Part shown: positions 1 through 64,000 of the stretch, piece by piece
Layout: the number at the start of each line of letters is the position of its first letter
Position numbering within the stretch: position 1 is the stretch's first letter
NCBI GenBank assembly: GCA_031550535.1
Contig: JAVBOM010000083.1
Span: 1,366-65,365, forward strand
Source of the DNA: Eubacteriales bacterium
GTDB taxonomy: Bacteria; Bacillota; Clostridia; Christensenellales; Aristaeellaceae
DNA: 64,000 bases
Reading direction: 5' to 3'
The notes under the pieces: model-generated
The model's database searches: none
What the model saw: the letters and a program-made list of their open reading frames with translations, nothing else
What the model was told of the DNA's origin: nothing
Translations under genes and position numbers: made by a program

Positions 1-1
1 G

Positions 2-1099
2 GACGCGCACGTTGTCCGCCGACTGCGCGACGCGGACGCGGTGATCCTCGGCAAGGCCAACATGACGGAGTTCGCCAACTTCATGGCAAACGACATGAAA
101 AACGGCTACAGCTCGCGCGGCGGCCAGGTGCTCAATCCCTACAACCGCGACGAGGACGTTTCCGGGTCCAGTTCCGGTTCCGCCGCCGCCGTCGCGGCCG
201 GGCTGTGCCCTGTGTCCGTGGGCACGGAGACGAGCGGGTCGATCCTCTCGCCCGCGTGGTGCAACGGCGTTGTGGGCATCAAGCCGACGCTCGGCCTTGT
301 CAGCCGCACGGGCATCGCCCCCATTTCCGTCACGCTAGACACCGCCGGCCCGATGGCGCGCCGCGTGCGCGACGCCGCGCTGCTGCTGGACGCGCTGGCG
401 GGCGAGGATGCCCGGGACCCGGCCACCCTGGCGGCGGGCGGGCGGCGCACAGCGTCCTACGCGGACTGCCTGGACGCAGGCGGCCTGCGCGGCGCCCGAA
501 TCGGCGTCAACCGCGCCCACGAGGATACCCAGAGCGCGGACGCCAAGGCCGCCTTTGCCGCGCTCCTGGCGCTCCTCACGGAGGCCGGCGCCACGCTGGT
601 CGAGGGTGTTGGCATGGAGCGCGCGAAAAACACGCTGGATGTGATGCAGTATGAATTTCAGCGGTGCATGGACGCGTATCTGGCCGCGCTCGGCCCCGCG
701 GCGCCGGTCAGGACGCTCGGCGACATCGTCCGCTTCAACCAGGCGCACGCGGCGGACGCGCTGCGCTACGGCCAGTCGCGGCTGCTGGAAGCGCAAAACG
801 CGGCGTCCGGCCGCCTGACCGAGGCCGCGTACTGGGAGGCCATGCGGGCGCGCGAGGCCCTGATCGCGGCGCTGGACCGCGCGTTTGACGAGCGGACGCT
901 TGACGTGCTCCTCTGCGCCGCGCCGAGCAACATCGCGCCGTTTGCCGGTTTCCCGGCCGTGACCATCCCGGTCGGAAAGCGGAAGGACAATGTGCCCGTC
1001 GGCTCGTACTGGATCGCGCGGCGGTTTGACGAGGCGACGCTGCTGAAAATCGCCTACGCGGCGGAGCAGGCGCTCGGGGTGGCGCTTTTGCCGGGCTAA
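2..1099 (+). CDS. amidase-signature family amidase, 5' end cut by the window edge
   Basis: Reading frame of ORF 41..1099 stays open to the window start. Contains KANMTEFA and the Gly/Ser-rich [14 protein letters not shown] amidase-signature motif. TAA stop at 1097-1099. Confidence 0.85.
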
Positions 1100-1109
1100 C
1101 GGGGTGAAA

Positions 1110-1233
1110 AGAGGCAAGGATTCCTCACGGAATCCTTCCATGACGGCGGCGCTGATTTGCAAAATCGGGCGCCATAAGAGGATTCCGCAAGGAATCCCTA
1201 TCTTAGGTGCCCGATTCTTCGCATCAGCGCCGC
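1110..1233. repeat. R63 repeat cluster, composite of hairpin-core-hairpin-core modules in mixed orientation
   Basis: aggattcctcacggaatcc, then gacggcggcgctgatttgcaaaatcgggcgccat, then gaggattccgcaaggaatccc, then gtgcccgattcttcgcatcagcgccgc. Matches the consensus shared by the other copies. Confidence 0.85.
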
Positions 1234-1313
1234 AAAAATAAAAACGCTCAAACCAAAAAGGGCCGTGCGCCTCTATCCAGCGCATGGCCCCATTCGTTTT
1301 CATCGCGTTTGAA

Positions 1314-1703
1314 TTATGCTTCCATCGTATCCAAGGCGTCCATCTCATCCAGCGGCATGTCGGCGTCTTCCTCGTCCTCGCCCGCCTCTTCGTCGTCGTC
1401 GATCGTGCCGACGCCCTCGATTTCGTCCAGGCTGCTGACCGGGTCCGGGTTGATCTCCGCAGCCTCCACGGAGGTGTCCTCCTCGCTGTCCGTGGACAGC
1501 ACCTCAATGGAGCGTATCTCCGACAGGCAGCTCCTGCACATGTCCTCACCCGGCAGCGCCGGCACCTCGCCACAGACGGAGCAGAGCAGCGTCGCCTCGT
1601 CCTTTGTTCGCGTCCCGCGCACCTCTTCGCGGCACACGGTACACAGATCGCCGTCATCCAAAATATAGTTTAACTCACAGCGTTGACATTTTTTAAGGCC
1701 CAT
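1314..1703 (-). CDS. hypothetical zinc-ribbon protein with an acidic C-terminal tail
   Basis: Four CxxC pairs (CQRC, CTVC, CSVC, CRSC) followed by a D/E-rich tail. ATG at 1703 is preceded by GGGAGGA. The ORF track starts at an upstream TTG (1721). Confidence 0.6.
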   Translation of the reverse strand: MGLKKCQRCELNYILDDGDLCTVCREEVRGTRTKDEATLLCSVCGEVPALPGEDMCRSCLSEIRSIEVLSTDSEEDTSVEAAEINPDPVSSLDEIEGVGTIDDDEEAGEDEEDADMPLDEMDALDTMEA

Positions 1704-1806
1704 GCCATCCTCCCAGCTCAATATTACGTTGGATTATCGATTACAGGCCATGGCCTGAGCGACGGATGCACTATAGCACATTGTCGCTTTAAGGGCAATA
1801 GCTTTT

Positions 1807-3171
1807 TCACACGTTCACCATTTCGTCACTTCGCGTAACATTTCTGATCCATTTATCGCCACGCAGGCGGAAGAACGCAATAATCCACTTGAAGAATTGG
1901 TCAATTCGCAGCACCACGAAGATCCAGGGCAGCGGCAGCTTCAGCACGAACGCGGCCACATACGCCAGCGGCAGCACCACCAGCCAGCCGCAGATCATGT
2001 CCACCGCCATCACAAACCGGCTGTCCCCCGCGCCCCGGTTGATGCCCACAAAGCAGGACGCGTGGTATGTCGTCCCGACGAGCGACACCGCCGCCAGCCC
2101 GATCATCTCAACCGCCAGCGACTGCGCCTCCCCGGAAACGCCGTACAGCGACGCGAACGGCGCGCGGACCAGGAACACCACCGCCGCCATCACCACGCCG
2201 ATCATCAGGAACATGATCTGGATCGTGTTGGAATACGCGCGGGTGCGCTTGTAATCCCCCGCGCCCACCGTCTTGCCGATCACCACGCACGCGCCGCCCG
2301 CCAGGCTGGATGTGAAGATCATGCCGAGCTGCATCAGCGAATCGCCAATGCTGTTGGCCGCGATCATGCGCTCGCCCAGGCGGCCGATGATCGCCACCTT
2401 GCAGAACCCCACAATGGCCCACTGCGCGTCCACAATGCCCACCGGCAGCCCGTAGCGCAGGTAGTCCTTCAGCAGCAGCCTATCCCCGCGCAGCAGGTCG
2501 CGCGGGTGGAGCGGAAACCGCTTCTGCACCCGGAACGCGTACACCCAGACGACGCAAAGCTCCAGCACCCGCGCCAGCACCGTGGCCAGCGCCGCGCCAC
2601 GCGCGCCCATCGCGGGCATGCCGAGCTTCCCGAAGATGAACACGTAGTTCAGGCCGATATTGGCCACCAGCGACAGAAACGTCGTGTACAGCGTCACCTT
2701 GACGATCTCCACGCTGCGCAGCATGCCCACCAGCGCCATGGAGACCGCGTAGGGCAGGTACGACCAGCACACCAAGGTCAGGTACGGCACCGCCGCCCGG
2801 ATCACTTCCGGATCGGATACCAGAAGGCCCAGCACCCCCGCCGGGAACAGCGAGATGGCCAGCACGAACGCTGCCGCGACCGCCAGGCATATCCACGACA
2901 CGAACGCGAAAATGCGCCGGATGCGCGCCGTGTCCCGCTTGCCCCAGTACTGCGAGATCAATACGGATGACCCGCCGATCAGCCCGGTGATCGTCGCGGT
3001 GAAAAAGGCGGTCGCGCCGTTTGACTGCGCCACGCCCGCGTACACCGTGTCGCCCAGGGTGGAAACCATCATGTTATCGGCCAGAACGACCAGAAAGGAT
3101 ACCAGCCCCTGAAGCGCCGACGGCAGGGCGATGGTGAAAATCGTGCGGTAAAACGCGCGGTCACGGACCAA
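1807..3171 (-). CDS. MATE family efflux transporter
   Basis: 454-aa polytopic membrane ORF with MATE-like N-terminus (FYRTIFTIALPSALQ). TTG start preceded by GGGGGGAG. Confidence 0.8.
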   Translation of the reverse strand: MVRDRAFYRTIFTIALPSALQGLVSFLVVLADNMMVSTLGDTVYAGVAQSNGATAFFTATITGLIGGSSVLISQYWGKRDTARIRRIFAFVSWICLAVAAAFVLAISLFPAGVLGLLVSDPEVIRAAVPYLTLVCWSYLPYAVSMALVGMLRSVEIVKVTLYTTFLSLVANIGLNYVFIFGKLGMPAMGARGAALATVLARVLELCVVWVYAFRVQKRFPLHPRDLLRGDRLLLKDYLRYGLPVGIVDAQWAIVGFCKVAIIGRLGERMIAANSIGDSLMQLGMIFTSSLAGGACVVIGKTVGAGDYKRTRAYSNTIQIMFLMIGVVMAAVVFLVRAPFASLYGVSGEAQSLAVEMIGLAAVSLVGTTYHASCFVGINRGAGDSRFVMAVDMICGWLVVLPLAYVAAFVLKLPLPWIFVVLRIDQFFKWIIAFFRLRGDKWIRNVTRSDEMVNV

Positions 3172-3188
3172 GGTGAGCTCCCCCCTTC

Positions 3189-3252
3189 GATGGCGGCGCT
3201 GATTTGCAACATCGGGCGCCGTAGGCGAATTCCGCCAGGAATCCTTACCTCT
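3189..3252 (-). repeat. R63 repeat copy in the leader region of the MATE gene
   Basis: gatggcggcgctgatttgcaacatcgggcgccgtaggcgaattccgccaggaatccttacctct. Confidence 0.9.
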
Positions 3253-3314
3253 ATGTGTAAACCGCCGTCATTGTACAGCGGGGGGCGCGAAAAAACAAGG
3301 AATATATGTGGGAT

Positions 3315-3352
3315 GTAAAAAAAGCAAACCCCCTCCGGCGCGGCCGGAGGGG
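3315..3352 (-). terminator. rho-independent terminator
   Basis: Minus strand reads CCCCTCCGG-CCGCG-CCGGAGGGGG followed by TTTGCTTTTTTT. Confidence 0.7.
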
Positions 3353-3418
3353 TATATGAATTTCACTCGCTATCCTCTTTCGCATGAGTTCGTGTGTACG
3401 GTCTACTGGTTGTATGGC

Positions 3419-3520
3419 TTACTGGCCCGTCTGGCCCGATTGGCTTGTCCGATCCCGGCGCATCCCTCCTTGCTCCTTACTTGCCCTGCTTGGCCCTTGC
3501 CCGGCGGCCGCGTCGTCCAT
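3419..3520 (-). CDS. possible 33-aa small protein (MDDAAAGQGPSRASKEQGGMRRDRTSQSGQTGQ), unannotated
   Basis: ATG preceded by AAGAGGTGAT, TAA stop, and the terminator at 3315-3352 lies about 70 nt downstream. G/Q/S/R-rich composition. Below the ORF-track size cutoff. Confidence 0.25.
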   Translation of the reverse strand: MDDAAAGQGPSRASKEQGGMRRDRTSQSGQTGQ

Positions 3521-3632
3521 CGGCATCACCTCTTTCGCTTTTGATGTCATTATCATACCGCCCTTTTATGAACCCAATATGATGCGTTCATGAGAATTCC
3601 GTTAACATTTCCGCCCTTATCGCGCCCCGCCC

Positions 3633-4697
3633 TCACTTTGGCCGGGGCTCAAACTCCACCATCTTGGGCGAAATATACGCCAGCCCGCCCCCGGGCAGTT
3701 CAAAGCCATACCATCCAGAGGGCGACATTCCGAGGGCGAAGAAGGCATCGCCCTGATGCACTTTGCCGATCGCCTTGTAGTCCGTGCTGCCGCCCTCGCG
3801 GACATTGGTGCCGCTGGAAAGCACGACAATCCTGCCGATGGCGTTCTCCGGCCACACAATCGGATCGGGTATGACAATGATGTTCTGCAGGGCGACCTCG
3901 TCCGGGGTCAGGTTGACATCGCGCAGGAGCGCCTCTTTCGTGATCGTGATTGTGCGTTTCCGCGAGGTTTTGACATTTTCCTTAAGCGCAACGGTGACAG
4001 ACTCCCCGATGGCAAGTTTCCTCAGGTTTTTTTCGCATTCAAACAGCTGGTAATAACCCGGTCCGGTGAACTCGGCAAACGGCGTGAGAGTAAACTGCAC
4101 ATAGTCCCCGCCGACGAGGTACACGCTATCCGCATCGTCTAACCCTTCCTGCATCCCCCCTCCGCCCGTGAGTTGCAGTTCCTGAATGTACATGTGATAG
4201 CTGGTGTTGAAATCCCCTCGGGTTGGGTCAAGGATGATCGAACTGATGCTTCTGATGGAACCCTCCTCCATGCCGTTCGTCTGTAGACGGTACAGATACA
4301 GCCGCTGCGGGATGGACTGATACCCGTTGGAAACTGAAGAATACTTTCGCATCCTGTCCGCCGCGTTCCATCCCCCCGTTATTCTGAATTCAACCTGATC
4401 ATACGTTTGATCGTCCGGTGCGCTATCCATATGGATGTCTACGCCCACCACCCCCACAGGGGTAGGAACGATCGTATACTCGTGCGGCTTCAACCTGTAC
4501 TGGTGCGCAAGGTGCAGTATGCCGTCGTCACGCTCTTCAAACCCATTTATTTCGACGATTGCGGACTCCAGCTCCGTGCCAACTTCGTTAAAATAGAGAA
4601 TGCCCTCCGACACCGTGGCATATGGATTCTCCCCCAAGCCAACGGCGGGCAGCAAACCCATGACCAATACGAGCATCGCCAAGAGCTTCCTTTTCAT
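3633..4697 (-). CDS. secreted hypothetical protein with a C-terminal SH3b-like domain
   Basis: Signal peptide MKRKLLAMLVLVMGLLPAVGLG. C-terminus GTNVREGGSTDYKAIGKVHQGDAFFALGMSPSGWYGF resembles bacterial SH3. Confidence 0.65.
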   Translation of the reverse strand: MKRKLLAMLVLVMGLLPAVGLGENPYATVSEGILYFNEVGTELESAIVEINGFEERDDGILHLAHQYRLKPHEYTIVPTPVGVVGVDIHMDSAPDDQTYDQVEFRITGGWNAADRMRKYSSVSNGYQSIPQRLYLYRLQTNGMEEGSIRSISSIILDPTRGDFNTSYHMYIQELQLTGGGGMQEGLDDADSVYLVGGDYVQFTLTPFAEFTGPGYYQLFECEKNLRKLAIGESVTVALKENVKTSRKRTITITKEALLRDVNLTPDEVALQNIIVIPDPIVWPENAIGRIVVLSSGTNVREGGSTDYKAIGKVHQGDAFFALGMSPSGWYGFELPGGGLAYISPKMVEFEPRPK

Positions 4698-4920
4698 ACC
4701 TTCACCCTCTTTTGTTTTGTATAATTATATACCGTTCGCACATAATGTCAACTCTATCATGCGTCACCTCGACCGTCCGCGCTACCGATCCGGCGTTTGA
4801 TGGTTATATCCTTCCGCGCCGCCGTTCACATTTCCGCCCCTTTTCATTTCCCCCGTTTTCGTGTATGATGCACATAGCAATTATCTAGCCAAATACAGTC
4901 AAATAAGGAGGGGATTTCGC

Positions 4921-5853
4921 ATGTACATCGTGGATACCCACTGCGATACGCTGCTGGCCCGCTCGGCCCCCGTCAACGAGTTTAGCAAGAGCGCCACGCC
5001 CGATGTCACGCCTGAACGCCTTCGGGACGGCGGCGTGACATTGCAGGTGTGCGCCCTGTTCGCCGGATCGGACGGGCCGAAGGGCATGGGGCCGCGCGCG
5101 CCGCGCGCCATGGCGGACGCGCAGTTCGCGGCGCTTCACACGCTCACGGACCACGGCGTGCGCAAGGTGGACAGCCCGTTTGACGCTAAGGACGGCGAAA
5201 CCTGCCTGATGCTGTCCATCGAGGGCGGCGAGATCATCGGCGATTCGCTGGAAACGCTGCGGGATTACCGAAAGCTCGGCGTCCGGCTGATGGCGCTCAC
5301 CTGGAACCACGAAAACCTGATCGCCTATCCGCACTGCGACGGCGGTCAGCACGGCCTGAAGCCCTTCGGCTGGGAGGTCGTGCGCGAAATGAACCGCCTG
5401 GGCATCGCGGCGGACGTTTCGCACCTGGGCGAGGGCGGGTTCTGGGACCTCGTGTTCCATAGCGACAAGCCGCCCATGGCCTCGCACTCCTGCTGCCGCA
5501 AGCTCTGCATGCACACGCGGAACCTCACGGACGACCAGATCCGCGCCCTGATCGACCGGGACGGCTGGATCGGCATCAACTTCTATACGAACTTCCTGTC
5601 CGGCACCGGCCATGCGGACGTGGAGACGGTGGTGGACCACATCCAGCATATCGCGGAGCTGGGCGGCGTGGAGCACGTCGGCTTCGGCTCGGACTTTGAC
5701 GGCATCGACAAGGCGCCCGAGGGGCTGACGCACCCGGGACAAATTCCGAACCTGCTGGCCGCGCTGAGCCGCCGGGGCTTTTCCGCCCAGGAGGTCGAGG
5801 GCATTGCCGGACAGAACTTCCTGCGCTACATGAGACAGTTTGAGGAGGCGTAA
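4921..5853 (+). CDS. membrane dipeptidase (peptidase M19 family)
   Basis: [11 protein letters not shown] start motif, plus HLGEGGFWD and GFGSDFDG metal-ligand motifs. AGGAGG lies 8 nt upstream of ATG 4921. Confidence 0.85.
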
Positions 5854-5857
5854 CACC

Positions 5858-7525
5858 ATGGCCAAGTATGCGATCGGCGTGGACTTTGGCACGCTGTCGG
5901 CGCGCGCGCTCGTCGTGGAGATCGGCACCGGGCGCGAGCTGGCGGCCCGGGCGATGGACTATCCGCACGCCGTGATGGACGAAGCGCTGCCGGACGGCAC
6001 GCGCCTTGGCACGGACTGGGCGCTGGAGCATCCCCGGGATTATCTGGACTGCCTGGCCGGCACGATTCCCGGGGCCATGGCGGACAGCGGCGTGGACCCG
6101 AAGGATGTCGTGGGCCTGGGGATCGATTTCACGGCCTGCACGCTGATGCCCTGCAAGGCGGACGGCACGCCGCTGTGCTTCCTGCCGGACTTCGAGCACA
6201 ACCCGCACGCGTACATCAAGCTCTGGAAGCATCACGCCGCGCAGGACCACGCCGACCGGCTGAACGCCATTGCCGGGGCGCGCGGGGAAACGTTCCTGAA
6301 CCGCTACGGCGGCAAAATATCGTCCGAATGGGCCATTCCGAAAATCTGGCAGACATTGGAACAAGCGCCCGAGGTGTACGCCGCCGCCGACCGCTTCATT
6401 GAGGCGGCCGACTGGGTCATCTGGCAGCTCTGCGGCCGCGAGGCGCGCAACGCGTGCACGGCCGGGTACAAGGCCATGTGGTCCAAGCGCGAGGGGTATC
6501 CTTCGGAGGACTTCTTCGCCGCGCTGGACCCGCGCCTGCGCCGTGTCGTGGAGGAGAAGCTCTCCCGCGACATCTACCCCATCGGCGCGAAGGCGGGCGA
6601 GATCACGGCAGAGGCGGCGAAGCTCACGGGCCTGCCGGTGGGCACGGCGGTGGCCGTCGCGAACGTGGACGCGCACGTCGCCATGCCGGCGCTCGGCATC
6701 ACGGACCCGGGCAAGCTGCTGATGATTATGGGCACATCCACGTGCCACATCGTGCTGGGGCGCGAGGAAAAGCTGGTGCCCGGCATGTGCGGCGTGGTGG
6801 AGGACGGCGTCATCCCTGGGTACATGGGCTTTGAGGCGGGCCAGAGCTGCGTGGGCGACCACTTCGCCTGGTTTGTGGAGAACTGCGTGCCCGAGCGGTA
6901 TATGACCGAGGCGCGCGAGCGCGGGCTGCACATCCAGCAGCTTTTGACCGAGAAAGCGGCGAAGCTGGCCGTCGGCGAAAGCGGGCTGCTGGCGCTGGAT
7001 TGGTGGAACGGCAACCGTTCCGTGCTGGTGGATGCGAACCTGACCGGCGTGATGCTCGGCATGACACTGCAAACCAAGCCCGAGGACATGTATCGCGCGC
7101 TGATCGAGGCGACGGCCTACGGCACCCGGATGATCGTGGACACGTTCGCGGAAAACGGCGTCGCCATCGACGAATTGTACGCGTGCGGCGGCATCGCGGA
7201 GAAAAACCCGATGATGATGCAGATCTACAGCGATGTGGTGAACCGCGAAATCTTCATCTCCCGCTCCGCGCAGGCCCCGGCGCTGGGCAGCGCGATGTTC
7301 GGCGCGGTCGCGGCCGGGAAAGCGAACGGCGGCTATGACACCATCCAGGGCGCGGCAAGGGAGATGGGCGGCGTGAAGGACACCGTGTACCGGCCCATCC
7401 CGGAGAATGTGGCCGTGTATGACCGCCTGTTCGCCGAGTACCGCCGCCTGCACGACCTGTTCGGGCGCGGCGGGGATAACGCGCTGAAAACGCTGAAGAA
7501 GATCAGGCAGGAGGCGCAGAAGTAG
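5858..7525 (+). CDS. araB: L-ribulokinase
   Basis: From memory, close full-length resemblance to Bacillus AraB ([53 protein letters not shown]). GAGGAGG RBS. The TAG stop at 7523-7525 lies inside an R63 copy. Confidence 0.9.
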
Positions 7526-7581
7526 GGATTCCTGCCGGAATCCCCTTATGGCGCCCGATTCTTCGAATCAGCGCCGCCATC
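7519..7581 (+). repeat. R63 repeat copy overlapping the araB stop codon
   Basis: gaagtagggattcctgccggaatccccttatggcgcccgattcttcgaatcagcgccgccatc. Confidence 0.95.
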
Positions 7582-7665
7582 ATAGAGGCATTAACAATGC
7601 CCGCACGGCAGATTTTTCTGTCCTGCGGGCATTCTTGTTGTATGGCAGCGCAAACCGGATGCTGC

Positions 7666-8331
7666 TTATGGGAGGGAAGGCACGATATTCACGGACAGCA
7701 CGGCTTCCGTTTTCCCGTTTATTTCGACGCGCTGAATGATAAGCAATGTTGTCTCCGTGCCCACAGTGGACACCCAGCGCCGCATATGCCTGCCCGTGAC
7801 GACGGCAAGGGCCCCTCCCCCCGGCAAGGATATTGTGTCGGCAATGTCGTCCTCGTCAACCCGGGCGTCCGGTTCGCCGTACAGTTCGGTCAAAGCGTCG
7901 GCCAGCGTATCGTATAGCACGGCGAGATTGCCCTGCTCCCCATTGAAACTATAGTGCACCGACGAAAGCCCATCGTCTATGAATTCAATCGATGTGGAAG
8001 CAGTATAACCGTTCAGCCGGGCGCTGTTCTTGAAATTGTAGTCGCAGAATTCTTGGGACACGGAAGTCAGCTTCATCGCGTCCGCGAAATCAATGCCCAG
8101 TGCGTTCTCCACCTCTTCCGGCGAGGAACCCCAGGCGATTCCGTGGTACGCGTAGTCGCCATCCTCATTTCGCAATGTCGTAAGGTCGATTTCGTCCGTC
8201 CCATCGAAAGCGGTAAACAACCCCGTCAGCACAAGAAGCAACCCGATCCATGCGCACTTCCTTGACGGCGGCGCTGATTTGAAACATCGGGCGCCATAAA
8301 AGGATTTCGCAAGAAATCCATTCCTCTTCAT
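7666..8331 (-). CDS. hypothetical exported protein whose N-terminal codons 2-23 are an R63 copy
   Basis: ATG 8331 is preceded by AGGGAGGGTG. A hydrophobic segment WIGLLLVLTGLFTAF follows the repeat-encoded stretch. Confidence 0.55.
   Translation of the reverse strand: MKRNGFLAKSFYGARCFKSAPPSRKCAWIGLLLVLTGLFTAFDGTDEIDLTTLRNEDGDYAYHGIAWGSSPEEVENALGIDFADAMKLTSVSQEFCDYNFKNSARLNGYTASTSIEFIDDGLSSVHYSFNGEQGNLAVLYDTLADALTELYGEPDARVDEDDIADTISLPGGGALAVVTGRHMRRWVSTVGTETTLLIIQRVEINGKTEAVLSVNIVPSLP
8264..8328 (-). repeat. R63 repeat copy inside the 5' coding region of ORF 7666..8331
   Basis: gacggcggcgctgatttgaaacatcgggcgccataaaaggatttcgcaagaaatccattcctctt. The consensus TAG position reads AAT in this copy, which keeps the frame open. 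Confidence 0.85.
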
Positions 8332-8471
8332 TGCGGATCACCCTCCCTAAACACCGCTCCTTCCGTCCTTATCGCCCAATCTTCTATTGTTATTTTATGC
8401 CATTTCCCACAATTTGTCAACCGTACGCATCGCCATTTGGGCAAAAACTCGCGCCGCCTTCAAAGGCATAC

Positions 8472-9452
8472 TTACAGCATTCCCCGCAGCTTTCCAATAT
8501 CCCTGTCCGTGCGGTTGCCATGGATGGGGATATTCGCCAACTCCGCCTCAATCTGCGCATATTCGCCCGCCGTCAGCATGACGTCCGCCGCGCCAAGGTT
8601 CTCCTCAATCCGCTGAACGCTCCGCATGCCGGGAATCGGCACGATGAAATCCCGCTTGCGCAGCATCCATGCGAGGGAAATCTGCGCGGGCGTGCTCCCT
8701 TTGCTTGCCGCGAACGCGCGGAGCATATCCAGCAGCGGCTGGTTCGCGCGGAAGTTGTCCTCGCTGAAGCGGGTGATGACCCGCCGCACGTCGTCGCCGG
8801 TGTAGCCGCTCCCGGCCGTCGTTTTGCCGGACAGGAACCCGCTGGCCAGCGGCGAAAACGGCACGAACCCGATCCCCAGCGCCTCGCACGCCGGGAGGAC
8901 ATCCTTCTCAAACATCCGCTCCATCATCGAGTACTCGCTCTGGATGGCGGCAATCGGCGTGACAGCGTGCGCCCGCTGGATCTCGTCCTCCGTTGCCTGG
9001 GACTGTCCCCAGCCGAGGATTTTGCCCTCCCGGATTAACTCCCCCATCACCCGCGCCACGTCCTCCACCGGGATGTCCTTGTTGACCCTGTGCTGGTAAT
9101 ACAAGTCGACATGATCCATCGAAAGCCGCCCGAGTGACGCGTCCAGGTGCGCGCGGATGCTCCGCCGGAGCCGCTCAAACGTCCCCGCCTCAGCCAGCGT
9201 GTCAATGTGCAGCTTCGTCGCGACGACAACCCGATTCCGGATCGGCCCGAGCGCCTCGCCGACCAGCTTTTCGTTGTCGCCCGCGCCATAGCCTTCCGCC
9301 GTGTCGAAAAAGGTACACCCCAGGTCAAACGCCCGGCGCATCAGCCGGATCGCCTCCGCCCGGTCCGGTCCGGGCCCGTATCCGTGGCTGAACCCCATGC
9401 AGCCAAAGCCGACGGCGGATACCGTCAGACCGCCAAGCCTGCGCATTTTCAT
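8472..9452 (-). CDS. aldo/keto reductase
   Basis: 326 aa. GFGCMGFS, FFDTAEGYG and LGWGQS family motifs. GAAGGAAG RBS. Confidence 0.85.
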   Translation of the reverse strand: MKMRRLGGLTVSAVGFGCMGFSHGYGPGPDRAEAIRLMRRAFDLGCTFFDTAEGYGAGDNEKLVGEALGPIRNRVVVATKLHIDTLAEAGTFERLRRSIRAHLDASLGRLSMDHVDLYYQHRVNKDIPVEDVARVMGELIREGKILGWGQSQATEDEIQRAHAVTPIAAIQSEYSMMERMFEKDVLPACEALGIGFVPFSPLASGFLSGKTTAGSGYTGDDVRRVITRFSEDNFRANQPLLDMLRAFAASKGSTPAQISLAWMLRKRDFIVPIPGMRSVQRIEENLGAADVMLTAGEYAQIEAELANIPIHGNRTDRDIGKLRGML

Positions 9453-9484
9453 GCCGCGTCACTTCCTTCGTATGTCTTGCCTCC

Positions 9485-9515
9485 AGTATACCTCCTGGAG
9501 TGAACTCGAAGTCAA
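9485..9515 (-). promoter_or_regulatory. sigma-A-like promoter of the aldo/keto reductase with a 19-bp spacer
   Basis: Minus strand reads TTGACT-N19-TATACT. Inverted repeat CTCCAG/CTGGAG at 9481-9500. A long spacer is typical of MerR-type activated promoters, but no MerR gene is adjacent. Confidence 0.35.
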
Positions 9516-9779
9516 GGTCACGCATCACTTGTTCTTCCCCGTCATAAACTTTTTCCCGCACATCATGTATTTTCGCTGGCGTAAACCCGCAAACTGTGGT
9601 ATGCTATGGGGGTTAAAGTATGATTTCCCGCGATTTTTGAATCCATCACGCGGCTGTGATGCCGCGTGTTTGATAGACTTCATAGGGAGCGTGCATCCAA
9701 AGGAGAACGGCGTTCGCCTTGCGTCGAGCGTTGTTTTTGCTTGTGATATTTTTGTTTTGGATTTGGAAGGAGGGTTTCT

Positions 9780-11441
9780 ATGGCAGAGAAACCAAAGGTA
9801 CGCATTATTCCGCTGGGCGGTGTGGATGAGATCGGCAAGAACATGACCGTCTTTGAGTTCGGGGACGATCTGATCGTTGTCGATTGCGGGCTGGTGTTCC
9901 CGCGCGAGGACATGCTCGGCATTGACCTTGTCATCCCCGACATCACCTACCTGCAGAAGAATAAACACCGCGTGCGCGGCTATGTCATCACCCACGGGCA
10001 CGAGGACCATATCGGGGCCACCCCGTATGTCTTTGCGCAGGTGCCCGCGCCGGTCTACGGCACGCGGCTCACGCTCGCGCTGATCGAGCACAAGCTGAAG
10101 GAGCACAAAGTGAACGCCGGTTCGCTGAACGTCGTCAAGGCGGGCGACGTGATCCACCTGGGCAAGTTCAGCGTCGAGTTCATCAAAATGAGCCATTCCA
10201 TCTCGGGTTCCGTGGCGCTGGCCATCACCACGCCGGCAGGCACCATCCTGCACACCGGCGACTTCAAGATCGATTACACCCCTATCGACGGCGACCCTAC
10301 GGACCTGAGCGCCATCGCCAAGGTGGGCAACCGCGGGCTGCTGGCGCTGCTGGCCGACTCCACCAATGTCGAACGCCCCGGCTTCACAATGACCGAGCGC
10401 AACGTCTTTGAGACGTTTAAGAACCTGTTCCGCGACGCGAAGGGCCGCATCATCGTCGCGTCCTTCGCCTCCAACGTCAGCCGCATCCAGATGGTGGTCG
10501 ACGCGGCGATGCAGTATGGCAGAAAGATCTGCGTCGTCGGCCGCAGCATGGTGAACATCACGAAGATGGCCGTGCAGCTCGGCGAACTGCGCATCCCGGA
10601 GGGGCGGCAGATCGACATTGACGACCTGGACCGCTATAACGATGATGAAGTGGTCATCATGACCACGGGCAGCCAGGGCGAATCCATGAGCGGCTTGATG
10701 CGCATGGCGTTCGGCGAGCACCGCAAGGTGAAAATCCGCCCGACCGACCTGGTCATCCTGTCCTCGTCCGTCATCCCGGGCAATGAAAAGCTCGTGTCCC
10801 GCATGATCAACCAGCTGTACCGCTGCGGCGCGGCCGTCATCTACGAATCGCTGGCCGAGGTGCACGTGTCCGGCCACGCCTGCCGCGAGGAGCTGAAAAT
10901 CATCCACGCGCTCGCCAAGCCGAAGTTCTTCATCCCCGTGCACGGCGAATACCGCCACCTGTGCCAGCACGCGAAGCTCGCGCAGAGCATGGGCATGAGC
11001 GAAAAGAACACCATCATCCCGGAAGAAGGCTCGATCATCGAGCTGAGCGCCTCCGGCGCGAGCATCGTCGGCACCGTGCCGTCGGGCAGCGTGCTGGTGG
11101 ACGGCCTGGGCATTGGCGACGTGGGCAATGTGGTGCTGCGCGACCGCAAGCACCTCTCGCAGGACGGCCTCATCATCGTCGTCATGGCGATTGATAATGA
11201 GGAAGGCGTGCTCGTCGCGGGGCCGGACATCATCTCGCGCGGGTTCGTCTACATGCGCGAAGCCGAGGACCTGATGGAGAGCGTCCGCGACATTGTCCGC
11301 CGCATTGTGGGCGAATACGAGCAGATCGAACCATCGGACTGGAACGCGATCAAGACCCGCGTGCGCGATCAGCTGCACAAGTTCATCTACGAGCAGATCA
11401 AGCGCAACCCCATGATTCTGCCGATCATCGTCGACGTATGA
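9780..11441 (+). CDS. rnj: ribonuclease J
   Basis: 553 aa. Metallo-beta-lactamase motif HGHEDHIG plus beta-CASP features (GDFKID, SGHA). GGAAGGAGGG RBS. Confidence 0.9.
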   Translation: MAEKPKVRIIPLGGVDEIGKNMTVFEFGDDLIVVDCGLVFPREDMLGIDLVIPDITYLQKNKHRVRGYVITHGHEDHIGATPYVFAQVPAPVYGTRLTLALIEHKLKEHKVNAGSLNVVKAGDVIHLGKFSVEFIKMSHSISGSVALAITTPAGTILHTGDFKIDYTPIDGDPTDLSAIAKVGNRGLLALLADSTNVERPGFTMTERNVFETFKNLFRDAKGRIIVASFASNVSRIQMVVDAAMQYGRKICVVGRSMVNITKMAVQLGELRIPEGRQIDIDDLDRYNDDEVVIMTTGSQGESMSGLMRMAFGEHRKVKIRPTDLVILSSSVIPGNEKLVSRMINQLYRCGAAVIYESLAEVHVSGHACREELKIIHALAKPKFFIPVHGEYRHLCQHAKLAQSMGMSEKNTIIPEEGSIIELSASGASIVGTVPSGSVLVDGLGIGDVGNVVLRDRKHLSQDGLIIVVMAIDNEEGVLVAGPDIISRGFVYMREAEDLMESVRDIVRRIVGEYEQIEPSDWNAIKTRVRDQLHKFIYEQIKRNPMILPIIVDV

Positions 11442-11527
11442 TATGAAGCGCCGGGGTGCAAGCTACTCCCTAAAATGTAGAAGGGACGCTTCGCCCCGGC
11501 TTTTTCGTTCTATTAGGAGGAACACGC

Positions 11528-11875
11528 ATGAATGTCTATGACATCGCGCACGAGCTCGCGCGGGCCATCCGCGAGAGCGACGAAACGCGGGACGCCGCGC
11601 GCCTGAAGGAAATCGCCGAGGCGGACGACACAAACCGCGCGCTGCTGGCGGAATACAAGCGCCTGCAGACCGCGCTGCAGCTCCAGGCGATGGGCGGCCC
11701 GGCGGTCGGCGAAGACGACACGCGCAGATTTCAGCAAATCGCGTCCCTGCTCTACATGAACGGTGACGTGCAGGCATACCTGATGGCGGAAATGCGCGTG
11801 CAGAAGCTGCTGGCGGACGTGTTCAAAATCATTTCCGAAGCGGGCGGCATCAACATGGATATGCTGAACGTGTAG
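11528..11875 (+). CDS. YlbF/YmcA family regulatory protein
   Basis: 115-aa helical protein whose start (MNVYDIAHELARAIRESDE) resembles the YlbF family. GGAGGA RBS. Confidence 0.6.
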   Translation: MNVYDIAHELARAIRESDETRDAARLKEIAEADDTNRALLAEYKRLQTALQLQAMGGPAVGEDDTRRFQQIASLLYMNGDVQAYLMAEMRVQKLLADVFKIISEAGGINMDMLNV

Positions 11876-11883
11876 GCATAGCG

Positions 11884-11941
11884 GTGGGGTTTCTTGCGAA
11901 ATCCCTTTATGGCTCGGAATCTTCGGTTCCTCGCCGCCGCC
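11884..11941 (+). repeat. R63 repeat, divergent subfamily copy
   Basis: ggggtttcttgcgaaatccctttatggctcggaatcttcggttcctcgccgccgcc. The same variant core occurs at 33368-33410. Confidence 0.65.
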
Positions 11942-11958
11942 TCGAAAGGAGCGCGCGC

Positions 11959-13137
11959 GTGAAAGAGCGCAAGCGATACGACCATAAGTCCCTGCACGAG
12001 GAACGGAAATACGGCTTCTTCTGGTATGACTGGCTGTGGCGCGCCGCGCGCCCGGTGCTCATCACCCTGGGCGCCTTGATCCTGCTGGCCGGCATTCTGC
12101 TGACCGGCTGGAACATGCTGGGCGATAAATTCTTCAACCCCGTGGACCCCGGCGACAGCACGCCCATTACGTTTGTTGTGGAGAGCGGTTCATCGCTCAC
12201 GTCCGTCACCAATAAGCTGGAGCAGCAGGGTCTGATCCGCAACCGCTCCGTGCTCAAATACCTGATGGACTTCCAGGGCATGAGCCAGAAAATTCAGACG
12301 GGCGAATACACGCTGACGCGCGCGATGACGCTGAGCGAGATCATTAACCAGCTCACCACCGGCGACGGCAACCCCATTACGCGCAAAATCACGATTATCC
12401 CCGGCTGGACGGCGGAGGACATCGCGGACTATCTGGTCAGCGTGGGCGTCGCGGAAAGCCGCGAGGCATTCCTTGCTGCGTGCAACGACAAGGATACCTA
12501 CAGCAAATACTACTATATCGACGAAGTGCTGAAGACCGGAACGGCCAGCCAGCGCAAGTACCTGCTGGAGGGCTATCTCGCGCCGGATACATACGAAATA
12601 TACACCACGGCGACGATGGACAACGTGATGACCAAGCTGATCTCCCAGGTGGAGGCCGTCTTCAGCGCCGAGGATCACGCGCGCGCCGAGGAGCTAGGCA
12701 TGACCATGGACTAGATCATCACGATGGCGTCCATGATCGAAAAGGAGGCCAAGACCGACGACTTCACGAAGGTTTCCGCCGTGTTCCACAACCGGCTGAA
12801 GCTGGACATGAAGTTGGATTCCGACGTTACCCTCAAGTACTACTCGGGCTCCAAAAAAATGGCGTTGCCAAACTCGGAGCTTGGCGTCGCCTCCCCGTAC
12901 AATACCTACATGAACAAGGGGCTGCCCATCGGGCCGGTCTGCAGTCCATCCAAAGCCGCGATCAAGGCGGCGCTGTACCCGGACGAGGCGTTCGTCGCCG
13001 AGCAATACCTGTACTTCACCTCCGCCAGCCCGCAGGAGGGCACGCTGGTCTTCAACAAGACCCTGGCGGAGCACGAGGCCGCCGCGGCGAAGTATTGGCC
13101 GCTGTGGGAGCAGTATGACAAGGAGCGGGGAGTGTAA
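11959..13137 (+). pseudogene. mltG: endolytic murein transglycosylase MltG (YceG-like), interrupted by an in-frame TAG at 12712-12714
   Basis: ORFs 11884..12714 and 12724..13137 are in the same frame. The sequence reads ELGMTMD-TAG-IITMASMIEKEA, then VFHNRL, YNTY and GLPIGPV, which are YceG motifs. The likely start is GTG 11959 after AAAGGAG, and a TM helix follows it. Confidence 0.7.
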
Positions 13138-13140
13138 TCC

Positions 13141-13172
13141 GAGGGGGCTGCGAGCGCGGCCCTCTCTTTTTA
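13141..13172 (+). terminator. rho-independent terminator after mltG
   Basis: GAGGGGGC-loop-GCCCTCTC followed by TTTTTAT. Confidence 0.55.
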
Positions 13173-13174
13173 TG

Positions 13175-13864
13175 CTATAGCCCCTTCAGCCCTTTCTCCA
13201 GCATCTGCACGGCCTTCTTCTCCAGCCTGGAGACATAGGACCTGGAGATGCCCAGCAGCGACGCGATCTCGTACTGCGGCCGCTGCCTGCCGTCGATCAG
13301 CCCGTACCGGAGCTCCAGCACCGTGCGCTCCCGTTCGGGAAGTATCTCGCGGATCAGCCGTTCGATCCGGTGCAGGTTGATGCGGCGGTCCACCTCGTCG
13401 GTCACGGCGTCCGGCTCCGTTCCCAGCACGTCTATGTACGCGATTTCGTTGCCGTCGGTGTCCTTGCCCACGGCGTCGTTGAGCGATACGTCGTTCTTGC
13501 GCTTCTGGGACGCGCGCAGGCACATCAGGATCTCATTTTCGATACAGCGGCTGGCGTAGGTGGAGAGCGTCGCGCCGCTGTCGGGCTTGAACGTGCCCAC
13601 CGCCTTGATCAGCCCGATGGTGCCAATGGAGATCAGATCGTCGGAGTCATAGCCGGGCACGGTGTACTTGCGCGCGATGTGCGCGACGAGGCGAAGGTTA
13701 TGCTCGATGAGCTTTCTGCGCGCGGCGTCATCGCCTTCCTTCATGCGGCGGATGCACGCTCGCTCCTCCACGGGCGACAGCGGTTTGGGAAAGGCCGATC
13801 GGCTGGACACATAGCCAAAAAAGAACAGGGCATCCTTCAGCAGGAGCAACAGAGCGGTCAGCAT
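13175..13864 (-). CDS. sigK: sporulation sigma factor SigK (pro-sigma-K), uninterrupted
   Basis: Pro-sequence and region 2 resemble B. subtilis SigK (KDALFFFGYVSSRSAFPKPLS, IEHNLRLVAHIARKY, DLISIGTIGLIKAV, CIENEILM, ISRSYVSRLEKKA). Confidence 0.85.
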   Translation of the reverse strand: MLTALLLLLKDALFFFGYVSSRSAFPKPLSPVEERACIRRMKEGDDAARRKLIEHNLRLVAHIARKYTVPGYDSDDLISIGTIGLIKAVGTFKPDSGATLSTYASRCIENEILMCLRASQKRKNDVSLNDAVGKDTDGNEIAYIDVLGTEPDAVTDEVDRRINLHRIERLIREILPERERTVLELRYGLIDGRQRPQYEIASLLGISRSYVSRLEKKAVQMLEKGLKGL

Positions 13865-13880
13865 ACGCCACCTCCTAGAT

Positions 13881-13940
13881 GACGGCGCGGATTGGAGAAA
13901 TCAGCGCCATAAAGGAATTCCGCGAGGAAACCTTACCTCG
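13881..13940 (-). repeat. R63 repeat copy (degenerate), upstream of sigK
   Basis: gacggcgcggattggagaaatcagcgccataaaggaattccgcgaggaaaccttacctcg. Confidence 0.75.
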
Positions 13941-14004
13941 TCAGCGGCGCTGATTCGAAGAATCGGGCGCCATGAGGGGGATCCCGCAAGGAAACCCTTC
14001 CGCT
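13941..14004 (-). repeat. R63 repeat copy in tandem with 13881-13940
   Basis: tcagcggcgctgattcgaagaatcgggcgccatgagggggatcccgcaaggaaacccttccgct. Confidence 0.85.
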
Positions 14005-14070
14005 AGAAGGATATGACGCCCGGCGGCGGCGGAGACTACGGTCCGGCGAATCGTCCGCATTTTGCGCCCC

Positions 14071-14116
14071 ATCAAAGAAGAAGCGGCCGCCGGATTTTGT
14101 CCGCTGGGGCCGCTTC
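14071..14116 (-). terminator. rho-independent terminator downstream of the GlsB/YeaQ-family gene
   Basis: GAAGCGGCC ... GGCCGCTTC stem (14080-14116), followed on the minus strand by TTCTTTGAT. Confidence 0.55.
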
Positions 14117-14127
14117 GCTTATTCTGA

Positions 14128-14222
14128 TAAGGTAAGGATTCCTTGCGGAATCCTCTGATGGCGCCTGATTCTTCAAATCCTCGCCGCCGTCGCGGTACGG
14201 ATTCCTTTCAGAATCCCCTTCA
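14128..14222 (+). repeat. R63 repeat copy plus one extra hairpin-1 module, inverted relative to 13881-14004
   Basis: aaggtaaggattccttgcggaatcctctgatggcgcctgattcttcaaatcctcgccgccgtc, then acggattcctttcagaatcccc. Confidence 0.85.
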
Positions 14223-14257
14223 TAGCTCGCGACTTCCGGTTGCGCGCCGCCGTTTTG

Positions 14258-14527
14258 TTATGACATGATCCTGCGCAGCACACGCGCGAGCAGCAGCAGG
14301 AGCACCGCTCCAGCCCCGGCCAGAATCAAGCTGAACGCACTGAGCACCACGGAGATGCCGAAAAGCGCCTTCGTGACAAAGTAGCCGGAGATGATCGCGC
14401 CGGACAGGCCGCAGAACAGGTCCACCCAGAACCACGGCCACACGCCCGTCTCCGATATCCAGTTGGCGATCACGCCCGCCAGCAGCCCAATCGCGACCCA
14501 AAGCGCCAGATAAATGACAATGCTCAT
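14258..14527 (-). CDS. GlsB/YeaQ/YmgE family small membrane protein
   Basis: 89 aa with three hydrophobic helices (MSIVIYLALWVAIGLLAGVIANWI). GGGGGA RBS before ATG 14527. The longer ORF-track start has no RBS. Confidence 0.7.
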   Translation of the reverse strand: MSIVIYLALWVAIGLLAGVIANWISETGVWPWFWVDLFCGLSGAIISGYFVTKALFGISVVLSAFSLILAGAGAVLLLLLARVLRRIMS

Positions 14528-14747
14528 CGCAATTCCCCCGGTTTCCACTTTGGATGGGTTCCCCCACAACCTATGCGAAACGGCCGGCCCCCGTGTTTTG
14601 CCACGGCGCGCAAACCCGGAGCTTTCGCGCCGAAAGTGGATTTCAGAAGAATAGCGAATCATTCAAAAACCATTCATACTTTTTACAAAAAAGGGTGGTA
14701 TCCTATGGGTGAAACAAAAGGGAGGAAAAAGGGAGGCATAGATTAAA

Positions 14748-15932
14748 ATGGAAACGAAAAAAACTTCTCGCGCAAAAATTCTCGCGGTTACCCTCGCGGT
14801 GGCGCTGCTGGGCACATGCATCGGCCTTGCCGTCAGCGATAGCCTGCTTCACCCCCGCGCCGCCACGGCGGAAAGCCTGTCCGCGCTGGTCGCCCAGGCG
14901 TCCGTCGCCTCGGACCTGGACAGCCCGTTCAAGGCCGTCTACGCCGAGGCCAGCCAGTCCGTCGTCGGCATCAAGCTGACCTCGCAGCTACAGGTCCGCG
15001 ACGGTCGCATTCTCAACAACTCCTCGTTCGTCGGCTCCGGCGTTGTGATCAGCGCGGACGGCAGCGTCGTCACCAACTACCACGTCGTCACGGCCGGCGG
15101 CAGCAAGGTGGCCGAGGGCATTTCCGTCATCTACAACGACGAGGAATACACGGCCGAGTATGTCGCGGGCGATGCGGAGAGCGACATCGCGGTGCTCAAA
15201 GTGGACGGCCTGGACGCGCCGGCCGCCAAGATCGGCAATTCCGACGAGCTGTCCGTGGGTGACTGGGCGCTGGTCATCGGCACGCCGATTGACGAGAGCT
15301 TCTCCAACACGCTGACCGTCGGCGTCATCAGCGGCGTAAACCGCGACATGTCCGCCCTGGAGCGCAGCAGCAAGGCCACGTCTGTGGAGATGATCCAGAC
15401 CAGCGCGGCCATCAACAACGGCAACAGCGGCGGCGGCCTCTTCAACATCCGCGGCGAGCTGGTGGGCATCACGTCCATGAAGCTGTCCAGTTCCGGCTAT
15501 TCCAGCATGGCGAGCATTGAGGGCATGGGCCTGGCGATCCCGATCAACACGGTTTCCAAGATCGCGGATGACCTGATCGCGCACGGCTCCGTGCAGTACC
15601 CGCGCATGGGCGTTACCATCTCCGATCTGCCGAGCGACAGCGACGAGCCGACCAAGGACAGCCTGCCCAAGAGCATCTTGGTGCGCAGCGTTGAAAAGGG
15701 CTCCCCCGCCGAAGCGGCCGGCCTGCAGGTGGACGACCTGATCATGAAGGCCGACGGCAAGCGCGTCACCACCAGCACGGAGCTGCAGTCCATTCTCCGC
15801 TCGCACGCGATCGGCGAGACCATCGAGCTGGAAGTGTACCGCATCCCCGGCGTCCGCACCGTGAAGGCGGACGAACCGATTCCTGACGGCGAATACATCA
15901 CGCTGACGGTCGAGGTCAAGATCATCGACTGA
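14748..15932 (+). CDS. HtrA/DegP-type S1C serine protease with a PDZ domain
   Basis: N-terminal TM anchor. Catalytic motifs TNYHVV, DIAVLK and GNSGGGLF. C-terminal PDZ-like segment. Confidence 0.85.
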   Translation: METKKTSRAKILAVTLAVALLGTCIGLAVSDSLLHPRAATAESLSALVAQASVASDLDSPFKAVYAEASQSVVGIKLTSQLQVRDGRILNNSSFVGSGVVISADGSVVTNYHVVTAGGSKVAEGISVIYNDEEYTAEYVAGDAESDIAVLKVDGLDAPAAKIGNSDELSVGDWALVIGTPIDESFSNTLTVGVISGVNRDMSALERSSKATSVEMIQTSAAINNGNSGGGLFNIRGELVGITSMKLSSSGYSSMASIEGMGLAIPINTVSKIADDLIAHGSVQYPRMGVTISDLPSDSDEPTKDSLPKSILVRSVEKGSPAEAAGLQVDDLIMKADGKRVTTSTELQSILRSHAIGETIELEVYRIPGVRTVKADEPIPDGEYITLTVEVKIID

Positions 15933-16040
15933 GCTAAGGACTCCCCCTCCTGGCAGCGATAGATGGTTCGCCCATAGGGGCGAAGGAAAGAACATAGAAA
16001 CATACAGGGCGGGATGACTTCGGTCATCCCGCCCTGTATG

Positions 16041-16627
16041 TCAACAAATGTCAATCCAGTAGACTTGCTGCTCAATACCCTCAAACGTATTCTCGCAGGT
16101 CAAAATGCCGCCACAACCAACGGCGGTTTTAGGCGAAGGAAGATTATCCTTGTCGCATACAATCATCACTCTGGGGATGTTCAGCATACGCGCCTCATCC
16201 AGAACAAGCAAGAGCTGTTGTTTCCCATAGCCCTGTCGCCGCTCCGACGGGCGAACTCCATACCCGATATGCCCGCCATGCCGCTCCAGTTCGGGCGTTA
16301 GCGAATGGAGCAGCTGGACGCTCCCGATGATTTTTTGATCGGTTTTTCGGACGGAAAGAAGGTGCTTGCGTGCACACCGTTTCTCAGCGTCTCCTTTTCT
16401 ATTGAAAGGGCAACCGCAAGCCACGCGTTAAAATCAGCGGCACGGGCTAGGCCGCAGCTTCCGTGACGGCGGCGCTGATTCGAAGAATCGGGCGCCATGA
16501 GAGGATTCCGCCAGGAATCCTTACCTCTGATCGCGGTTTCGCCAACGTCAACGTATTCCTGTCTGTACTCCCAGATGGCTTCTTTCATCTCGGCAGAAGA
16601 CCATATGAGCGTTAAATCTTTCGCCAC
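16041..16627 (-). pseudogene. GNAT N-acetyltransferase disrupted by an in-frame R63 insertion and a frameshift
   Basis: The N-terminal part (16298..16627) and the C-terminal part (16041..16424; HIGYGVRPSERRQGYG, CDKDN) are in different frames. The switch is at the ttctttcc run near 16348-16355. 22 repeat-encoded codons (RGKDSWRNPLMAPDSSNQRRRH) sit between GETAI and GSCGLARAADF. Confidence 0.7.
16463..16528 (-). repeat. R63 repeat copy inserted in-frame (66 nt) in the GNAT gene
   Basis: gtgacggcggcgctgattcgaagaatcgggcgccatgagaggattccgccaggaatccttacctct. Confidence 0.9.
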
Positions 16628-16636
16628 GATCTTGCC

Positions 16637-17026
16637 CTACTCCCCCATCAGCCGCGCGGCTTCCGCCACATCCGCGCCGATCTGCGCGCGGAGCGCCTCC
16701 AGCGATTCAAACCGCTTTTCCTCTCGAAGGAAGTGCGTTAGCCTCACGCGCACGCGCTTGCCGTACAGCTCCCCCGCATACCCGATCACGTGCGCCTCGG
16801 TCGCCGGAGGCCCGTCCGGCGCGGTCGGGTGCTTGCCGATGTTCACAACCGCCGGCCACCACGCGCCTTCCACGCGCACGCGGCCCGCATACACGCCCTG
16901 GCGCACCGTGTCCGGCGCGGGCATCGGGAGGTTTGCCGTGGCAAACCCGAGCGAGCGGCCAAGCCCTTTCCCCCGGCGGACAACGTCCTCCCACTCGTAA
17001 AGCGGCGCTGTATCCTGCCCGCTCAT
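16637..17026 (-). CDS. monofunctional riboflavin kinase (RibF C-terminal-domain type)
   Basis: 129 aa. GKGLGRSLGFATANL, NIGKHPT and EAHVIGYAGELYGKRVRV motifs. No FAD-synthetase domain. The ATG overlaps the TGA of the upstream gene (TGATG). Confidence 0.8.
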   Translation of the reverse strand: MSGQDTAPLYEWEDVVRRGKGLGRSLGFATANLPMPAPDTVRQGVYAGRVRVEGAWWPAVVNIGKHPTAPDGPPATEAHVIGYAGELYGKRVRVRLTHFLREEKRFESLEALRAQIGADVAEAARLMGE

Positions 17027-20000
17027 CAGTTCGCCTTTGGCGTCGCGGTGGGGATATAGGTGGCGCTGGCGCCCGTCACCTGCGTGGCGCTCGGCGTCGG
17101 CGTGGCCGCGGGTTTCGGCCTTGCCGTGGCCGTCGGTGTGGCCGCGGCTTCATCCTCGCCCGGCTCCGTCCCTTCCTCCATGCCGTTCGCCGCCGCTTCC
17201 TCACCTTCGCCCGCCTTTGTCACGCTTTCCACGACAGGACGGCCGGCGAACGCGTTTTCGGACTGCGTTTCCTCGGCTTCCCGCACCCGCGTAAGGCGGA
17301 TGGACTTGCCGGTCGCGTCCTCCCGCAGGGTCAGCGATGTTTCGGTTCCGTTGGCGAAGCTATACTTCCGTTCCAGGGTGTCGTCCGTTTCCCCGACGGA
17401 AATTCCGTAGGCGTTGAACATGTTAAACCGCATCGCGGTCCCGTCAATCACGCAGGAACCGTCAAAGAAGAACGCGAATACGTTGCCCATCTCCGACTCC
17501 CAGGTACCCAGGACGCGGTAGATGTTCTTGCTCAGCAGCTCATCGGCGGTCTTGAAGCCCTTGCACTCCGCCAGGTACTTGTACGCCTCCAGCGCGCGGT
17601 TCTCCCCGATCAGCTTCCTGGCCTGTTTCAGGTTCGCTTCCAGGTAGTAGTCCTTCAGCTTCGCGTACACCCGGGGCAGCGTATCCATGTCCAGGTCCTC
17701 CAGCGTGACCACCACAAGGTCGTACGCTTCCATCATGTACAGGTCGTAGGCGACCGTCGCCTTGACCAGCAGCCAGCTATCGTACGCCTCATCCCGCAGC
17801 ACCCTGGCGTCCGAATAGTCGGCGATGCTGTCGAACATCTCGGCCGCCTGCTGGTAGTCCAGGTCCTCATACAATACCTTCGCGCGCGCGTAGATGCACT
17901 CCTTGCGGCGCTCGTCCGCGTCTTTGTACTTGCCCGCAAGCGTGAACGCCTCGGTGGCGGATGTCATGTCCTCCTCAGCCACAAACCGGACACCCATCGC
18001 GTACGCGACCTCCTGCGCCTTCTCCGTCGCCTGTGTATAGCCCTCGATGGCGGTCAGCTTGTCATAGACCGCCTGCAGGTCCTCGCTTTCCGAGATGTTC
18101 TCCTTGGGGAGCATCATCAGCGCGAGCTCGTATTCGCATTCCTTCACCCGATCCGCCGCGTCCTCGTAATCCCCCAGCATGGCGAACGCTTCCTCCGCCT
18201 GAGAGAAAAGCCCCTCGGCAAAAGCTTTCTCCGCCAAGGCATACCGCGCGGCGTTCACACGCTTGGCCGCGTCCTCATATTCGCCCAGCGCCTCAAACGC
18301 CTCAATCGCGGCTTCCAGGTCGCCATCCTTCTCCAACTGATCCGCTTGCCCATAGTGCGCAATGCCAAGCTGCTTTTCGGAATCCTTATACTTTTTGATA
18401 GGTTCCAGCAGTTCGATGGCCGTTGTGTAGTCCTTCGCCTTCATGGCGTCCATCGCGGGCAGGTACAGGCACTGCTTGTACAGGTCGTCCGCGTCCTCGT
18501 ACCCGGGAACCTCCAGGAACAGCACGGCCGCCTCGGCGTATTTCTTTTCGTCCATGAGCGCCTTCGCGGGCGTGTAATAGCAGAGCTTGTACTGCTCCGC
18601 CGAATCCTTGTAGTTTTTGAACGTCGCAAACAGCTCCGCCGCGTTGGTCCAGTCGCCGCTCTTCTGCGCGGCGGTCGCCGCCAGGTACGTCGTTTCCTTC
18701 ATCTGGTCGCTGGCGTCCTCATAGGAACCGAGGTCCTTGAACCGCTCGGCGGCCTTGTCGTAATCGCCGCTCCGCTGCGCCTGCAGCGCGCTCTGGTACG
18801 TCGCTTCCAGCAGAAGCGCGCTGGTGTCCCTGTATCCTTTGATCTCACTGAGCAGGACGACCGCCTGCTCATACCCGCCGTCGGCCATCAGCTTGGTGGC
18901 CGGGCGGTACACGCACTCCTTGGCGAGCGCGGCCGCGTCCTTGTACAGCCCCAGCGAGGCGAAGCGCGCCTTCGCGGATTCATACTGCGAAGCGTTCATC
19001 TCCTGCACGCCCGCGTCGTACACGGCCGTTTCGCGCAGGATATCCGCGTCCTGGTATCCCCGGAGGCCCGAGAATATCTCGGCGGCATCGGCGTTTCTGC
19101 CGCTCTTCATCAGCGCGGTGCCCTTCTGGTAGTTGGCCTCGGTTCTCGCCTCCGGCACGCCGGGGTACGCTTCGCCCAGCAGGTCCAGGATGCCAAGCGC
19201 CTCGTTGATCCTGTCCTCGCTGCCGGAAGCGGCATACGCCTTGGCCGCGCGCAGGTCGCACTCCTTGACCAGGTCCTCCGCGTCACGGTAGTCCACCAGC
19301 TCCACAAACGTCACGCGCGCGTCGGTGAAATCCCCCGCGGCGAGGGCCGATTTGGCGGACTGATACCGAAGCTCCGGCAGACCGAGCACGATGAACAAAT
19401 ACGTGGCCGCGCCGACGACAAGCGTCACGCAGAAAATGGCCGACCGCGCGCGGCGGTTGCGCTTTTTGCGGCGCGCCTTCTCCTGGCGGAGAAATTCCTG
19501 CCGCGAGGCTTCCTCACGCGCGATGCGCGCTTTTTCTTCCAACTCACGCTCGCGCTGGTCAATTGATTTTTGGATGGCTCCGGCGGAAAAGCGCGCGAAC
19601 ACGTCTTTTTTATCGCGCAGGCAGCGCTTGCAGATCTTCTCCTCCGCCGCGTTCACACGGCCGCAGACGCAAATCCACACGTTCCGCTGGTCGCTCGGGT
19701 AGCCGACCGCGTCGTTCCCGGCGACATAGCGAAGCTGTTCCAATTTGCGGTTTGGCGGCAGCTCGTTGGGCTGGTAATCGGTCAGCCGCGCCTCCTGCGC
19801 CCTGCGCCACTCGCTGCCATCCTCAAACCACGCCTTGTCGATGATCAGGTCCACCGCTTCCACCGCCATTCCCTCCGTGGAAATGGCGACGGCAAACGTC
19901 TCCCGCCCCTTCGCGTCCAGCGCCATCGGCCGCTCGATGCGGCGGGAAAGCACGCTGTCCGCCGCGTCAAAGCAGGTGACTGTCACCTGGATGGACGAGA

Positions 20001-20115
20001 TGGTCCGATCCCCTAAATTAAAAAACGTGAAGGAACACGTCGAATTCTCTTTTGTCGGCAGCTCAAACGCCCACAGTTCAAGCGGGCAAGACAGATCAAC
20101 CTTCAACAGCCGCAC
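17026..20115 (-). CDS. large membrane protein: N-terminal domain + zinc ribbon + one TM + about 12 TPR-like 37-aa repeats + PT-rich tail
   Basis: 1029 aa. CVCGRVNAAEEKICKRC zinc ribbon. TM helix AIFCVTLVVGAATYLFIVLGL. Recurring G-Y-x-D-A-x5-E/C-x-Y units. C-terminal ATPTATARPKPAATPTPSAT tail. Confidence 0.7.
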   Translation of the reverse strand: MRLLKVDLSCPLELWAFELPTKENSTCSFTFFNLGDRTISSIQVTVTCFDAADSVLSRRIERPMALDAKGRETFAVAISTEGMAVEAVDLIIDKAWFEDGSEWRRAQEARLTDYQPNELPPNRKLEQLRYVAGNDAVGYPSDQRNVWICVCGRVNAAEEKICKRCLRDKKDVFARFSAGAIQKSIDQRERELEEKARIAREEASRQEFLRQEKARRKKRNRRARSAIFCVTLVVGAATYLFIVLGLPELRYQSAKSALAAGDFTDARVTFVELVDYRDAEDLVKECDLRAAKAYAASGSEDRINEALGILDLLGEAYPGVPEARTEANYQKGTALMKSGRNADAAEIFSGLRGYQDADILRETAVYDAGVQEMNASQYESAKARFASLGLYKDAAALAKECVYRPATKLMADGGYEQAVVLLSEIKGYRDTSALLLEATYQSALQAQRSGDYDKAAERFKDLGSYEDASDQMKETTYLAATAAQKSGDWTNAAELFATFKNYKDSAEQYKLCYYTPAKALMDEKKYAEAAVLFLEVPGYEDADDLYKQCLYLPAMDAMKAKDYTTAIELLEPIKKYKDSEKQLGIAHYGQADQLEKDGDLEAAIEAFEALGEYEDAAKRVNAARYALAEKAFAEGLFSQAEEAFAMLGDYEDAADRVKECEYELALMMLPKENISESEDLQAVYDKLTAIEGYTQATEKAQEVAYAMGVRFVAEEDMTSATEAFTLAGKYKDADERRKECIYARAKVLYEDLDYQQAAEMFDSIADYSDARVLRDEAYDSWLLVKATVAYDLYMMEAYDLVVVTLEDLDMDTLPRVYAKLKDYYLEANLKQARKLIGENRALEAYKYLAECKGFKTADELLSKNIYRVLGTWESEMGNVFAFFFDGSCVIDGTAMRFNMFNAYGISVGETDDTLERKYSFANGTETSLTLREDATGKSIRLTRVREAEETQSENAFAGRPVVESVTKAGEGEEAAANGMEEGTEPGEDEAAATPTATARPKPAATPTPSATQVTGASATYIPTATPKAN

Positions 20116-20231
20116 CTCCGTTAGAGGATAAATGCATACATTTTTCCGGTTATCATCATACCGGATGTGACCTTAATTGTCAAGGACTGCCACTTTTCAT
20201 CCGGAAGGGTTTGTGCTATACTTCCAACACG

Positions 20232-20293
20232 GACGGCGGCGCTGATTCGAAGAATCGGGCGCCATAAGGGGATTCCGCAGGAATCCCTACCTC
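20232..20293 (-). repeat. R63 repeat copy in a divergent intergenic region
   Basis: gacggcggcgctgattcgaagaatcgggcgccataaggggattccgcaggaatccctacctc. Confidence 0.95.
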
Positions 20294-20323
20294 ATCTCAA
20301 TATGTACATACAGTGAGGCGAAA

Positions 20324-21952
20324 ATGGTAAAGAAATTGTTCCTTGCGTTGCTCATATCGTCCTTCCTGCTGGCGGTGTCCGCGCCCGCGCTTGGCGTCAG
20401 CACCAAACCGATTCCCACTGCCGAATGGTCCTGGCTGCAAAAGCAGGTCGCCAGCGGCACAAAAGAGATAAAGCTGCCAGGCAACGTCACGCGCGAGGCG
20501 GACGAAGCCGGCCTCGAGGCGGATGCCACCGTAACCATCCTGGGCAACGGATATTCCATCACGGGCGCGCAGGTGGACCGGGGCACCGTGATCTTCCAGG
20601 ACATCACGCTTATGGGCACGCACGGCGTACGCGATGAAAACGGCGGCGCGGCGCTGACGCTGTGTGGCGAGGGCACCGTGGCGGTGCTTGCCGGCGTGGC
20701 GCGCGCCATCGGCGGCCGCAGCGGTCCGGAAGGCGAGCGCGGCGGCGACGGCGTGCTCCTGACCGGCGCCAAGCAGGGCGCTCTTCTGCGGGGCAAGGCG
20801 TACGCCCAGGGCGGCGCGGGTCACCTGTACGGCGGCGCTGGAATCCGCGTGGAAGGCTGCGCCGGCAGCGCGCTATTGACGGACACGGCGGCGTCCGTCG
20901 GCGCGATCGGCCTGGCAAACGGCGGGGCCGGCGTGGACGCGCCCGCGTGCGCGAAGGTTCAGCTTCGCGGAGGCAGCACGGCTGTCGGCGGCCCTGGGGT
21001 ATACACGGGCGGCAACGGCATCCACTCCCCCGCCTGCACGGCCTGCGAGGACCGGCAGAGCGTTGCCGTCACCGAAAAGGCGACCGTGACATCGGGCCTC
21101 GGCCAGGAGGGCGGGAGCGCCATATGGCTGGAGCGCGCCACCCCCGGCGACGCGAGCGACCTCACGCTGTCGGACGGCTGCACGCTGATTGGCGGCGCGG
21201 GCGGCACGGCCGGGTCCGCGGTGCGCGCGGTGAACGTGTCGGTTGCCTTCGCGGGTGAACCCCTGCTGTTTAGCGGCGATTACTTCGCCGAGGAAGCGCC
21301 CGTGCTGGACCTGACGGACTGCGAGACCACCGGCGACCTGGACGCGGCCACGCAAACGGAGGGCGCGAAAACCGAGAAGAACCCCGCGAGCGATACGTCC
21401 CTCATCCTGAACACGGAGCTGAGCCAGATCAGCGACCGCTACACGCCCGTGCTCGTGGAAAACGGCCTGACGACCCTGGACCTTGCGACCAAGCGGAACG
21501 GCCTGTCCGTGGAGAAGGGCAACGTATCGCGCGTGACCCTGGGCGGCGGGCTGAAGATCAACCTGTGGAACGAAACGCTGGAGAAACGGCTGGACTTCAA
21601 GCAGCACCTGAGCGACGACAGCGCGGAAGGCACGCGGCTGATCCTGGTCGCGCGGTCGTCCGAACAGTGGCTGACGCTGGAGGCGGCCGTCACTTCGCTG
21701 AACAAGCTGCTCAGCCTCGGTGTCACGCAGATCGCGTACACCAGCGCCGAGCCGGTCTACTGCGAGCGCATCCTCGATATCGCGTCACTGCTCGCGGCCA
21801 TCGAGGCGGACAAGGAAGCCACGGAGAAGAACCCCATCGACCACGTGTACCTGGGCACGGCGGATGATTGCGTGATCTTCCAGTATAAGGATGGCACGCG
21901 GGCGTACCAGGAGGAGCTGATGCAGGAAGCGCGGCGGTATCTGGAAGAGTAG
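20324..21952 (+). CDS. secreted hypothetical protein with a Gly-rich, probably beta-helical repeat region
   Basis: Signal peptide MVKKLFLALLISSFLLAVSAPALG. Many GGAG/GGxG turns between residues ~100 and ~300. Confidence 0.6.
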   Translation: MVKKLFLALLISSFLLAVSAPALGVSTKPIPTAEWSWLQKQVASGTKEIKLPGNVTREADEAGLEADATVTILGNGYSITGAQVDRGTVIFQDITLMGTHGVRDENGGAALTLCGEGTVAVLAGVARAIGGRSGPEGERGGDGVLLTGAKQGALLRGKAYAQGGAGHLYGGAGIRVEGCAGSALLTDTAASVGAIGLANGGAGVDAPACAKVQLRGGSTAVGGPGVYTGGNGIHSPACTACEDRQSVAVTEKATVTSGLGQEGGSAIWLERATPGDASDLTLSDGCTLIGGAGGTAGSAVRAVNVSVAFAGEPLLFSGDYFAEEAPVLDLTDCETTGDLDAATQTEGAKTEKNPASDTSLILNTELSQISDRYTPVLVENGLTTLDLATKRNGLSVEKGNVSRVTLGGGLKINLWNETLEKRLDFKQHLSDDSAEGTRLILVARSSEQWLTLEAAVTSLNKLLSLGVTQIAYTSAEPVYCERILDIASLLAAIEADKEATEKNPIDHVYLGTADDCVIFQYKDGTRAYQEELMQEARRYLEE

Positions 21953-22188
21953 CGCCGCCGGGCGGGCATATCGTGTCAAAAAGCGCAGCCCGCGCTTGGC
22001 CGGGGCTGTCATTCCGCGAAAAGCGGGGTGATAGCCCTTTTTGCATCAAACCAGCAATCCTTAGTATTCAATAGACGGAGCACATCCCCGTTTTTCTTCC
22101 AAAAAACGGCAAACAGAAAAACCCCGGCCCAGCCGAGGTCGATTGCCCATGGCACTTGCAGAAACCCAAAGAAAAACAGGGGGTAGCG

Positions 22189-23088
22189 TCAGCAATCCGT
22201 CGACACGCAGTTCTTTCCCTTTTGCTTGCTTTGGTACATGAGCCCATCCACGCGCGCGACGATGGCTTCCAGGGTATCCTCGCTCCGCCCCACCGTCGCG
22301 CCGAGCGACGCGGAGACGGAAAGCGCCTTCCGCCCGTGCACCACCTCGGATTTGGCGATCAGCACGCGCAGCTTCTCCGCCATCAGCGCCGCCTCATAGT
22401 CGTTGGTGATTTCAAAGACGCCGATGAACTCTTCCCCGCCCCAGCGCCCCACCATATCGGTCTTGCGCAGGTTCCGCTTGATGGTCTTGGACACGCTGAC
22501 CAGCACATTGTCCCCCGCCTGATGGCCGTACTGGTCGTTAAACGCGCTGAAATTGTCGATATCGAAAAAGACCACGCAGAACCTGCTCTCAAACCGGCGC
22601 AGCTCATGTAACCGGTATTCCAGGTATGTCTCGACCTTTCGCCGATTGGCAAGGCCGGTGAGCGCGTCGCTCATCGCGATGTTCGACAGGTTTTCAACCA
22701 GATCGTCCTCGTACACGGTCGGCGAGCTCGGCGTGAAGATTTCCACCGCACCGACGATGTTGCCTTCGTCCCGAATGGGGAAGATATTCACCCGGACCGG
22801 GATGCGGTACCCCTTCTTGTGCCGGAGCAGCACCTCGTCCGTGCGCTGGTGGCCGTCGATGATCGACGCGTAGAGCGGGCAGCCATACAGGCACAGCTGA
22901 CGCCCGTCGCGGTCGATATGATTGAGCAGGTTATCCTGGCAGCGCTGGCCGAGAATTTCGTCCGCTTTGTAGCCGGTGATGTCCTCCGCCGCGCGGTTCC
23001 AGAACGTGATGCGCCGCTCCATGTCAACAAAATACACTCCGTCGGGCAGGTTGTTGATGATCTCCAGATACAGCTTCCCGGGCTCCAT
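22189..23088 (-). CDS. PAS-sensor diguanylate cyclase (GGDEF)
   Basis: PAS-like N-terminus (PDGVYFVDMERRITFWNRAAEDITGY) and GGDEF domain with RWGGEEF. ATG 23088 follows AGGGAGGG. The longer ORF-track N-terminus is Arg-rich with no RBS. Confidence 0.85.
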   Translation of the reverse strand: MEPGKLYLEIINNLPDGVYFVDMERRITFWNRAAEDITGYKADEILGQRCQDNLLNHIDRDGRQLCLYGCPLYASIIDGHQRTDEVLLRHKKGYRIPVRVNIFPIRDEGNIVGAVEIFTPSSPTVYEDDLVENLSNIAMSDALTGLANRRKVETYLEYRLHELRRFESRFCVVFFDIDNFSAFNDQYGHQAGDNVLVSVSKTIKRNLRKTDMVGRWGGEEFIGVFEITNDYEAALMAEKLRVLIAKSEVVHGRKALSVSASLGATVGRSEDTLEAIVARVDGLMYQSKQKGKNCVSTDC

Positions 23089-23147
23089 GGCCGTCCCTCC
23101 CTTTTGTAGACGCCTTGCCAGGCTTGGCCTATCTTTTCCCCAGGACG

Positions 23148-23822
23148 CTAGCGCGCGGTCACATCGTCCCGCAGGCGGTATAGCGTCGCACCGTTGTTCC
23201 CCTCGGACGCGAGCCACCCCGCGACCTCCCGGAGCGTCCAGCGCTGGTACGCGCGCACGGACCCGTACCGAATGCCGTCCACGCGGCGGTTGGCAAAGTT
23301 GGAATCGGACCAATAGAGATACTCGGAGCGCGGATCATACGGCTGGGTGAACATCAGCGTGTGCGTGCCCCGCCCGCCGCTGTTGTACCGGCCGACCATC
23401 TGCAGCATGTCCCCCGCGCGCACATTGGTGAGGAACTCCAGCGCGACGGCAACATTCTCCCCTTCGGGCAGCGCCGCATCAAACTCAAACCGCGCGGCTT
23501 CCACAAAGGCGTTGCCCGTGGACGCGTCCGGCATGTCCCAGCAGGTGCCGGCCGGGCGGCCGCTCACCTCCTGCTTGGCGTGGTCGAGCGGGAGGTACAG
23601 CGTGACGCCCGGGTACTCCGACAGCGTGAACCCCTCGGCCGCCTTCGCGAACGAATCGGCCTGGAACCGCCTGCATTGGCCGTGATCGTTCACGTCCATG
23701 CTGCGGCTTTCCTCGTTATGCTGCGCGAGCTCCACCAGGATCGTGCGCGCGCGCAGCGTGTCGGCCGGCGTGGGCGTGAACCCCAGGGACGCGGATAGCA
23801 AAATACACAGCGCGCTTATCAT
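23148..23822 (-). CDS. hypothetical exported protein, possibly a CHAP/papain-like Cys-His hydrolase
   Basis: Hydrophobic N-terminus. GQCRRF and GTHTLMF resemble CHAP Cys and His motifs. ATGA overlap with the upstream LCP gene. Confidence 0.35.
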   Translation of the reverse strand: MISALCILLSASLGFTPTPADTLRARTILVELAQHNEESRSMDVNDHGQCRRFQADSFAKAAEGFTLSEYPGVTLYLPLDHAKQEVSGRPAGTCWDMPDASTGNAFVEAARFEFDAALPEGENVAVALEFLTNVRAGDMLQMVGRYNSGGRGTHTLMFTQPYDPRSEYLYWSDSNFANRRVDGIRYGSVRAYQRWTLREVAGWLASEGNNGATLYRLRDDVTAR

Positions 23823-25159
23823 TTTGCCGGCTTGTACTCTCCATAAATGAACTCATGCAGCGACTGAACGTTCTGCGGGCCGTTGAACTGCAGCACATTG
23901 ATTTCCTTCCCCTTGTTATCCGTCTGCATCGAGTAGTTATAGCTCCCGGCGATGGGCAGCGATGTCTCCGTGATGGTGATGTCGTCCGCCAGCAGCAACA
24001 TGCCACCGATTTCCATCACCTTGGTGACGACCAGGTTCGTCTCGGTCGTCCGGCTCATGCTGTTGAACAGGTTCAGCAGCGTGGGCAGCGTGGCGTTCTG
24101 CATCACCTTGTCCAGCATCGCCTGCAGCAAAATGCGCTGCCGGCTGCTGCGCTGCAGGTCGTTGTCAATCTTGCGGATGCGCGCGTAGCCAACGCCCTGC
24201 AAACCGTCCAGGTGGACGACCTTCTCCGTGTCGTCCGCCGTCAGCGCGCGGCGCGTGGAGCTCTTGGCAAAACCCTCGTAATCCTCGCTCACCGCGACGT
24301 TCTCGTTGATCTGCTTGTACTCCTCGCCCACCAGCGGGATGTCCACGCCGCCCAGCGAGTCGATGATCGCGGCCATGGTATTGAAGTTGACCAGCACGTA
24401 ATACTCGATGTTCGTCTCAAAGTTATGGTTCACCGTCTTCATCGCCAGGTTCGCCCCGCCGTAGGCAAAGGCGGCGTTGAGCCGGTTGGACGTCGGCACG
24501 CCCGGAATGGGCACATACATGTCGCGCGCCAGGGACGACAGCTTCACTTCGCCCGTCTTGGCGTTGACGGAGGCGATGATCATCACGTCCGTGCGGCCGT
24601 TGCTGACCGTAAGGTCGCGGCTGTCCGTCGCCAGCAGGAGCACGTTGAACCAGTCGGCGGGCAGGCTCTTGTTCACGGCCAGGTCGGTCTTGGCGACGGT
24701 GATCTGGTCCTCTTTGGCGATGTCCGTCTCCCGCTCCCCGGCCTCGATATCGTCCAGGAGCGCGTCCAGGTCCGCGCCCGCGGTGGGGGTTCCGGTTTCC
24801 GGCGCGGCGTCCCCGGCGGCAGCCGTTTCTGCGGGCGCAGCCTCCGCGCGCGCGGACGGGAACAGCCAGTCCAGCACGCGCGCAGCGGGGCTTTGCGTCG
24901 CGCCGCTCTCCGGCGTCTGTGTGGCGTCCGCCTCCGCCTGCTCGGCTTCCTTCGCCGCCGCCTGCGCGGCCTTGAACTGTTCGATTGTCTGGATTTCCAA
25001 CGGCTTCGTGTCCGACAGGGCGACCGCCCACTCCACGGGCTTGAACAGCCCGATCATGTAGAGCGCCACGACGCTAAGTAGCAGCATGGCAAAAACGATG
25101 AGCAATGTCAGGTGCGCGGCGAGCCGGTCGCGCGCTGTATAGCGGCCTTTCATCGACAT
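23819..25159 (-). CDS. LCP (LytR-CpsA-Psr) family cell-envelope phosphotransferase
   Basis: N-terminal TM helix. LLLATDSRD, RTDVMIIASVN, SLARDMYVPIPG and FNTMAAIIDSLGGVD motifs. Confidence 0.85.
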   Translation of the reverse strand: MSMKGRYTARDRLAAHLTLLIVFAMLLLSVVALYMIGLFKPVEWAVALSDTKPLEIQTIEQFKAAQAAAKEAEQAEADATQTPESGATQSPAARVLDWLFPSARAEAAPAETAAAGDAAPETGTPTAGADLDALLDDIEAGERETDIAKEDQITVAKTDLAVNKSLPADWFNVLLLATDSRDLTVSNGRTDVMIIASVNAKTGEVKLSSLARDMYVPIPGVPTSNRLNAAFAYGGANLAMKTVNHNFETNIEYYVLVNFNTMAAIIDSLGGVDIPLVGEEYKQINENVAVSEDYEGFAKSSTRRALTADDTEKVVHLDGLQGVGYARIRKIDNDLQRSSRQRILLQAMLDKVMQNATLPTLLNLFNSMSRTTETNLVVTKVMEIGGMLLLADDITITETSLPIAGSYNYSMQTDNKGKEINVLQFNGPQNVQSLHEFIYGEYKPAK

Positions 25160-25324
25160 AGCGATTGTTTCCTTTCCGTGCGTACAGTAATATTGGGATG
25201 GATGGCCCTATCATACACCAATAGAAGGGTTGCTGACAAGCATCGACATGAATCGACACGCAACAAAAAAACGAGGGACGGCGTTCGCCATCCCCCTATC
25301 CGAAGAGAAAACGCTCGCTTCCGC

Positions 25325-27151
25325 CTATTTCTTCCCGTACAGCGGCCCGAAATTCGCGCACGCCCGGAAATCCGCGCCCTCCGGGTCCTTGGTGCCGAAC
25401 GCGGCCCACGCGCTCGGGCGGAAAATGTTCTCCTCCGGCACGTTGTGCATGCAGACCGGGATGCGCAGCATCGCCGCCAGCGTAATCAGCTCCGCGCCGA
25501 TGTGGCCGTAGCTGAACGCGCCGTGGTTCGCGCCCCAGTTCGCCATCACGGTGTACACATCGCGGAACGCCGGATCATCCGTCAGGCGCGGCACAAACCA
25601 CGTCGTGGGCCAGGTCGGGTCCGTGCGCTTTTCCAGGATGTCGTTCACTTCCCCCGGCAGCTCCACCGTCGCACCCTCGGCGATCTGCAGCACCGGGCCG
25701 AGCCCCTCGACCAGGTTCAGCCGCGCCATCGTCATCGGCATACCGCCGCGCGTGCGCAGGTGCGAAGAATACCCGCCGCCCCGGAAGTAGCCCAGGTCGC
25801 CGTAGCTGTAGTCCGTGGCGTCCAGCGTTTTGCCGCACTCCTCGCCCGTCAGCGTCCACCAGGGCTTCATGCCCGGCTCCCCGTTCACCTCGACCTGCCC
25901 CGCCGCCTCCAGCGTTACCGCGCCGGAGTTAATCAGATGGATGAAGCCGTTCGCCGCGCCGCCCACGGGCTTCCAGCCGCTGACGCGCTCCACCGCCTCG
26001 GGGCTCCAGTACGTGCGCACGTCCGCGAAACCCTGCGCCAGGTTCGTCAGGAGCTTGCCCATCAGCATCGTGAGGCCGTTTAAGTGGTCGTTCTCCGTGG
26101 CGACGACGTACGGCTCACGGATCCCGTTCCAGTCAAAGGACGTGCACAGGAGGCTCTCCAGGAAATCGGCGTTCGGGAAGTGATCCGTCCACTGCCGCTG
26201 CCCCTGGAAGCCAGCGGCAATCGCGTTGTGCCCGCAGGATTCCTCCACAAAGCCCATCTCGGCGAGTTTCGGGTTGCCGATCATCAGGTCGCGCGCGATC
26301 AGGTACATCTTGATGTTGGTTTCCAGCACCTCGCGCTTCTTTTCCGGGCTGTGCCGCTTCGCGGGCTCATTCTTGTCCCAGTCCGCGAATGTCACGTTCT
26401 GGTCCACCCATTTCAGTGCCAGCGCGAACTCATCCTTGTCGTAGATGCCCTCTTCCCAGCGGCGGACGAACTCCGACAGGTCCACGCTCTCCGACCGCAG
26501 GCCGAACGTCTTTTCCAGCAGCGCGGGATTCACCATCGACCCCGCGATGCCCATCGACGTGCCGCCCATGGACAGGTAGGACTGGCCGCGCATCGTCGCG
26601 ACGGCGAGGCCCGCCTTGGCGAACAGCAGCAGCTTCTCCTGGCAGTCGGCGGGGATGTTCGTGTCGCCGATGTCCAGCACATCATGGCCGTAGATGCCGA
26701 AGGCCGGCAGACCCTTCTGGTTGTGCGCGGCGAGCACGGCGGCCAGATACACCGCGCCGGGACGCTCCGTACCGTTGAAGCCGTAGATCGCCTTGAGCGT
26801 CAGCGGGTCCATGTCCATGGTTTCCGACCCGTAGCACCAGCACGGCGTCACGGAGATGGTCAGGCCCACGTTCTCCCGGCGGAACAGATCAGCGCACGCG
26901 GCCGCCTCGGCCACGCCGCCGATGCACGTCTCGGCGATGACGCATTCAGCCGGCAGACCGCAGCTATGGTACACGTTCTTCGTCAGGAACGCGGCGATCG
27001 CCTTGGCAAGGTTCATCGTCGGCTCTTCCAGCGACTCGCGGACGCCGTTGCGCCGTCCGTCGATGCACGGGCGGATGCCGATCTTCGGCAGCGTGCCGAG
27101 CAGTCGGTTCTTCGGGCTGGTCATCGGAAAGGCTTTGGGGTCGGCTTTCAT
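25325..27151 (-). CDS. fucI: L-fucose isomerase
   Basis: [30 protein letters not shown] matches the FucI N-terminus, and the length is about 608 aa. ATG 27151 follows GGAGGGA. Confidence 0.9.
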
Positions 27152-27208
27152 CGTGGGTGTCCCTCCTGTACTTTTTGTATAATTGTAACGTGTTGTTTCG
27201 CTACCGAC

Positions 27209-27238
27209 ATTATACAGGCGAGAACCGCGTGAATGCAA
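27209..27238 (-). promoter_or_regulatory. candidate sigma-A promoter of fucI
   Basis: Minus strand reads TTGCAT-N18-TATAAT. Confidence 0.4.
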
Positions 27239-27279
27239 GCCGCCGCGCCGTATATCGGGCGGCATTTACAAAAACTTTA

Positions 27280-27308
27280 TTGACAATATTACTACATAGT
27301 AATATACT
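27280..27308 (+). promoter_or_regulatory. marR-family gene promoter with an embedded 20-bp palindromic operator
   Basis: TTGACA (27280-27285)-N17-TATACT (27303-27308). The palindrome ATATTACTA-CA-TAGTAATAT at 27286-27305 fills the spacer. Confidence 0.6.
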
Positions 27309-27331
27309 GCATAAAAACGAGGTGACGCGCG

Positions 27332-27763
27332 ATGAAAACTTCCGGCGGTTTCTTGATTTCGCAGATTAAGCAGCTTGGCGGGCGGTCATTTGAAAAAATC
27401 CTCCGCGACACCGGCATCGATGCCTTCAACGGGCCGCAGGGGCGCATTCTGTATGTGCTATGGGAAAACCAGAGCCCCACCATTTCGCAAATTGGGAAAC
27501 AGACTTCCTTGGCCAACAGCACCCTGACCAGCATGCTGGACCGGATGGAAGCAGGCGGCCTCATCACGCGAAAACCCGATCCGCACAACCGCAGGCAGAT
27601 CATCGTCAGCATCACCGAAAAGGCGGAGGCGCTGCGCGACGCTTATGACCGGGTATCGGACGAGGCGAACGAAATCTTCTACGACGGCTTTACCGAGGAG
27701 GAAATCACTTCGTTTGAGGATACGCTCCGGCGCATCGTCCGCAATTTAGAGAGGGGGATTTGA
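27332..27763 (+). CDS. MarR family transcriptional regulator
   Basis: 143 aa. Winged-helix segment ISQIGKQTSLANSTLTSMLDRMEAGGLITRKPDPHNRR. Confidence 0.85.
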   Translation: MKTSGGFLISQIKQLGGRSFEKILRDTGIDAFNGPQGRILYVLWENQSPTISQIGKQTSLANSTLTSMLDRMEAGGLITRKPDPHNRRQIIVSITEKAEALRDAYDRVSDEANEIFYDGFTEEEITSFEDTLRRIVRNLERGI

Positions 27764-27765
27764 CC

Positions 27766-28542
27766 ATGGATACGCTGCACGTCATCCGTTCCCTGCGCAG
27801 CGCGCACTGGGATTTCAGCGACCGAAAGGTTTCCAGGGAGGACATTGACACCATCATCGCGCACAGCCTTTGCGCCGCCAACAACAGCAACCGGACGGAC
27901 ATCTCCGTCGTCGTCGTGGATGATCCCGAAACGCTGAATACCGTCTCCGGCGGCGATTCGGGCGGGAAATCCGTGCCAACACTGTTTTATTTGCTGGACC
28001 ACACGCGGCTGATTCACTGCGCTCAGGCGCTTGGGTATCCTGATTTTTTGCCGAAGATCAGGCTGTATCATTTTCTGTTTGGCATGTACGATGTTTGCGC
28101 CGCCGCGCAGACGGCCGCCATCGCGGCCAAGGCGATGGGCATCGATTCGCTTGTTACGAACTTTGCCCACCGCAGCAACCCGGACGAAATCAAAAAGCTG
28201 CTGAACCTGCCCGAAGCCCACTGCTTTCCGGCCATTCAGGTGGCCCTTGGCTATCCGGCCGAGGAGAAGCCCCAGGAGCCCCGGGAAATCTCCACCAGCC
28301 GCTTCGTCCACTACGGCAAGTACCGCGCGCCGGATCAGGAGGACGTCCAGGCGATCGTGCGCGATATGGATACTTCCTACCCGCAGTTCACGAGCGAAAA
28401 GTACCCGCACGCGATCGACTGGTTCTTTAATGAGTGGTGGGTGGAATGGTACGACGAAGCCATGTACCGGCGCCTCGCGGACGCTTTCGCGGCGTCAAAG
28501 GTTCTGAGTGAGCCTTCGCTTATGAATACGGAAGGCCACTAA
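27766..28542 (+). CDS. nitroreductase-family protein
   Basis: Start context (IRSLRSAHWDFSDRKVSREDIDTII) is typical of the nitroreductase fold. ATG 27766 follows GAGGGGGA and overlaps the marR stop region. Confidence 0.6.
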   Translation: MDTLHVIRSLRSAHWDFSDRKVSREDIDTIIAHSLCAANNSNRTDISVVVVDDPETLNTVSGGDSGGKSVPTLFYLLDHTRLIHCAQALGYPDFLPKIRLYHFLFGMYDVCAAAQTAAIAAKAMGIDSLVTNFAHRSNPDEIKKLLNLPEAHCFPAIQVALGYPAEEKPQEPREISTSRFVHYGKYRAPDQEDVQAIVRDMDTSYPQFTSEKYPHAIDWFFNEWWVEWYDEAMYRRLADAFAASKVLSEPSLMNTEGH

Positions 28543-29336
28543 TTCGCCAACATCACCCGGTCGCTGTCCATCGTCTGCCCACTCGCCTGCTCGAACAGCG
28601 ACAGCAGGTCGTCCACGGCCAGTTGCCGCTTCCTTTCGCCCTGGACATCCACGACGACGCGCCCCTCGTGCATCATCAGTAGGCGGTTGCCGTACGCCAG
28701 TGCGTGCTTCATGTTGTGCGTCACCATCAGCGCGGTCAGCTTTTCCTCCCGGATGATGGTGTCGCTCAGGCGCAGCACCGTCTCGGCGGTCTTGGGGTCC
28801 AGCGCGGCGGTATGCTCGTCCAGCAGCAGCAGGCCCGGCCTTTGCAGCGTGGCCATCAGCAGCGTCAGCGCCTGCCGCTGCCCGCCGGACAGCAGCCCCA
28901 CCTTGCCGCGCATACGGGTCTCCAGTCCCAGGTTCAGTTCGCCAAGCAGCGCCTCATACCGCGCGTGCTCCGGCCCCGTCACGCCCCAGCGGACCGTGCG
29001 CCGCTTGCCGCGCCGGAGCGCCAGCGCCAGGTTTTCCTCGATGGTCATGTCGGCGGCGGTGCCCATCATCGGGTCCTGGAACACGCGGCCCAGGTACTTG
29101 GCGCGCCTGTGCTCGCCGAGCTTCGTCACGTTCACCCCGCCGATCCACACGCTCCCCTGGTCCGGCGCGAACACGCCCGCCACGCAGTTCAGCAGCGTGG
29201 ACTTGCCCGCGCCGTTGCCGCCGATCACCGTGACGAAATCGCCTTCTTCGATGGACAGCGTCACGTGGTCCAGCGCCGTCTTGGCGTTGACGGTGCCGCG
29301 CAGGAACACCTTGGTCACGTCCGTCATGTTAAGCAT
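28539..29336 (-). CDS. ABC transporter ATP-binding protein
   Basis: Walker A GGNGAGKST, signature LSGGQRQ, Walker B LLLLDEHTAALD. Confidence 0.9.
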   Translation of the reverse strand: MLNMTDVTKVFLRGTVNAKTALDHVTLSIEEGDFVTVIGGNGAGKSTLLNCVAGVFAPDQGSVWIGGVNVTKLGEHRRAKYLGRVFQDPMMGTAADMTIEENLALALRRGKRRTVRWGVTGPEHARYEALLGELNLGLETRMRGKVGLLSGGQRQALTLLMATLQRPGLLLLDEHTAALDPKTAETVLRLSDTIIREEKLTALMVTHNMKHALAYGNRLLMMHEGRVVVDVQGERKRQLAVDDLLSLFEQASGQTMDSDRVMLAN

Positions 29337-30231
29337 CCCGCACAGCCCCCTTCATGGATTTTCTGATCGTGCCGAGGTATTCCTTGAACCTTGGCGCGGA
29401 CAGCGCGACGACCACCGTCACCGCTGTGAACAGCTTCAGGTCGTTGGGCTGCATGCCCAGCTCCATCACCGCCGCGATGATCAGCCGGTACACAATCGCG
29501 CCGAACACGACGGACAGCAGCCGGACGTAGAAGTTCCGCCGCCCGAGCAGGACCTCGCCCACGATCAGCGACGCGAGGCCGATCACGATGGACCCGGTGC
29601 CCATCTGGATGTCCGCGAACGCCTGGCTCTGCGCGATCAGGGCGCCCGACAGCGCGACCAGCCCGTTGGAGAGCATCAGCCCCAGGATGATCATCGTGTC
29701 CGTGTGGATGCCCTGCGCGCGCACCATGTTCGGGTTGTTGCCCGTAGCGCGGATGGCGCTGCCCAGCTCCGTGCCGAAGAACCAATACAATAATGAAACA
29801 ATCGCGATGGCCAGCGCCGCGCCCACGGCGATCCACGCCCCGTACTTGGTCAGCCCCAGCGCCGTGACCGGCGTGAACACCGTGTCCATGCGCAGGATCG
29901 ACACGTTCGCCGACCCCATCACGCGCAGGTTCACCGACCACAGCGCGATCATCGTCAGGATGCCGGACAACAGCGCCGGGATTTTTAGCTTCGTATGCAG
30001 CAGACCGGTGACCAACCCCGCGCCAAGCCCGCACACCAGCGCCGCGCCCGTGGCGAGGAACGGGTTCGCGCCGCCCTTGATCAGCGCCGCGCACACCGCC
30101 CCGCCCAGCGTGATGCTCCCCTCCACGGTCAGGTCCGCGATGTCCAGGATGCGGTAGGTGATGTAGACACCGATGGTCATCACCGCCCAGAGAAGGCCGA
30201 GGGCGACAGCGCCCTGAAGAATTTGTCCCAT
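29329..30231 (-). CDS. ABC transporter permease
   Basis: About 300-aa polytopic ORF. ATG 30231 (MGQILQGAVALGLLW) overlaps the ATPase gene start region. Confidence 0.8.
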   Translation of the reverse strand: MGQILQGAVALGLLWAVMTIGVYITYRILDIADLTVEGSITLGGAVCAALIKGGANPFLATGAALVCGLGAGLVTGLLHTKLKIPALLSGILTMIALWSVNLRVMGSANVSILRMDTVFTPVTALGLTKYGAWIAVGAALAIAIVSLLYWFFGTELGSAIRATGNNPNMVRAQGIHTDTMIILGLMLSNGLVALSGALIAQSQAFADIQMGTGSIVIGLASLIVGEVLLGRRNFYVRLLSVVFGAIVYRLIIAAVMELGMQPNDLKLFTAVTVVVALSAPRFKEYLGTIRKSMKGAVRDA

Positions 30232-30259
30232 GATCTCACGCTCCGTATTTGTCCGCGTT

Positions 30260-30724
30260 TCAGTTTTGTTCGGTTTCCTCCGGGCCGGATTCCACCAGGG
30301 GTTCCCCGGCCCGCAGGACCTCCGCAACCCGGTCGATCAGCTTCGGCTGGATGAGCGGGTACGTCAGCGCGCCGGGTGTTTCGTCAAAGAGACCGATCCG
30401 CTCGATCTCTGTATCGGGCAGCGCGCCGAGCGCGGCGATATCCGCGTAGAAGAGCATCCCATGGCTCTCTGTCCCCCGTTGGACTGCGTACACGCATACC
30501 GGTTGTATTGCGAATTCCACGGCGCCCGTTTCCTCATACAGTTCTCGCTTCGCCGCGTCAAGCGCCGTTTCACCCGCTTCCCTGTGGCCGCCGGGCACCT
30601 CCCATGTGTTCCGCTCTTTGTGCTTGCAGAGGACCCATTGGCCCCGATAGCGCGAAACGATGACGGCGTATCGCAGCAGGGAATCGTCGATTTCGTCCGT
30701 TTCGTAAAACTTTACTTCCAGCAT
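30260..30724 (-). CDS. NUDIX hydrolase
   Basis: Nudix box GGHREAGETALDAAKRELYEETG. GGAGGAGG RBS. Confidence 0.85.
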   Translation of the reverse strand: MLEVKFYETDEIDDSLLRYAVIVSRYRGQWVLCKHKERNTWEVPGGHREAGETALDAAKRELYEETGAVEFAIQPVCVYAVQRGTESHGMLFYADIAALGALPDTEIERIGLFDETPGALTYPLIQPKLIDRVAEVLRAGEPLVESGPEETEQN

Positions 30725-30748
30725 GGTGCCCTCCTCCGTGAAACGCCC

Positions 30749-31723
30749 CTATTCCATCTCCACCGCGTACTGCTGCAGCTCCTCCGGAATCTCGTACCCG
30801 ATCTCCTTCGCGAATGTCGCGTTCACGCAGTAGTCGTACTCGGTCTGGCTCTCGACCGGCATGGTGCTCACGTCCAGGGTCGGATCGTTCAGCAGGCGCA
30901 CGGCCATCTCGCCGGTCTGGTAGCCCAGGTTGTAGTAGTTGATGCCCACGGTCATCAGGCCGCCCGCCTTCACCATGCCCGATTCGCCGCAGATCACGGG
31001 CTTCTTCGCGTCCACGGCCACGCCGTACACGATCGGCATGGAGGCCGCCAGCACATTGTCGGTCGGGATGTAGATCACGTCGCATAGTTTGGCGATGGCT
31101 TCGGTCGCCTGCTGCACTTCATTGGAGTTCGTCACGGTCTTTTCGACATACGCGTACCCCAGCGCCTCGATGCACTTCTTCGCTTCCTCCGCCTGCACGA
31201 CGGAATTGACCTCGCCGGAGTTGTACAGCACGCCGATGGTCTTGGCTTCCGGTGCGGCCAGCTTCACCAGGGCGATCTGGTCCGCGATGGACGCCAGGTC
31301 CGTCGTGCCGGAGACGTTGGTGCCCGGCGCTTCGTTGCTCTCGACCAGCCGCGCCTCCACGTAGTCCGTGATCGCGGTGCCCAGGATCGGGATGTCCGCC
31401 GTCTTGCCCGCGACGGCCAGCGCGGCGGGTGTCGCGATGGCCAGCACCAAATTCACATTCTTGCTGACAAACCGGTCCGCGATGGTCGACAGGTTCGCTT
31501 GGTCGCCCTGGCCGTTCTGGTAGTCGATGGCGACGTTCTCGCCGTCCACGTAGCCGCCGTCGGCCAGCGCGGCGACAAAGCCTTCGTAAGCGGCGTCAAG
31601 CGCCGCGTGCTGGATCATCTGGATGACGCCGATCTGGATGGGCTGCTCCGCGGCCAGCGCAAGCGGCGCGCAGGCGAGCGTCAAAACGAGTACGAGCGGC
31701 AAGATACGGCCTAGTGTTTTCAT
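30749..31723 (-). CDS. ABC transporter substrate-binding protein (ABC_sub_bind / COG2984-like)
   Basis: Signal peptide MKTLGRILPLVLVLTLACAPLALA. IGVIQMIQHAALD and VIYIPTDN motifs. ATG 31723 follows GAGGA. Confidence 0.8.
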   Translation of the reverse strand: MKTLGRILPLVLVLTLACAPLALAAEQPIQIGVIQMIQHAALDAAYEGFVAALADGGYVDGENVAIDYQNGQGDQANLSTIADRFVSKNVNLVLAIATPAALAVAGKTADIPILGTAITDYVEARLVESNEAPGTNVSGTTDLASIADQIALVKLAAPEAKTIGVLYNSGEVNSVVQAEEAKKCIEALGYAYVEKTVTNSNEVQQATEAIAKLCDVIYIPTDNVLAASMPIVYGVAVDAKKPVICGESGMVKAGGLMTVGINYYNLGYQTGEMAVRLLNDPTLDVSTMPVESQTEYDYCVNATFAKEIGYEIPEELQQYAVEME

Positions 31724-31766
31724 GGACAATTCCTCGCTTTCTTTTTGTAAACCGATAAAAATCTAT

Positions 31767-32045
31767 AAAAAAACGCCCCCTGCCACAACAGCAGAGGGCG
31801 GATATACCGCGGTACCACCTCTATCTCGCCCGTCAACCTATTCCAAGAAACAAGCCGACAAGCCTCACAGGGAGCCAACACCCCCGCTCGATGTAACGGT
31901 CGAACCCGGCGAGACCTAGAACCCGAATGGCTTCAGCCCGCAACTCCGGGGAAGAATTCGTCGCCCAGCCCCGCTTTCTCGCACCGCCCGAAAGCTCTCT
32001 GAAGGGACCTGCTGGCAACCACGATTCCCCGTCTAACGTTTTTTG
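31767..32045 (-). promoter_or_regulatory. T-box riboswitch leader of the ABC transporter operon
   Basis: Minus strand has an AGAGAG box (31995-32000), a GGTGCGA distal loop, the T-box sequence GAGGTGGTACCGCGG (31808-31819 core), and the terminator CGCCCTCTGC-loop-GCAGGGGGCG plus TTTTTTT (31767-31800). Confidence 0.8.
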
Positions 32046-32047
32046 CG

Positions 32048-32076
32048 ATTTTAGCACGCGTACTCGCGCTTGTCAA
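32048..32076 (-). promoter_or_regulatory. sigma-A promoter driving the T-box leader
   Basis: Minus strand reads TTGACA-N17-TAAAAT. Confidence 0.7.
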
Positions 32077-32293
32077 CCCCCTTTTGCAAGAAAATCTTTA
32101 GGCGGCATCATTTCCTTCACGGCCGCGCTGGTTTGGGAAATCGGGCGGGGCTGGGACTTCCGAATCAACGCCATCAAGGAGATGCGCGAGAAATCCCAAC
32201 CTTGGCCGCGTGCCTTGCCTCCGCGCCCTGCTTCCCGTATAATGTCCCCGTCATCAAATACACGCGGCTGCGCGGCGCGAAGGAGCAAAAAAC

Positions 32294-33253
32294 GTGATAG
32301 ACGCGGAGTTCAAAACAATACTGCAAGAAGCATTCGGCATCACGGCGCTGAGGATCGAAAAGGAGGCGCGCGCGGGCTGGTCCGCGGACGCGTACAAAGT
32401 GTTCGCCGCCGGGGGCAACTACTTTTTCAAGGTCTATGACAAGACCCTTGTCGCCGTCCGGCCGTGGATCGCGCGGATTGACGCCTACACGCCCGCGCTG
32501 CGCTGGCTCGCGCGGCAGGATGATCTGGCGCGCCGCGTCGTGCAGCCAGTGTCCACGCGGGATGGCGGCTACAAATACGAGGACGCGCGCCATGTGTATC
32601 TGGTATATCGCTACATCGAGGGCCAGACGGTCGGCAAAACCGGGCTGACCGCGACGGAAACGGCGGCGCTGGCCGAGGCCGTGGCCGCGCTGCACGGCTA
32701 CGGCGCGGAAATCCCCGTCCCGACGGACGCGCTGATCGAGGATACGTCCATGTTCTTCTGCACCGGCTTGATGGAGTATCTACAGGACTGTCAGCCGGAC
32801 CGGGACGCCGCCGCCGCGCTTCTGCTTCCGCACAGGGAAATGCTTATGGAAGCCGCGAACCGGACGCTTTCGCTCCGCGACGAGGTGCGCGCGGGCACTG
32901 CCCCCCTGGTGCTGTGCCACACGGACCTGCACGGCTGGAACCTGATGCGCGCGAACGGCGATTTGTTGCTGATCGACTGGGAGGGGCTGTGCCTCGCCCC
33001 ACCGGAAGCGGATCTGTTCATGTTCGCGGGCTGGCCACAGTGGGAGGCCTTCCTGGACGCTTACGGGCGCGCGCGCCCGGAGTTTCGGCTGAACCCCAAA
33101 ATGCTCGCGTTCTACCTGATCCGCCGCCAAGTGGAGGACCTGTGGGCCGACGTGACGCAGCTTCTGTACGACGCGCCGGACGCCGAAACGGCCGCTGCCG
33201 CCCAGGAATTGATCCGGATAAACCTGGCAAGGACGGAGACAATGCTTCTGTAG
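32294..33253 (+). CDS. aminoglycoside/choline-kinase-fold phosphotransferase (APH family)
   Basis: Catalytic loop LCHTDLHGWNLM and LIDWEG motif. GTG start. Confidence 0.75.
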   Translation: MIDAEFKTILQEAFGITALRIEKEARAGWSADAYKVFAAGGNYFFKVYDKTLVAVRPWIARIDAYTPALRWLARQDDLARRVVQPVSTRDGGYKYEDARHVYLVYRYIEGQTVGKTGLTATETAALAEAVAALHGYGAEIPVPTDALIEDTSMFFCTGLMEYLQDCQPDRDAAAALLLPHREMLMEAANRTLSLRDEVRAGTAPLVLCHTDLHGWNLMRANGDLLLIDWEGLCLAPPEADLFMFAGWPQWEAFLDAYGRARPEFRLNPKMLAFYLIRRQVEDLWADVTQLLYDAPDAETAAAAQELIRINLARTETMLL

Positions 33254-33367
33254 GCCGCTGCGCGGGCGCACTTTTTCGCCCAAACCGTCCGTTTTGTCAG
33301 AAATTTCATTGAATAGCGCCTTTGCACATTTGCCGGCATGGTGTATAATGGTCTGGACCCCTTCACA

Positions 33368-33410
33368 GCAGGGATTTTCATGGCTCGGAATCCAGGTTCC
33401 CCGCCGTCGT
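33368..33410 (+). repeat. R63 repeat, divergent subfamily fragment
   Basis: gcagggattttcatggctcggaatccaggttccccgccgtcgtc resembles the 11884-11941 variant. Confidence 0.5.
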
Positions 33411-33431
33411 CACTGAAAGAGAGGCCCCTAC

Positions 33432-34289
33432 ATGCAGCAGCTATGGCAGCAGCTCTCGAGCCTGCTTTGGAGCATCATAAGCCGCCCGACGATCGCCGAC
33501 ATCCTCGACATCATCATCGTGGCCTTTTTGCTCTACAAACTGCTCATGCTCACGCGCGATACGCGCGCCTCCCAGGTGCTAAAGGGGCTCGGCGTCCTGT
33601 TCATCCTGTACTGGGCCAGCGACTGGCTCGGGTTCAAGGCGCTGAACTGGATTTTGAACATGGTGGTCAACAGCGGCGCGGTCGTCATTGTCGTCCTGTT
33701 CCAAAATGAGCTGCGCCGCGCGCTGGAACAGATTGGCCGCGCGGGCTCCACACGGCTGGACCGCATTAGGTCCGGCGAGAGCCGACGATTGCAGGATCAC
33801 ATCGTGTCCGAGCTGATCGGCGCCATGCAGAACCTTTCCCGCCGCCGCGTCGGCGCGCTGATCGTCATTGAGCAGCAAACGGGCCTGCAGGACGTGATCG
33901 AGAGCGGCTCGCACATCGACGCCGAAATTTCCGCCCCGCTCATTGAGAATATCTTTGAGCCGAACACCCCGCTGCACGACGGGGCAATGATCATTCGCGG
34001 CCACCGCATCGAGGCCGCCGCGTGCATCCTGACCCTGAGCGAGGACACCGGCATCAGCCGGGAACTCGGCACGCGCCACCGCGCCGCGCTCGGCGTGTCC
34101 GAAACGACCGACTGCGTCGCCCTGATCGTCTCGGAGGAGACGGGCATCATCTCCATGGCGCGCGGCGGGCGGCTGACCCGCCACCTGGACGCCCGTTCGC
34201 TCAGGCAGATTCTGGAGGAGATATACGGCGGCGAGGGCAATACGAACCTGCTCTCCCTGCTGCTGACCAAGCGCAAGCCCAAGAAGTAG
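33432..34289 (+). CDS. cdaA: diadenylate cyclase CdaA
   Basis: Three N-terminal TM helices plus a DAC domain (GALIVIE, PLHDGAMII, LGTRHRAALG). The TAG stop at 34287-34289 lies in the first R63 unit. Confidence 0.9.
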   Translation: MQQLWQQLSSLLWSIISRPTIADILDIIIVAFLLYKLLMLTRDTRASQVLKGLGVLFILYWASDWLGFKALNWILNMVVNSGAVVIVVLFQNELRRALEQIGRAGSTRLDRIRSGESRRLQDHIVSELIGAMQNLSRRRVGALIVIEQQTGLQDVIESGSHIDAEISAPLIENIFEPNTPLHDGAMIIRGHRIEAAACILTLSEDTGISRELGTRHRAALGVSETTDCVALIVSEETGIISMARGGRLTRHLDARSLRQILEEIYGGEGNTNLLSLLLTKRKPKK

Positions 34290-34471
34290 GGATTTCTGGC
34301 GAAATCCCCTTATGGCGCCCGATTGTTCCAATCAGCGCCGCCGTCGAAGTAGGGATTTCTGACGAAATCCCCTCATGGCGCCCGATTGTTCCAATCAGCG
34401 CCGCCGTCGAAGTAGGGATTTCTGACGAAATCCCCTTATGGCGCCTGATTGTTCCAATCAGCGCCGCCGTC
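34283..34471 (+). repeat. three head-to-tail R63 units with an exact 63-bp period
   Basis: Units at 34283-34345, 34346-34408 and 34409-34471, each gaagtagggatttctg(g/a)cgaaatcccct(t/c)atggcgcc(c/t)gattgttccaatcagcgccgccgtc. Confidence 0.95.
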
Positions 34472-34513
34472 AAGGCAAGGCGCAGGCACTAGACTTTTTC
34501 CGTTGGAGGCACT

Positions 34514-35833
34514 ATGCAGCCCGAACTTCAAGACAACAAGCCCGTACGGTCGCTGTTCCGGCGCGTTTGGGACGCGCTGAGCCGCCGCCCGTTCACCAAA
34601 CTGGCGGCGCTGCTGCTTGCCTTCATTTTCTGGGCCGTCGTCATCGCGTCCGACCCCGCGCTCACCATCGAGAAAATCATTACGGACGCGACGGTGACCG
34701 TTTCCAGCACCGTTGCGCTCGAAAACCGGGGCTACATTGTCATGAAGGACCTGACCGCCGAGCCGATCACCGTCAAGCTGCGCGTGGAGGTCAAGCAGGG
34801 CGATTACGAGCGCGCCACGGCGCAGAGCTTCTCCCCGAGGCTCGACCTGTCCCAGATCAACGGCACGGGCACGTTTGACGTGAAGTTCTCCGCCTACTCG
34901 GACCTTGGCAAGGTGCTGTCCATCGAGCCGGAAACCATCCGGCTGGAGGTGGACGCGTACACGCCGCCGACGCGCGTGCCCGTGGTGATCGAGCAGTCCG
35001 GTGACCCTTCCGAGCCCATCTGGTTCGCCGATCCCACGTCCGACCCGCGTCAGGTGTACGTCAGTGGCCCGAAATCGCTGGTCGACCGCATCAATCGCGC
35101 GGCGGTCACACTGCCGGTGGCCAGCCTGTCCGCGGAGCGCCCCAGCGACAACCTGACGCTGCCCATCACGCTGCGGGATGAAAGCGGCCAGGCCGTTTCC
35201 TCCCCGCTGCTGCGTGTGACCAACGAATCGGTCAATATCGATTTTGTCAACCTGCACGTGGACGTGTATCCCGTCCGCGACATCCCCATCAGCCTGGACA
35301 CCGCCTACACAGGCGTCCCGGCGCACGGCTACGCGGTGGGCGATGTGACGCTCTCCCCCGCCACGGTGCAGGTCGCGGCCAAAAAGGACGTGCTGGACGC
35401 GCTGGAGGCCCTGCACCTGTCCACACCGCCGGATATCTCCGGACAGAGCGCCGCCCAGATCATCACATCGTCCATCAAGGGGCTGACTGGAATGGCGCAC
35501 GTCTCCGCCAGCGAGGCGGAGCTGAAGGTTGACATCGTGCCCGCGCAGCACACCCACACCTATGGCGACCTGCCCGTGACGACCATGGGCGCCGCGGCGG
35601 GACTGACGGCCACGCTGAGCCGGGAGTCCATGAGCGCGGTCATCAGCGGGGCGTACCAGGCGGTGGAGCCGCTGAAGCCGGGCGACCTGCACCTGTACGT
35701 GGACGCTACGGGCCTTGGCGAGGGCCAGCACACCGTGGACGTGAAGATCCGCGTGGACGGCACGGATGCCTACACATTCGAGCCCGAGGCGGCGGAGCTG
35801 CTGCTCACCCTGACGAAGGCCGGCGGAAGTTGA
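34514..35833 (+). CDS. cdaR: CdaR (YbbR-domain regulator of CdaA)
   Basis: 439 aa. N-terminal TM helix followed by repeated YbbR-like beta-rich modules. Sits directly downstream of cdaA. Confidence 0.8.
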   Translation: MQPELQDNKPVRSLFRRVWDALSRRPFTKLAALLLAFIFWAVVIASDPALTIEKIITDATVTVSSTVALENRGYIVMKDLTAEPITVKLRVEVKQGDYERATAQSFSPRLDLSQINGTGTFDVKFSAYSDLGKVLSIEPETIRLEVDAYTPPTRVPVVIEQSGDPSEPIWFADPTSDPRQVYVSGPKSLVDRINRAAVTLPVASLSAERPSDNLTLPITLRDESGQAVSSPLLRVTNESVNIDFVNLHVDVYPVRDIPISLDTAYTGVPAHGYAVGDVTLSPATVQVAAKKDVLDALEALHLSTPPDISGQSAAQIITSSIKGLTGMAHVSASEAELKVDIVPAQHTHTYGDLPVTTMGAAAGLTATLSRESMSAVISGAYQAVEPLKPGDLHLYVDATGLGEGQHTVDVKIRVDGTDAYTFEPEAAELLLTLTKAGGS

Positions 35834-35850
35834 ACCAAGAAGTTCCGCAT

Positions 35851-36053
35851 GAAGTAGGGATTCCTGGCGGAAGCACCTCGGTATTGTCGCGCTGGCTGCC
35901 TGGCCTTGTCGCGCTCGCCCTTCGGCCGATCACTCTGTGCCGCAGGGCACCTTCGGGTCGCTGTATCGCCCACTGGGCGCGCTTCCCTTCGGTGTTGGCG
36001 GGCGCTTCCCTCCGGTACCCCTTATGGCGCCCGATTCTGTGAATCAGCGCCCC
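35851..36053 (+). repeat. R63 copy split by a 144-bp insertion in hairpin 1
   Basis: gaagtagggattcctggcggaa (35851-35872), then the insert (35873-36016), then acccct-tatggcgcccgattctgtgaatcagcgcc (36017-36053). Confidence 0.75.
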
Positions 36054-36179
36054 ATCATTGAATCATTTTTCCATTCCCAATCGTTCTTATGGACAGACAG
36101 CACAGATACGTTAGGGTGCTTACACGCGCTTTGTCGGCGGCAGGACTTTTCCCTGCGCCGTTTGCAGAGGGGGGATACA

Positions 36180-37472
36180 ATGTCCGGGATCGGCGAATTC
36201 GCCTACACCGTGCTTTTGGGCTGGATGCGCGCCGTGTTCGACTGGATATGGCTGATGGTTTCCGGCCGGGGCGGCAGCGGCGGCTGGCAGTGGTTTTTGT
36301 CCAACTGGAAAATATGGCTGGTCATTCTGCTGGTCGGCGGCCTGGCGGTCGACTGGCTGATGTGGGTTGTCCGCTGGCGGCCGTACCGCCTGCTCTGGGG
36401 CCGCTTTCACCGGGCAACGGCGAACGGCGCGCAGGCGGGCGACGACGCGTGGGACGACGGCACCGGCTATTATGAGCAGGAGACCGCCGCGGACAGCGAG
36501 CCCGCTGAGTGGACGGACATGACGCTGCGCACGCTCTCGGAAATTGACCCGAACTGGTCCGGCGATGTGGTCATCGATGACACGACGGGCTACGCCGAGC
36601 CGGAAAACGGCTATTACGGGGATGAAGCCGAAGAAGAGGAGACGCTGGGCACTCATGCCGGCGGCGGGGCCGATGCGGGCTACTGGGCGGAGACGCCGGA
36701 CGAGGCCGACCCCTTTGACGCATACGACGAAGAACCCGCGCAACAGCCGCAGCGGGCCGCGCCGGCCTACGCGGACAATGGCTACTACGAGGACGAGGGC
36801 GACTACGGCGAAGCGGACGCCGCCGCCTACGCGGAACAAGAACCCGTGTACGATGACGAAAATCTGTACGCGGAGGAACCCGCCGAGGACGCGCCCACTG
36901 TACCCCAGGCGGAACAAACGATGCAGTACGGCCGCCCCGGCCTGTGGCCAGGCGCGTTCCCCTTTGCCGCGCAGGAGGACGACGGGGACGACGAACCTGC
37001 GCCCGAGGATGCGCAGGTGTCCTATGAGGAGCCACAGTACTACACGGACGAGGAACCGTTTGACGCGCCGCCTGTGGAGACAGCGCCCGCGCGGGACACA
37101 GGGGGACGCCGGAGAAGGCGGCGGCAGGGCGGCGAGATCGTCGAAGGGCACTTCGACAATGCCGCGTATGACTTTGACCTCCCCACGCCCCAGCGTGGCG
37201 CGCGCCCCGCGCCGCCCCAGGACGACCGCCCGGTCCGCCTGGTGCAGCCCTCGCGGGAAGCGCCGCCGGAGCAACCCCGCAGCGGCAGGCGCGACATCGT
37301 GCGCACTGTCACTGGCAAGCCCGCCAAGCGCCGGGGGTTCATGCGCTTCAGCTCCTCCGAGGATGAGCCGATCTCCGGCCTGCCGCCGCTGAACCTGGAT
37401 GATCCGTTCCTGCCCCCGGCGTTGCCGGACAACAATCCGGACTTTATGGCGGACGACGACGACAACCTTTGA
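36180..37472 (+). CDS. hypothetical membrane protein with a long acidic Y/E/D/A/P-rich tail
   Basis: ATG 36180 follows AGAGGGGGGA. Two TM helices (WKIWLVILLVGGLAVDWLMWVV), then a low-complexity region. Confidence 0.55.
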   Translation: MSGIGEFAYTVLLGWMRAVFDWIWLMVSGRGGSGGWQWFLSNWKIWLVILLVGGLAVDWLMWVVRWRPYRLLWGRFHRATANGAQAGDDAWDDGTGYYEQETAADSEPAEWTDMTLRTLSEIDPNWSGDVVIDDTTGYAEPENGYYGDEAEEEETLGTHAGGGADAGYWAETPDEADPFDAYDEEPAQQPQRAAPAYADNGYYEDEGDYGEADAAAYAEQEPVYDDENLYAEEPAEDAPTVPQAEQTMQYGRPGLWPGAFPFAAQEDDGDDEPAPEDAQVSYEEPQYYTDEEPFDAPPVETAPARDTGGRRRRRRQGGEIVEGHFDNAAYDFDLPTPQRGARPAPPQDDRPVRLVQPSREAPPEQPRSGRRDIVRTVTGKPAKRRGFMRFSSSEDEPISGLPPLNLDDPFLPPALPDNNPDFMADDDDNL

Positions 37473-37523
37473 CACCAATAAGAATGGCGGCGAAGCCGAA
37501 AGGCATCGCCGCCATCGCATTTT

Positions 37524-37587
37524 AGAGGTAGAGATTTCTTGCGGAATCCCTTTATGGCGGTTGACTCTTCGAATCAGCACCGCCGTC
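37524..37587 (+). repeat. R63 repeat copy
   Basis: agaggtagagatttcttgcggaatccctttatggcggttgactcttcgaatcagcaccgccgtc. Confidence 0.85.
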
Positions 37588-37612
37588 CTGGCTGCGTTGT
37601 CTCCCGGCTTCG

Positions 37613-38365
37613 TTATTTCACCAGTACACTGACATACGGGATCAGGCTGGCGGCTCCTGCCATGCCATACGCCTGCGGCTCGTTGTCCATCGTTCCATTG
37701 GCGGCCAGGACGTTGAGCAGCGTGCTGGATACTCCGGCCGTGATCTCATTGTCACCCTCTACCAGCAGCGCCGAAATATCAACCACTGGGTTATCGATAT
37801 CAACAGCGGCGGCCTTCACGCCATTGACATACACCGCGGCGCTGGCGCCGTTTGTCGAGCCGATGTCAAGCAGCCAGCCGGTCGCGCCCGTGTTCGTCAG
37901 GGTCACCGTGCTGGTGTAGTATCCGACGCCCGAGACGCCGCTGCCCACGGCCTCGGTCTCGCTCCATGGCACCAGGCTCACTCCGCCCGCGTCAATCATG
38001 GTTTTTTGTGTGGCAATGTAGACCTCCGCCATCTCATAGCCCAAGCCGCGATCCTCGGTGATGTACGTTTTCTCGCCCTCGGTGAAGCTTTCGAACGTCA
38101 GGTTCCCGGTCGGCAAGTCAATCACACTTGGCACCTCGATCGCGCTGACGACAGTGCTTCCGTCCGACAGAAGCGTCTCATACGCGCCGGTTTCAGTTAC
38201 GACAATGTACGGGTTTTCTCCATCCACGTAGGCGGATGCGGCGTTCGTGCCCGTCGCCCATACGGCGTTTGTTTTGTCCTTGGCGATGGCGAAGAACGTC
38301 ATCTCGTCTGAATCAAGCGCATTGTCGATGCTGGCGCGCCCATCCTCCACGGCGTAAACTGGCAA
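37613..38365 (-). pseudogene. probable C-terminal remnant of a larger secreted glycoside-hydrolase-like protein
   Basis: No ATG, RBS or signal peptide, and the frame opens right after a TAA. YYTSTVTL...GWLLDIGS...AAVYVNG recalls C-terminal jelly-roll domains of large glycosidases. Confidence 0.35.
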
Positions 38366-38574
38366 TTCTCTACTGACGATGCGCGCATCAAGCTTCGTAG
38401 ATTATACCCGTGTGTTTCAGTGACGCGTGATACTAGGGCAGAACCTTGAAGGCGCTGAATATTCGCGCAAACGCGCGGTGAACCTGCCCGCCGGTCAATG
38501 TCATGCCCGACACGGGCGCATGAAACTGATCATTTGCGCTGTATTGATCGGGCATGTGCCGCCACCTTCGTGCG

Positions 38575-38622
38575 GCAGGGATTTCTGACGGAATCCCCTG
38601 ACGCCGCCTGATCTCCACCAAA
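38575..38622 (+). repeat. degenerate R63 fragment
   Basis: gcagggatttctgacggaatcccctgacgccgcctgatctccaccaaagg. Confidence 0.55.
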
Positions 38623-38985
38623 GGTAATGCTGCATGGGCAGCCCATTGAGACACATAAACGCCAGCGTACCGCGGACACGCGCGCGATTCCCCCTGCCCA
38701 AGCGCATGTGCCCAGCCGCGCAACGAAACGAATGGGTTGTAAAAGGCAAAAAGAAGCCGTATAATAGCACCCACGAGGCGCGGATTTTCACGGTTTTCGC
38801 TTGCAGAAATGTCGAAAATGAAAGCAATCGCGCTGCCGGGAGGATGGTTCTTGTGCCTCGGCACCGGACCAAAGAATTGATTCGGCTTTTTCAAATAACC
38901 CCCGGAACACGATCGGGGCCAATTTCGTGCTTCGCGACCTGTGCAGTTACCCGATCTAACATACGCGAAACGGAGGAAGCAGTCA

Positions 38986-40164
38986 ATGAAAACGCGCTAC
39001 TTGCTCATCATCGGGGACGGCATTGCTGACCGTCCCCTTTCCGTTCTTGGAAACAAGACGCCGCTGGATTATCTCGCCCTGCCCGCGATGGCGCGCCTCG
39101 CCTCGCAGCGCCTGGGCCTTGCCCGCACGGTGCCCGTCGGCACGCCGCCGGGCAGCGACACGGCGATTCTCTCCATCTTCGGCTGCGATCCGCGCCACTG
39201 CTACACGGGCCGCGCGGCGCTGGAGGCGGCGGGCGCGGGCGTCACGCTGCGCGCCAGCGAAACTGCCTGGCGCGTGAACCTGGCGACGGTCGAGGGGGAC
39301 GACTTTGAGACGGCCGTAATGCGCTCGCACAACGGCACGGGCATCGGCGGTCAGGCGGCGCTGGACACCGTGCGCGCGCTGGAAACTGACCCGGCGTATG
39401 CCCGGCTCGCCGCCGCGCTGCGCTTTGTCCTCCACGAAAGCCCCACGTTCCGCCAGATGGGCGTCGGCCCGACGGAAGGCGCATGGGGCGCGCCCTTGCC
39501 CGGCCCGCACGATCACCTGGGCGAGGCGATCGGCCCGCTGATCCCGGAGGGCGACATCCGCGCGCTGGTGAAGGCGTCCTTTGAGGCGCTGCGGGGCCGG
39601 CAGTCCAACTGCATTTGGCCCTGGGCGCCCGGCGAGGCGATGGGTCTGCCCGGCTTTGCGGAGCGATACGGCCATTCGGGCCCCGTCGTCAGCGCCGTGC
39701 CGCTGGTCAAGGGCATCGCCGCGCTGTGCGGCCTGCCGGCACCGGACGTTCCCGGCGCGACCGGCGAGCTGGACACAAACTACCGGGGCAAGGTGGACGC
39801 GGTGCTGGAGGGCTTCCGGCAGGGCGCGGATTTTGCCGCCGTGCACGTGGAAGCGCCGGACGAGTGCTCGCACGCGCTGGATGTACAGGGCAAGCTGGAA
39901 GCGATCCGGCGGCTGGACAACCGCGTCATCGCGCCGGCGCTGGACGGCCTGGACGCGATGGGCGTGCCGTACCGCGTGCTGTTCCTGTCGGACCACCCGA
40001 CACTGCTGGAAAGCGGCGCGCACGACGGTCACCCGGTGCCGTTCTGCCTGTACGACAGCCGCGAGAGCGCCGCGTCCAGGGTCTTTGGCGAAGCGGGAGC
40101 GGAACAGGGCGAACTGGTGGAGGACGGGACGAAGCTGGTGGAGATGCTGTTTGAGATGGACTAG
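38986..40164 (+). CDS. cofactor-independent phosphoglycerate mutase, archaeal/ApgM type
   Basis: MKTRYLLIIGDGIADRPL start. HVEAPDECSHA and FLSDHPT metal-site motifs. GGAGGAAG RBS. Confidence 0.75.
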   Translation: MKTRYLLIIGDGIADRPLSVLGNKTPLDYLALPAMARLASQRLGLARTVPVGTPPGSDTAILSIFGCDPRHCYTGRAALEAAGAGVTLRASETAWRVNLATVEGDDFETAVMRSHNGTGIGGQAALDTVRALETDPAYARLAAALRFVLHESPTFRQMGVGPTEGAWGAPLPGPHDHLGEAIGPLIPEGDIRALVKASFEALRGRQSNCIWPWAPGEAMGLPGFAERYGHSGPVVSAVPLVKGIAALCGLPAPDVPGATGELDTNYRGKVDAVLEGFRQGADFAAVHVEAPDECSHALDVQGKLEAIRRLDNRVIAPALDGLDAMGVPYRVLFLSDHPTLLESGAHDGHPVPFCLYDSRESAASRVFGEAGAEQGELVEDGTKLVEMLFEMD

Positions 40165-40206
40165 GGGCGACGATGCAAAAACCGATACAGCGTCTCCCTG
40201 TTCCAG

Positions 40207-40266
40207 GACGGCGGCGCTGATTCGGAGAATCGGACGCCACAAAGGGATTCCGCAAGGAATCCCTTT
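40207..40266 (-). repeat. R63 repeat copy
   Basis: gacggcggcgctgattcggagaatcggacgccacaaagggattccgcaaggaatcccttt. Confidence 0.9.
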
Positions 40267-40506
40267 TTCACTTGCGCCTCGGCGTAGTGCGCGTCGGTTA
40301 AATATTTGTTGATAACGGATTCGAGCTCATGATGCAATTATACATCCGGTGTATTCGTGCACTCGCCGTCTACAATCACGCCGCTGCGGCAAACAATCAT
40401 CATCCGCATAGAAACCGCTGATGTTGTGGCGCTTGCAATGCCGCTTCTTGATTTCGTTCGCCCGCTCAAGGGGAAGGTCATTGAGCGATGCAAAGGGGTC
40501 TTCACC

Positions 40507-41049
40507 TCACCTTGGATATAGTACAGCGTCAGGAAGCGGGGAACTTGCTTCAAAGCCTCGCCCTCCCTTCGTATACCGCACCTCCGCCAGCGCCTTCCCG
40601 CCGATCTCTATCTCCGCCCGGTCCGGGGAAACCACGAACCCGCGCTTCTCATAGAACGCCCGGGCGCGAGCATTATCTTCCAGCACCCACAGGTACATAC
40701 GGTCAAACCCCTTCTCCCCAAGCAGGGCGATGGCCGCGTCCATCAGCGCCGCGCCGTGCCCCTTGCCCCAGTACGGCGGCAACAGATACAGCGAGATGAT
40801 CTCGCCCCAACCGGCCATCGACGTATCCCGCGCCGCGCAGACGGACGACGTGCCGGCATACGCCTCCCCATCCATCAGCACCAGGGCGTCATACGCGCTG
40901 CCCGCGAGCACCGTCGCCCAGCGCGCTTCCGTCAGCGCGTCCAGGTACGCCTGCGGCACAATGCCCCGGTACGCGGCCTTCCAGCTCTCCGAATAGATCC
41001 GCGCGATCGCCCGAAAGTCATCCCCGGGCATTACCCTGCGTATTTCCAT
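40507..41049 (-). CDS. GNAT family N-acetyltransferase
   Basis: 180 aa. YLLPPYWGKGHGAALMDAA acetyl-CoA-binding motif. Confidence 0.8.
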   Translation of the reverse strand: MEIRRVMPGDDFRAIARIYSESWKAAYRGIVPQAYLDALTEARWATVLAGSAYDALVLMDGEAYAGTSSVCAARDTSMAGWGEIISLYLLPPYWGKGHGAALMDAAIALLGEKGFDRMYLWVLEDNARARAFYEKRGFVVSPDRAEIEIGGKALAEVRYTKGGRGFEASSPLPDAVLYPR

Positions 41050-41066
41050 GCCGCCTATTCCCCCGC

Positions 41067-41564
41067 TCAGTCCGAAATGCCGAACATCGCCCGGCAGAGT
41101 CTCTTCCCATGCGCCGTGCGGAAAACTTTCTTGTACGCCGCGCGCACCGCCGCTTCATCCTTCTTGCCGTCGTGCAGATTCACCAGGAAATCCGCCTCCA
41201 CCAGAATCTGATAGTCCAGCCCGTCCATATCCGTGTATGTGTGATGGTGGCCGACCAGATAGCAGACCCTTTGCACGGCCGCGTCGCCATAACCCGCCGC
41301 CCGGAGCAGCGTTTCCGCTTCCGGCGGCCCCTCCAGCTCCTGCAGCTTGCCATCGCTCCGGCCGTATTTCTTGTTTGCGTTCACGATGCCGATGTCGTGC
41401 ACAATCGCGGCAGCCCCGAGAATCTCCATCGTCCCGCCGTCCAGGGCCTCCCCCAACCCAATCTGCCGCGCAAACCCGTACACCTTCAAAAAATGATGGA
41501 CAAGCCCCGGCTCTCCGGCGCAGTAGTCCACCATCGCGTCCGTCAGCGCAAATTCCTTGTGCAT
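41067..41564 (-). CDS. HD-domain phosphohydrolase
   Basis: AAIVHDIG and LVGHHHTY motifs. ATG 41564 follows GGAAGAAGGGGA. Confidence 0.7.
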   Translation of the reverse strand: MHKEFALTDAMVDYCAGEPGLVHHFLKVYGFARQIGLGEALDGGTMEILGAAAIVHDIGIVNANKKYGRSDGKLQELEGPPEAETLLRAAGYGDAAVQRVCYLVGHHHTYTDMDGLDYQILVEADFLVNLHDGKKDEAAVRAAYKKVFRTAHGKRLCRAMFGISD

Positions 41565-41666
41565 CGCGGTCCCCTTCTTCCTTTGTGGCTTTTGTCTCCT
41601 CATCATACAACAAAAAACGGATGTGGTCCATCCGGATCACATCCGCGTCATCGGAACGTCTAGGCC

Positions 41667-42479
41667 CTACTGCTGGCTGCTCGCCAGTTCGTTCGCTTCC
41701 TCAATCCACTTGTAGTACAGCCCCTGCTCGGCCACCTCGGCCAGAATCTCATTGATCTTCGCGATGAACTCCGCTTCGCCCTTGGGCACCGCGCCCGCGA
41801 CGCCCAGCGACTCATACGCAAACTTCTCCGCGCAGATCAGCAGCTCCGGGTAGTTCTTCACGTACTGATCCGCGACGACGGACGCGAGCGCCACGCCGGC
41901 CACCTTGCCGCTCTGCAGCATCATGATGGCATTGGGGATGGCGGTGATCAGTTCCAGTTTCGCGTCCGGAAGCTGCGTTGTGACCAGTTCCGCCTGCAGC
42001 GTGCCGTTCTGCCCGGCCACCGCCTTACCCTTGAAGTCCGCGAGCGACTTGTACGTGTCGGCGTTCTTTCCCAGGATGACGACGACCTGGTCGCCGTCGT
42101 TGTAGTACACGTCGGTGAAGGACATCGTCCCCTCGCGCTCGGCCTTGGGCACCATGCCCGCGAGCACCAGATCGCACGACGCCTGGCCCACGGCGGCCAG
42201 CAGCGTGTCAAAGTCCATGGCCGCAAGCTCCAGCGTCACGCCCAGCTTTTCCGCCAGATACTTCGCCAATTCGATATCCGCGCCGACAATGGCGTCGGTG
42301 CCGGTCTTGGTCAGGTCCATGAACTCATACGGCGCGTAGTCCGGCGATGTGGCGACGACGAGCTTGCCCTCGCCCAGCACCTTTTCCAGCAGATTCGTGT
42401 AGGTCGAGCTTGCCATCGCGGGTACGCCGCAGGATGCCGTGAGTACCAGGGCCACCAGAAGGGCCATCCATTTTTTCAT
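41667..42479 (-). CDS. amino-acid ABC transporter substrate-binding lipoprotein (SBP_bac_3)
   Basis: Lipobox LTASCG. VVATSPDYAPYEF and GFDIELAK-like motifs. AGGAGA RBS. Confidence 0.8.
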   Translation of the reverse strand: MKKWMALLVALVLTASCGVPAMASSTYTNLLEKVLGEGKLVVATSPDYAPYEFMDLTKTGTDAIVGADIELAKYLAEKLGVTLELAAMDFDTLLAAVGQASCDLVLAGMVPKAEREGTMSFTDVYYNDGDQVVVILGKNADTYKSLADFKGKAVAGQNGTLQAELVTTQLPDAKLELITAIPNAIMMLQSGKVAGVALASVVADQYVKNYPELLICAEKFAYESLGVAGAVPKGEAEFIAKINEILAEVAEQGLYYKWIEEANELASSQQ

Positions 42480-42640
42480 GAGACGTTCTCCTCTTGAGTA
42501 ATTTTTATTCGTCATATGTGTATTTATATGCTACCAAGGTTTTCCATTTTTGTCAAGATCACAGGGTCGAAAAGTTTCAGAAAATACGCCGATTTTCGAT
42601 GACAAGGCGCAAAGTCTATGGTACAATGGCCGCGTTTACG

Positions 42641-42700
42641 GAAAGGATTCTTCGAGGAATTTCTCTTCGGCGCCCGATTTTTCAAATCCACGCCGCCGTG
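42641..42700 (+). repeat. R63 copy (diverged) in the 5' leader of the aminotransferase gene
   Basis: gaaaggattcttcgaggaatttctcttcggcgcccgatttttcaaatccacgccgccgtg. Lies between an ATGACA-N17-TACAAT promoter-like site (42599-42627) and the AAGGAGGGA RBS. Confidence 0.75.
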
Positions 42701-42722
42701 AGCAAACAAAGGAGGGACGGCC

Positions 42723-43910
42723 ATGCCGGCGTTAAGCCACCGTGTCAGCACTTTTACGGACTCCGTCATCCGCCGCATGACGCGCATCGCGGACGCGTGC
42801 GAGGGGACGATCAACCTATCGCAGGGGTTTCCGGACTTCGATCCGCCGGAGGCGCTGCTGAAAGCCCTGTCCAGGGCGGCCACCGAGGGACCGCATCAAT
42901 ATTCAGTCACATTCGGCGCGGAGAACTTCCGCCGCGCGCTCGCGGACAAGCAGGGCGCGGCGTACGGATACGAAATCGACCCGGAGACGGAGATCGTCGT
43001 CACCTGTGGCGGCACGGAAGCGATGATGGCCGCGATGATGACGATCTGCGATCCGGGCGACAAGGTGATCGTTTTTTCGCCCTTCTACGAAAACTACGGC
43101 GCGGACGCCATCCTGTCCGGCGCGACGCCCATCTTCGTGCCGCTCGCGCCGCCGGACTTCCAGTTCGACCCGAAGGTCCTGGAGGACGCGTTCCGCCAAG
43201 GGGTCAAAGCGATCATCGTCTGCAACCCGTCCAACCCGTGTGGCAAGGTGTTCACGGCGGACGAGCTCACGCTGATCGGCTCGCTGTGCCAGCGGTACGA
43301 CGCGTTTCTGATCACCGACGAGGTGTACGAGCACATCGTCTACGCGCCGCACCATCATACCTACGCCGCGACGCTGCCCGGTCTCCGGGACCGCGTGCTC
43401 TGCTGCTCGTCGCTGTCCAAGACGTATTCCATCACCGGCTGGCGGCTCGGCTACCTGATCGGCCCGGGGGACGTGATTGAATCCGCGAAAAAGGTGCACG
43501 ACTTTCTGACCGTCGGCGCGGCCGCGCCGCTGCAGGAGGCCGCCGTCGCGGGGCTTAGGCTCCCCCGTTCGTATTATGACGAGCTTGGCGCGCTGTACGC
43601 CAAGAAGCGCGCGCGCTTCCTCACCGGCCTCACGGATATCGGCCTGCCCCACACCGCGCCGGAGGGCACGTACTTCGTCCTAGCGGACATCAGCCGCTTC
43701 CTTCAAATGGAACAGTTCCAAGGCTACACCGATCTCGCGTTCTGCGAGTGGATGATCCGCGCGGTCGGTGTGGCGGCGGTGCCCGGCTCCAGCTTCTTCC
43801 GCGAGCCGGTGAACCACCTGATCCGTCTCCACTTTGCCCGGCGCGAGGACACGCTGGACGAGGCGATACGCCGCCTTGGCCGGCTGGAAAGGATGGCGAA
43901 GGCGCTATGA
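42723..43910 (+). CDS. class I/II PLP-dependent aminotransferase
   Basis: INLSQGFPDFDPP and CSSLSKTYSITGWRLGY (PLP lysine) motifs. Confidence 0.85.
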   Translation: MPALSHRVSTFTDSVIRRMTRIADACEGTINLSQGFPDFDPPEALLKALSRAATEGPHQYSVTFGAENFRRALADKQGAAYGYEIDPETEIVVTCGGTEAMMAAMMTICDPGDKVIVFSPFYENYGADAILSGATPIFVPLAPPDFQFDPKVLEDAFRQGVKAIIVCNPSNPCGKVFTADELTLIGSLCQRYDAFLITDEVYEHIVYAPHHHTYAATLPGLRDRVLCCSSLSKTYSITGWRLGYLIGPGDVIESAKKVHDFLTVGAAAPLQEAAVAGLRLPRSYYDELGALYAKKRARFLTGLTDIGLPHTAPEGTYFVLADISRFLQMEQFQGYTDLAFCEWMIRAVGVAAVPGSSFFREPVNHLIRLHFARREDTLDEAIRRLGRLERMAKAL

Positions 43911-44986
43911 CACACGTATCCCTGCCCAACTACACCATCGGCGAGGGCGCGACGGAAACGCTGGCCGCGCTGCTGAAGGGGAAGCGTGTGGCTATCGTCA
44001 GCGGCGAAAAGAGCTGGGCGGCCGCGAAGCCGCGGCTGCCGGAGCTTTCCGTTTGCACACACCACCTGTACGGCGGCGAGTGCTCCCCCACGTCCATCGG
44101 CGCGGCGGCGAACGCGGCGGCAAAGGCGGGCGCGGAGGCGCTGCTCGGCATCGGCGGCGGCAAGGCGCTGGACGTGGCAAAAGCCGCCGCGCACCGCCTG
44201 CATTTGCCCGTGTACACGCTGCCAACCATCGCGGCCACGTGCGCGGCGGTGACGCGCCTGTCCGTCGTCTATCACGAGGACGGCACGTTTGATTCGTTCT
44301 GGCGGCAGGATCAGGCCCCGGCGCACGCGGCGATCGATACGGCGCTCTTGGCCACAGCCCCCGCGCGCTATCTCCGGGCGGGCATCGCCGACGCCGTCGC
44401 CAAGGGCAGAGAGCCTGTCTTTTCCGCGCGCGGTGACGGGGATGTCAACTACGCGTCGCGCCTTGGACTGACAGCCAGCGCGATGTGCGTCGCGCCGCTG
44501 CTCGCGTGCGGTGCGGAGGCGTATGCCGATAACCTGAAGGAAACGCCGACCTCCGCGTTTGAGGAGGCGCTGCAGGGCGTGATCGTCAGTACGGGGATGG
44601 TGTCGCTGCTGGTGGACGAGATGTACAACGGCGCGATCGCGCATTCCGTGTGCTACGGCCTGGACGAACTGCCGGGCCTCCAGGCACGCGCGCTGCACGG
44701 CGAACTGGTCGGCTATGGCTGCCTGGTGCAGCTCGCGGTGGATAGCGCCATGGGCGACGAGCCATACCGGCAGGAAGCAGCGAGCCTGCTCCCCCGCCTG
44801 GGGGCATTCCTTCGGTCGATGGACATTCCCGTCACGCTGGCGGGGTTTGGCGTGGCGTGCGATGAGGGCGCGCTCGCGCCGATGCTGCGGGTGACGCCTG
44901 CAACCCCGGACATGGAGCACGTGCCCTATCCGGTGGACAAGGATATGTTGCTGGCCGCGATGCGGGCGGTGGAGGCCATGGGATAG
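43907..44986 (+). CDS. iron-containing alcohol / glycerol dehydrogenase family oxidoreductase
   Basis: GIGGGKALDVAKAAA and LPTIAATCAA motifs. ATGA overlap with the aminotransferase stop. Confidence 0.75.
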   Translation: MTHVSLPNYTIGEGATETLAALLKGKRVAIVSGEKSWAAAKPRLPELSVCTHHLYGGECSPTSIGAAANAAAKAGAEALLGIGGGKALDVAKAAAHRLHLPVYTLPTIAATCAAVTRLSVVYHEDGTFDSFWRQDQAPAHAAIDTALLATAPARYLRAGIADAVAKGREPVFSARGDGDVNYASRLGLTASAMCVAPLLACGAEAYADNLKETPTSAFEEALQGVIVSTGMVSLLVDEMYNGAIAHSVCYGLDELPGLQARALHGELVGYGCLVQLAVDSAMGDEPYRQEAASLLPRLGAFLRSMDIPVTLAGFGVACDEGALAPMLRVTPATPDMEHVPYPVDKDMLLAAMRAVEAMG

Positions 44987-45010
44987 CCCGGAGGTGCCAT
45001 GAGAACAAAA

Positions 45011-45055
45011 AACACGCCGTCCGCGCGATTTGCTGCGCGGGCGGCGTGTTTCTGT
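45011..45055 (+). terminator. rho-independent terminator
   Basis: ACACGCCGTCCGCGC-loop-GCGCGGGCGGCGTGT followed by TTCTG. Confidence 0.6.
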
Positions 45056-45182
45056 GGCGGCGGCGCTGATTTGAAAAATCGGGCGCCATAATGGGATTCC
45101 GCAAGGAATCCTTTCCTTAACGACGGCGCTGATTCGAAAAATCGGGCGCCATGAGAGGATTTCGCAAGAAGTCCTTACCTCT
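45054..45182 (-). repeat. two tandem R63 copies ending 3 nt from the stop codon of the minus-strand gene
   Basis: gtggcggcggcgctgatttgaaaaatcgggcgccataatgggattccgcaaggaatcctttcctt, then aacgacggcgctgattcgaaaaatcgggcgccatgagaggatttcgcaagaagtccttacctct. Confidence 0.9.
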
Positions 45183-45184
45183 CG

Positions 45185-47002
45185 TCAGTTGATGGTCTCC
45201 CCGGTCAGGTTCTTCCAGGCTGCCCGGAGCGATTTTTGATTCGCGACGCCGTAGTTCGGGTCGTTCTTCGCGCACTCATCCATATCGCGCAGAAAGTGCA
45301 CGCACAGGTGGCCGTCAAAGTTGTTGTTCTCGATCTTTCCACTCAGGTGCGGCACGTTATGCATCGTCGCCATGGTCCAGGTGCCGCCCGGAAGCTGCAC
45401 GTACACAGGCTTGATGTCCCACTTTTTCATGTTACCAAACGCCGCGTTCATGTAGAGCGTGTCCTCCGCCGTCAGCGGCTCGCTGTCGCAGTGGTTGCCC
45501 AGCGAGAGGGATTTGAGCTTGTAGCCGTACCCTGTCGCGGGATCGTACACCTGCATGACGCCGCTGCCGGACCGCAGCGACGGCCTTACGGCGTTGAACC
45601 AGTGCAGGAGCTTGACCGACGACGCGGCCGGCCCGCTGATTTTCCCGGAGCCGCCCGTACCGGACGATCCGCCGGACGCAATCGGCGCGCCGTAAAGCGA
45701 GGTCAGCGTTGCGCTGCCCGCCACGCCATCGGCGTTCAGACGGTTCGCCCGCTGGAAGGCAATGACGGCCGCCTTGGTCGCGGTGCCATAGAACCCCGTG
45801 GCGTTCGCGGAAAGGTACCCCAGCGTTTTCAGCTTCTTCTGCATCGTTGTCACGGCGGCGGATTTCATGCCTTCCTTCAGCGTCGCGTATGTCGTGGTCC
45901 CGCCGGTCGTGCCCGATGCATTCGGTTTCGCGTTGCTGCTGTACAGCGTCATCTGCGTCGCCGAGCCGGCTACGCCGTCGGCGGTCAGGTTGTGCGCCCG
46001 TTGGAAGTCCTGTACGGCAAGCTGCGTCTGTGACCCGTAGAACCCCGTCGCGTTCGCGGTCATGTACCCCAGATCCTTCAGCGACTGCTGCAACGTCTTG
46101 ACCGCGTTGCTCGTCATGCCGCGCTTCAGCGTCGCGTATTCCGTGGCGCCTGTTGTGGACGACGGGACGCTGGCGGTGGTTCCGTCCGCAGCCTTCGCGC
46201 CGCCAGAGTACAGCAGGTTCTGCGTCACCGTGCCCGCCTTGCCGTCCGATGTAAGGCTGGATTTCTTCTGGAAGTCAACGACCGCCTTCTGCGTTGCCGC
46301 GCCGAAAATGCCGTCCGCTTTGCCGGACAGGTAGCCCAGCGCAACCAGCCGGTCCTGTAGCGATTTTACATCGTTCCCCCGGTCGCCCAGGCGCAGCGTC
46401 TTGGTCGAAGGCGTCCCGGCCGTGGATGACGTGCTAGGCGTGGTGTCCGCCGTCGTTGTGCCCGCCGTGGATGTGCCGGTGGTGGCCGCGGCCGTGCCGG
46501 TCGCGGCAATCGCGGTGTTGGCGTACATGATCCGCTGCGTCTCCCCGCCCGCGATCCCGTCCGCTTTGATTTTGTTTGATTTCTGAAAGCTCTTGACGGC
46601 TTCCACCGTCGATCTGCCAAACACGCCGTCCGCGCTGCCGGCCATGTAGCCCAGCTCGATCAGGCGCTTTTGCACATCCGCCACATAGGGGTTCTCGTCC
46701 CCCTCCTTCAGCGGATAGTAGCCGCTGCGGGTCAGCTCCATCAGGTAGGATGTGCTCGCGTACCCCGTATGGCCATTGTATGCTGTCTTTGTCCATCCGC
46801 CCGACGAACCCAGGATCGCAATCTCCGTGCCACCCGGGATCGTCACCAGGGTATCGCTCTTGGTGTTCGCCTCTTTGCGCAGGCGCAGATTGCACCGCGC
46901 CACGCGCGTCTGCGCCGCCACAGCCGGGAACACCGGCCACGCCGTCGCCACCATCATCGCCACCGCCAGCAAATACGCCCCCATGCACCTCGCCATACGC
47001 AT
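45185..47002 (-). CDS. secreted SH3b + 5x peptidoglycan-binding (PG_binding_1) protein with an uncharacterised His-rich C-terminal domain, paralog A
   Basis: Signal peptide, then an SH3-like segment (VARCNLRLRKEANTKSD...GWTKTAYNGHTGYAS). Five G-x-x-V-x-x-LQ-x-x-L-x-x-LGY...DG-x-FG units. C-terminal HNVPHLSG and NNFDGHLCVHF. Confidence 0.75.
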   Translation of the reverse strand: MRMARCMGAYLLAVAMMVATAWPVFPAVAAQTRVARCNLRLRKEANTKSDTLVTIPGGTEIAILGSSGGWTKTAYNGHTGYASTSYLMELTRSGYYPLKEGDENPYVADVQKRLIELGYMAGSADGVFGRSTVEAVKSFQKSNKIKADGIAGGETQRIMYANTAIAATGTAAATTGTSTAGTTTADTTPSTSSTAGTPSTKTLRLGDRGNDVKSLQDRLVALGYLSGKADGIFGAATQKAVVDFQKKSSLTSDGKAGTVTQNLLYSGGAKAADGTTASVPSSTTGATEYATLKRGMTSNAVKTLQQSLKDLGYMTANATGFYGSQTQLAVQDFQRAHNLTADGVAGSATQMTLYSSNAKPNASGTTGGTTTYATLKEGMKSAAVTTMQKKLKTLGYLSANATGFYGTATKAAVIAFQRANRLNADGVAGSATLTSLYGAPIASGGSSGTGGSGKISGPAASSVKLLHWFNAVRPSLRSGSGVMQVYDPATGYGYKLKSLSLGNHCDSEPLTAEDTLYMNAAFGNMKKWDIKPVYVQLPGGTWTMATMHNVPHLSGKIENNNFDGHLCVHFLRDMDECAKNDPNYGVANQKSLRAAWKNLTGETIN

Positions 47003-47164
47003 ACACACACAACCTCCCCGATTTGGGATAGGGTTATTATACGGGTAATTGTGTCGTGCGTCAACCAATTTGTAACATTTTTTACTTATTTTGTTAATTT
47101 ATCGAGATTTATCCGTCTTGTTTTCGTAATGTTATAGTATCCCCCCACCACACACAATCCTGCC

Positions 47165-47199
47165 CCAAAACGAATCAGAGCCGGAATCGCTTCCGGCTC
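47165..47199 (-). terminator. rho-independent terminator between the two paralogs
   Basis: Minus strand reads GAGCCGGAA-GCGA-TTCCGGCTC followed by TGATTCGTTTTGG. Confidence 0.6.
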
Positions 47200-47246
47200 G
47201 GTTCGGAACTTTGGGTAACTACAGAGGAGTGGGACAGGCTTGTTTA

Positions 47247-49085
47247 TCAGTCTACGGTGATTCCGGTCAGGCTCTTCCACGCCGCCCGGATGGCCTTCTG
47301 GTGCTGGACACCGTAGTTCGGGTCATTCTTGGAAACCTCGTCCATATCCCGCAGGAAGTGGATGCAGAGGTGGCCGTCAAAGTTGTTATTGGCGATGTTG
47401 CCGCTCAGGTGCGGGGTGTTGTGCATCGTCGCCAGCGTCCATGTACCGCTCGGGAGCTGCACCCATACAGTCTTGGGCGTCCACGTGGTCACGTTGCCGA
47501 ACGCCGCGTTCATGTAGAGTGTGTCCTCCGCCGTCAGCGGCTCGCTGTCAAAGTGCCGGCCCAGCGAAAGCGCCTTGATCTTGAAGCCATACCCGCTCAC
47601 GGGATCGTACACCTGCACAACGCTGTTGGACTTGAGCGACGGCTTCACGCTGTTGAACCAGTGCAGGAGCTTGACGGACGAAGCGGCCGGTCCCGCGATC
47701 TTCCCGGCGCCGCCGGAGCCGCTGCCCGAGCCGGACGGCGTTCCGCCCGACGAAACAGGGTTATCGCTGTACAGCGTGGTCAGCGTGCCGCTGCCCGCAA
47801 CGCCGTCGGACTTCAAGCCGTTCGCCTTCTGGAACGCGATGACGGCCGCCTTGGTCGCGGTGCCATAGAACCCCGTGGCACTGGCGGATAGGTATCCCAG
47901 CGTTTTCAGCTTCTTCTGCATCGTCGTCACGGCGGCGGACTTCATGCCTTCTTTCAGCGTCGCGTATGTCGTGGTTCCGCCCGCTGTGCCCGACGCATTC
48001 GGCTTTGCGTTGCTGCTGTACAGCATCATCTGCGTCGCCGATCCGGCTACGCCGTCGGCGGTCAGGTTGTGCGCCCGCTGGAAACCCTCCACCGCGATCT
48101 GCGTCTGCGACCCGTAGAACCCCGTCGCGTTCGCAGTCATGTACCCCAGATCCTTCAGCGACTGCTGCAGCGTCTTGACCGCGTTGCTCGTCATGCCGCG
48201 CTTCAGCGTCGTGTAATCCGCCGCGGTGCCCGATGTGGCCGATGGGGTGGCTGTGGCGGTGGTTCCGTCCGCGGCCTTCGCGCCGTTGGAGTAGAGCAGG
48301 TTCTGCGTCACCGTGCCCGCCTTGCCGTCCGATGTGAGGCTGGATTTTTTCTGAAAGTCAACGACCGCCTTCTGCGTTGCCGCGCCGAAAATGCCGTCCG
48401 CCTTGCCGGACAGGTAACCCAGCGCGATCAGACGCGACTGCAGCGATTGGACGTCGTTCCCCCGGTCGCCCAGGCGCAGCGTCTTGGTCGAAGGCGTCCC
48501 GGCCGTGGACGACGTGCCAGGCGTGGTGTCCGCCGTCGTTGTGCCCGCCGTGGACGTGGCGGTGGTGCCCGCGGCCGCGCCGGTCGCGGCAATCGCGGTG
48601 TTGGCGTACATGATCCGCTGCGTTTCGCCGCCCGCGATCCCGTCCGCCTTTATTTTGTTTGATTTCTGAAAGCTCTTGACGGCTTCCACCGTCGACACGC
48701 CGAATACGCCGTTCGCGCTGCCGGTCATGTAGCCCAGCTCGATCAGGCGCTTCTGCACTTCCGCCACATAGGGGTTCTCGTCCCCCTCCTTGAGCGGATA
48801 GTAGCCGCTATTGGTAAGCTCCATCAGGTACGATGTGCTTGCGTACCCCGTATGGCCCTTATAGGAGGTCTTTGTCCATCCGCCCGAGGAACCCAGCACA
48901 TCAAGCTCCGTGCCGCCCGGGATCGTCACCAGGGTGTCGCTCTTGGTATTCGCCTCTTTGCGCAGGCGGAGGTTGCACCGCGCCACACGCGTCTGCGCCG
49001 CCACAGCCGAGGACACCGGCCACGCCGACGCCACCATCATCGTCACCGCCAGCAAATACGCCCCGATGCGTTTCATCATACGCAT
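47247..49085 (-). CDS. secreted SH3b + 5x peptidoglycan-binding protein, paralog B (tandem duplicate)
   Basis: Collinear with 45185..47002 and identical at most positions. GGGGAGGG RBS. Confidence 0.75.
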   Translation of the reverse strand: MRMMKRIGAYLLAVTMMVASAWPVSSAVAAQTRVARCNLRLRKEANTKSDTLVTIPGGTELDVLGSSGGWTKTSYKGHTGYASTSYLMELTNSGYYPLKEGDENPYVAEVQKRLIELGYMTGSANGVFGVSTVEAVKSFQKSNKIKADGIAGGETQRIMYANTAIAATGAAAGTTATSTAGTTTADTTPGTSSTAGTPSTKTLRLGDRGNDVQSLQSRLIALGYLSGKADGIFGAATQKAVVDFQKKSSLTSDGKAGTVTQNLLYSNGAKAADGTTATATPSATSGTAADYTTLKRGMTSNAVKTLQQSLKDLGYMTANATGFYGSQTQIAVEGFQRAHNLTADGVAGSATQMMLYSSNAKPNASGTAGGTTTYATLKEGMKSAAVTTMQKKLKTLGYLSASATGFYGTATKAAVIAFQKANGLKSDGVAGSGTLTTLYSDNPVSSGGTPSGSGSGSGGAGKIAGPAASSVKLLHWFNSVKPSLKSNSVVQVYDPVSGYGFKIKALSLGRHFDSEPLTAEDTLYMNAAFGNVTTWTPKTVWVQLPSGTWTLATMHNTPHLSGNIANNNFDGHLCIHFLRDMDEVSKNDPNYGVQHQKAIRAAWKSLTGITVD

Positions 49086-49240
49086 ATGAATAGCCCTCCC
49101 CGTTTTGGGATAGTGCCATTATAGTATCACCTGTGTCGAATGTCAAGCAGTTTTGTAATATTTTCTTCATGAATTCGTTATTTTATCGACTTGCATAGGT
49201 CCACAAATGTAATATATGGAAGGATCGCCTTCACACGTGC

Positions 49241-49441
49241 CTACTGCGCGTTTGCCTTGCGTCTCATGGTGGGATCCGGGTACGCGTTCACTTGACCAAA
49301 CGCGCCTTCGCGCTGAGCAATAGCAATCAACCGGTCGAGCCGCCTGCTGATCTCCAATGCGCTCTCCTTGTCGCCCCGCGCATACTTATTTTCGAGCTGC
49401 TGACGCAGCTCCTCCATGCGCATGTCAAGATTTGTCATCAT
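49241..49441 (-). CDS. Spo0E-family aspartyl-phosphate phosphatase-like protein
   Basis: Small helical protein. EISRRLDRLI resembles the SQELDxLI Spo0E motif. AGGAGGAGA lies directly upstream of the ATGATG. Confidence 0.5.
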   Translation of the reverse strand: MMTNLDMRMEELRQQLENKYARGDKESALEISRRLDRLIAIAQREGAFGQVNAYPDPTMRRKANAQ

Positions 49442-49744
49442 TCTCCTCCTTTCGCACTTTCTCATCAGCATCATACAAAATTAACAGATATTACGCAAGG
49501 GGGAAAGAATGTCGAAGGGTGTCGAAACAGGACAAATGGCCGTAACTTACTAAAAATAGTATAAAATGTCAAAACGAACGCACAGGTGGGAATACAAACC
49601 AGTCCTCACTCGTCTTATCTAGGAGGCTGTGCGGATAAGCCAGCCTTTTTTGACTCAAACTGCATGGAGAAATGGCCGGGGACCGGAAGCAAGATTTCTT
49701 TTCCCAGAAGATGCAAGAAACGGAAAGGTTATCGCGTTTCAATA

Positions 49745-50275
49745 ATGGAGAGCAAAGGCGGTGTGGCCGGAATGTCCAACGCACCCGAGGCGGAAGACCT
49801 CTTCGAACGGCTGTACAGCCTGTATGCCGACGATGTGCTTCGGGTTTCCTATTTCTACCTGGGCGACCGTCAAAAGGCGGAAGATGTTTGTCAGGACGTT
49901 TTCCTGCGCCTGCTCACACGAGCGCCAGAAATTCAGCCCGGCCACGAAAAAGCGTGGCTGCTGAAAGTCGCGCTCAACCGTTGCCGCGATCTTTGGCGCG
50001 CGGCCTGGGTAAAACGGGTGGTTCTGGGGTCCCCGTTTGACTGCATCCCCGCGCCGGACGATATCGACTTCCGCACCGAGAAGGCGGACCTGATGGAGGC
50101 TGTCTCCAAATTGTCCCCCTCTTTTAAGGAAGTCATCCTGCTTCATTATTATCAGGGGTTTGGCATCGCGGAAATCGCCGCCATGCTGGATCTTCCTGAG
50201 GGCACCATATCCAGCCGGCTTTCCCGGGCGAGGAAAAAGCTGGAAAGCATCTTGAAGGGAGGTGAGAATCCATGA
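49745..50275 (+). CDS. ECF-type RNA polymerase sigma factor
   Basis: Region 2 (DVCQDVFLRLL, WLLKVALNRCRD) and region 4 (FKEVILLHYYQGFGIAEIAAMLDLPEGTISSRLSRARKKL). Confidence 0.8.
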   Translation: MESKGGVAGMSNAPEAEDLFERLYSLYADDVLRVSYFYLGDRQKAEDVCQDVFLRLLTRAPEIQPGHEKAWLLKVALNRCRDLWRAAWVKRVVLGSPFDCIPAPDDIDFRTEKADLMEAVSKLSPSFKEVILLHYYQGFGIAEIAAMLDLPEGTISSRLSRARKKLESILKGGENP

Positions 50276-51351
50276 TCGACGCGGAAATGCTGCGCCCGAC
50301 CGCGGACGAAATGCTCAGCGGGCTGACGGCGGGCGACGCCATGCGCAACCGCCTCAGGTTTCAGGCGGAGGCGGTGGATAAACTGCCGGAGATCGCGGCG
50401 GAAATGCTGGGCGGGCTGCGCGCCACCCCGGCGCTGCGCCATCGGATTCTCCTAGCGGCCGCACGCAAACAGGAAGCGCTCGTGGTATCCATTCGTCCCA
50501 CTCCGTCACAGCGGCGCCCCGCGCTGCTTCGGTATCTGCCCGCCGCCAGCATGGCGCTGGTGCTCACGGTGATGATTGGGCTTGGGCTTAACTATGGACG
50601 CCAGCCGTCGCCGGTCCCCGGCACTGCCGGCATCAACAGCGGCATGTCGACCTACCAGGCCGGCCAGACGGCAGCCACGGGCACGCCGGAATACCGCCCG
50701 CTGTTTGCGGGAACCAACGCGGCCAATCCCCCGCTCATCTGTGTCAACGGGCGTTATTACCGCATGCTGACAACCCCCGCGCCGCTGCCGGACACGCTGC
50801 GGGGCACCACCATGGCGCAAGTGCAGACCTTTACCGACGAGCCTTCGCTCGCGGGATCCGTCGGCGTTGTGTCCAATGTGGCGCAGGTTGGCGCGACGGT
50901 GTACGCGGTCGACGGACTCTCCCAGAAGACGGCCTGCGCGGCCGAGGTGGACGGCGTTCTGCGCCTGTTCCAGCGGGTGGGATACGCATCCGAGACGATC
51001 GTCGGCAACGAAATGTTTGAGGATACGCTGGACGTGGGCGGCCAGGTCGCGATGCTGGAGCTTTCCGGCGTGGGCGTGATCCGGAATGAAGCCTACGCGA
51101 ACGAGTTGATCTATATGCTGTCCGAGTTTGCCGTCTACCACAGCAGTGAGATCGCCGAGGGCGATACGGCGCTGACCATCTACCTGAAGAACGGCCTGTC
51201 GCTGCAGCTATTGGTGCAGGACGATGTGCTGGGCGGATGCGGCGCGTGGGCTTGCCCGGAGTTCTTCGATTACTTCGACGAGCTGCTGCTGAAGCAGGAG
51301 AGCGAAGCCGCAAAGACCTCGGAACTTCCGGAAGAGATGCCGGCGGCCTAA
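50272..51351 (+). CDS. putative single-pass anti-sigma factor
   Basis: ATGA overlap with the sigma gene. One TM helix (AASMALVLTVMIGLGL) and a C-terminal extracytoplasmic domain of about 230 aa with no recognisable motif. Confidence 0.5.
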   Translation: MIDAEMLRPTADEMLSGLTAGDAMRNRLRFQAEAVDKLPEIAAEMLGGLRATPALRHRILLAAARKQEALVVSIRPTPSQRRPALLRYLPAASMALVLTVMIGLGLNYGRQPSPVPGTAGINSGMSTYQAGQTAATGTPEYRPLFAGTNAANPPLICVNGRYYRMLTTPAPLPDTLRGTTMAQVQTFTDEPSLAGSVGVVSNVAQVGATVYAVDGLSQKTACAAEVDGVLRLFQRVGYASETIVGNEMFEDTLDVGGQVAMLELSGVGVIRNEAYANELIYMLSEFAVYHSSEIAEGDTALTIYLKNGLSLQLLVQDDVLGGCGAWACPEFFDYFDELLLKQESEAAKTSELPEEMPAA

Positions 51352-51403
51352 CGCCTTGGACTTAACAAAGCGATAAGCGTACTAAAGAACCCCCCTAGAC
51401 GGG

Positions 51404-51432
51404 CCCCGCCTCTCCCCAGGCGGGGTTTTTGT
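51404..51432 (+). terminator. rho-independent terminator
   Basis: CCCCGCC-tctcccca-GGCGGGG followed by TTTTTGTG. Confidence 0.75.
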
Positions 51433-51593
51433 GTGTTGATTTGTTTGGCTTTGAGGACTGTTTATTGGGAGTATGCCGGGAGTAGAATGCAGTATTGCCT
51501 CCGCAAAAAAATCTCCGTCTCCCCCTTTACATAGTGCCGGCAGCAACTTATGCTTATGATAAGCGGGCACATACGCTCTTCGGGAGGTGCCGC

Positions 51594-52064
51594 ATGGATT
51601 TGGAAGCACGGCGCAAGAAGCGCAACTTCATCCTCTTTGGCGTTGTCGTTTATCTTTGCTGTATGGCGGTCGTCTCGAACCTTCTTCCGTCCGGAGATCG
51701 ATTGTCCGATGCGTACCTTGCCCGCATGATCGCGGCCACTCAGGCGCGGGACACTGCCGCCGCGTACGCGCTATTTGCGGATGGCGTGACGGATACAGCC
51801 GCACTATCGGACATGTTGCGTCGATACGCGGAAATATGGCCATATGGGGCGTATACGATTGCGTATCGCGGGTTGACGTGGGTCTTTGCGCCGGAAAAGT
51901 CCTATGGGAAGTGGTCGAGATCTCTTGAGGCAAACTACATACTCATGACTTGGCACGCAAGGATACGAAAGCAGGCATCCGTACAACTGAGGCGCTTGCG
52001 GGGCGAGCAAACGGACGGCGCGCTCCTTTCCTTTCAAATGGCCGGGGAGGAAACGGCGCAATAG
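51594..52064 (+). CDS. hypothetical membrane-anchored protein
   Basis: ATG 51594 follows GGGAGGTG. N-terminal TM helix NFILFGVVVYLCCMAVVSNLL. Confidence 0.5.
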   Translation: MDLEARRKKRNFILFGVVVYLCCMAVVSNLLPSGDRLSDAYLARMIAATQARDTAAAYALFADGVTDTAALSDMLRRYAEIWPYGAYTIAYRGLTWVFAPEKSYGKWSRSLEANYILMTWHARIRKQASVQLRRLRGEQTDGALLSFQMAGEETAQ

Positions 52065-52172
52065 CCGTCCCCCCCCCCGTCGTCCTCGTTGACATTTATC
52101 CCCAATGACAGTACAATGGAACACACAAATGCGCGCGCGGCCGCGCCGGGCGCGCACAAGGGGGAATATATA

Positions 52173-52622
52173 ATGAAGGTAATCCTGCTACAGGATGTGA
52201 AGGGAACCGGCAAAAAGGAGCAGATCGTCGAGGTCTCCGACGGCTACGCGCGCAACTTCCTGCTGCCGCGCAAGCTCGCGGCGGAAGCGACCAGCACGGC
52301 GATGAACGCCGTCCGCCGGGCCAAGTCCGCAGAGGATCACCGCGAGAGCCAGCGCCGCCAGGAGGCGGTGGAAACGGCCGAACGCCTTCGCCGCAAGGAG
52401 ATCCACCTCACCGCGCGCGCCGGCGAAAAGGGCCGTCTCTACGGCTCCATCACCGGCCAGGAAGTGGCCGACGCGCTGGAAACCCAGCACGGCATCAAGG
52501 TGGAGAAGCGCCGCGTGGAGCTTGCCGAGCCGATCCGCGCCGTGGGCGACTATGAAATCTCCGTATGGCTGTACGCGGGCGTTACCACGCCCATGCGCGT
52601 CGTGGTCACGGCGGACGCGTAA
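52173..52622 (+). CDS. rplI: 50S ribosomal protein L9
   Basis: MKVILLQDVKGTGKKEQIVEVSDGYARNFLLPRKLA. Confidence 0.95.
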   Translation: MKVILLQDVKGTGKKEQIVEVSDGYARNFLLPRKLAAEATSTAMNAVRRAKSAEDHRESQRRQEAVETAERLRRKEIHLTARAGEKGRLYGSITGQEVADALETQHGIKVEKRRVELAEPIRAVGDYEISVWLYAGVTTPMRVVVTADA

Positions 52623-53947
52623 TGCAGTCCGCCCCCCTCCCCCCCACCAACCAGGACGCCGAGCGCAGTGTGCTCGGCGCCATGCTGCAGGACCCTGAGG
52701 CCGTACTGCTCGCGCAGGAATTGCTGGCGGCGGAGGCCTTTTATCAGCCTGCCCACCGGGAAGTGTTCGACGCGATGATCGGCCTCGCGCGCCTGGGCAA
52801 GCCGGTCGACCTGATTACCGTGGACGAGGAACTGTCGCGGCGTGGCACGCTGGAAGGTATCGGCGGCACGGAATACCTCGTGCAGCTCACCCAATACGTG
52901 CCCACGACCGCCAACGTCCGCGCCTACATCGAAATCGTCGACGAGAAGCACACGCTCCGCCAACTGATCGACTGCGCGAACGGCATCCTCCGCGAGAGCT
53001 ACTCGCAGGACAAGCAGCTCGGCGAGCTACTCGGCCAGGCGGAAAAGGGCGTTTTTGACATCTCTATGCGCAAAAGCGGCGCGGACACCCTCGTGCACAT
53101 CCGCGACGTGCTCACGCAAACATACGCGCGCATTGAGGCGCTCTCCAAGCTGAAGGGCGCGATTGACGGCGTCGCGACCGGCTTTTCGGACCTGGACCGT
53201 TTGCTGACCGGCCTGCACGGTGGCGAGCTCGTGCTCGTCGGCGCGCGGCCGTCCATGGGCAAGACCGCCTTCGCCATCAACGTGGCGCAGACGGCCGCCC
53301 TTCGCGGCGGCAAGACGGTGGCCGTGTTTTCCCTGGAAATGCCGCGCGAGCAGATCGCCATGCGCATGCTGTGCACGGCGGCTAAGGTGGACATGCAGGC
53401 CGTTCGCCACGGCACCATCACGGACGACGACTGGATGAGCCTCACGACCGCGCTGGGCCCGCTTGCCGCGTCCAGCATGTACCTGGACGACACGCCGGGC
53501 ATCACCCCGTCCCAGCTTCGCTCCCGCTGCCGCCGCCTGATGGCGGAACGCGGGCTGGATATGATCGTCGTGGACTATTTGCAACTCATGGGCGCGGACC
53601 GGCGCAGCGACAACCGGCAGGTGGAGGTCGCGGAGCTGTCCCGCCAGCTAAAGGGCATCGCGCTGGAGCTGCACATTCCGCTGGTCGCCTGCGCGCAGCT
53701 TTCACGGGCCAACGCGCAGCGTTCGGACAAGCGCCCCATCCTCAGCGACTTGCGCGAATCCGGCTCCATTGAGCAGGACGCGGATGTCGTGATGTTCCTC
53801 CACCGCGAGGAATACTACAATCCGGACACGCCCGACAAAAACATCGCGGAGATCATCGTGCAAAAACAGCGGAACGGCCCGCTCGGCACGGTGAAGCTCG
53901 CGTGGCTCGGGCAATACACCGAGTTTCGCAACCTTTCCCCCGGGTAA
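52622..53947 (+). CDS. dnaB: replicative DNA helicase DnaB
   Basis: ERSVLGAML N-terminal domain, Walker A GARPSMGKTAF, and SLEM, QLSR, SGSIEQDADVV motifs. TAATG overlap with rplI. Confidence 0.95.
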   Translation: MQSAPLPPTNQDAERSVLGAMLQDPEAVLLAQELLAAEAFYQPAHREVFDAMIGLARLGKPVDLITVDEELSRRGTLEGIGGTEYLVQLTQYVPTTANVRAYIEIVDEKHTLRQLIDCANGILRESYSQDKQLGELLGQAEKGVFDISMRKSGADTLVHIRDVLTQTYARIEALSKLKGAIDGVATGFSDLDRLLTGLHGGELVLVGARPSMGKTAFAINVAQTAALRGGKTVAVFSLEMPREQIAMRMLCTAAKVDMQAVRHGTITDDDWMSLTTALGPLAASSMYLDDTPGITPSQLRSRCRRLMAERGLDMIVVDYLQLMGADRRSDNRQVEVAELSRQLKGIALELHIPLVACAQLSRANAQRSDKRPILSDLRESGSIEQDADVVMFLHREEYYNPDTPDKNIAEIIVQKQRNGPLGTVKLAWLGQYTEFRNLSPG

Positions 53948-54056
53948 ATTTCCACTCTTACCACTGTATATAGACCTTTCCCGCGCGGGTGTGGTATATA
54001 TTTGGTACTGGTCTTTTTGCAAAAAATCCTATATACTGTTGCTATGGTGAAATTCC

Positions 54057-54118
54057 GAGGTAGGGATTTCTGGCGAAATCCCCTTATGGCGCTCGATTTT
54101 TCAAATCTGCGCCGCCAT
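54057..54118 (+). repeat. R63 repeat copy overlapping the putative start of the caspase-like gene
   Basis: gaggtagggatttctggcgaaatccccttatggcgctcgatttttcaaatctgcgccgccat. Confidence 0.9.
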
Positions 54119-55633
54119 TGTGGTACTTTTTATCGCGCGCTTGTCGCGGCATTGATGATAATCAGCCTCTCCATCCCGGCGTCCGCCACCGACGCGCAGA
54201 CGCCTTCTTGTCGTGCGCTTCTTGTCGCCTGTGATCAGTTTGTCACCGCGATGGAAACAACGCCGATCGGCCGCAACAACCTGAGCCTGATGGAGGCGGC
54301 GCTGGAGCGGGATACGCGCGGCTTTACCATCTATCGCCAGTACGGCATCACCTCCAGCAAGGAGGCGCTGCGGCAGGCGATCCTCTGGGCTTTTGGCGAC
54401 GCCAAGGAGGGCGATATATCGCTGCTCTACCTGTGCACGCACGGCGAGTTTTACGCGTCCATGAACAATCCGGAGGGCGTGCTGCTGCTCTCGGATGGCG
54501 CGCTGGAGGATCAGATCAACGCGCAGGAGCTCAACGCGATGCTGGACGAGATCAAGGGCACCAAGGTCCTGCTGGTGGACGCGTGCAACTCCGGCGCGCT
54601 CATCGGCAAGGGGGTCTCCCCGGACATCGGGGCCGCGCGTGTCATGCGGATGTTCCAGTCCGGCGATTACAAAATCCTCACGTCATCCGGCGCGAGCGAG
54701 CCCTCGTGGTACTGGCAATCTTCCATCGACGAGGCCCCGCCCGGCAGCTCCTATTTTACCACCACGCTGGCGATGGGTGCGGGGCACCTGGGCGAGTTTG
54801 CCGCCGACGCCAACCGGGACGGCACCATCACCATGAAGGAAATGTATGATTACCTCTGGGTGAGCCAGGCGAGTTCCGCCGCGCAGATGTATCCCCAGGA
54901 GGATAACTTCCCGCTGTTCGTCTACGACCGCGCGCAAAAGGGGCAGGACAAGCGCGGCGAGCTGAACGGGTTTGTTTTCCAAGACACGTGGCTGGATCCC
55001 GAGAACCCCTTGCTGACATTCCAATACACGGCGCGCAAGTCCACGCGCGTGGCATACCAGATTACCTACCTGCGCAACGGCCAATGGGATTGGAACAACA
55101 GCGTCACGCTGCCGGATGTGACGGAGTTTGACGGGGACATGGACCCGATGGGCGACATCGGCCCCGGCCGCAAGCGAATCACGCTGGACCTCGCGGAGCA
55201 CTTGCCCGAGGGGTGGACATACGCGATGATCCACGTGATGACGCTGGGCGACAAGAACTCCGATCGCTTGCCGTTCGTCTACGCCAGCCGCGTGCTGGCC
55301 GCGAAGCCCTCGGCGGGCGACCCGAAGCTGTCCGTGGATGTCGCGTCCAACTGGGCGCGCAAGCACAAGCCGGAGCTGGATGTGTTCGTCGAGCATGCGC
55401 TGCCGTGCAACCTGACCGTGACCATCCGCGACGAGGAAGGCCGCGTGGTGCGCCACCTGTGCATCAGCAAGCCGACGCGGCCGCAGTCCCTGATCCCGTC
55501 CGGGAGCCAGTTCTACTGGAACGGCCAGGGAAAGGGCGGCATCCCCGTCCCGCCGGGCAAATACCAGGTGGTGGCGACCGCGCGGATCGGCGATATGCCG
55601 TATGAGGCGTCCACCTGGGTGACGGTGGAGTAA
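54086..55633 (+). CDS. secreted caspase-family (peptidase C14) protein with a C-terminal FlgD-Ig-like domain; start codon uncertain
   Basis: His-Cys dyad context YLCTHGE and LLVDACNSGALIG. DANRDGTITMKEMYDYL calcium-loop-like motif. C-terminal FYWNGQGKGGIPVPPGKYQV. The only in-frame ATG giving a signal peptide (MALDFSNLRRHCGTFYRALVAALMIISLSIPASA) lies inside the R63 copy and has no clear RBS. Confidence 0.7.
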   Translation: MALDFSNLRRHCGTFYRALVAALMIISLSIPASATDAQTPSCRALLVACDQFVTAMETTPIGRNNLSLMEAALERDTRGFTIYRQYGITSSKEALRQAILWAFGDAKEGDISLLYLCTHGEFYASMNNPEGVLLLSDGALEDQINAQELNAMLDEIKGTKVLLVDACNSGALIGKGVSPDIGAARVMRMFQSGDYKILTSSGASEPSWYWQSSIDEAPPGSSYFTTTLAMGAGHLGEFAADANRDGTITMKEMYDYLWVSQASSAAQMYPQEDNFPLFVYDRAQKGQDKRGELNGFVFQDTWLDPENPLLTFQYTARKSTRVAYQITYLRNGQWDWNNSVTLPDVTEFDGDMDPMGDIGPGRKRITLDLAEHLPEGWTYAMIHVMTLGDKNSDRLPFVYASRVLAAKPSAGDPKLSVDVASNWARKHKPELDVFVEHALPCNLTVTIRDEEGRVVRHLCISKPTRPQSLIPSGSQFYWNGQGKGGIPVPPGKYQVVATARIGDMPYEASTWVTVE

Positions 55634-55663
55634 AAGGGGATCCTGCGCTTTACGTACAATAGA

Positions 55664-55691
55664 GGGCCGCGCTTCTTTTGCGCGGCCCTTT
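55664..55691 (+). terminator. rho-independent terminator
   Basis: GGGCCGCGC-ttctttt-GCGCGGCCC followed by TTTCGC. Confidence 0.65.
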
Positions 55692-55721
55692 CGCATACCT
55701 TCCACCGAGGAGGCGATGCGC

Positions 55722-56405
55722 ATGTCACAGACTAGGACGAGGGTTCGGGGCACAACGGTACGCAGCCACGCCCCGCTGGCGCAGGTGCAGGGCTCGGAGC
55801 GCCGTTCCGCGCCGACGCGGCCGGAGCCGGAGCCGCCACCTGCCGAAGAAAACCCGACCAAACCGCTCGGGTTTGGGGAAAGAATGCTGCGGAACACGGC
55901 GATCTGCGTGGCGGCGCTGCTGTGCGTGCTGGCGGCGCAGAGCCTGAACACGTCCGGCACGTCGGGCGCGACCAACCTGCTCTCGCAGGTCGTGTCGATG
56001 GACCTGTCGGAGAGCCTGGGGAGTCTGCGGTTCGTGTCCAACCTGGTGCCGGAAAGCGTCGCGGTGTTCTGGAACCTGGGCGGTGAAAAGCACATGCTGC
56101 CCTCCGACGCGGAGGTGGTGCACGTGTTCAGCCAGCGGGAACCATGGATCGGCTACAGCGCGAGCGAGGCGCGGGCCAGCGCGTCCGGCGAGGTGATGAG
56201 CGTCTCTACGGACCCGGCGGGCAAGTCCGTCGTCCGCCTGCGCCACGCCAGCGGCATGGAGAGCCTTTACGGCAACCTGCTGCGGACGGATGTCCTAGAG
56301 GGCGAATGGGTGAACGCGGGCGACGTGCTGGGCGCGGCCAAGGAACTGACGTATGAGCTGCGCGGCGAGGGGCGCGCGATGAACCCGACCCCCTACTTCC
56401 CATGA
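55722..56405 (+). CDS. spoIVFA: SpoIVFA-like degenerate LytM/M23 protein
   Basis: TM helix followed by a C-terminal LytM-like domain (VRLRHASGMESLYGNL...GEWVNAGDVLG). ATGA overlap with spoIVFB. GAGGAGG RBS; alternative ATG at 55716. Confidence 0.65.
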   Translation: MSQTRTRVRGTTVRSHAPLAQVQGSERRSAPTRPEPEPPPAEENPTKPLGFGERMLRNTAICVAALLCVLAAQSLNTSGTSGATNLLSQVVSMDLSESLGSLRFVSNLVPESVAVFWNLGGEKHMLPSDAEVVHVFSQREPWIGYSASEARASASGEVMSVSTDPAGKSVVRLRHASGMESLYGNLLRTDVLEGEWVNAGDVLGAAKELTYELRGEGRAMNPTPYFP

Positions 56406-57256
56406 TCCCGCTCGGCTCGGTGTGCGGCATCGCGCTCCGGATGCATTTCGCCTTCCCGATGCTGATGGCGTCCGCGCTGTGGCTGGGGTACGGGCGCGCG
56501 CTGCTGGCGGGGCTGCTGACGCTCACCCTGCACGAGACAGCGCACGCGCTGGCCGCGCGGGCCATGGGCCAGCGGTTTGAATCGATCGAATTGATGCCGT
56601 TTGGCGGTGTGGCGCGGATGGACACGGCGCTGACGCTCCGGCCCGCGCAGGAACTGGTCCTCTCGGCCGCCGGGCCGGCCGCGAGTCTGCTGCTGTCCAT
56701 GCTGGCGGCGGTGAGCGGCCTGACCGGCCCGCTGGTGCAGGACTTTCTGCGCCTGAACCTTGTGCTGGGGCTGACGAACCTGCTGCCCGCGCTGCCGCTG
56801 GACGGCGGGCGGATTCTTCGCGCGCTCCTGAGCCGCCGCCACGGACGGGCGCGGGCGACGAAGATTCTCTCCCGCGCCGGGGCGGTCGTCGGCGGACTGG
56901 TGATCCTTCTGGGCCTCTGGGCGGCGCTGAATGGCGTGGTCAACCCGATGCTGTTCCTATCCGGCGTGTACCTGGTGTACGCGGCGCTGAAGGAGCAGGA
57001 GACGCTGGCCGCCGCCTGTGTCAGCGCGCTGCACGGCCGCGCGGAGCGGCTCCGGCGCGAGGGCGCGCTGCCCGTGCGCTGGCTGGCCGTGGAAAAGGAT
57101 ACCCGCGCGGAGCGCCTGGCCACCCGGCTGACGGCGGGCACGTATCATCTGTTCGTAATGGTGGACGACGACCTGCGCCAGGTTGGCACGCTGGACGAGG
57201 GCGAGGTGCTGCGCCGGACGTTCACGGCGCGGATCGGGGAGGCGCGTGAGGAATGA
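56402..57256 (+). CDS. spoIVFB: SpoIVFB site-2 (M50) intramembrane metalloprotease, pro-sigma-K processing enzyme
   Basis: HETAHAL (HExxH) and NLLPALPLDGGR motifs with a C-terminal CBS-like module. Confidence 0.8.
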   Translation: MIPLGSVCGIALRMHFAFPMLMASALWLGYGRALLAGLLTLTLHETAHALAARAMGQRFESIELMPFGGVARMDTALTLRPAQELVLSAAGPAASLLLSMLAAVSGLTGPLVQDFLRLNLVLGLTNLLPALPLDGGRILRALLSRRHGRARATKILSRAGAVVGGLVILLGLWAALNGVVNPMLFLSGVYLVYAALKEQETLAAACVSALHGRAERLRREGALPVRWLAVEKDTRAERLATRLTAGTYHLFVMVDDDLRQVGTLDEGEVLRRTFTARIGEAREE

Positions 57257-57509
57257 GCGGGCATGGCGCAATGCGCGCCGGGCGAGGGTCGCAACACGAT
57301 TCCTCCGGGCAGGGTTGTGGAAATAGCTCCGTTTATGTGCTATGCTGTTATCTGAACCGCGGCCTGACAGGGTAGCGGAACAGAACAAGCGGATTTGCAG
57401 GTGAAAAATATGCCGAAGGCGCGTTCTCCCAGCTAAGTCTTACCGTATCAAAGAACACGAGCCCCGCCTATTTCTATCTTCCTGAAATGATTTTGAAAGG
57501 AAGGCGGAA

Positions 57510-58697
57510 ATGGGTTATTATAGTAATGTCAAAAAACTGTATTGGGTTTCGTTTTTTCATTCCCTAATCCCCGCGTATGTCATTGAGCGGCTTTTCTGGC
57601 AGCAGCGCGGGATGAACGTGCGGATGGTCGTGTACGCCGAAATCATCTATGCCACGACCGTGACACTCTTTGAAATCCCATCGGGGATCCTGGCTGACAA
57701 GTTCGGCCGAAAACGGCTGCTTTCCGCATACAACGCCCTCGCGGCGGCGGAATTTGTGCTGTTGCTATTCGCCCATAGCTTCTGGCAATTTGCCGTTGCG
57801 ATCTTCTTAACCGGGATTGGCAAGGCGCTATCAAGCGGAAGCGAAAACGCTTTGCTCTACGATTCCCTGCTTAGCGAGGGCAGGCAAAGCGATTTTGAAA
57901 AGCACCTGGGGCGCTTATCGGCGGTTGATTTCGCCGGTTCGATGATTGCCGCCCTGAGCGGAGGCGTCCTGGCAAGCCTCTTCGCTTTGGAGGTCAATTA
58001 CGCGCTGTCCGTCGTGAGCATGTGCATCGCGTTCATCGTCACCCTGTCGCTACAGGAACCGCCTATGCTGTCAAAGCCAGAAAGCGAGTTTGCTGGCGCG
58101 ACGCGGTATGCAAAGCAGGCGCTCACGATTTTCGGAGCGCAGCCGTTGGTATTCGTGTATTGCCTGACCGGCGCGGTGTTAGGCGCGTGTATGATTTACC
58201 TTGATGAGTTCTGGCAAATCATCATGGAGCACATTGGCGTCCCTGTGATTTTCTTTGGCGCGGTGAGCGCCTTGTCCTTCATACTCCGCATACCCGGGAA
58301 TCTTTTGGCGTATAGGCTCAAGGAGAGGTTCAGATACCACCATGTCCTCGCATGCGTCATCAGCGTGAGCGCCGGCGGATATGCCGCCATATTTATCACG
58401 CCGGGGTTGTTCTGCCTTGTTCCAATGATGCTGCTGTTTGTGATTGCCGGTATCGTCGACCCGCTTGTGGTCGGTTATTTGCATCATCACACGCAAAGCC
58501 ACATCCGCGCGACGGTGGAATCCTTCTCCTCCCTGGGGCTACGGGTCATGTCAATTGGCGTCGGGCTGCTCTTTGGCTATATCAGCTCACGATACACAAT
58601 TCTCGCCGGATTTTTGACTCTGAGCGCCTTCTGCCTCGCGCATTTGGTTTTGTTCGGCGTAATCGGGAAAAAGCACTTCCCAAAGGACGGCGAATAA
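57510..58697 (+). CDS. MFS transporter
   Basis: 395 aa, about 12 TM helices. GILADKFGRKR motif between TM2 and TM3. Confidence 0.8.
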   Translation: MGYYSNVKKLYWVSFFHSLIPAYVIERLFWQQRGMNVRMVVYAEIIYATTVTLFEIPSGILADKFGRKRLLSAYNALAAAEFVLLLFAHSFWQFAVAIFLTGIGKALSSGSENALLYDSLLSEGRQSDFEKHLGRLSAVDFAGSMIAALSGGVLASLFALEVNYALSVVSMCIAFIVTLSLQEPPMLSKPESEFAGATRYAKQALTIFGAQPLVFVYCLTGAVLGACMIYLDEFWQIIMEHIGVPVIFFGAVSALSFILRIPGNLLAYRLKERFRYHHVLACVISVSAGGYAAIFITPGLFCLVPMMLLFVIAGIVDPLVVGYLHHHTQSHIRATVESFSSLGLRVMSIGVGLLFGYISSRYTILAGFLTLSAFCLAHLVLFGVIGKKHFPKDGE

Positions 58698-58701
58698 GCA
58701 C

Positions 58702-58740
58702 GAGCCCTCCCCTGCCACCCGGCAAGAGAGGGCTCTTTTC
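58702..58740. terminator. terminator hairpin shared by the convergent MFS and trxA genes
   Basis: GAGCCCTC-loop-GAGGGCTC followed by TTTT on the plus strand. Confidence 0.6.
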
Positions 58741-58759
58741 ATCGCCCGCGGAAGTTGCT

Positions 58760-59083
58760 CTACATACACTCCCGCACCGCCGTCTCAATATCCGCACGCC
58801 CGCGCGCGCCGACCATCCGCGCCGCCTCCTCGCCGTCTTTAAAGACGACGAGCGTCGGGATGCTCATCACGCCGTACCGCTGCGCCAGCGCGGGGTTCTC
58901 GTCCACGTTGATCTTGATGAACGAAGCCTCGCCGTCCATCTTCTCGGCCACGGCCTCCACATGCGGCGCCACCATGCGGCACGGGCCGCACCACGGCGCC
59001 CAGAAGTCGGCGAGCGTCACCTTCGGGCCCTGCACCGCCGCCTCAAAATCCTTTTCGCTCACTTCGCGCACCTTGCCAGCCAT
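58760..59083 (-). CDS. trxA: thioredoxin
   Basis: WAPWCGPCRM active site. AAGAGGAGG RBS 6 nt before ATG 59083. Confidence 0.9.
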   Translation of the reverse strand: MAGKVREVSEKDFEAAVQGPKVTLADFWAPWCGPCRMVAPHVEAVAEKMDGEASFIKINVDENPALAQRYGVMSIPTLVVFKDGEEAARMVGARGRADIETAVRECM

Positions 59084-59120
59084 ATGCATCCTCCTCTTAT
59101 CCATCGTATTATTGTAGAAC

Positions 59121-59540
59121 TTATCCTTCCTTCTTATGCACGCGAATCACGCGCGGCTCCCACTCGCGCCGGTTCCTGAGGGTTTTGTCGATCCCCCACA
59201 CGCCGAGGAACCCCAGCGCCATCAGCACAATGCCGCACAGCGCCGCGAACAGCTCCTTGTCAAAGCCGATGCCCAGCGGCGCGTAGAGCAGCGACCCCAC
59301 GTACATGCCCGCCAGCAGCAGGACGAGCGGCACAATGTAGAAGATCGCGGAGGCCTTCAGCACCGTCTTTTCCGCCAGCTCCACGTCAATCGTGTCGCCG
59401 ACATCGGCGTCCGCGCGAAACTCTATCCGTGTGCACTGGTGGTTCATGCAGCCGTTGCACGTGGCGCACGCGGCGAGCCGCTCAAACACGACCTGCACCA
59501 CACCGTCCTCTTTTCCCACGACCTCCCCGGTCCGTACCAT
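59121..59540 (-). CDS. RseC/MucC (SoxR-reducing system) family protein
   Basis: N-terminal Cys cluster CATCNGCMNHQC, then two TM helices. Confidence 0.6.
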   Translation of the reverse strand: MVRTGEVVGKEDGVVQVVFERLAACATCNGCMNHQCTRIEFRADADVGDTIDVELAEKTVLKASAIFYIVPLVLLLAGMYVGSLLYAPLGIGFDKELFAALCGIVLMALGFLGVWGIDKTLRNRREWEPRVIRVHKKEG

Positions 59541-59547
59541 TGGTGGT

Positions 59548-61317
59548 TCACTCCTTTGCCGATTGGATGTGCAGCATCGTCAACTGATCGTCCGACACCG
59601 TGGACGGCGTGCCCATCATCAGGCAGGACGCGTTCTGCACCTTCGGGAAGGCAATCACGTCGCGCAGCGTCTCCGCGCCGGACAGCATCATCACCAGCCG
59701 GTCCACGCCGAACGCGAACCCGCCGTGCGGCGGCGTGCCGTACTTGAACGCCTCCAGCAGGAAGCCGAAGCGCGTCTGCGCCTCCTCCGCGGACAGGCCG
59801 ATCAGCCCGAACATTCGGGACTGCATCGCGCTGTCGTGGATGCGGATGGAGCCGGAGCCCATCTCGATGCCGTTTAGGACCAGGTCATACGCCTTCGCGC
59901 GGACGCGGCCCGGGTCCGTGTCCATGTACGGTTCGTCCTCGTCCATCGCGCTGGTGAATGGGTGGTGCATCGCGACGAATCGCTTGTCGTCCTCGTCCCA
60001 TTCCAGCAGCGGGAATTCCGTCACCCACAGTAGGTTGTACTGCTGCGGGTCCACCCATCCAAACTTTTTGCCCAGGAACAGCCGGATCTGCCCGAGCGCG
60101 GTGCATGCCACGGTCGGCGTATCCGCCACGAAGAACAGCGCATCGCCCGGCTCCGCCGCCATCGCCGCCAGCAACCGCTTTGCCGCGTCCTCGGTCAGGA
60201 ACTTCGCGAACGAGCTCTTGACCTGGCCTTCCGCATCCAGCGTCAGCCATGCGAGGCCCTTGGCGTGGTACGTCTTGGCCAGCTCGCCCAGCGCATCGAT
60301 CTCCTTGCGGGACAGCTTCGCCGCGCCGCCCTTGGCGTTGATGCCGCGCACGGACGGCGCGCTCTCGAACACGCTGAACCCGGAGCCGCGCACCGTCTCG
60401 GTCACGTCCGTAAGGCGCATTTCAAAGCGCGTGTCCGGCTTGTCGCTGCCGTAGTCGTCCATGGCCTGCCGCCACGTCATCCGGGGCAGCGGGCACGGCA
60501 AGTCGATGCCCATAACGTCCTTGAACACCCGCACGAACGCGCCTTCGACCACGGCCTGCACGTCCTCGGGCTTCACGAACGACATCTCCAGGTCGATCTG
60601 CGTGAACTCCGGCTGGCGGTCCGCGCGGCTGTCCTCATCGCGAAAGCAGCGCGCGAGCTGGTAATACCGGTCAAACCCGGCCAGCATCAGCAGTTGCTTG
60701 TAGATCTGCGGTGATTGCGGCAGCGCGTAGAACTCGCCCGGGTGCAGGCGGCTGGGGACCAGGAAGTCCCGCGCGCCCTCCGGCGTCGATTTCGTCAGGA
60801 TCGGCGTCTCCACCTCCGTGAAGCCGCATTCGTCCATGTGCCGGCGGATCGCGGAGACGGCCTTGGACCTAAGGCGCAGCGTCTTTTGCAGCGCCGGGCG
60901 GCGGAGGTCCAGGTAGCGATATTTCAGCCGCACGGCCTCGTTCTCGTCCACCTTGTCGTCGATGTAAATCGGCGGCGTGACGGCCGCGTTCAGCAGCCGC
61001 GCGGATTTGACGATCACTTCCACCGCGCCGGTTTCCATCCCTTTATTTATATCCTTTTCCGCGCGCGTTGAAACAACGCCGGATACCGCGACCACATATT
61101 CGCCGCGCAGGCTCTCGCCCAGGGCGAACGTCTCGGCGTCGCACGTCTCGGTGTTGAACATCGCCTGCACGATGCCCGCGCGGTCGCGCAGCCACACGAA
61201 GATCACGCCGCCCAGGTTCCTGGTGCGCTGCACCCAGCCGTTCAGGGTGATGGTCTGCCCCACGTTGCTTTCCCGCACCTCGCCGCACATCATGGTGCGC
61301 TGCCAGTTCTCAAGCAT
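59548..61317 (-). CDS. aspS: aspartate--tRNA ligase
   Basis: GWVQRTRNLGGVIFVWLRDRAGIVQ OB-fold, then class II motifs FRDED, GGFAFGVDRL. The ATG overlaps the hisS stop (ATGCTTGA). Confidence 0.9.
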   Translation of the reverse strand: MLENWQRTMMCGEVRESNVGQTITLNGWVQRTRNLGGVIFVWLRDRAGIVQAMFNTETCDAETFALGESLRGEYVVAVSGVVSTRAEKDINKGMETGAVEVIVKSARLLNAAVTPPIYIDDKVDENEAVRLKYRYLDLRRPALQKTLRLRSKAVSAIRRHMDECGFTEVETPILTKSTPEGARDFLVPSRLHPGEFYALPQSPQIYKQLLMLAGFDRYYQLARCFRDEDSRADRQPEFTQIDLEMSFVKPEDVQAVVEGAFVRVFKDVMGIDLPCPLPRMTWRQAMDDYGSDKPDTRFEMRLTDVTETVRGSGFSVFESAPSVRGINAKGGAAKLSRKEIDALGELAKTYHAKGLAWLTLDAEGQVKSSFAKFLTEDAAKRLLAAMAAEPGDALFFVADTPTVACTALGQIRLFLGKKFGWVDPQQYNLLWVTEFPLLEWDEDDKRFVAMHHPFTSAMDEDEPYMDTDPGRVRAKAYDLVLNGIEMGSGSIRIHDSAMQSRMFGLIGLSAEEAQTRFGFLLEAFKYGTPPHGGFAFGVDRLVMMLSGAETLRDVIAFPKVQNASCLMMGTPSTVSDDQLTMLHIQSAKE

Positions 61318-62584
61318 GTGCAATGCCCCCTTTGATGATCTCAACCGCTTTATCCAGCGGAATTTCCAGCTCTTCCTTGGTCTCCATATCGCGCAGCTTC
61401 ACCGCGCCGCGCGCCAGCTCGTCGCCGCCGACGATCACGACCTTCGGCGCGCCGCACTTGTCCGCGCTCTTGAACTGCGCCTTCAGGCTCCGGCCCTGGT
61501 GGTCCATCTCCACCTTGACGCCCGTGGCGCGCAGCCCTTCCGTCAGCGCGAGCGCGGGAATCCTCGCCTCCGCGCCGATCGCGGCGACGTACACATCGAA
61601 CAAGCGCGGCTCGGGCACGGCAACGCCCTTCTGGTCGAGCAGCATGAGGACCCGCTCAATGCCCATGCCAAAACCCATGCCCGGCATCGAAGGGCCGCCC
61701 AGCATCTCCACCAGCCCGTCGTACCGGCCGCCGGCGCACACGGCTAGCGACGCGCCGCCATCGGCCCGCATGATGATCTCAAAGACCGTGCGGGTGTAAT
61801 AATCCAGCCCGCGAACGATGCGCGGATCAATCTGGTACGGAATATCCAGCGCGGTGAGCGCCGCTTTTACGCCTTCAAAGTGCGCCTGGCAATCTTCGCA
61901 GAGATATTCCAACATGCTGGGCGCTTCCGTCAGTTGCGCCTGGCACTTTTCGTTCTTGCAATCCAGAATGCGCAGCGGGTTGCGCTGGTAGCGGTCCTTG
62001 CACGTATCGCACAGCGTATCGATGCGCTCGGCGAGGAACGCGCGCAGCGCGTCGTTGTACACCTTGCGGCACGCCGGGCAGCCGATGGAGTTGACGCTGA
62101 CCGACAGGCCGTCCAGGCCCGTTTCCGTCAGCATGCGCATCGCCAGCGCAATAACCTCCGCGTCGCTCGTCGGCTCCGCCGCGCCGAATATCTCCACGCC
62201 GAACTGGTGATGCTCGCGGTAGCGGCCGCTCTGCGGGGCCTCATAGCGGAAGATGGGCGCGGACAGATAGTACATCTTTACCGGCAGCGGCCCGGCGTAC
62301 AGGCTGTGCTCCACCAGCGCGCGCACCGCGCCCGCCGTGCCCTCCGGCTTCAGCGTGATGGACCGCCCGCCCTTATCCTCAAACGTGTACATCTCCTTCT
62401 GCACGATGTCGGTCGTATCGCCGACGCCGCGCAAAAAGAGCTCCGTATGCTCAAACACCGGCGTGCGCACCTCGCGGTAGCCGGCCAGCGCCGCCACGCG
62501 GCGGCAAATCGCTTCCACCGCCTGCCAGCGGTAGCTTTCCTGCGGCAGGACGTCCTTCGTTCCCCTGGGCGCCTGTGTCAACAT
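61310..62584 (-). CDS. hisS: histidine--tRNA ligase
   Basis: PRGTKDVLP start. RYREHHQFGVE and GGRYDGL motifs. ATG 62584 follows AAGGGGGA. Confidence 0.9.
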   Translation of the reverse strand: MLTQAPRGTKDVLPQESYRWQAVEAICRRVAALAGYREVRTPVFEHTELFLRGVGDTTDIVQKEMYTFEDKGGRSITLKPEGTAGAVRALVEHSLYAGPLPVKMYYLSAPIFRYEAPQSGRYREHHQFGVEIFGAAEPTSDAEVIALAMRMLTETGLDGLSVSVNSIGCPACRKVYNDALRAFLAERIDTLCDTCKDRYQRNPLRILDCKNEKCQAQLTEAPSMLEYLCEDCQAHFEGVKAALTALDIPYQIDPRIVRGLDYYTRTVFEIIMRADGGASLAVCAGGRYDGLVEMLGGPSMPGMGFGMGIERVLMLLDQKGVAVPEPRLFDVYVAAIGAEARIPALALTEGLRATGVKVEMDHQGRSLKAQFKSADKCGAPKVVIVGGDELARGAVKLRDMETKEELEIPLDKAVEIIKGGIAHA

Positions 62585-62589
62585 GTCTT

Positions 62590-62870
62590 TTCCCCCTTTG
62601 GTCGGTACGGGCTGCGGGCGGCTTCGCCGCGCGGCGCATGCGCCCTTCCCGCCGATGAATGCAAAACGCCCCCCGCCCGCAATGGGACGGAAGGCCGTGG
62701 TGCCACCCATGTTTGCCTTTGCGTAGCCTCATTATCACACCGCTTGATGCCAGCATACACCGTGGGTGTCAGCAAGCAGTCCGCAAAAGCCTTTGTCCGC
62801 CGTATCGGGGCGGTGCGCCGGCGTTTCCGCCGGAGGCTCCGGGGTCGTCACGCCCTTCATTGCCCTATCA
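62590..62870 (-). promoter_or_regulatory. probable T-box leader of the hisS-aspS operon
   Basis: Minus strand has the T-box-like sequence ATGGGTGGCACCACGG (62695-62708). It is followed by the hairpin CCTTCCGTCC-CATTGC-GGGCGGGGGG and CGTTTT. Stem I looks short and non-canonical. A CAC triplet lies at 62813-62815. Confidence 0.55.
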
Positions 62871-62874
62871 TGGA

Positions 62875-62903
62875 ATTATAGCGGGGCGGGCGGGGGTTGT
62901 CAA
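62875..62903 (-). promoter_or_regulatory. sigma-A promoter of the hisS leader
   Basis: Minus strand reads TTGACA-N17-TATAAT. Confidence 0.7.
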
Positions 62904-62946
62904 GGGAGAGTTTCCGTTATTGGCCCGCTTCGATCAACCTCCCCGG

Positions 62947-64000
62947 TTAACCTGCCGCCATCAATTTTGCAGCAGCATCGACCAACTGATCTTTGAAGCT
63001 AACTAGCTCGCCATTTGTTCCAAACGCAATCCTTTCATCCTTTTCCCCCAACGCGGGGAAAGAAAGATAGTGTTTTTTCCCTGATAGCCAAATCCTACAG
63101 ATGCACTTCCTTGGCTTCCCGTCAAGCAATATTGAGAAGTAGGAAACTCCATCCTTGTAGGACACCCTGCCAACATCGACGGTATCGTGCAACAAGGTCC
63201 GAATGATGATATACGCTTCCATCTCCTCGTTTGTCGTCTCTACCTTTGGTTTTTCTTCCGTTGCCTCCGCTTTTTCGATATTTTCTTCCTTGTGCGCCGC
63301 TTCGGCCGCGTTTGTTTCCATCATGGACTTGAACCGCTCGTTCAAAAGATCGTTCACATACTGCACAAAAGAGCGTTTCGTGATGAACGTGAACTTGTCG
63401 ACGACCTGCGCCGTTCTCCTTCCAGGATAGGAAACCTTCTTTATAATAAAGTTTACAAAATCCTCATCGGGCTCGCTGGCTTGTTTGGCAAGCATCGCTT
63501 TGATCGCCGACGTATACTTCAGATCCGAGGCGACCCCCGAGATGCTGTCGATGTCCAGCGAGTTTTTATGGAATCTCTTGAGCTCCGGCACCAGTGTCTC
63601 CTTGATATCGCGGATATCCACTTCCATAAACGGTGATTCATCCATCTTGTTCGGCTCATCCAGATCAGTAAAAAACCGGTATATAATCCCATTTGTCAAT
63701 ATTGCCAGCTTGGCTTTTCTCGTCGCGAAATAGCGAAACAGCTGCGAGTCATGTCCCTCAAGTCTTTCCCCACACCACTTTGCCTCGATGAGAACAACGG
63801 GTTCCCCGTCTTTCATGATCGCATAGTCGACTTTCTCGCCTTTCTTGATCCCCACATCGGCCGTATACTCGGGGAGGAATTCCTCTGGATTGAACACATC
63901 ATACCCGAGTATCCGAAAGAACGGGAGCACCAGCGCGTTCTTCGTGGCTTCTTCCGTTGTAAGTTTAGCAGAAATTTCGGATACCCTGGATGAGAGCTGC
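62947..64000 (-). CDS. HsdR_N-type (PD-(D/E)xK nuclease fold) domain protein, 5' end beyond the window
   Basis: LPFFRILGY...VDYAI...VLIEAKW matches the type I restriction R-subunit N-terminal nuclease-fold motif. The frame stays open to position 64000. Local GC is visibly lower, about 42-50% in sampled 60-nt lines. Confidence 0.65.
   Translation of the reverse strand, partial: QLSSRVSEISAKLTTEEATKNALVLPFFRILGYDVFNPEEFLPEYTADVGIKKGEKVDYAIMKDGEPVVLIEAKWCGERLEGHDSQLFRYFATRKAKLAILTNGIIYRFFTDLDEPNKMDESPFMEVDIRDIKETLVPELKRFHKNSLDIDSISGVASDLKYTSAIKAMLAKQASEPDEDFVNFIIKKVSYPGRRTAQVVDKFTFITKRSFVQYVNDLLNERFKSMMETNAAEAAHKEENIEKAEATEEKPKVETTNEEMEAYIIIRTLLHDTVDVGRVSYKDGVSYFSILLDGKPRKCICRIWLSGKKHYLSFPALGEKDERIAFGTNGELVSFKDQLVDAAAKLMAAG

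What the first reader, a model, noticed from the sequence alone, without database searches (positions are those of the whole stretch)
1110..54118. Abundant 63-bp two-hairpin repeat family (R63): about 20-23 copies in 53 kb
**Where it occurs.** The same ~63-nt sequence recurs at these positions:
- 1110-1233 (composite)
- 3189-3252
- 7519-7581
- 8264-8328
- 11884-11941 (variant)
- 13881-14004 (x2)
- 14128-14222
- 16463-16528
- 20232-20293
- 33368-33410 (variant)
- 34283-34471 (x3)
- 35851-36053 (split)
- 37524-37587
- 38575-38622 (degenerate)
- 40207-40266
- 42641-42700
- 45054-45182 (x2)
- 54057-54118

No copy occurs in 45.2-54.0 kb or after 54.2 kb.

**Consensus, read by eye.** GARGTAGGGATTCCTGNCGGAATCCCCTTATGGCGCCCGATTCTTCGAATCAGCGCCGCCGTC.

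**Predicted structure.** It folds into two stem-loops:
- GGGATTCC-N4-GGAATCCC
- GGCGC-CC-GATTC-TTC-GAATC-A-GCGCC

**Compensatory changes.** Both stems are kept by compensatory changes between copies.
- Stem 1 is GGATTCC/GGAATCC in most copies, but GGATTTC/GAAATCC in the 34283-34471, 54057 and 8264 copies.
- Stem 2 is GATTC..GAATC in most copies, but GATTG..CAATC in all three 34283-34471 units.

This argues for selection on, or templated copying of, a structure.

**Interpretation.** The architecture and density recall REP/REPIN, Correia, BOX or RUP-type elements. I cannot place this sequence in any named family from memory. No transposase is present in the window.
Basis: seen in the sequence. 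Interest (0 to 1): 0.75.

Follow-up and report, generated by a model that had tools for sequence, protein, structure and literature searches.

The report
63-nt two-hairpin mobile repeat family
This stretch of an uncultured gut-type Clostridia genome carries about 26 copies of a previously unnamed 63-base, two-hairpin selfish repeat that inserts in one orientation just before ribosome-binding-site-like motifs, sometimes in frame inside genes; it is a new family of an already familiar kind of bacterial repeat.

Summary
A covariance model finds 19 full and 7 partial or degenerate copies (plus one weak variant) of a 63-nt unit between 1.1 and 54.1 kb, where chance predicts none. Both hairpins are kept by compensatory changes.

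The element is mobile and non-autonomous:
- Seven sister-lineage loci lack it, which gives three orthologous empty sites.
- One copy is an exact 63-nt in-frame insertion in a GNAT gene. A second sits after codon 2 of a lipoprotein-like gene, and its internal TAG has been lost.
- One copy is nested inside another.
- There are no terminal inverted repeats and no target duplication.

New findings:
- The DNA immediately 3' of independent copies follows A-N-G-G-A-A-G (G at +4 in 12 of 14, p=4e-5). This motif resembles both a Shine-Dalgarno sequence and the element's own 5' end.
- That one preference explains the positions next to ribosome-binding sites, the 9:1 sense bias and the head-to-tail arrays.

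Hairpin 1 has the GTAG-plus-stem layout of REPs. The mobilising enzyme is not in the window. An HUH/Y1 transposase (RAYT or IS200/IS605-like) is inferred, not shown.

No match was found in Rfam, GTDB species representatives, JGI metagenomes, IMG/VR, plasmids or phages. Verdict: a new family of a known kind, of moderate interest.

The parts
1109..1158 (+). 5' half (hairpin 1) of a host copy that is split by a nested copy
   Evidence: CM 33.8 bits, E=6e-9; sequence read
1142..1204 (-). Full 63-nt copy nested in the hairpin 1 / hairpin 2 linker of the plus-strand host copy
   Evidence: CM 85.7 bits
1174..1239 (+). 3' half (hairpin 2) of the split host copy
   Evidence: CM 31.9 bits
3189..3251 (-). 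Full copy, sense, ending directly at the ribosome-binding site of the MatE gene (1807-3171) and downstream of a terminator-like site at 3352-3330
7519..7581 (+). Full copy whose TAG serves as the stop codon of the FGGY/AraB kinase gene. Sister loci end that gene two codons earlier.
8264..8326 (-). Full copy inserted in frame after codon 2 of a 221-aa lipoprotein-like ORF (7666-8331, minus strand). Its frame-b TAG is changed to AAT.
11881..11941 (+). Diverged copy (variant B) filling the ylbF-yceG spacer. The site is empty in L083, L084 and L087.
13878..13939 (-). Full copy, sense, 13 nt upstream of the sigma-factor gene start. The site is empty in L087.
13940..14003 (-). Full copy, head-to-tail with 13878-13939 but only 70% identical to it
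14129..14191 (+). Full copy, antisense to its flanking genes. This locus is the only antisense one among co-directional contexts.
14192..14256 (+). Degenerate copy, head-to-tail with 14129-14191
   Evidence: CM 18.8 bits, E=4e-4
16465..16527 (-). Exact 63-nt in-frame insertion (21 codons) inside a GNAT acetyltransferase gene (16041-16627, minus strand). Junctions are ATCA|GAGGTAAGG...GCCGTC|ACGGAAGC.
20232..20293 (-). Full copy in a divergent promoter region
32142..32205 (-). Degenerate copy with an internal insertion, upstream of the T-box leader.
33368..33413 (+). Weak variant-B relic 18 nt upstream of cdaA
   Evidence: CM E=0.035; sequence read
34283..34471 (+). Three head-to-tail units (34283-34345, 34346-34408, 34409-34471), 97% identical to each other, in the cdaA-cdaR spacer. 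The TAG of the first unit is the cdaA stop codon.
35849..35878 (+). Fragment consisting of hairpin 1 only
35992..36058 (+). Degenerate copy, separated from the 35849 fragment by a unique 128-nt stretch
37525..37587 (+). Full copy between convergent genes
38570..38613 (+). Partial copy: hairpin 1 and the start of hairpin 2
   Evidence: CM 29.2 bits
40207..40269 (-). Full copy between convergent genes
42638..42700 (+). Full, diverged copy 22 nt upstream of the aminotransferase gene start, sense
45056..45118 (-). Full copy, head-to-tail with 45119-45181 but only 81% identical to it
45119..45181 (-). Full copy starting 2-3 nt after the stop codon of the peptidoglycan-binding protein gene (45185-47068, minus strand), sense
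54057..54119 (+). Full copy lying in an open frame within the presumed signal-peptide codons (or the 5' UTR) of a caspase-family protein gene (54044-55633)

Best explanation
R63 is a lineage-specific, non-autonomous mobile element of exactly 63 nt.

**Layout.** 5'-GAGGTA[G/A] | hairpin 1 (GGATTCC-N4-GGAATCC) | CYTTAT | hairpin 2 (GGCGC-CC-GATTC-TTC-GAATC-A-GCGCC) | GCCGTC-3'.

**Shown.**
- It inserts without terminal inverted repeats and without target duplication.
- It inserts in a fixed orientation immediately 5' of a purine-rich motif, A-N-G-G-A-A-G.
- That motif resembles a Shine-Dalgarno sequence, so copies accumulate just upstream of ribosome-binding sites or just after stop codons, and they lie in the sense orientation.
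- The motif also resembles the element's own 5' end (GAGGTARGG), so new copies land directly upstream of old ones and build head-to-tail arrays.
- The unit is 21 codons long and two of its three sense frames are open, so it can also persist in frame inside genes.
- Both hairpins are maintained by compensatory substitutions.

**Inferred.**
- The hairpins are the recognition structures of a trans-acting transposase that works on single-stranded DNA. The best candidate is an HUH/Y1 enzyme of the RAYT or IS200/IS605 type, encoded elsewhere in the genome.
- On the complementary strand the element would then follow that family's rule of inserting 3' of a short specific sequence (CTTCCNT).
- Any effect on mRNA, such as two stable hairpins in UTRs and operon spacers, is a by-product or secondary.
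For: **Copy number and family limits.**

**Presence/absence.** No copy is found in seven sister-lineage loci whose RNase J or AraB is 82-89% identical (L001, L083, L084, L087, L089-L091). None is found in 650 kb from 40 other Clostridia loci.

**Three orthologous empty sites.**
- The ylbF-yceG spacer.
- The region upstream of the sigma-factor ribosome-binding site.
- The araB stop codon.

**Insertions inside genes.**
- GNAT gene: the insertion is exactly 21 codons. The element-free reconstruction is 173 aa and matches homologs of mostly 173-175 aa at about 70% identity over 98-100% of its length.
- Lipoprotein-like ORF: GGGAGGG lies 8 nt before the ATG and the element follows codon 2. Homologs of 185-196 aa lack about 21 residues at that point. 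This copy has AAT where the family has TAG or TAA.

**Nested copy.**

**Unit length.** Exactly 63 nt in 15 of 19 copies, and the array period is also 63 nt.

**Target motif in 14 independent 3' flanks**:
- G at +4 in 12 of 14 (p=3.8e-5).
- A at +5 and A at +6, each in 9 of 14 (p=2.5e-4).
- R-G at +3/+4 in 11 of 14, against a background of 0.13 (p=5e-8).
- Eight flanks have GG exactly at +3/+4, and most of these are not ribosome-binding sites: two are in coding sequence, one is nested, three are in a 3' UTR or operon spacer, and one is the ambiguous 54057 site.

**Tandem partners.** They are not each other's closest relatives (70% and 81% identical, versus 86-89% to other copies).

**Orientation.** 9 sense to 1 antisense among loci that are co-directional or inside a gene, on both DNA strands. 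Cumulative GC skew falls almost steadily across the window with no sustained reversal.

**Hairpins.** 94.4% of cells are paired, against 90.3% in shuffles (0 of 500 shuffles reach it) and 35-53% when the partners are slid. Pair 46-50 shows three pair types. Folding z-scores are -3.3 as DNA and -2.3 as RNA.

**REP-like tag.** GTA[G/A] in 15 of 19 copies, followed by a 7-8 bp stem, as in published REP tables (PMC2817692; PMC3733652). Group 1 RAYTs are reported in Clostridia (PMC5581495).
Against: - No transposase of any kind lies in the 64 kb, and the rest of the genome could not be reached. The enzyme is therefore pure inference.
- Units are mostly single or head-to-tail. REP/RAYT systems typically show inverted pairs (REPIN/BIME).
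- The two hairpins differ from each other. They share only a GATTC/GAATC core.
- The single-stranded overhangs of 6 nt are much shorter than in IS608-type ends.
- G.U cells (12) and A.C cells (about 8) are similar in number. The structure therefore cannot be assigned to one strand, or to RNA rather than DNA.
- The target motif rests on only 14 flanks from one window.
- Few of the compensatory events are independent.
Confidence: 0.6

Rival explanations
1. R63 is kept mainly because it serves the host as an RNA element. Transcribed in the sense orientation inside UTRs and operon spacers, its two hairpins would protect mRNA segments from RNase J/Y-type or 3' exonuclease decay, or would tune translation of the adjacent gene. 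Under this view, that function explains the orientation bias and the covariation.
For: - Orientation is 9 sense to 1 antisense, and it follows the gene strand rather than one DNA strand.
- Copies abut stop codons and ribosome-binding sites.
- A promoter-like site at 8420-8392 would place the 8264 copy inside a transcript.
- The hairpins are stable as RNA at -27.5 kcal/mol and show covariation.
- G.U pairs are tolerated in 12 cells.
- REPs are reported to act this way (PMC3733652).
Against: - The SD-like target motif explains both the orientation and the position without any RNA function. It also holds at sites that are not ribosome-binding sites.
- A.C cells, which would be G.U on the other strand, are nearly as common (about 8). 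There is no strand asymmetry.
- Sister lineages manage without the element at the same loci.
- In-gene and nested insertions look selfish.
- Neither hairpin is followed by a U-tract in either orientation.
Confidence: 0.2
2. R63 is moved by a different class of enzyme. Candidates are an IS110-type recombinase guided by a bridge RNA, an IS91/ISCR-type rolling-circle HUH enzyme, or a tyrosine recombinase that recognises folded single strands as integron integrases recognise attC.
For: Insertion is site-specific, orientation-specific and free of target duplication, and the element has no terminal inverted repeats. All of these enzyme classes share those properties. No enzyme is visible in the window.
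Against: - No such gene lies in the window.
- The GTAG-plus-hairpin layout is the hallmark of RAYT substrates.
- To my knowledge, IS110 and IS91 are not known to produce abundant 63-nt derivatives.
Confidence: 0.12
3. Copies spread without a dedicated transposase, by template switching or gene conversion from tandem donor arrays. Microhomology between the element's 5' end and GGAAG-like targets would guide the process.
For: The 3' flank resembles the element's own 5' end. Tandem arrays exist, and the 34283-34471 array is clearly a local amplification at 97% identity.
Against: - The 5' junction shows no matching microhomology. Only A or T at -1 is favoured.
- Junctions are precise to the nucleotide at 63 nt in unrelated contexts.
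- Hairpin covariation would have no explanation.
Confidence: 0.05
4. R63 is a classical MITE: a deletion derivative of a DDE insertion sequence, with terminal inverted repeats and target-site duplications, like Correia or RUP.
For: It is small, abundant, mostly intergenic and folds into hairpins.
Against: The ends (GAGGTA... and ...GCCGTC) are not inverted repeats. The GNAT and ylbF-yceG junctions show no duplication of 2 nt or more.
Confidence: 0.02

Closest known systems
GTAG-tagged REP sequences mobilised by RAYT (Y1/HUH) transposases (Nunvar 2010, PMC2817692; Di Nocera 2013, PMC3733652; Bertels 2017, PMC5581495)
   Same: - Hairpin 1 is GTA[G/A] followed by a 7-8 bp G+C-rich stem and a 4-nt loop.
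- Local copy number is high and the copies are mostly extragenic.
- Stem variants are compensatory.
- There are occasional insertions inside genes.
- Many copies lie downstream of coding regions and are probably transcribed.
- No transposase sits next to most copies.
   Different: - The mobile unit is bipartite. A second, different hairpin and a conserved GCCGTC tail always travel with hairpin 1.
- Units are single or head-to-tail. The REP survey found head-to-tail dimers absent or rare, and REPINs are inverted pairs.
- The host is a Clostridia lineage, and no Firmicutes appear in the 2013 survey.
- No RAYT could be examined.
IS200/IS605-family elements and their miniature derivatives (PATE-type) (from my own knowledge of the family)
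   Same: - Subterminal hairpins at both ends.
- No terminal inverted repeats and no target duplication.
- Strand- and orientation-specific insertion next to a short specific sequence.
- The element end resembles the target.
   Different: - The two hairpins are not alike apart from their GATTC/GAATC core.
- The overhangs are only 6 nt.
- The target (CTTCCNT on the complementary strand) is longer and looser than the usual 4-5 nt.
- Orientation follows the gene strand rather than a replication strand.
- No TnpA or TnpB gene is available.
Rickettsia palindromic elements (RPE) (from my own knowledge; RPE-4 and RPE-6 are mentioned in PMC3733652)
   Same: Palindromic repeats that insert in frame into protein-coding genes and are tolerated as extra peptide segments.
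   Different: RPEs are 100-150 bp, occur in Alphaproteobacteria and are unrelated in sequence. Most R63 copies are intergenic.
Mycobacterial interspersed repetitive units (MIRU) (from my own knowledge)
   Same: - Units of 40-100 bp in head-to-tail arrays within operon spacers.
- One orientation relative to transcription.
- Overlap with the stop codon of the upstream gene.
   Different: MIRUs are not hairpin elements and vary mainly in tandem copy number. R63 is dispersed as single units with conserved hairpins.

Membership tests
REP/RAYT system | A short imperfect palindrome carrying a conserved GT[A/G]G tetranucleotide at its 5' end | tested here: met
   Hairpin 1 has GTAG in 9 and GTAA in 6 of 19 copies, followed by GGATTCC-N4-GGAATCC. 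Compare the REP table in PMC2817692.
REP/RAYT system | A single-copy RAYT (Y1 transposase) gene flanked by the REPs | not testable with these tools
   No Y1_Tnp or other transposase domain is present in the window. The rest of the genome is not retrievable. The ORF that lies between inverted copies at 7519 and 8264 is a lipoprotein-like protein, not a transposase.
REP/RAYT system (REPIN/BIME organisation) | Units predominantly arranged as inverted pairs that can fold into one long hairpin | tested here: not met
   There are four head-to-tail arrays and about 11 single units. The only inverted arrangements are one cluster (13878-14256) and one nested copy.
Classical MITE (Correia, RUP and similar) | Terminal inverted repeats and a target-site duplication | tested here: not met
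   The ends GAGGTA... and ...GCCGTC are not complementary. The junctions ATCA|...|ACGGAAGC in the GNAT gene and TAG...|...|CCTCGAAAGG in the ylbF-yceG spacer show no duplication.
BOX elements | Modular boxA-boxB(n)-boxC architecture | tested here: not met
   The unit is a fixed 63 nt with no variable internal module.
IS200/IS605-derived miniature element | Subterminal hairpins at both ends, no inverted repeats, no duplication, and insertion next to a short specific target | tested here: met
   There are two subterminal hairpins, the junctions carry no duplication, and a flank motif is present.
IS200/IS605-derived miniature element | A cognate TnpA (Y1) whose full-length element carries the same ends | not testable with these tools
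   No such gene is present in the window, and no match was found in plasmids, phages or IMG/VR.
Any Rfam RNA family | A score at or above the family's gathering threshold | tested here: not met
   The only Rfam hit in the window is a T-box leader. A permissive scan of the triple array gives nothing better than E=1.4.

The most novel reading that the evidence does not exclude
R63 and an unseen partner enzyme form a REP/RAYT-like, vertically inherited system in Clostridia with a new logic. The mobile unit is a bipartite pair of hairpins, and its insertion is aimed at Shine-Dalgarno-like motifs, possibly on the non-template strand that transcription exposes. The element would then systematically place structured RNA directly in front of ribosome-binding sites and behind stop codons, and the host may have co-opted it to set operon mRNA stability or translation.
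Probability: 0.15. Interest if true: 0.65.

Novelty: new member of a known kind. Interest (0 to 1): 0.45.

Why it matters
- **Wider range for this element type.** It extends GTAG-type hairpin repeats to an uncultured Christensenellales-like Clostridia lineage. The 2013 survey of tagged REPs listed no Firmicutes.
- **A clean natural example of target choice shaping a genome.** A single preference for an SD-like motif that resembles the element's own 5' end accounts for four observations: position beside ribosome-binding sites, sense orientation, head-to-tail arrays, and tolerated in-frame insertions in genes.
- **Practical consequences for MAG annotation.**
  - Such repeats can mislead gene calling. 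The record's own annotation starts the caspase-family gene at an internal Met, which drops the signal peptide.
  - The GNAT gene appears as two ORFs. That split comes from a separate frameshift near 16330, not from the in-frame R63 insertion.
  - The repeats supply stop codons to araB and cdaA.
  - If the local density held genome-wide, a genome of about 2.5-3 Mb would carry on the order of 1,000 copies. This is an extrapolation, not a measurement.

Tried and rejected
- **Exact-pattern scans.** A scan of 185,579 GTDB species-representative genomes gave 0 hits. JGI metagenome contigs gave two hits and IMG/VR gave two. All four are chance matches to part of hairpin 2 and lack the rest of the element.
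- **BLAST searches.** The consensus has no match in plasmid or phage collections.
- **Reaching the rest of the genome.** The cluster look-up gave no accession.
- **Rfam.** Nothing at gathering threshold or in a permissive scan.
- **Terminal closing helix.** RNAfold suggested a GGU/GCC helix closing the two hairpins. It is only 75% paired and shows no compensatory change, so I rejected it.
- **Strand test.** Comparing G.U with A.C cells to assign the structure to one RNA strand was inconclusive (12 versus about 8).
- **Intrinsic terminator.** Rejected. No T-run follows either hairpin on either strand, and separate terminator-like sites exist nearby.
- **tRNA-like origin.** ARAGORN finds nothing.
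- **RAYT between inverted copies.** The ORF between the copies at 7519 and 8264 is a lipoprotein-like protein.
- **CGTC-tagged REP reading of the GCCGTC tail.** Not adopted. I could not confirm that the position of the tag matches the published families, which have A/T-start stems and a CCA tail.
- **TAG reassignment.** Considered because of the in-frame TAG in yceG, then rejected. TAG ends 14 of 52 genes normally.
- **The 128-nt stretch at 35878-36005.** It is not repeated elsewhere in the window.

Full report
**1. The observation**

Dinucleotide-preserving shuffles give about 0.01 and 0. Iterated nhmmer and a covariance model built from 19 aligned full copies recover all listed positions.

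- The model gives 26 hits with E<1e-3: 19 full copies and 7 partial or degenerate ones.
- The 33368-33413 "variant" is weak (E=0.035). It clearly resembles the diverged copy at 11881.
- No hit better than E=0.01 lies in 20.3-32.1 kb, in 45.2-54.0 kb or beyond 54.2 kb.
- Fifteen of the 19 full copies are exactly 63 nt.
- Together the copies make about 1.6 kb, or 2.5% of the window. They occupy 17 of 36 intergenic gaps of at least 50 nt, and 16 of 28 in the first 45 kb.
- Mean pairwise identity is 79%, and the similarity pattern is star-like around consensus-like copies (7519, 16465, 20232). This is a diverged family in unique flanks, not an assembly artefact.

**2. Host and context**

The window has about 62% G+C. 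It encodes ordinary chromosomal genes, including RNase J, YlbF, MltG/YceG, CdaA-CdaR, DnaB, L9, AspRS and HisRS, and it holds one T-box leader.

- RNase J is 82% identical to that of Candidatus Avichristensenella. The nearest other records are 84-89% identical. The nearest AraB is 83% identical and comes from a Eubacteriales MAG.
- The host is therefore an uncultured Christensenellales-like Clostridia lineage.
- Its own record exists in NCBI (P0001 is 100% identical, on a contig of 65,644 bp), but the look-up tools would not return it.
- No ORF in the window carries a transposase or integrase domain.

**3. Structure**

The consensus is GAGGTA[G/A]GGATTCC-TKGC-GGAATCC[C/T]C-TTAT-GGCGCCCGATTCTTCGAATCAGCGCC-GCCGTC.

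On the 19-copy alignment the two-hairpin structure is strongly supported:

| Measure | Value |
|---|---|
| Cells forming a standard pair | 94.4% |
| Same, column-shuffled controls | 90.3% (0 of 500 shuffles reach the observed value) |
| Same, with 3' partners slid by 1-3 columns | 35-53% |

Double changes are concentrated at three pairs:

| Pair | Pair types |
|---|---|
| 46-50 | C-G 7, U-A 6, G-C 3 |
| 15-22 | C-G 11, U-A 7 |
| 9-29 | G-C 10, A-U 3 |

- All four combinations of the states at pairs 15-22 and 46-50 occur. Even so, the U-A state at 46-50 largely marks one subfamily, so independent events are few.
- Both hairpins share a GATTC/GAATC core, and in each hairpin the covarying pair is the fifth pair of that core.
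- RNAalifold recovers the same two hairpins.
- The consensus folds at -27.5 kcal/mol as RNA (z=-2.3) and at -16.7 kcal/mol as DNA (z=-3.3).
- A terminal closing helix suggested by RNAfold is not supported.
- G.U cells (12) and A.C cells (about 8) are similar in number. The structure cannot be assigned to one strand, or to RNA rather than DNA.

**4. Evidence that it is mobile**

*(a) Absence from relatives.* Seven loci from sister lineages (L001, L083, L084, L087, L089-L091) have no copy. Neither do 40 further Clostridia loci totalling 650 kb.

*(b) Orthologous empty sites.*
- The ylbF-yceG spacer is about 10-20 nt in L083, L084 and L087. In the window it is 83 nt, and a copy (11881-11941) accounts for the extra length, with alignable sequence on both sides.
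- The sigma-factor ribosome-binding site (AGGAGGTGGCGTATG) is conserved in L087, but the sequence upstream of it there is unrelated. In the window a copy ends 3 nt from that site.
- AraB ends at TAG in L084. In the window it runs two codons further and stops at the element's TAG.

*(c) An insertion in a GNAT gene.* The copy at 16465-16527 lies inside a GNAT acetyltransferase gene.
- The ORF reads ...GETAI-RGKDSWRNPLMAPDSSNQRRR-H-GSCG....
- Eight aligned homologs read GETxI-N-GSCG with no gap, and homologs are mostly 173-175 aa.
- The net insertion is exactly 63 nt: ATCA|GAGGTAAGG...GCCGTC|ACGGAAGC. No duplication flanks it.

*(d) An insertion in a lipoprotein-like gene.* The copy at 8264-8326 lies after codon 2 of a 221-aa ORF.
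- The ATG is preceded at 8 nt by GGGAGGG.
- Homologs of 185-196 aa begin MK(K) followed directly by the hydrophobic segment. They lack about 21 residues.
- In this reading frame the family's TAG or TAA would stop translation, and this copy alone reads AAT at that position.

*(e) A possible third case.* The copy at 54057-54119 may lie in the signal-peptide codons of a caspase-family protein. The start codon is uncertain.

*(f) A nested copy.* A minus-strand copy (1142-1204) sits in the linker between hairpin 1 and hairpin 2 of a plus-strand copy.

**5. Target and orientation (new)**

I took the 14 independent copies that are not followed by another copy and examined the bases immediately 3' of the element:

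| Position | Commonest base | Count | p |
|---|---|---|---|
| +1 | A | 7/14 | 0.0085 |
| +3 | G | 9/14 | 0.011 |
| +4 | G | 12/14 | 3.8e-5 |
| +5 | A | 9/14 | 2.5e-4 |
| +6 | A | 9/14 | 2.5e-4 |
| +7 | G | 9/14 | 0.011 |

- The flank consensus is therefore A-N-G-G-A-A-G. R-G at +3/+4 occurs in 11 of 14, against a background of 0.13 (p=5e-8).
- The base 5' of the element is A or T in 14 of 15 cases.
- The three degenerate copies that were not used in the test also have G at +4 and AA at +5/+6.
- The motif belongs to the target and not to the element. It encodes the conserved N-G-S of the GNAT protein. It also forms the pre-existing ribosome-binding sites at the empty sites, and the array period is 63 nt.

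The motif resembles the element's own 5' end (GAGGTARGG). That explains why arrays are strictly head-to-tail with no spacer. It also explains why tandem partners are not each other's nearest relatives:
- 13878 and 13940 are 70% identical, and 45056 and 45119 are 81% identical, whereas each is 79-89% identical to its closest copy elsewhere.
- Those arrays therefore grew by independent insertions.
- The 34283-34471 triple, at 97% identity, is a local amplification.

The motif also resembles a Shine-Dalgarno sequence. That explains why many copies end 0-20 nt before a ribosome-binding site. It also explains why, in co-directional or in-gene contexts, 9 loci are sense and 1 is antisense (two-sided binomial p of about 0.02).

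Orientation follows the gene strand on both DNA strands, while cumulative GC skew falls almost steadily across the window. A replication-strand bias is therefore not the cause.

**6. Mechanism**

*Shown:*
- a precise 63-nt unit;
- no terminal inverted repeats and no target duplication;
- site- and orientation-specific insertion;
- hairpins conserved by compensation;
- no transposase nearby.

*Inferred:* mobilisation in trans by an enzyme that recognises folded single strands. The most likely candidate is an HUH/Y1 transposase.

- Hairpin 1 has the GTAG-plus-stem layout of RAYT substrates (PMC2817692, PMC3733652).
- Group 1 RAYTs occur in Clostridia (PMC5581495).
- Read on the complementary strand, the element inserts 3' of CTTCCNT and ends in a similar sequence (CTTACCTC). 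That is the logic of IS200/IS605 elements.

*Weak points:*
- the enzyme is unseen;
- the two hairpins differ from each other;
- the overhangs are short;
- the inverted-pair organisation typical of REPIN/BIME is absent.

An RNA-level role, such as mRNA protection or an effect on translation, is possible and is not exclusive of mobility. It is not needed to explain the data.

**7. Comparison and novelty**

- No Rfam family matches.
- Exact-pattern scans of GTDB representatives, JGI metagenomes and IMG/VR find nothing real, and BLAST against plasmids and phages finds nothing.
- The family is best described as a new family of REP-like or HUH-type hairpin repeats.
- It is not a Correia/RUP-type MITE, not a BOX element and not a REPIN.
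- It shares in-frame tolerance with Rickettsia RPEs. It shares sense-oriented operon-spacer arrays with MIRUs.
- The kind of element is familiar. The bipartite unit, the SD-like target and the host phylum are the new features.

Noticed in passing
window 12712-12714: The mltG/yceG gene (11959-13137) has an in-frame TAG at a position where sister loci have CAG (Gln). The protein is otherwise intact and 392 aa long. TAG is a normal stop codon here (14 of 52 genes), so this is a nonsense mutation, a pseudogene or a sequencing error.
   Followed up: partly
window 16298-16424 (about 16330): Besides the in-frame R63 insertion, the GNAT gene carries a frameshift near ...HASTFF/LSVRK..., at a run of T and C. 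It is either a pseudogene or an assembly error.
   Followed up: partly
window 31791-32045 (-): A T-box leader (Rfam RF00230, 95.8 bits) lies upstream of an ABC substrate-binding protein gene (30749-31729). It is the only Rfam hit in the window.
   Followed up: no
window 7516-9570: About 2 kb is absent from sister locus L084, where araB and the RNase J gene are only 425 bp apart. The segment holds the lipoprotein-like ORF and an aldo-keto reductase gene. Its left edge coincides with the R63 copy at 7519. Synteny with L001 also ends at that copy.
   Followed up: partly
window 45185-47068 and 47247-49085 (-): Two tandem paralogous genes for SH3 and peptidoglycan-binding repeat proteins. They are 79-93% identical at the DNA level and also contain internal repeats.
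   Followed up: no
window 35878-36005: A unique 128-nt G+C-rich stretch separates a hairpin-1 fragment from a degenerate R63 copy. It is not repeated elsewhere in the window and its origin is unknown.
   Followed up: partly
window 54044-55633: The public annotation of this genome (P0241, 460 aa) starts the caspase-family protein at an internal Met, which drops the signal peptide. The R63 copy near the 5' end may be the reason. Homologs are 505-522 aa.
   Followed up: partly
window 14002-14128: A terminator-like hairpin (GAAGCGGCC...GGCCGCTTC) sits between the two minus-strand and the two plus-strand R63 copies. This makes the window's only inverted R63 cluster.
   Followed up: no

Follow-up and report, generated by a model that had tools for sequence, protein, structure and literature searches.

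Gene co-orientation of the 63-bp repeat R63 in a Clostridia genome and its possible origin in flank-motif asymmetry

Copies of the 63-bp element R63 in a 64,000-nt stretch of an uncultured Clostridia genome (the window) tend to share the orientation of the gene beside them, which raises the question of how strong this tendency is and what gives rise to it. R63 is a non-autonomous interspersed repeat that has expanded recently and in this lineage specifically, with ~1,032 copies found by iterated nhmmer across the 4.87-Mb assembly, a MAG of 105 contigs that is 94% complete; genes were taken from a purpose-made codon-usage ORF caller, with approximate start codons. Each unit comprises two hairpins, the first carrying an unpaired GTAG-type tag (positions 4-7: GTAG in 35% of copies, GTAA in 15%, the remainder mostly other GNRR, with G4 in 95%) directly followed by an 8-bp stem with a 4-nt loop. 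Both hairpins, proposed in the initial sequence-only reading, are supported by pairing in 94% of cells and by compensatory changes at 13/20 and 43/47, with alternative complementary residues seen in the stems. The 5′ end of the consensus is GAGGTAGGG and its 3′ end ...GCCGCCGTC, the reverse complement of which is GACGGCGGC; read directly, the two ends are not reverse complements, and terminal inverted repeats are absent. Copies in the window, fragments included, were located by iterated nhmmer at a threshold of E<1e-3:

1142..1204, minus strand: R63 in a convergent gap (nhmmer E=5e-19)
1111-1166 and 1179-1233, plus strand: partial R63 matches overlapping the 1142 copy
3189..3251, minus strand: R63, sense, in the 5′ UTR of gene 1807-3171(-), its 3′ end adjoining the Shine-Dalgarno (SD) sequence GAAGGGGGG of that gene, 17 nt from the start
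7519..7581, plus strand: R63 in a convergent gap, its TAG (element positions 5-7) being the stop codon of an FGGY kinase gene, 5840-7525(+)
8264..8326, minus strand: R63, sense, flanked by 8472-9452(-) and 7666-~8260(-) and read through by the longest ORF here
~11880..11941, plus strand (nhmmer start 11886): divergent R63 copy, sense, downstream of the 11528-11875(+) stop codon and upstream of the SD of the following gene, GAAAGGAG
13878..14003, minus strand (nhmmer starts 13878 and 13944): two R63, head-to-tail, sense, with 13 nt between the end of the proximal copy and the 13175-13864(-) start codon
~14129..14253, plus strand (starts 14130 and 14194): R63 pair, one copy strong and the other weak, both antisense to the minus-strand genes on either side
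16465..16527, minus strand: R63 (nhmmer), sense, in frame within ORF 16298-16627(-), the N-terminal part of an apparently frameshifted GNAT-like gene
20232..20293, minus strand: R63 (nhmmer) in a divergent gap, orientation ambiguous
33368..33413, plus strand: degenerate, truncated R63-like fragment of ~46 nt upstream of the cdaA SD, falling short of nhmmer E<1e-3
34283..34471, plus strand: exact 3 x 63 bp head-to-tail R63 array (starts 34283, 34346 and 34409) at the cdaA-cdaR junction, with cdaA ending at the TAG of the first unit
35851..36061, plus strand: split long R63 variant of ~210 bp, sense, in the order R63 head, ~144-bp CCTTCGG-rich insert in hairpin 1, R63 3′ half (36018-36051)
37525..37587, plus strand: R63 in a convergent gap, 52 nt past the stop of the plus-strand gene and 25 nt from that of the minus-strand gene
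40207..40269, minus strand: R63 (nhmmer) in a convergent gap, orientation ambiguous
~42638..42700, plus strand (nhmmer start 42640): R63 between divergent genes; AAAGGAGG follows its tail, which lies 22 nt from the 42723-43910(+) start codon
~45057..45181, minus strand (nhmmer starts 45058 and 45120): two R63, head-to-tail, in a convergent gap, the head 3 nt past the stop of 45185-47068(-)
54057..54119, plus strand: R63, sense, in frame 3 just past the conserved start codon of a FlgD_ig-domain gene; in alignment, missing from this site in four same-genus genomes

The search recovers most of the copies listed in the sequence-only reading, with the copy at 33368 reduced to a degenerate fragment and that at 35851 turning out to be the head of a split variant. 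Four copies read as lying between convergent or divergent genes (1110, 20232, 40207 and 45054) do so, in convergent, divergent, convergent and convergent gaps, respectively, and the antisense exception named at ~14128-14222 holds, the ~14129..14253 pair being the exceptions in the window. The further claim that about 15 of 16 copies are co-oriented is right as to the existence of a highly significant bias and too high as to its size, which is about 2:1 genome-wide. Co-directional gaps across the genome hold 401 sense and 208 antisense copies (65.8%, p=4e-15), with 260:127 in single-copy gaps, 66-67% sense on restriction to high-confidence flanking genes, and 65-66% sense in convergent or divergent gaps when scored against the nearest gene; the bias is present for genes of either strand. 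Under the strict rule of counting only copies between co-directional genes, the window holds 10 sense and 2 antisense copies, no significant excess over the genome rate (p=0.17), whereas 15/16 would exceed it significantly (p=0.012). The higher figure also counts four copies from convergent or divergent gaps, those at 7519, 16465, 37525 and 42640, each credited to whichever neighbour was co-oriented.

A replication-strand effect, in which R63 is oriented relative to the fork and agreement with genes is a by-product of leading-strand genes, might be considered in a host of Firmicute type, as a strong gene-strand bias is usual in Firmicutes. It is very improbable, as R63 copies divide evenly (463:458) with respect to a GC-skew proxy corrected for coding, and the sense bias, 61% for inferred leading-strand genes, is at least as strong for lagging-strand genes (69-79%). 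Leading-strand gene bias as the whole explanation is contradicted by this proxy and, as the orientation also departs from 50:50, the co-orientation bias stands.

The bias is concentrated at ORF boundaries. Sense copies outnumber antisense copies 171 to 29 where the R63 head lies within -8 to +10 nt of the upstream stop, 165 to 56 where the tail lies 10-25 nt from the start, and 63 to 9 where R63 fills the stop-to-start gap, giving 88% in tight junctions. Copies 10-100 nt past a stop show no bias (129:130), and gaps of at least 300 nt are only 56% sense compared with 71% in short gaps, which are probably co-transcribed. Element positions 5-7 supply the stop codon of the upstream gene in 61 copies; within this class, 25% have a stop at the in-frame flank codon 68-70, versus ~7% elsewhere. 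On its sense strand R63 carries a single stop (TAG, positions 5-7), with two 21-codon frames fully open; on the antisense strand every frame of the consensus contains a stop, with one frame open in the TTCGAA variant. The frame of the element shows no preference relative to the downstream start (63:62:50), and the ends of the frame-3 mini-ORF are no nearer to starts than the frame-1 control. Genome-wide, ~56 sense copies lie deep inside called ORFs, although many such intragenic calls are probably start-codon overshoot.

This distribution bears on two of the causes offered in the sequence-only reading, a general RNA-level role and transcription-coupled insertion, either of which should bias copies throughout transcripts; the even split past stops and the mere 56% in long gaps make both a poorer fit. 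An RNA function, in which sense R63 acts as an mRNA stabiliser, processing site or operon punctuation and is positively selected, for example with its SD-like GAGG and hairpin shielding transcripts from RNase J 5′-exonucleolytic decay, is improbable. The maintained hairpins with their compensatory changes, the SD-like head and an RNase J gene inside the window are consistent with it, as are G·U versus A·C mismatches of 254:174 in sense and 113:122 in antisense copies (Fisher p=0.0056), which track the direction of transcription; transcription-associated C>T mutation predicts this skew equally. Copies are unbiased where 3′-UTR elements would act, older copies are no more biased than younger ones, and the predicted fold of the antisense RNA is at least as stable ( -29.1 kcal/mol, compared with -25.5 for sense). 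In addition, the array region is without an Rfam match below E=1, a T-box leader being the sole match at gathering threshold in the window, and most same-genus genomes have almost no R63, which is also missing at orthologous sites. Insertion of R63 into the exposed non-template strand, with a polarity that follows transcription, agrees with a bias that tracks gene strand rather than replication strand and rises in the short, probably co-transcribed gaps; it is slightly less probable still, as the first 10-100 nt past stops are normally transcribed, the genome is without a single-strand (Y1) transposase, and motif availability alone, as set out below, reproduces the position dependence.

A purine heptamer, rAgGwAr, lies immediately 3′ of R63 (positions 64-70) in all contexts, with G67 in 71-73%, and is also seen in the 248 copies whose tail faces a gene 3′ end. 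R63 is thus located immediately 5′ of a purine heptamer, which is in register with the R63 head and resembles its first seven bases, GAGGTAG. The site of the 3189 copy is empty in five same-genus genomes with the SD GAAGGGGG already there, that of the 11886 copy is empty in one relative (L007) with the SD GAAAGGA already there, and that of the 35851 copy is empty in two others (G004 and G006) with the 3′ flank ATTGAAG already there. At these three sites, the only empty sites inspected and in relatives just ~75-80% identical, the heptamer is by alignment pre-existing host sequence and at two of them is the SD of the downstream gene. At the cdaA junction, a head-like GAAGTAA pre-exists in relatives where the R63 head now sits, so which of the two junction motifs comes from the host is not assignable for every copy. 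It is also conceivable that the heptamer belongs to R63 itself, as a weakly conserved 3′ extension instead of a target.

The availability of such heptamers was counted with a weight matrix built from tails facing gene 3′ ends only, applied to 1,654 R63-free co-directional gaps:

Stop and start both near: predicted sense fraction 0.95, observed 0.88
Near stop only: predicted 0.88, observed 0.75
Near start only: predicted 0.66, observed 0.63
Neither near: predicted 0.54, observed 0.58
Overall, zone-weighted: predicted 0.68, observed 0.66

Heptamers in R63-free gaps show the same position dependence as the orientation of R63, and this census is quantitatively sufficient for the size of the bias. 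It is too high near stops (0.88-0.95 predicted, 0.75-0.88 observed), where its geometry slightly favours sense because antisense insertions within gene ends are left uncounted, and outside the stop and start zones a residual bias of 58% observed compares with 54% predicted. The sense bias is flat with flank-motif score, and the census likewise predicts 60% at both thresholds.

Selection only, with random site and orientation and immediate purging of antisense copies near ORF ends, offers a competing account. Antisense copies would bring stops in two or three frames and place an anti-SD-like CCUACCUC beside the downstream ribosome-binding site, and sense copies would be tolerated through their immediate TAG or open frame. 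The frame asymmetry is readable straight from the consensus, the bias peaks in tight junctions filled by R63, the 54057 copy is in frame past a conserved start codon, and gene-end overlaps in sense frame 2, sense frames 1 and 3, and antisense number 61:27:24 against a random expectation of 1:2:3. This account is nevertheless unlikely, since it leaves unexplained the in-register heptamer in all contexts, the way copies exactly abut SDs that are already present at the empty sites, and the exact-period direct arrays, and since the motif census alone already gives the size of the bias. Slow purifying selection should raise the bias in older copies, and the sense fraction is flat over divergence classes (0.70, 0.66, 0.67, 0.64 and 0.68), which makes it a poorer fit. 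The earlier proposal of strand-specific purifying selection is partly right in that immediate selection for frame and RBS compatibility probably contributes.

Target or flank-motif asymmetry fits better than the three causes proposed earlier, and its combination with reading-frame compatibility has a somewhat better than even chance of accounting for the orientation bias. The likeliest reading is that R63 lands just upstream of RBS-like or stop-codon-like purine motifs, rather than that it has an RNA function. The rAgGwAr heptamers would be SD sequences or AGG-TAR gene ends, and those on the sense strand would cluster just before starts and at or past stops. A fixed polarity of R63 relative to the heptamer would then yield gene co-orientation, strongest in tight junctions, with immediate selection for reading-frame compatibility as a putative smaller second input. 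Exact 63-bp direct arrays would be the expected product of re-insertion ahead of the head of an existing copy. Both targeted insertion and the enzyme presumed to perform it are putative elements of this scheme.

The arrays are head-to-tail with an exact 63-bp period, and gaps with several copies are nearly all direct (S, sense; A, antisense: SS 41, SSS 9, AA 22 and AAA 5, with SA/AS 9). By density, co-directional gaps (609 copies, 1.45/kb) and divergent gaps (186, 1.42/kb) exceed convergent gaps (120, 0.96/kb). In a search with the 63-bp consensus, five of seven same-genus genomes hold at most three copies, and the cdaA-cdaR array is absent from this junction in all seven, which makes a conserved RNA role unlikely. 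Searches for a transposase or recombinase partner found none: Y1_Tnp (PF01797) has no match in the 94%-complete MAG, though control genomes respond, IS110 is absent, and the 5′ and 3′ halves of split copies enclose ordinary genes only, none transposase-like; the control of the Y2 transposase search gave no signal. Target-site duplications were found at no offset, and head/flank identity per copy is no higher than for shuffled pairs, so that the likeness of head and flank exists at the consensus level only.

Bacterial MITEs such as Correia, ERIC/IRU, bcr1 and RUP are small, structured, non-autonomous, high-copy elements that are frequently co-transcribed with their neighbours and sometimes provide stop codons or in-frame segments (review, PMC3184786). 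R63 differs from them in having no terminal inverted repeats, target-site duplication or identified parent IS.

The GTAG-tagged REPs (Di Nocera, De Gregorio & Rocco 2013, PMC3733652) share with R63 a short G+C-rich hairpin behind an unpaired GTAG-type tag, alternative complementary stem residues and hundreds of mostly intergenic copies. The GTAG termini of REPs often supply the TAG stop of flanking ORFs and some copies lie within ORFs (PMC3733652), as in R63. In contrast, the R63 unit has two hairpins, a fixed length of 63 bp and a more degenerate tag than REP families, most of which conserve theirs to >90%, and its arrays are head-to-tail rather than HH/TT and REPIN-like, HT dimers being rare and HH/TT dimers usual in REPs (PMC3733652). 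REPs favour gene 3′ sides and are comparatively scarce between divergent genes, whereas R63 is as dense in divergent (promoter) as in co-directional gaps, and the R63 genome has no REP-associated RAYT (Y1) gene. The host, from a Clostridia lineage, also differs; the REP survey (PMC3733652) contains neither of the words Firmicutes and Clostridi-.

In a review (Supply et al. 1997, via Delihas 2011, PMC3184786), mycobacterial interspersed repetitive units (MIRU) are 40-100 bp direct tandem repeats in operon intergenic regions that are transcribed polycistronically, contain open reading frames, overlap adjacent genes with their ends and show empty versus filled sites between relatives. R63 resembles MIRU as described there in its period of 63 = 3x21, its two open sense frames, its stop overlap in 61 copies and its direct arrays, with co-orientation just 66% overall and 88% in tight junctions. 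Compared with that same description, its copy number is ~20-fold higher and copies are without flanking short direct repeats; as the R63 frame is unrelated to the downstream start, MIRU-like translational coupling via the unit ORF is not supported. Rickettsia palindromic elements (RPE) are palindromic repeats tolerated in frame within protein-coding genes and, although most R63 copies are intergenic, unlike these, the copies at 54057, 16465 and 8264 are RPE-like candidates with putative in-frame expression.

The 63-bp interspersed repeat R63, with the consensus GAGGTAGGGATTCCTTGCGGAATCCCCTTATGGCGCCCGATTTTTCAAATCAGCGCCGCCGTC, gives 1,036 matches in the window's own assembly by iterated nhmmer, 1,032 of them non-overlapping. 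In this assembly of 4.87 Mb, 105 contigs and 62% G+C, the load is about 212 copies per Mb, which corresponds to 1.25% of the genome and to 8.6% of the non-coding DNA, taken as the remainder left by our own gene caller. The head (5′ end) and tail (3′ end) words of R63 are far commoner in the window than in shuffled sequence, and the unit is present as an exact threefold array at 34283-34471. Its two hairpins occupy positions 7-26 and 32-57, with Watson-Crick pairs in about 90% of stem cells across all copies and pairing in 94% on 19 window copies, where compensatory changes at 13/20 (CG 11, UA 7) and 43/47 (CG 7, UA 6, GC 3) exceed all shuffles. No Rfam family matches the repeat. The copy at 33368 is a degenerate fragment and that at 35851 is the head of a split 210-bp variant; the variant or its insert accounts for about 140 BLAST HSPs genome-wide and is therefore a second repeat family, nested in hairpin 1 of R63.

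Copies of the ~210-bp variant
Window 35851-36061: between the R63 head and 3′ half lies a G+C-rich insert of ~144 bp in which CCTTCGG-like boxes recur
Contig C53:47080-47273 of the same assembly: one example of the further copies of the variant

Relative to genes called with a codon-usage ORF caller (3,844 genes, 85% coverage), the co-orientation of R63 is real, moderate and independent of replication. The sequence-only reading had placed 15 of 16 informative window copies in the sense orientation. A bias of this direction holds genome-wide, and the near 50:50 split which that reading had named as a refuting outcome does not, with 65.8% of copies sense in co-directional gaps; its size is about 2:1, so that a strong-looking local pattern shrinks considerably. 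The figure of 15/16 had taken in copies from convergent and divergent gaps, each credited to its co-oriented neighbour, and the strict window count is 10:2.

Orientation of R63 relative to flanking genes (sense:antisense)
Co-directional gaps, all copies: 401:208, 65.8% sense, p=4e-15
Co-directional gaps, single copy: 260:127, 67%
Both flanking genes high-scoring: 314:157, 67%
Convergent gaps, versus nearest gene: 79:41, 66%
Divergent gaps, versus nearest gene: 120:66, 65%
Window, strict co-directional gaps: 10:2, 83%

A leading-strand artefact, which had been raised as a possible full explanation of the pattern, is rejected. Raw local GC skew largely reflects the coding strand, and coding and replication skews were separated by averaging the skews of plus- and minus-strand genes in 60-kb windows, giving a coding effect (t) of about 0.049 versus a replication effect (|r|) of about 0.025. 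The coding-corrected skew was used as the proxy because the coding-strand effect dominates local GC skew. Against it R63 copies split 463:458, and the sense bias is higher for genes on the lagging strand (69-79%) than for those inferred to be leading-strand (61%).

The orientation bias is concentrated at ORF boundaries. Between -8 and +10 nt from the upstream stop codon, the R63 head is found 171 times versus 29 times for the tail, and in 61 copies the stop codon is itself the R63 TAG or TAA at positions 5-7. At 10-25 nt from the downstream start, it is the tail that prevails (165 times versus 56 for the head), and no orientation bias is found at 10-100 nt beyond the stop codon (129:130). The sense share is 71% in gaps shorter than 300 nt and 56% in longer gaps, and R63 arrays are nearly always head-to-tail.

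The sequence directly 3′ of the element, positions 64-70, reads rAgGwAr, with G67 at 71-73%, and is in register with the R63 head GAGGTAG. This heptamer is seen in every tail context, with a start codon, a distant start or a gene 3′ end ahead of the tail. There is no per-copy duplication signal between head and flank at any offset, so the heptamer does not represent a target-site duplication of the classical kind. In same-genus genomes, three empty sites show that the heptamer is host sequence older than R63. At the 11886 site, a relative without R63 reads ...TTCGG-GAAAGGA-CTGCCG-GTG and the window reads ...GCGG-[element]-GAAAGGA-GCGCGCGC-GTG; at the 3189 site, R63 lies between the -10 box and a conserved Shine-Dalgarno sequence (SD), GAAGGGGG; and at the 35851 site, the flank ATTGAAT corresponds to ATTGAAGC in the relative G006. 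Where the stop overlaps R63 (61 copies), flank codon 68-70, read in frame, is also a stop in 25% of cases versus about 7% elsewhere, as expected if R63 lands before an AGG-TAR gene end and its head restores the stop.

The R63 bias can be reproduced from the position of this short purine motif relative to genes. A weight matrix was built solely from tails facing gene 3′ ends, to keep SDs from making the test circular, and matching heptamers in both orientations were counted in 1,654 R63-free co-directional gaps, zoned like the real copies by whether the R63 end is close to an ORF boundary.

Sense orientation by zone in co-directional gaps (R63 copies, sense:antisense and sense fraction; then fraction predicted from the heptamer census)
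Both near, R63 spanning the stop-to-start interval: 63:9, observed 0.88; predicted 0.95
Near stop only: 89:30, observed 0.75; predicted 0.88
Near start only: 88:51, observed 0.63; predicted 0.66
Near neither: 161:118, observed 0.58; predicted 0.54
Zone-weighted total: observed 0.66; predicted 0.68

As the census disallows antisense sites within gene ends, it somewhat overstates the sense fraction near stops. A simpler heptamer census gives 60% sense at two thresholds, which explains why the R63 bias is flat across the flank-motif score. Taken together, co-orientation is best explained as a by-product of R63 siting just 5′ of purine heptamers that are SD-like or stop-like and strand-asymmetric, and no RNA function is required for it. 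Small bacterial repeats that show a strand bias are often credited with an RNA function; R63 serves as a caution, and the motif-position account suggests a concrete handle on its choice of sites.

Compatibility with ORFs would act as a secondary filter on top of heptamer siting. On the sense strand of the consensus, the only stop (TAG, positions 5-7) falls in frame 2 and the other two frames stay open for 21 codons; the antisense strand carries stops in every frame, with one frame open in the TTCGAA variant. Copies overlapping gene ends number 61 in sense frame 2, 27 in the other sense frames and 24 in antisense, for a random-insertion expectation of 1:2:3. At 54057, R63 sits in frame 3 and four codons past a start codon conserved in congeners that lack it, and the 16465 copy is read in frame within ORF 16298-16627(-). 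Given these counts and in-frame copies, reading-frame compatibility probably adds to the orientation bias. A slow build-up of the bias by selection is not supported, as the sense fraction shows no age trend across divergence classes (0.70, 0.66, 0.67, 0.64, 0.68); the bias was thus there from the outset, through insertion bias or immediate loss of bad insertions.

At the 54057 locus (window 54044-54230), the FlgD_ig-domain gene runs from the ATG through four codons, R63 in frame 3 (21 codons) and a conserved hydrophobic N-terminus; the ATG inside the copy (positions 30-32) shares that frame. The ATG of this gene in four same-genus genomes lies only ~8 nt past a TATACT box, which suggests a leaderless transcript or a very short leader there. 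The GNAT-like gene at window 16041-16627 (-) is apparently split into overlapping ORFs, 16298-16627 and 16041-16424, in different frames, with R63 16465-16527 in frame in the first, and may represent a pseudogene or reflect a frameshift in the assembly. A few sense copies deep in very long called ORFs (among them C82:24095-24156, C23:64341-64399 and C78:27871-27929, in ORFs of 5,868, 1,251 and 994 aa) sit in open frames and may be RPE-like in-frame insertions. Most remaining intragenic calls lie a few hundred nt or less from the called start and are probably start-codon overshoot.

Both orientations of R63 RNA fold into two hairpins, and hairpin stability is rejected as the cause of the sense preference since the antisense RNA is the more stable (-29.1 versus -25.5 kcal/mol). 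Stem mismatches track the direction of transcription, with G·U:A·C counts of 254:174 in sense copies versus 113:122 in antisense copies (p=0.0056), and transcription-associated C>T mutation predicts the same skew. R63 shows no frame preference relative to the downstream start, and mini-ORFs from the internal ATG (positions 30-32) end no nearer to starts than those of a control frame; MIRU-type translational coupling, or use of the R63 ATG as the downstream start, is therefore unsupported. With copies in 5′ UTRs, in operon junctions such as cdaA-cdaR and in some reading frames, R63 is likely to influence how hundreds of genes are expressed, even should it be a selfish element.

Searches of the genome found no Y1/RAYT (IS200-type) or IS110-type partner; a Y2 search gave no match, and its control was likewise silent. 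No split R63 copies enclose a transposase, and the only ~2-kb split-copy candidates enclose ordinary genes (ComM-like, glycyl-radical-like and membrane protein). It is conceivable, if rather unlikely, that a non-RAYT, non-IS machinery homes to RBS-like heptamers resembling the R63 5′ end, inserts directly upstream of them without target duplication, and generates exact head-to-tail arrays by targeting the R63 head again. If so, R63 would be an SD-seeking mobile element that colonises 5′ UTRs and operon junctions in a Clostridia genome.

The closest match to R63 among known systems is the GTAG-tagged REPs, which are tagged hairpins with alternative complementary stem residues (Di Nocera et al. 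2013, PMC3733652), give TAG stop codons to flanking ORFs and include intragenic copies (PMC3733652). Unlike these, R63 is a fixed two-hairpin unit with head-to-tail arrays, in a Clostridia lineage and a genome without RAYT, and its copies are not depleted in divergent gaps. R63 shares direct arrays in operons and ORF overlap with MIRUs (summarised in PMC3184786). Judged by terminal inverted repeats and target-site duplication, it does not qualify as a MITE. For a REP/MIRU-like family, R63 is unusually abundant, and its host, an uncultured Clostridia lineage of high G+C content, lacks a recognisable transposase.

The window of this host codes for RNase J, CdaA and the YbbR-domain CdaR, and its RNase J shares 89% identity with the protein of a MAG labelled Eubacteriales and 74% with that of Candidatus Aphodomonas merdavium. 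It also bears a T-box leader at 31791-32045 (-) (95.8 bits), upstream of an ABC transporter substrate-binding protein gene (30749-31729, PF04392), with a weak R63-like match at 32119-32202(-) directly upstream of the leader. The strict R63 core pattern has no match in an exact-pattern scan of 185,579 species, one genome each. With the 63-bp consensus, R63 is found in only three of 30 relatives, all same-genus MAGs, with 2, 14 and 3 matches. A longer multi-copy query gives 39 matches in the relative G002 and 25 in G005, counts which include matches to the query's flanking genes; the repeat matches are mostly 78-85% identical or partial. The relatives G003, G004, G006 and G007 have few or no copies. 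The cdaA-cdaR array is missing from all seven same-genus genomes, and given this distribution R63 represents a lineage-specific expansion. An exact-protein look-up of a neighbouring gene for strain variants returned none on record.

Contig C291 of the relative G001 carries two inverted R63 copies 2.2 kb apart, at 15544-15606(-) and 17781-17843(+). They are 97% identical to the consensus of the window's assembly, none occur elsewhere in G001, and the contig may be mis-binned or the copies recently transferred. The 4.87-Mb assembly exceeds the seven same-genus MAGs in size (2.1-3.5 Mb, 84-95% complete), and R63 contributes just 61 kb to the excess. Window 7516-9570 (~2 kb) corresponds to only 225 bp in a syntenic relative (L007:2573-2797), an indel adjoining R63 copies. 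The extra segment holds minus-strand genes at 7666-8331 and 8472-9452, with one R63 copy (7519, +) at the left boundary and another (8264, -) within.

Follow-up and report, generated by a model that had tools for sequence, protein, structure and literature searches.

The stretch shown above carries a gene of the GNAT acetyltransferase family, read from the minus strand, into which one copy of a 63-nt repeat, here called R63, has been inserted. It belongs to a window of 64 kb (the whole stretch of DNA that was analysed) from the metagenome-assembled genome (MAG) of an uncultured member of the Clostridia, order Eubacteriales. R63 is a REP-like two-hairpin repeat of 63 nt (3 × 21 nt) that is dispersed in this genome; about 26 copies or fragments were recovered in the window with an nhmmer profile, and a 31-nt core pattern gave 15 matches, compared with none in 100 shuffles. 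Read in the orientation that begins with GAGGTAGGG and has ...GCCGCCGTC at the opposite terminus, the unit is made up of a GTAG-tagged hairpin A with an 8-bp stem and a 4-nt loop (GGGATTyC-N4-GrAATCCC), a GC-rich and nearly invariant hairpin B that includes an internal loop (GGCGC-CC-GATT-N5-AATC-A-GCGCC), and the 3′ tail GCCGTC. Of 18 copies in the window, 13 have the tag, GTAG or GTAA, directly 5′ of the stem, and the remaining five read GGAA or AAAA at this place. Base pairing is maintained in 95% of the pair cells overall and in 94% of those of hairpin A, two pairs of which show compensatory changes (GC<->AU and CG<->UA). The pattern of hairpin A occurs 25 times in the window, with 0.02 matches expected, and folding of four copies or strands gave z-scores between −1.65 and −3.5. 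The loci and the genes that harbour them are compiled in Table 1.

Table 1. R63 loci in the 64-kb window and the genes interrupted by three of them
Feature	Position	Strand	Remarks
R63 in GNAT gene	16465..16527	-	frame F3; splits invariant Asn codon between GETAI and GSCG
GNAT gene (PF13302/PF00583), a pseudogene	16041..16627	-	GTG start 16627; 1-nt deletion in A-run 16355-16357 (+ strand)
R63 in orphan exported-protein gene	8264..8326	-	GGAATGG variant; frame F2; after codon 2
Orphan gene, 221-aa exported or membrane-anchored protein	7666..8331	-	AGGGAGGGTG 7 nt 5′ of ATG 8331
R63 in caspase-like gene	54057..54119	+	frame F3; after codon 4, within codon 5; in-frame ATG 54086
Caspase-family (PF00656-type) secreted protein gene	54044..55633	+	native ATG 54044 in conserved TATACT-N6-ATG
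R63 at ribulokinase 3′ end	7519..7582	+	GAAGTAG head = last Lys codon and TAG stop (7523-7525) of gene 5840..7525
R63 head-to-tail array, 3 units	34282..34472	+	between cdaA and next gene
Two R63 doublets, inverted	13878..14253	13878-14004 -, 14128-14253 +	
R63 doublet	45055..45182	-	begins 2 nt past TGA stop of peptidoglycan-binding protein gene 45185..47098
R63 unit	3188..3253	-	ends 17 nt 5′ of TTG start of ORF 1807..3171; abuts GAAGGGGGGAG
Degenerate R63 unit	42639..42699	+	immediately 5′ of RBS and ATG of aminotransferase gene
Degenerate R63 unit	11886..11941	+	ORF 11884..12714 open through unit (frame F2)
Composite R63	1110..1233		full unit 1141-1205 (-) with inverted partial units on both sides; between convergent genes
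R63 unit	20232..20295	-	divergent intergenic region
R63 unit	37524..37587	+	between convergent genes
R63 unit, GAAAAAGGG variant	40207..40270	-	between convergent genes

R63 matched no family in Rfam. The sole Rfam match in the window was a T-box, away from R63, and a riboswitch or other known RNA family was rejected on this ground. An intrinsic terminator was dismissed for want of a U-tract on either strand. The same holds for a CRISPR array, as the units abut at a period of 63 nt without spacers (0% indels in the array at 34283-34471 according to TRF) and are dispersed on both strands.

The distribution of the repeat is strongly biased. Fourteen of the 17 loci are intergenic and three lie in coding sequence, compared with an open-frame fraction of 0.88 (88%) of the window (P = 6e-11), and at 12 of 13 informative loci R63 has the sense orientation of the neighbouring gene (p = 0.003). 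Gene ends are favoured sites. The TAG stop of cdaA (33417..34289; stop at 34287-34289) comes from the first unit of the three-unit array, such that, together with the ribulokinase gene, two intact housekeeping genes have received their stop codons from R63; the ribulokinase product aligns with PDB 3qdk to within 5 residues of its C-terminus. On the 5′ side of genes, a sigma-factor gene starts (TAGGAGGTGGCGT ATG) 13 nt past the end of the doublet 13878-14004.

The flanks of the insertions (n = 17 independent) point to a one-sided target. On one side C occupies position −4 in 15 of 17 cases, T is found at −5 and at −6 in 11 of 17 each, and the last 8 nt are 75% pyrimidine, a value not reached in any of 20000 random samples; on the opposite flank only A at −1 is conserved. 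The resulting motif, TTCC at −6 to −3 when read on the complement of the gene-sense strand, corresponds to insert/A-N-GGAA (the stroke marking the junction), which is Shine-Dalgarno-like, also resembles the 5′ end of R63 itself, and lies 2 nt off the junction. In the GNAT gene the A-N-GGAA motif lies in native codons for Gly-Ser and is thus a feature of the target, not of the element. Moving the unit boundaries by 2 nt, such that the target abuts the element, was rejected, as the ancestral GNAT protein would then have had Arg where Asn is invariant, and the conserved terminal GA would become flank. Within ORFs, GGA[AG]G is 2.9-fold commoner on the sense strand. A one-sided, Shine-Dalgarno-like target can explain the preference for the sense orientation, the copies adjoining ribosome-binding sites or gene ends, and the head-to-tail arrays. 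A target of this kind would offer a simple explanation for the gene orientation of small bacterial repeats and for their proximity to ribosome-binding sites.

Three copies, in the GNAT, orphan and caspase-like genes, had been described in the earlier note as lying within open frames on the strands given in Table 1, which proved correct. For the GNAT copy, the extra in-frame residues stand as described, at a size of 63 nt (21 residues) instead of the 66 nt (22 residues) first given. The repeat splits the Asn codon AAC, which is invariant in 26 aligned homologues, into AGA...CAC; the site falls within the motif INGSCG, in which N34 and G35 are invariant, and in the predicted structure this is an ordered, conserved loop (mean pLDDT of 91 for its block, 89.5 for the model overall). 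None of 13 aligned homologues carries the insert, and most of the at least 120 listed have a length of ≈ 174 residues. The gene is a pseudogene, as the earlier note had cautioned: the gene strand reads TTT for TTTT, and the frame shifts after ...HASTFF. This 1-nt deletion was reproduced in an independently assembled contig, L004, which agrees with the window at 100% over 2353 nt spanning the frameshift; the left junction of the repeat is also present in contigs L002 and L003. Rescue by a programmed −1 frameshift was rejected, as TTC TTT C does not conform to the slippery site X XXY YYZ.

All three copies represent genuine, frame-preserving insertions of exactly 63 nt into pre-existing coding sequence, absent from the 13 aligned GNAT homologues and from the closest orthologue of the caspase-like protein. 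Target duplications are absent at the three reconstructed empty sites (ATCA/ACGG, ATGAA/AAGG and ATTCC/GTGG). Any insertion of R63 within a gene keeps the downstream frame because the unit measures 3 × 21 nt; as a consequence, the statement that the copies do not break the frame is true, and uninformative for a 63-nt element without target duplication. The further claim that two of the three sense frames are open was borne out, F1 and F3 being open in 16 of 20 copies each and F2 in 6 of 20, with 3, 16 and 2 of 20 for the reverse frames. A frame of 21 codons is open by chance with a frequency of 0.55 at the base composition of the window, and three open frames out of six are just the chance expectation.

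In the caspase-like gene, the ATG inside the repeat had been taken as the only in-frame ATG and thus as the provider of the signal-peptide start. This could not be upheld, as the ATG at 54044 stands 10 nt 5′ of the unit. With R63 removed the leader reads MVKFRGTFYRALVAALMIISLSIPASA. In the closest orthologue, P0123 (71% identity), the insert is missing and the upstream block that ends at this ATG is shared with the caspase-like gene; not a single copy of R63 occurs in the 17 kb at the locus of P0123. All homologues possess an N-terminal signal peptide, in agreement with the repeat-free reconstruction, while the length and sequence of the n-region vary widely among them. Cleavage is predicted between ASA and T, and the mature protein would therefore be unchanged.

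It might be argued that the repeats in the orphan and caspase-like genes are untranslated, with the start moved downstream or elsewhere, the copies acting as RNA elements of the 5′ UTR and the open frames being an artefact of choosing the longest ORF. Precedent exists, in that Di Nocera, De Gregorio & Rocco (2013, PMC3733652) concluded for several species that the REPs at the 5′ ends of ORFs are probably non-coding in most cases, and within the window many further copies sit in 5′ UTRs beside ribosome-binding sites. ORF 11884..12714 is likewise open through its copy, yet a better GAAAGGAG and a GTG start follow downstream at 11959, and because of these the copy most likely sits in the 5′ UTR. 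The NCBI call for the caspase-like protein, P0122, also begins 69 codons downstream, but this start abolishes the signal peptide. The nearer downstream starts (TTG 54154, ATG 54157) yield MIISLSIPASA, which has no charged n-region, whereas the homologues all have full signal peptides, and even initiation at the ATG of the repeat would still translate 11 repeat codons and the junction codon. The native start thus appears to lie upstream of the repeat, in the orthologue-conserved block closed by ATG 54044, and not downstream of it, as had been envisaged as a possible objection.

For the orphan gene, the evidence is of a different kind, as a search of 5.8 billion proteins yielded no homologue. 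Subtraction of the 63 nt gives ATG AAA AGG AAG TGC (MKRKCAWIGLLLVLTGLFTA) and restores the leader MKRKCAWIGLLLVLTG. The assignment of the start to the upstream ATG rests on the strong ribosome-binding site and on this restored leader, and it is the clean excision product alone that suggests the polarity of the insertion. The only in-frame starts 3′ of the repeat are TTG and GTG, both inside the hydrophobic core, which again speaks against a downstream start, and the NCBI call P0121 takes in the repeat. With this evidence from both genes, the view that the repeats remain untranslated is unlikely, although by no means far-fetched. The earlier observation that this copy reads AAT in place of the consensus TAG is correct (the consensus being TAG or TAA), but no special removal of a stop has to be invoked, because 5 of 18 copies have the form GGAAxGG without that stop and 6 of 20 are free of stops in F2. 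The leader is without an evident cleavage site, so that the repeat segment may be retained, forming a cytoplasmic tail on a membrane anchor.

The two leader insertions are probably translated and tolerated; hairpins so near the start codon might nevertheless hamper initiation. One could ask whether this tolerance is apparent only, all three host genes being inactivated or decaying, and the open frames in the orphan and caspase-like genes marking insertions too recent for further damage. The GNAT gene fits such a history, its copy scoring highest against the consensus (76.5 bits), which suggests a young age; the orphan gene has an atypical GC3 (0.67 vs ≈ 0.85), and an AlphaFold model of its product from the single sequence gave no useful information (pLDDT 44). 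In contrast, the caspase-like gene retains 529 open codons and matches its family with an E-value of 0.0, while its R63 copy has diverged (70.0 bits, with departures from the consensus in hairpin B and the tail), which implies some age with the frame intact. Furthermore, both leader insertions lie in the n-region, which is tolerant of changes in length and sequence. General decay is accordingly regarded as quite improbable.

Still less credible, and in our view very improbable, is the idea that R63 is adapted for coding or for supplying translation signals, its encoded peptides being under selection. The unit does combine a length divisible by three and open frames with a Shine-Dalgarno-like GAGG head (GAGGTA), a hairpin and then TTATG, F3 being open past this ATG in 16 of 20 copies; it has donated the two TAG stops mentioned above, and the peptides encoded by both leader insertions are net positive. 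However, the number of open frames is that expected by chance, the prior for a length divisible by 3 is 1 in 3, and the preponderance of intergenic loci (14 of 17) argues against a coding role. The encoded peptides occur in just 6 of 1.84 billion representative proteins, exclusively at N- or C-termini, and at the variable positions of R63 it is base pairing, not amino acids, that is kept.

The reading we consider probable is that R63 is a non-coding, REP-like element which spreads non-autonomously near a purine-rich target, and whose intragenic copies survive where 21 residues cost little. It would insert, without terminal inverted repeats of its own and without target-site duplication, beside a short purine-rich target recognized on one side only (insert/A-N-G-G-A-A); within a gene it would keep the frame owing to its 3 × 21 nt, with about half of the six readings free of stops. 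Selection would then purge nearly all intragenic copies, and the survivors would be those found here, two in positively charged cytoplasmic n-regions behind the start codon and one in a dead GNAT gene. The mode of insertion suggests a single-strand mechanism of the HUH/Y1 type (IS200/IS605 or RAYT), although neither a RAYT nor an IS200/IS605 TnpA transposase was present among the 10 window ORFs scanned. Like the IS200/IS605 elements with their PATE-type derivatives and the RAYT-REP systems, R63 has no terminal inverted repeats, causes no duplication, carries hairpins near both ends and appears to use a strand-specific, one-sided short target that resembles the other terminus of the element. 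On the other hand, the target motif lies 2 nt from the junction, whereas it is flush in IS608-type elements, and the orientation of R63 tracks the local gene direction, not a single replication strand. Membership among the MITEs was rejected, as these have both terminal inverted repeats and target-site duplications, while the termini of R63 are not mutually complementary and duplications are absent.

The closest resemblance is to the GTAG REPs, BIMEs and REPINs of E. coli and Pseudomonas, with which R63 shares a short, GC-rich hairpin headed by unpaired GTAG (GTAA), a very high copy number, a mainly intergenic position at gene ends, the use of the tag TAG as stop of the upstream gene, occasional ORF-internal copies (notably at N-termini), compensatory changes in the stem and the lack of target duplication. 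It differs in being a fixed pair of unrelated hairpins of 63 nt, in contrast to the single palindrome or inverted dimer of 20-40 nt of a REP, and in the frequency of head-to-tail arrays, which are rare in REPs, where inverted dimers prevail; inverted arrangements of R63 occur at two loci only (1110-1233 and 13878-14253). Five of 18 copies lack the GTAG tag, and the host is a Clostridia/Eubacteriales MAG in whose 10 scanned window ORFs no RAYT was seen. An assignment to the CGTC-tagged REPs, in which the terminal CGTC adjoins a stem of 8-9 bp beginning with A-T pairs and a CCA-like tail is present, was rejected: although R63 does close with GCCGTC, its hairpin B opens with GGCGC and is interrupted by an internal loop, and a CCA tail is missing.

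The comparison with the palindromic elements of Rickettsia (RPEs), drawn in the earlier note, holds as an analogy and no further. In both cases palindromic repeats lie in frame inside protein genes with the ORF preserved. The RPEs of Ogata et al. 2000 are reportedly ≈ 100-150 bp long, with dozens of copies in functional genes, at surface positions of the mature proteins. R63, in contrast, is unrelated in sequence and known from sequence alone, with only three intragenic copies, two in N-terminal leaders and not in mature proteins, and one in a pseudogene; with no match in Rfam or to other sequences, membership in the RPE family was rejected.

Intragenic REPs are known from several phyla, and GTAG REPs donate TAG stops and occur within ORFs, often N-terminally (PMC3733652); in-frame fusions by intragenic MITEs (ERIC, Correia/NEMIS, BOX) have been termed 'not unusual' (PMC10969869). 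The in-frame copies of R63 are thus a new example of a known phenomenon and not a new kind of biology. They add a lineage of the Firmicutes/Clostridia to the hosts of intragenic REP-like repeats and provide a clean example of why such insertions survive, namely by frame arithmetic and by tolerant sites (n-regions of export leaders, dead genes). The 2013 survey of GTAG repeats lists Proteobacteria, Cyanobacteria, Chloroflexi and PVC, the Firmicutes being absent from this list (PMC3733652); Group 1 RAYTs have been reported in Clostridia (PMC5581495), and a literature search for REP-like repeats in Clostridiales found nothing. That R63 represents the first REP/RAYT-like system to be described in Clostridia, with an HUH-type enzyme targeting Shine-Dalgarno-like GGAA/GGAG on the non-template strand, is unlikely and remains a speculation. 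If true, R63 would remodel gene termini, by insertion at the side of ribosome-binding sites, by new stops and starts and by longer export leaders, and within operons it would also function as an RNA element of the sense strand, the three-unit array in the cdaA operon being one instance.

Concerning its occurrence elsewhere, the exact DNA pattern of R63 had no matches in JGI metagenome contigs or in IMG/VR, and a blastn search of plasmids and phages with the three-unit array found nothing; the host species is a singleton at 90% identity. A profile of the encoded peptide matched 103 stretches in a metagenome scan, none of which was upheld by tblastn, the query being too short. No gene record was obtained for the calls P0121 and P0122, nor for P0197. 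A scan of a genome collection for the R63 core gave at least one locus, L005, and copies are present in three further contigs, with GC contents of 53%, 57% and 69%. Two of these stem from the sequencing run that also yielded contigs identical to the window, and the third is a MAG which, to judge by its accession series, may come from the same project. R63 breaks short-read assemblies, as is evident from contigs that end inside copies, and it misleads gene callers on starts, stops and pseudogenes in these MAGs.

R63, the 63-nt, two-hairpin REP-like repeat dispersed in the window, lies in frame within three genes, encoding a GNAT acetyltransferase, an orphan exported protein (ORF 7666..8331) and a caspase-like protein (54044..55633). 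This observation of the earlier note was confirmed, with corrections, and its interpretation is partly supported: the three copies are frame-preserving insertions, but of 63 nt each, the GNAT gene is a pseudogene, and the repeat does not supply the only ATG of the caspase-like gene. With a unit of 63 nt and no target duplication, every intragenic R63 insertion preserves the downstream frame. In the sense direction F1 is open in 16/20 copies, F3 likewise in 16/20 and F2 in 6/20; for the reverse frames the counts are 3/20, 16/20 and 2/20; on average 49% of the readings are open vs 0.55 for a random 21-codon frame at the base composition of the window, and since this share is near random expectation, there is no sign of a coding adaptation of R63. 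At variable positions, base pairs are preserved, not residues.

The window (62% GC) holds 15 matches to the 31-nt R63 core with ≤3 mismatches, with 0 found in 100 shuffles, and a profile built from these core-pattern copies located ~26 copies or fragments on both strands, including arrays (see table). On the strand beginning GAGGTAGGG, the unit comprises a head G-A-[G/A]-G-T-A-[G/A], i.e. a GTAG/GTAA tag, hairpin A (GGGATTyC-N4-GrAATCCC) followed by yTyATG, and hairpin B (GGCGC-CC-GATT-N5-AATC-A-GCGCC) followed by the tail GCCGTC. Of the pair cells in 20 copies, 95% contain standard pairs. Hairpin A has two switching pairs, GC<->AU (10:4) and CG<->UA (13:6), and hairpin B shows almost no variation. 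Folding of 4 copies or strands into both hairpins gave z-scores of -1.65 to -3.5. Single halves are also present, such as the lone hairpin A at 35854 and 38575. An Rfam search of the window revealed no family matching R63, the sole match being an unrelated T-box leader (RF00230, 95.8 bits, 31791-32045, minus strand) upstream of a 338-codon ORF (30749-31762); a weak R63-like match (32119-32203) is located just upstream of this leader.

Coordinates of the R63 unit in the GNAT gene and of the R63 arrays in the window
Feature	Position	Strand	Length or period	Matches	Indels	Method
R63 unit in GNAT gene	16465-16527	-	63 nt
3-unit R63 array	34283-34471		period 63	96%	0%	Tandem Repeats Finder
2-unit R63 array	45061-45180		period 63	85%	0%	Tandem Repeats Finder

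The GNAT locus (16041..16627, minus strand) consists of two overlapping ORFs which jointly form a PF13302/PF00583 acetyltransferase. Among 120 listed of the 240 homologues found, most are ~174 aa long, and the insert is absent from all 13 that were aligned. The alignment places exactly 21 additional residues between GETxI and NGSCG. The DNA junction is ATC A|[63 nt]|AC GGA AGC, which divides the invariant Asn codon between AGA and CAC; the unit is 63 nt long, against the 66 nt proposed before. A homologue modelled with AlphaFold (mean pLDDT 89.5) has the insertion site in an ordered loop that joins helix 12-27 to helix 45-58 and in which N34 and G35 are invariant. About 110 nt downstream of the insert, one T is lost (TTC TTT TCC -> TTC TTT CC; plus-strand A-run 16355-16357). 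Contig L004 (Logan, SRR23967709), an independent assembly, matches the window at 100% identity across 2353 nt including this site; the gene is a pseudogene because of this reproduced frameshift, which bears out the caveat of a dead gene raised in the earlier note. Neither of the two fragments is present in the protein collection. The left junction of this copy recurs in the Logan contigs L002 and L003; L003 continues past the copy into unrelated DNA, suggestive of a chimeric join. Contigs L002, L003 and L004, all short-read (runs SRR23967707 and SRR23967709), begin and end within R63 copies. Assemblies of these organisms are broken up and mis-joined by R63.

In the orphan gene, the minus-strand junction reads AGGGAGGGTGATCCGCA ATG AA|[63 nt]|A AGG AAG TGC, and deletion of 8264-8326 yields MKRKCAWIGLLLVLTGLFTAFDG, a canonical charged n-region followed by the hydrophobic core. 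With R63 the predicted leader is MKRNGFLAKSFYGARCFKSAPPSRKCAW..., in frame F2, which usually contains TAG or TAA at unit positions 5-7. AAT is indeed present here, as had been noted; a special removal of the stop is not needed, because the GGAAxGG variant accounts for 5/18 copies in the window, and 6/20 copies have F2 open. A search of 5.8 billion proteins returned no homologues; the R63 copy lies within the NCBI gene call, and a single-sequence structure model was uninformative (pLDDT 44).

The caspase-like gene has the plus-strand junction ATG GTG AAA TTC C|[63 nt, 54057-54119]|GT GGT ACT, and removal of the unit gives MVKFRGTFYRALVAALMIISLSIPASA|TDA, a sequence of the length and character found in the signal peptides of all homologues. 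The insert is missing from its closest orthologue (P0123, of a different MAG, 71% identity), which begins MEKKHNVFF.... The upstream DNA of both aligns as TTGGyACTGGTyTTTTT..AAAATCC..TATACTrTTkCy ATG G.GAAA, with the ATG at the end of the conserved block. Since this block ends there, ATG 54044 is the predicted native start, with R63 beginning in codon 5, and the repeat was wrongly credited with the sole in-frame ATG; its own ATG (54086) would likewise yield a workable leader MALDFSNLRRHCGTFYR.... The NCBI call (P0122), starting 69 codons downstream without a signal peptide, is implausible. No Shine-Dalgarno motif precedes the conserved ATG in the window or at the orthologue, and a TATACT-N6-ATG context is common to both (window 53990-54046; contig L001 9990-10003). 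The sequence suggests that the mRNA may be leaderless, in which case the R63 hairpins would fall in its first 80 nt.

In both leaders, the R63-encoded peptides are net positive, which would fit a cytoplasmic n-region. The caspase leader ends with a predicted cleavage site, ASA|T, so that the mature protein would stay unchanged; the orphan leader has no evident cleavage site.

The one well-supported new detail is the target motif, derived from 17 independent flanks, excluding junctions between adjacent units. At the GCCGTC end, on the strand complementary to that of the anatomy, positions -6 to -1 read T (11/17), T (11/17), C (15/17), C/T (14/17), N, T, corresponding to insert | A-N-G-G-A-A on the other strand. 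The last 8 nt of the flank are 75% pyrimidine (reached by 0/20000 random samples), and YTYC occurs in 10/17 flanks vs 1.9 expected; the other flank shows A at -1 alone (10/13). R63 is directly followed by A-C-GGAAG in the GNAT gene, A-A-GGAAG in the orphan gene and G-T-GGTAC, a weaker match, in the caspase-like gene. The GNAT motif (AC GGA AGC) is native coding DNA for Asn-Gly-Ser that does not vary within the family, and is hence part of the target rather than of R63. The 5' end of R63 itself (GAGGTAAG) resembles the motif, which would explain head-to-tail arrays as insertion beside an existing copy. GGA[AG]G, the Shine-Dalgarno core, occurs 253 times on the sense vs 88 times on the antisense strand of ORFs (2.9x, whole window), a strong purine-motif strand asymmetry of this genome. 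This excess would explain both the sense orientation of R63 at 12/13 informative loci (p = 0.003) and the copies abutting ribosome-binding sites.

Open frames, taken from stop to stop and with a coding-like GC3, make up 88% of the window, whereas only 3/17 independent loci of R63 fall inside genes (P = 6e-11). The remaining copies crowd against gene ends: R63 donates the TAG stop to two intact genes, cdaA and ribulokinase (complete relative to PDB 3qdk), one copy begins 2 nt past a TGA stop (45182/45185), and several end 13-23 nt ahead of a start codon, flush with the ribosome-binding site (3188, 13878, 42639, 11886 and contig L006). A profile of the F3-encoded peptide found 6 proteins among 1.84 billion representatives, with the peptide at the extreme N- or C-terminus in 6/6. 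Run SRR23967709 is the source of two of them, whose contigs have 69% and 53% GC; R63 is also present on a third contig, part of a Eubacteriales MAG with 57% GC, and is thus shared by several genomes, apparently of one community. R63 was not found in JGI metagenomes or IMG/VR (exact DNA pattern), nor in plasmids or phages (blastn of the three-unit array).

R63 lacks terminal inverted repeats and makes no target duplication; it has a hairpin close to either end, and its short target is asymmetric. This combination is the generally known signature of HUH/Y1 elements (IS200/IS605, RAYT/REP; see also PMC3733652), and R63 may have spread by single-strand transposition of this type. In departure from this signature, the R63 motif is offset 2 nt from the junction; no HUH/Y1-type enzyme was seen among 10 ORFs scanned in the window. 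Group 1 RAYTs have been reported in Clostridia (PMC5581495). Di Nocera et al. described GTAG REPs whose tag serves as the TAG stop of the upstream gene, and REPs inside ORFs, many at N-termini, in several phyla, with Firmicutes absent from those listed (PMC3733652), and a 2024 review called in-frame fusions via intragenic MITEs 'not unusual', singling out RPEs for their frequency (PMC10969869). Accordingly, R63 represents a new family within a known kind of repeat, and what it shows is ordinary for mobile repeats, in a host that is unusual. It is distinguished by the fixed two-hairpin 63-nt unit, head-to-tail arrays and the Shine-Dalgarno-like target, and by the fact that both insertions surviving in intact genes lie in export-leader n-regions.

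Elsewhere, the three-unit array (34282-34472), which separates the diadenylate cyclase gene cdaA from the co-directional gene that follows, is presumably transcribed in the cdaA operon. Two R63 fragments (35850-36051) lie upstream of a gene whose product is long, acidic and of low complexity. One of them is read through by the longest ORF (35937..37472; PLMAPDSVNQR), but the start is likely near 36180 (MSGIGEF...). Predicted proteins of two further genomes from the same sample, one resembling a four-carbon acid sugar kinase and one a PnuC transporter, run through an R63 copy at their 3' ends (L006 1780-1868; L007 1473-1545) and thereby acquire C-terminal tails encoded by the repeat ahead of the stop. 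Two ORFs with GC3 of 0.60 and 0.68, clearly below the rest of the window, encode a type I restriction HsdR N-terminal domain protein (62947-63999, minus) and an MFS transporter (57486-58697, plus) and may be horizontally acquired. A 1029-aa protein (17026-20115, minus strand) carries many Y-x-D-A/tetratricopeptide-like repeats and a Pro/Thr/Ala-rich C-terminal tail.
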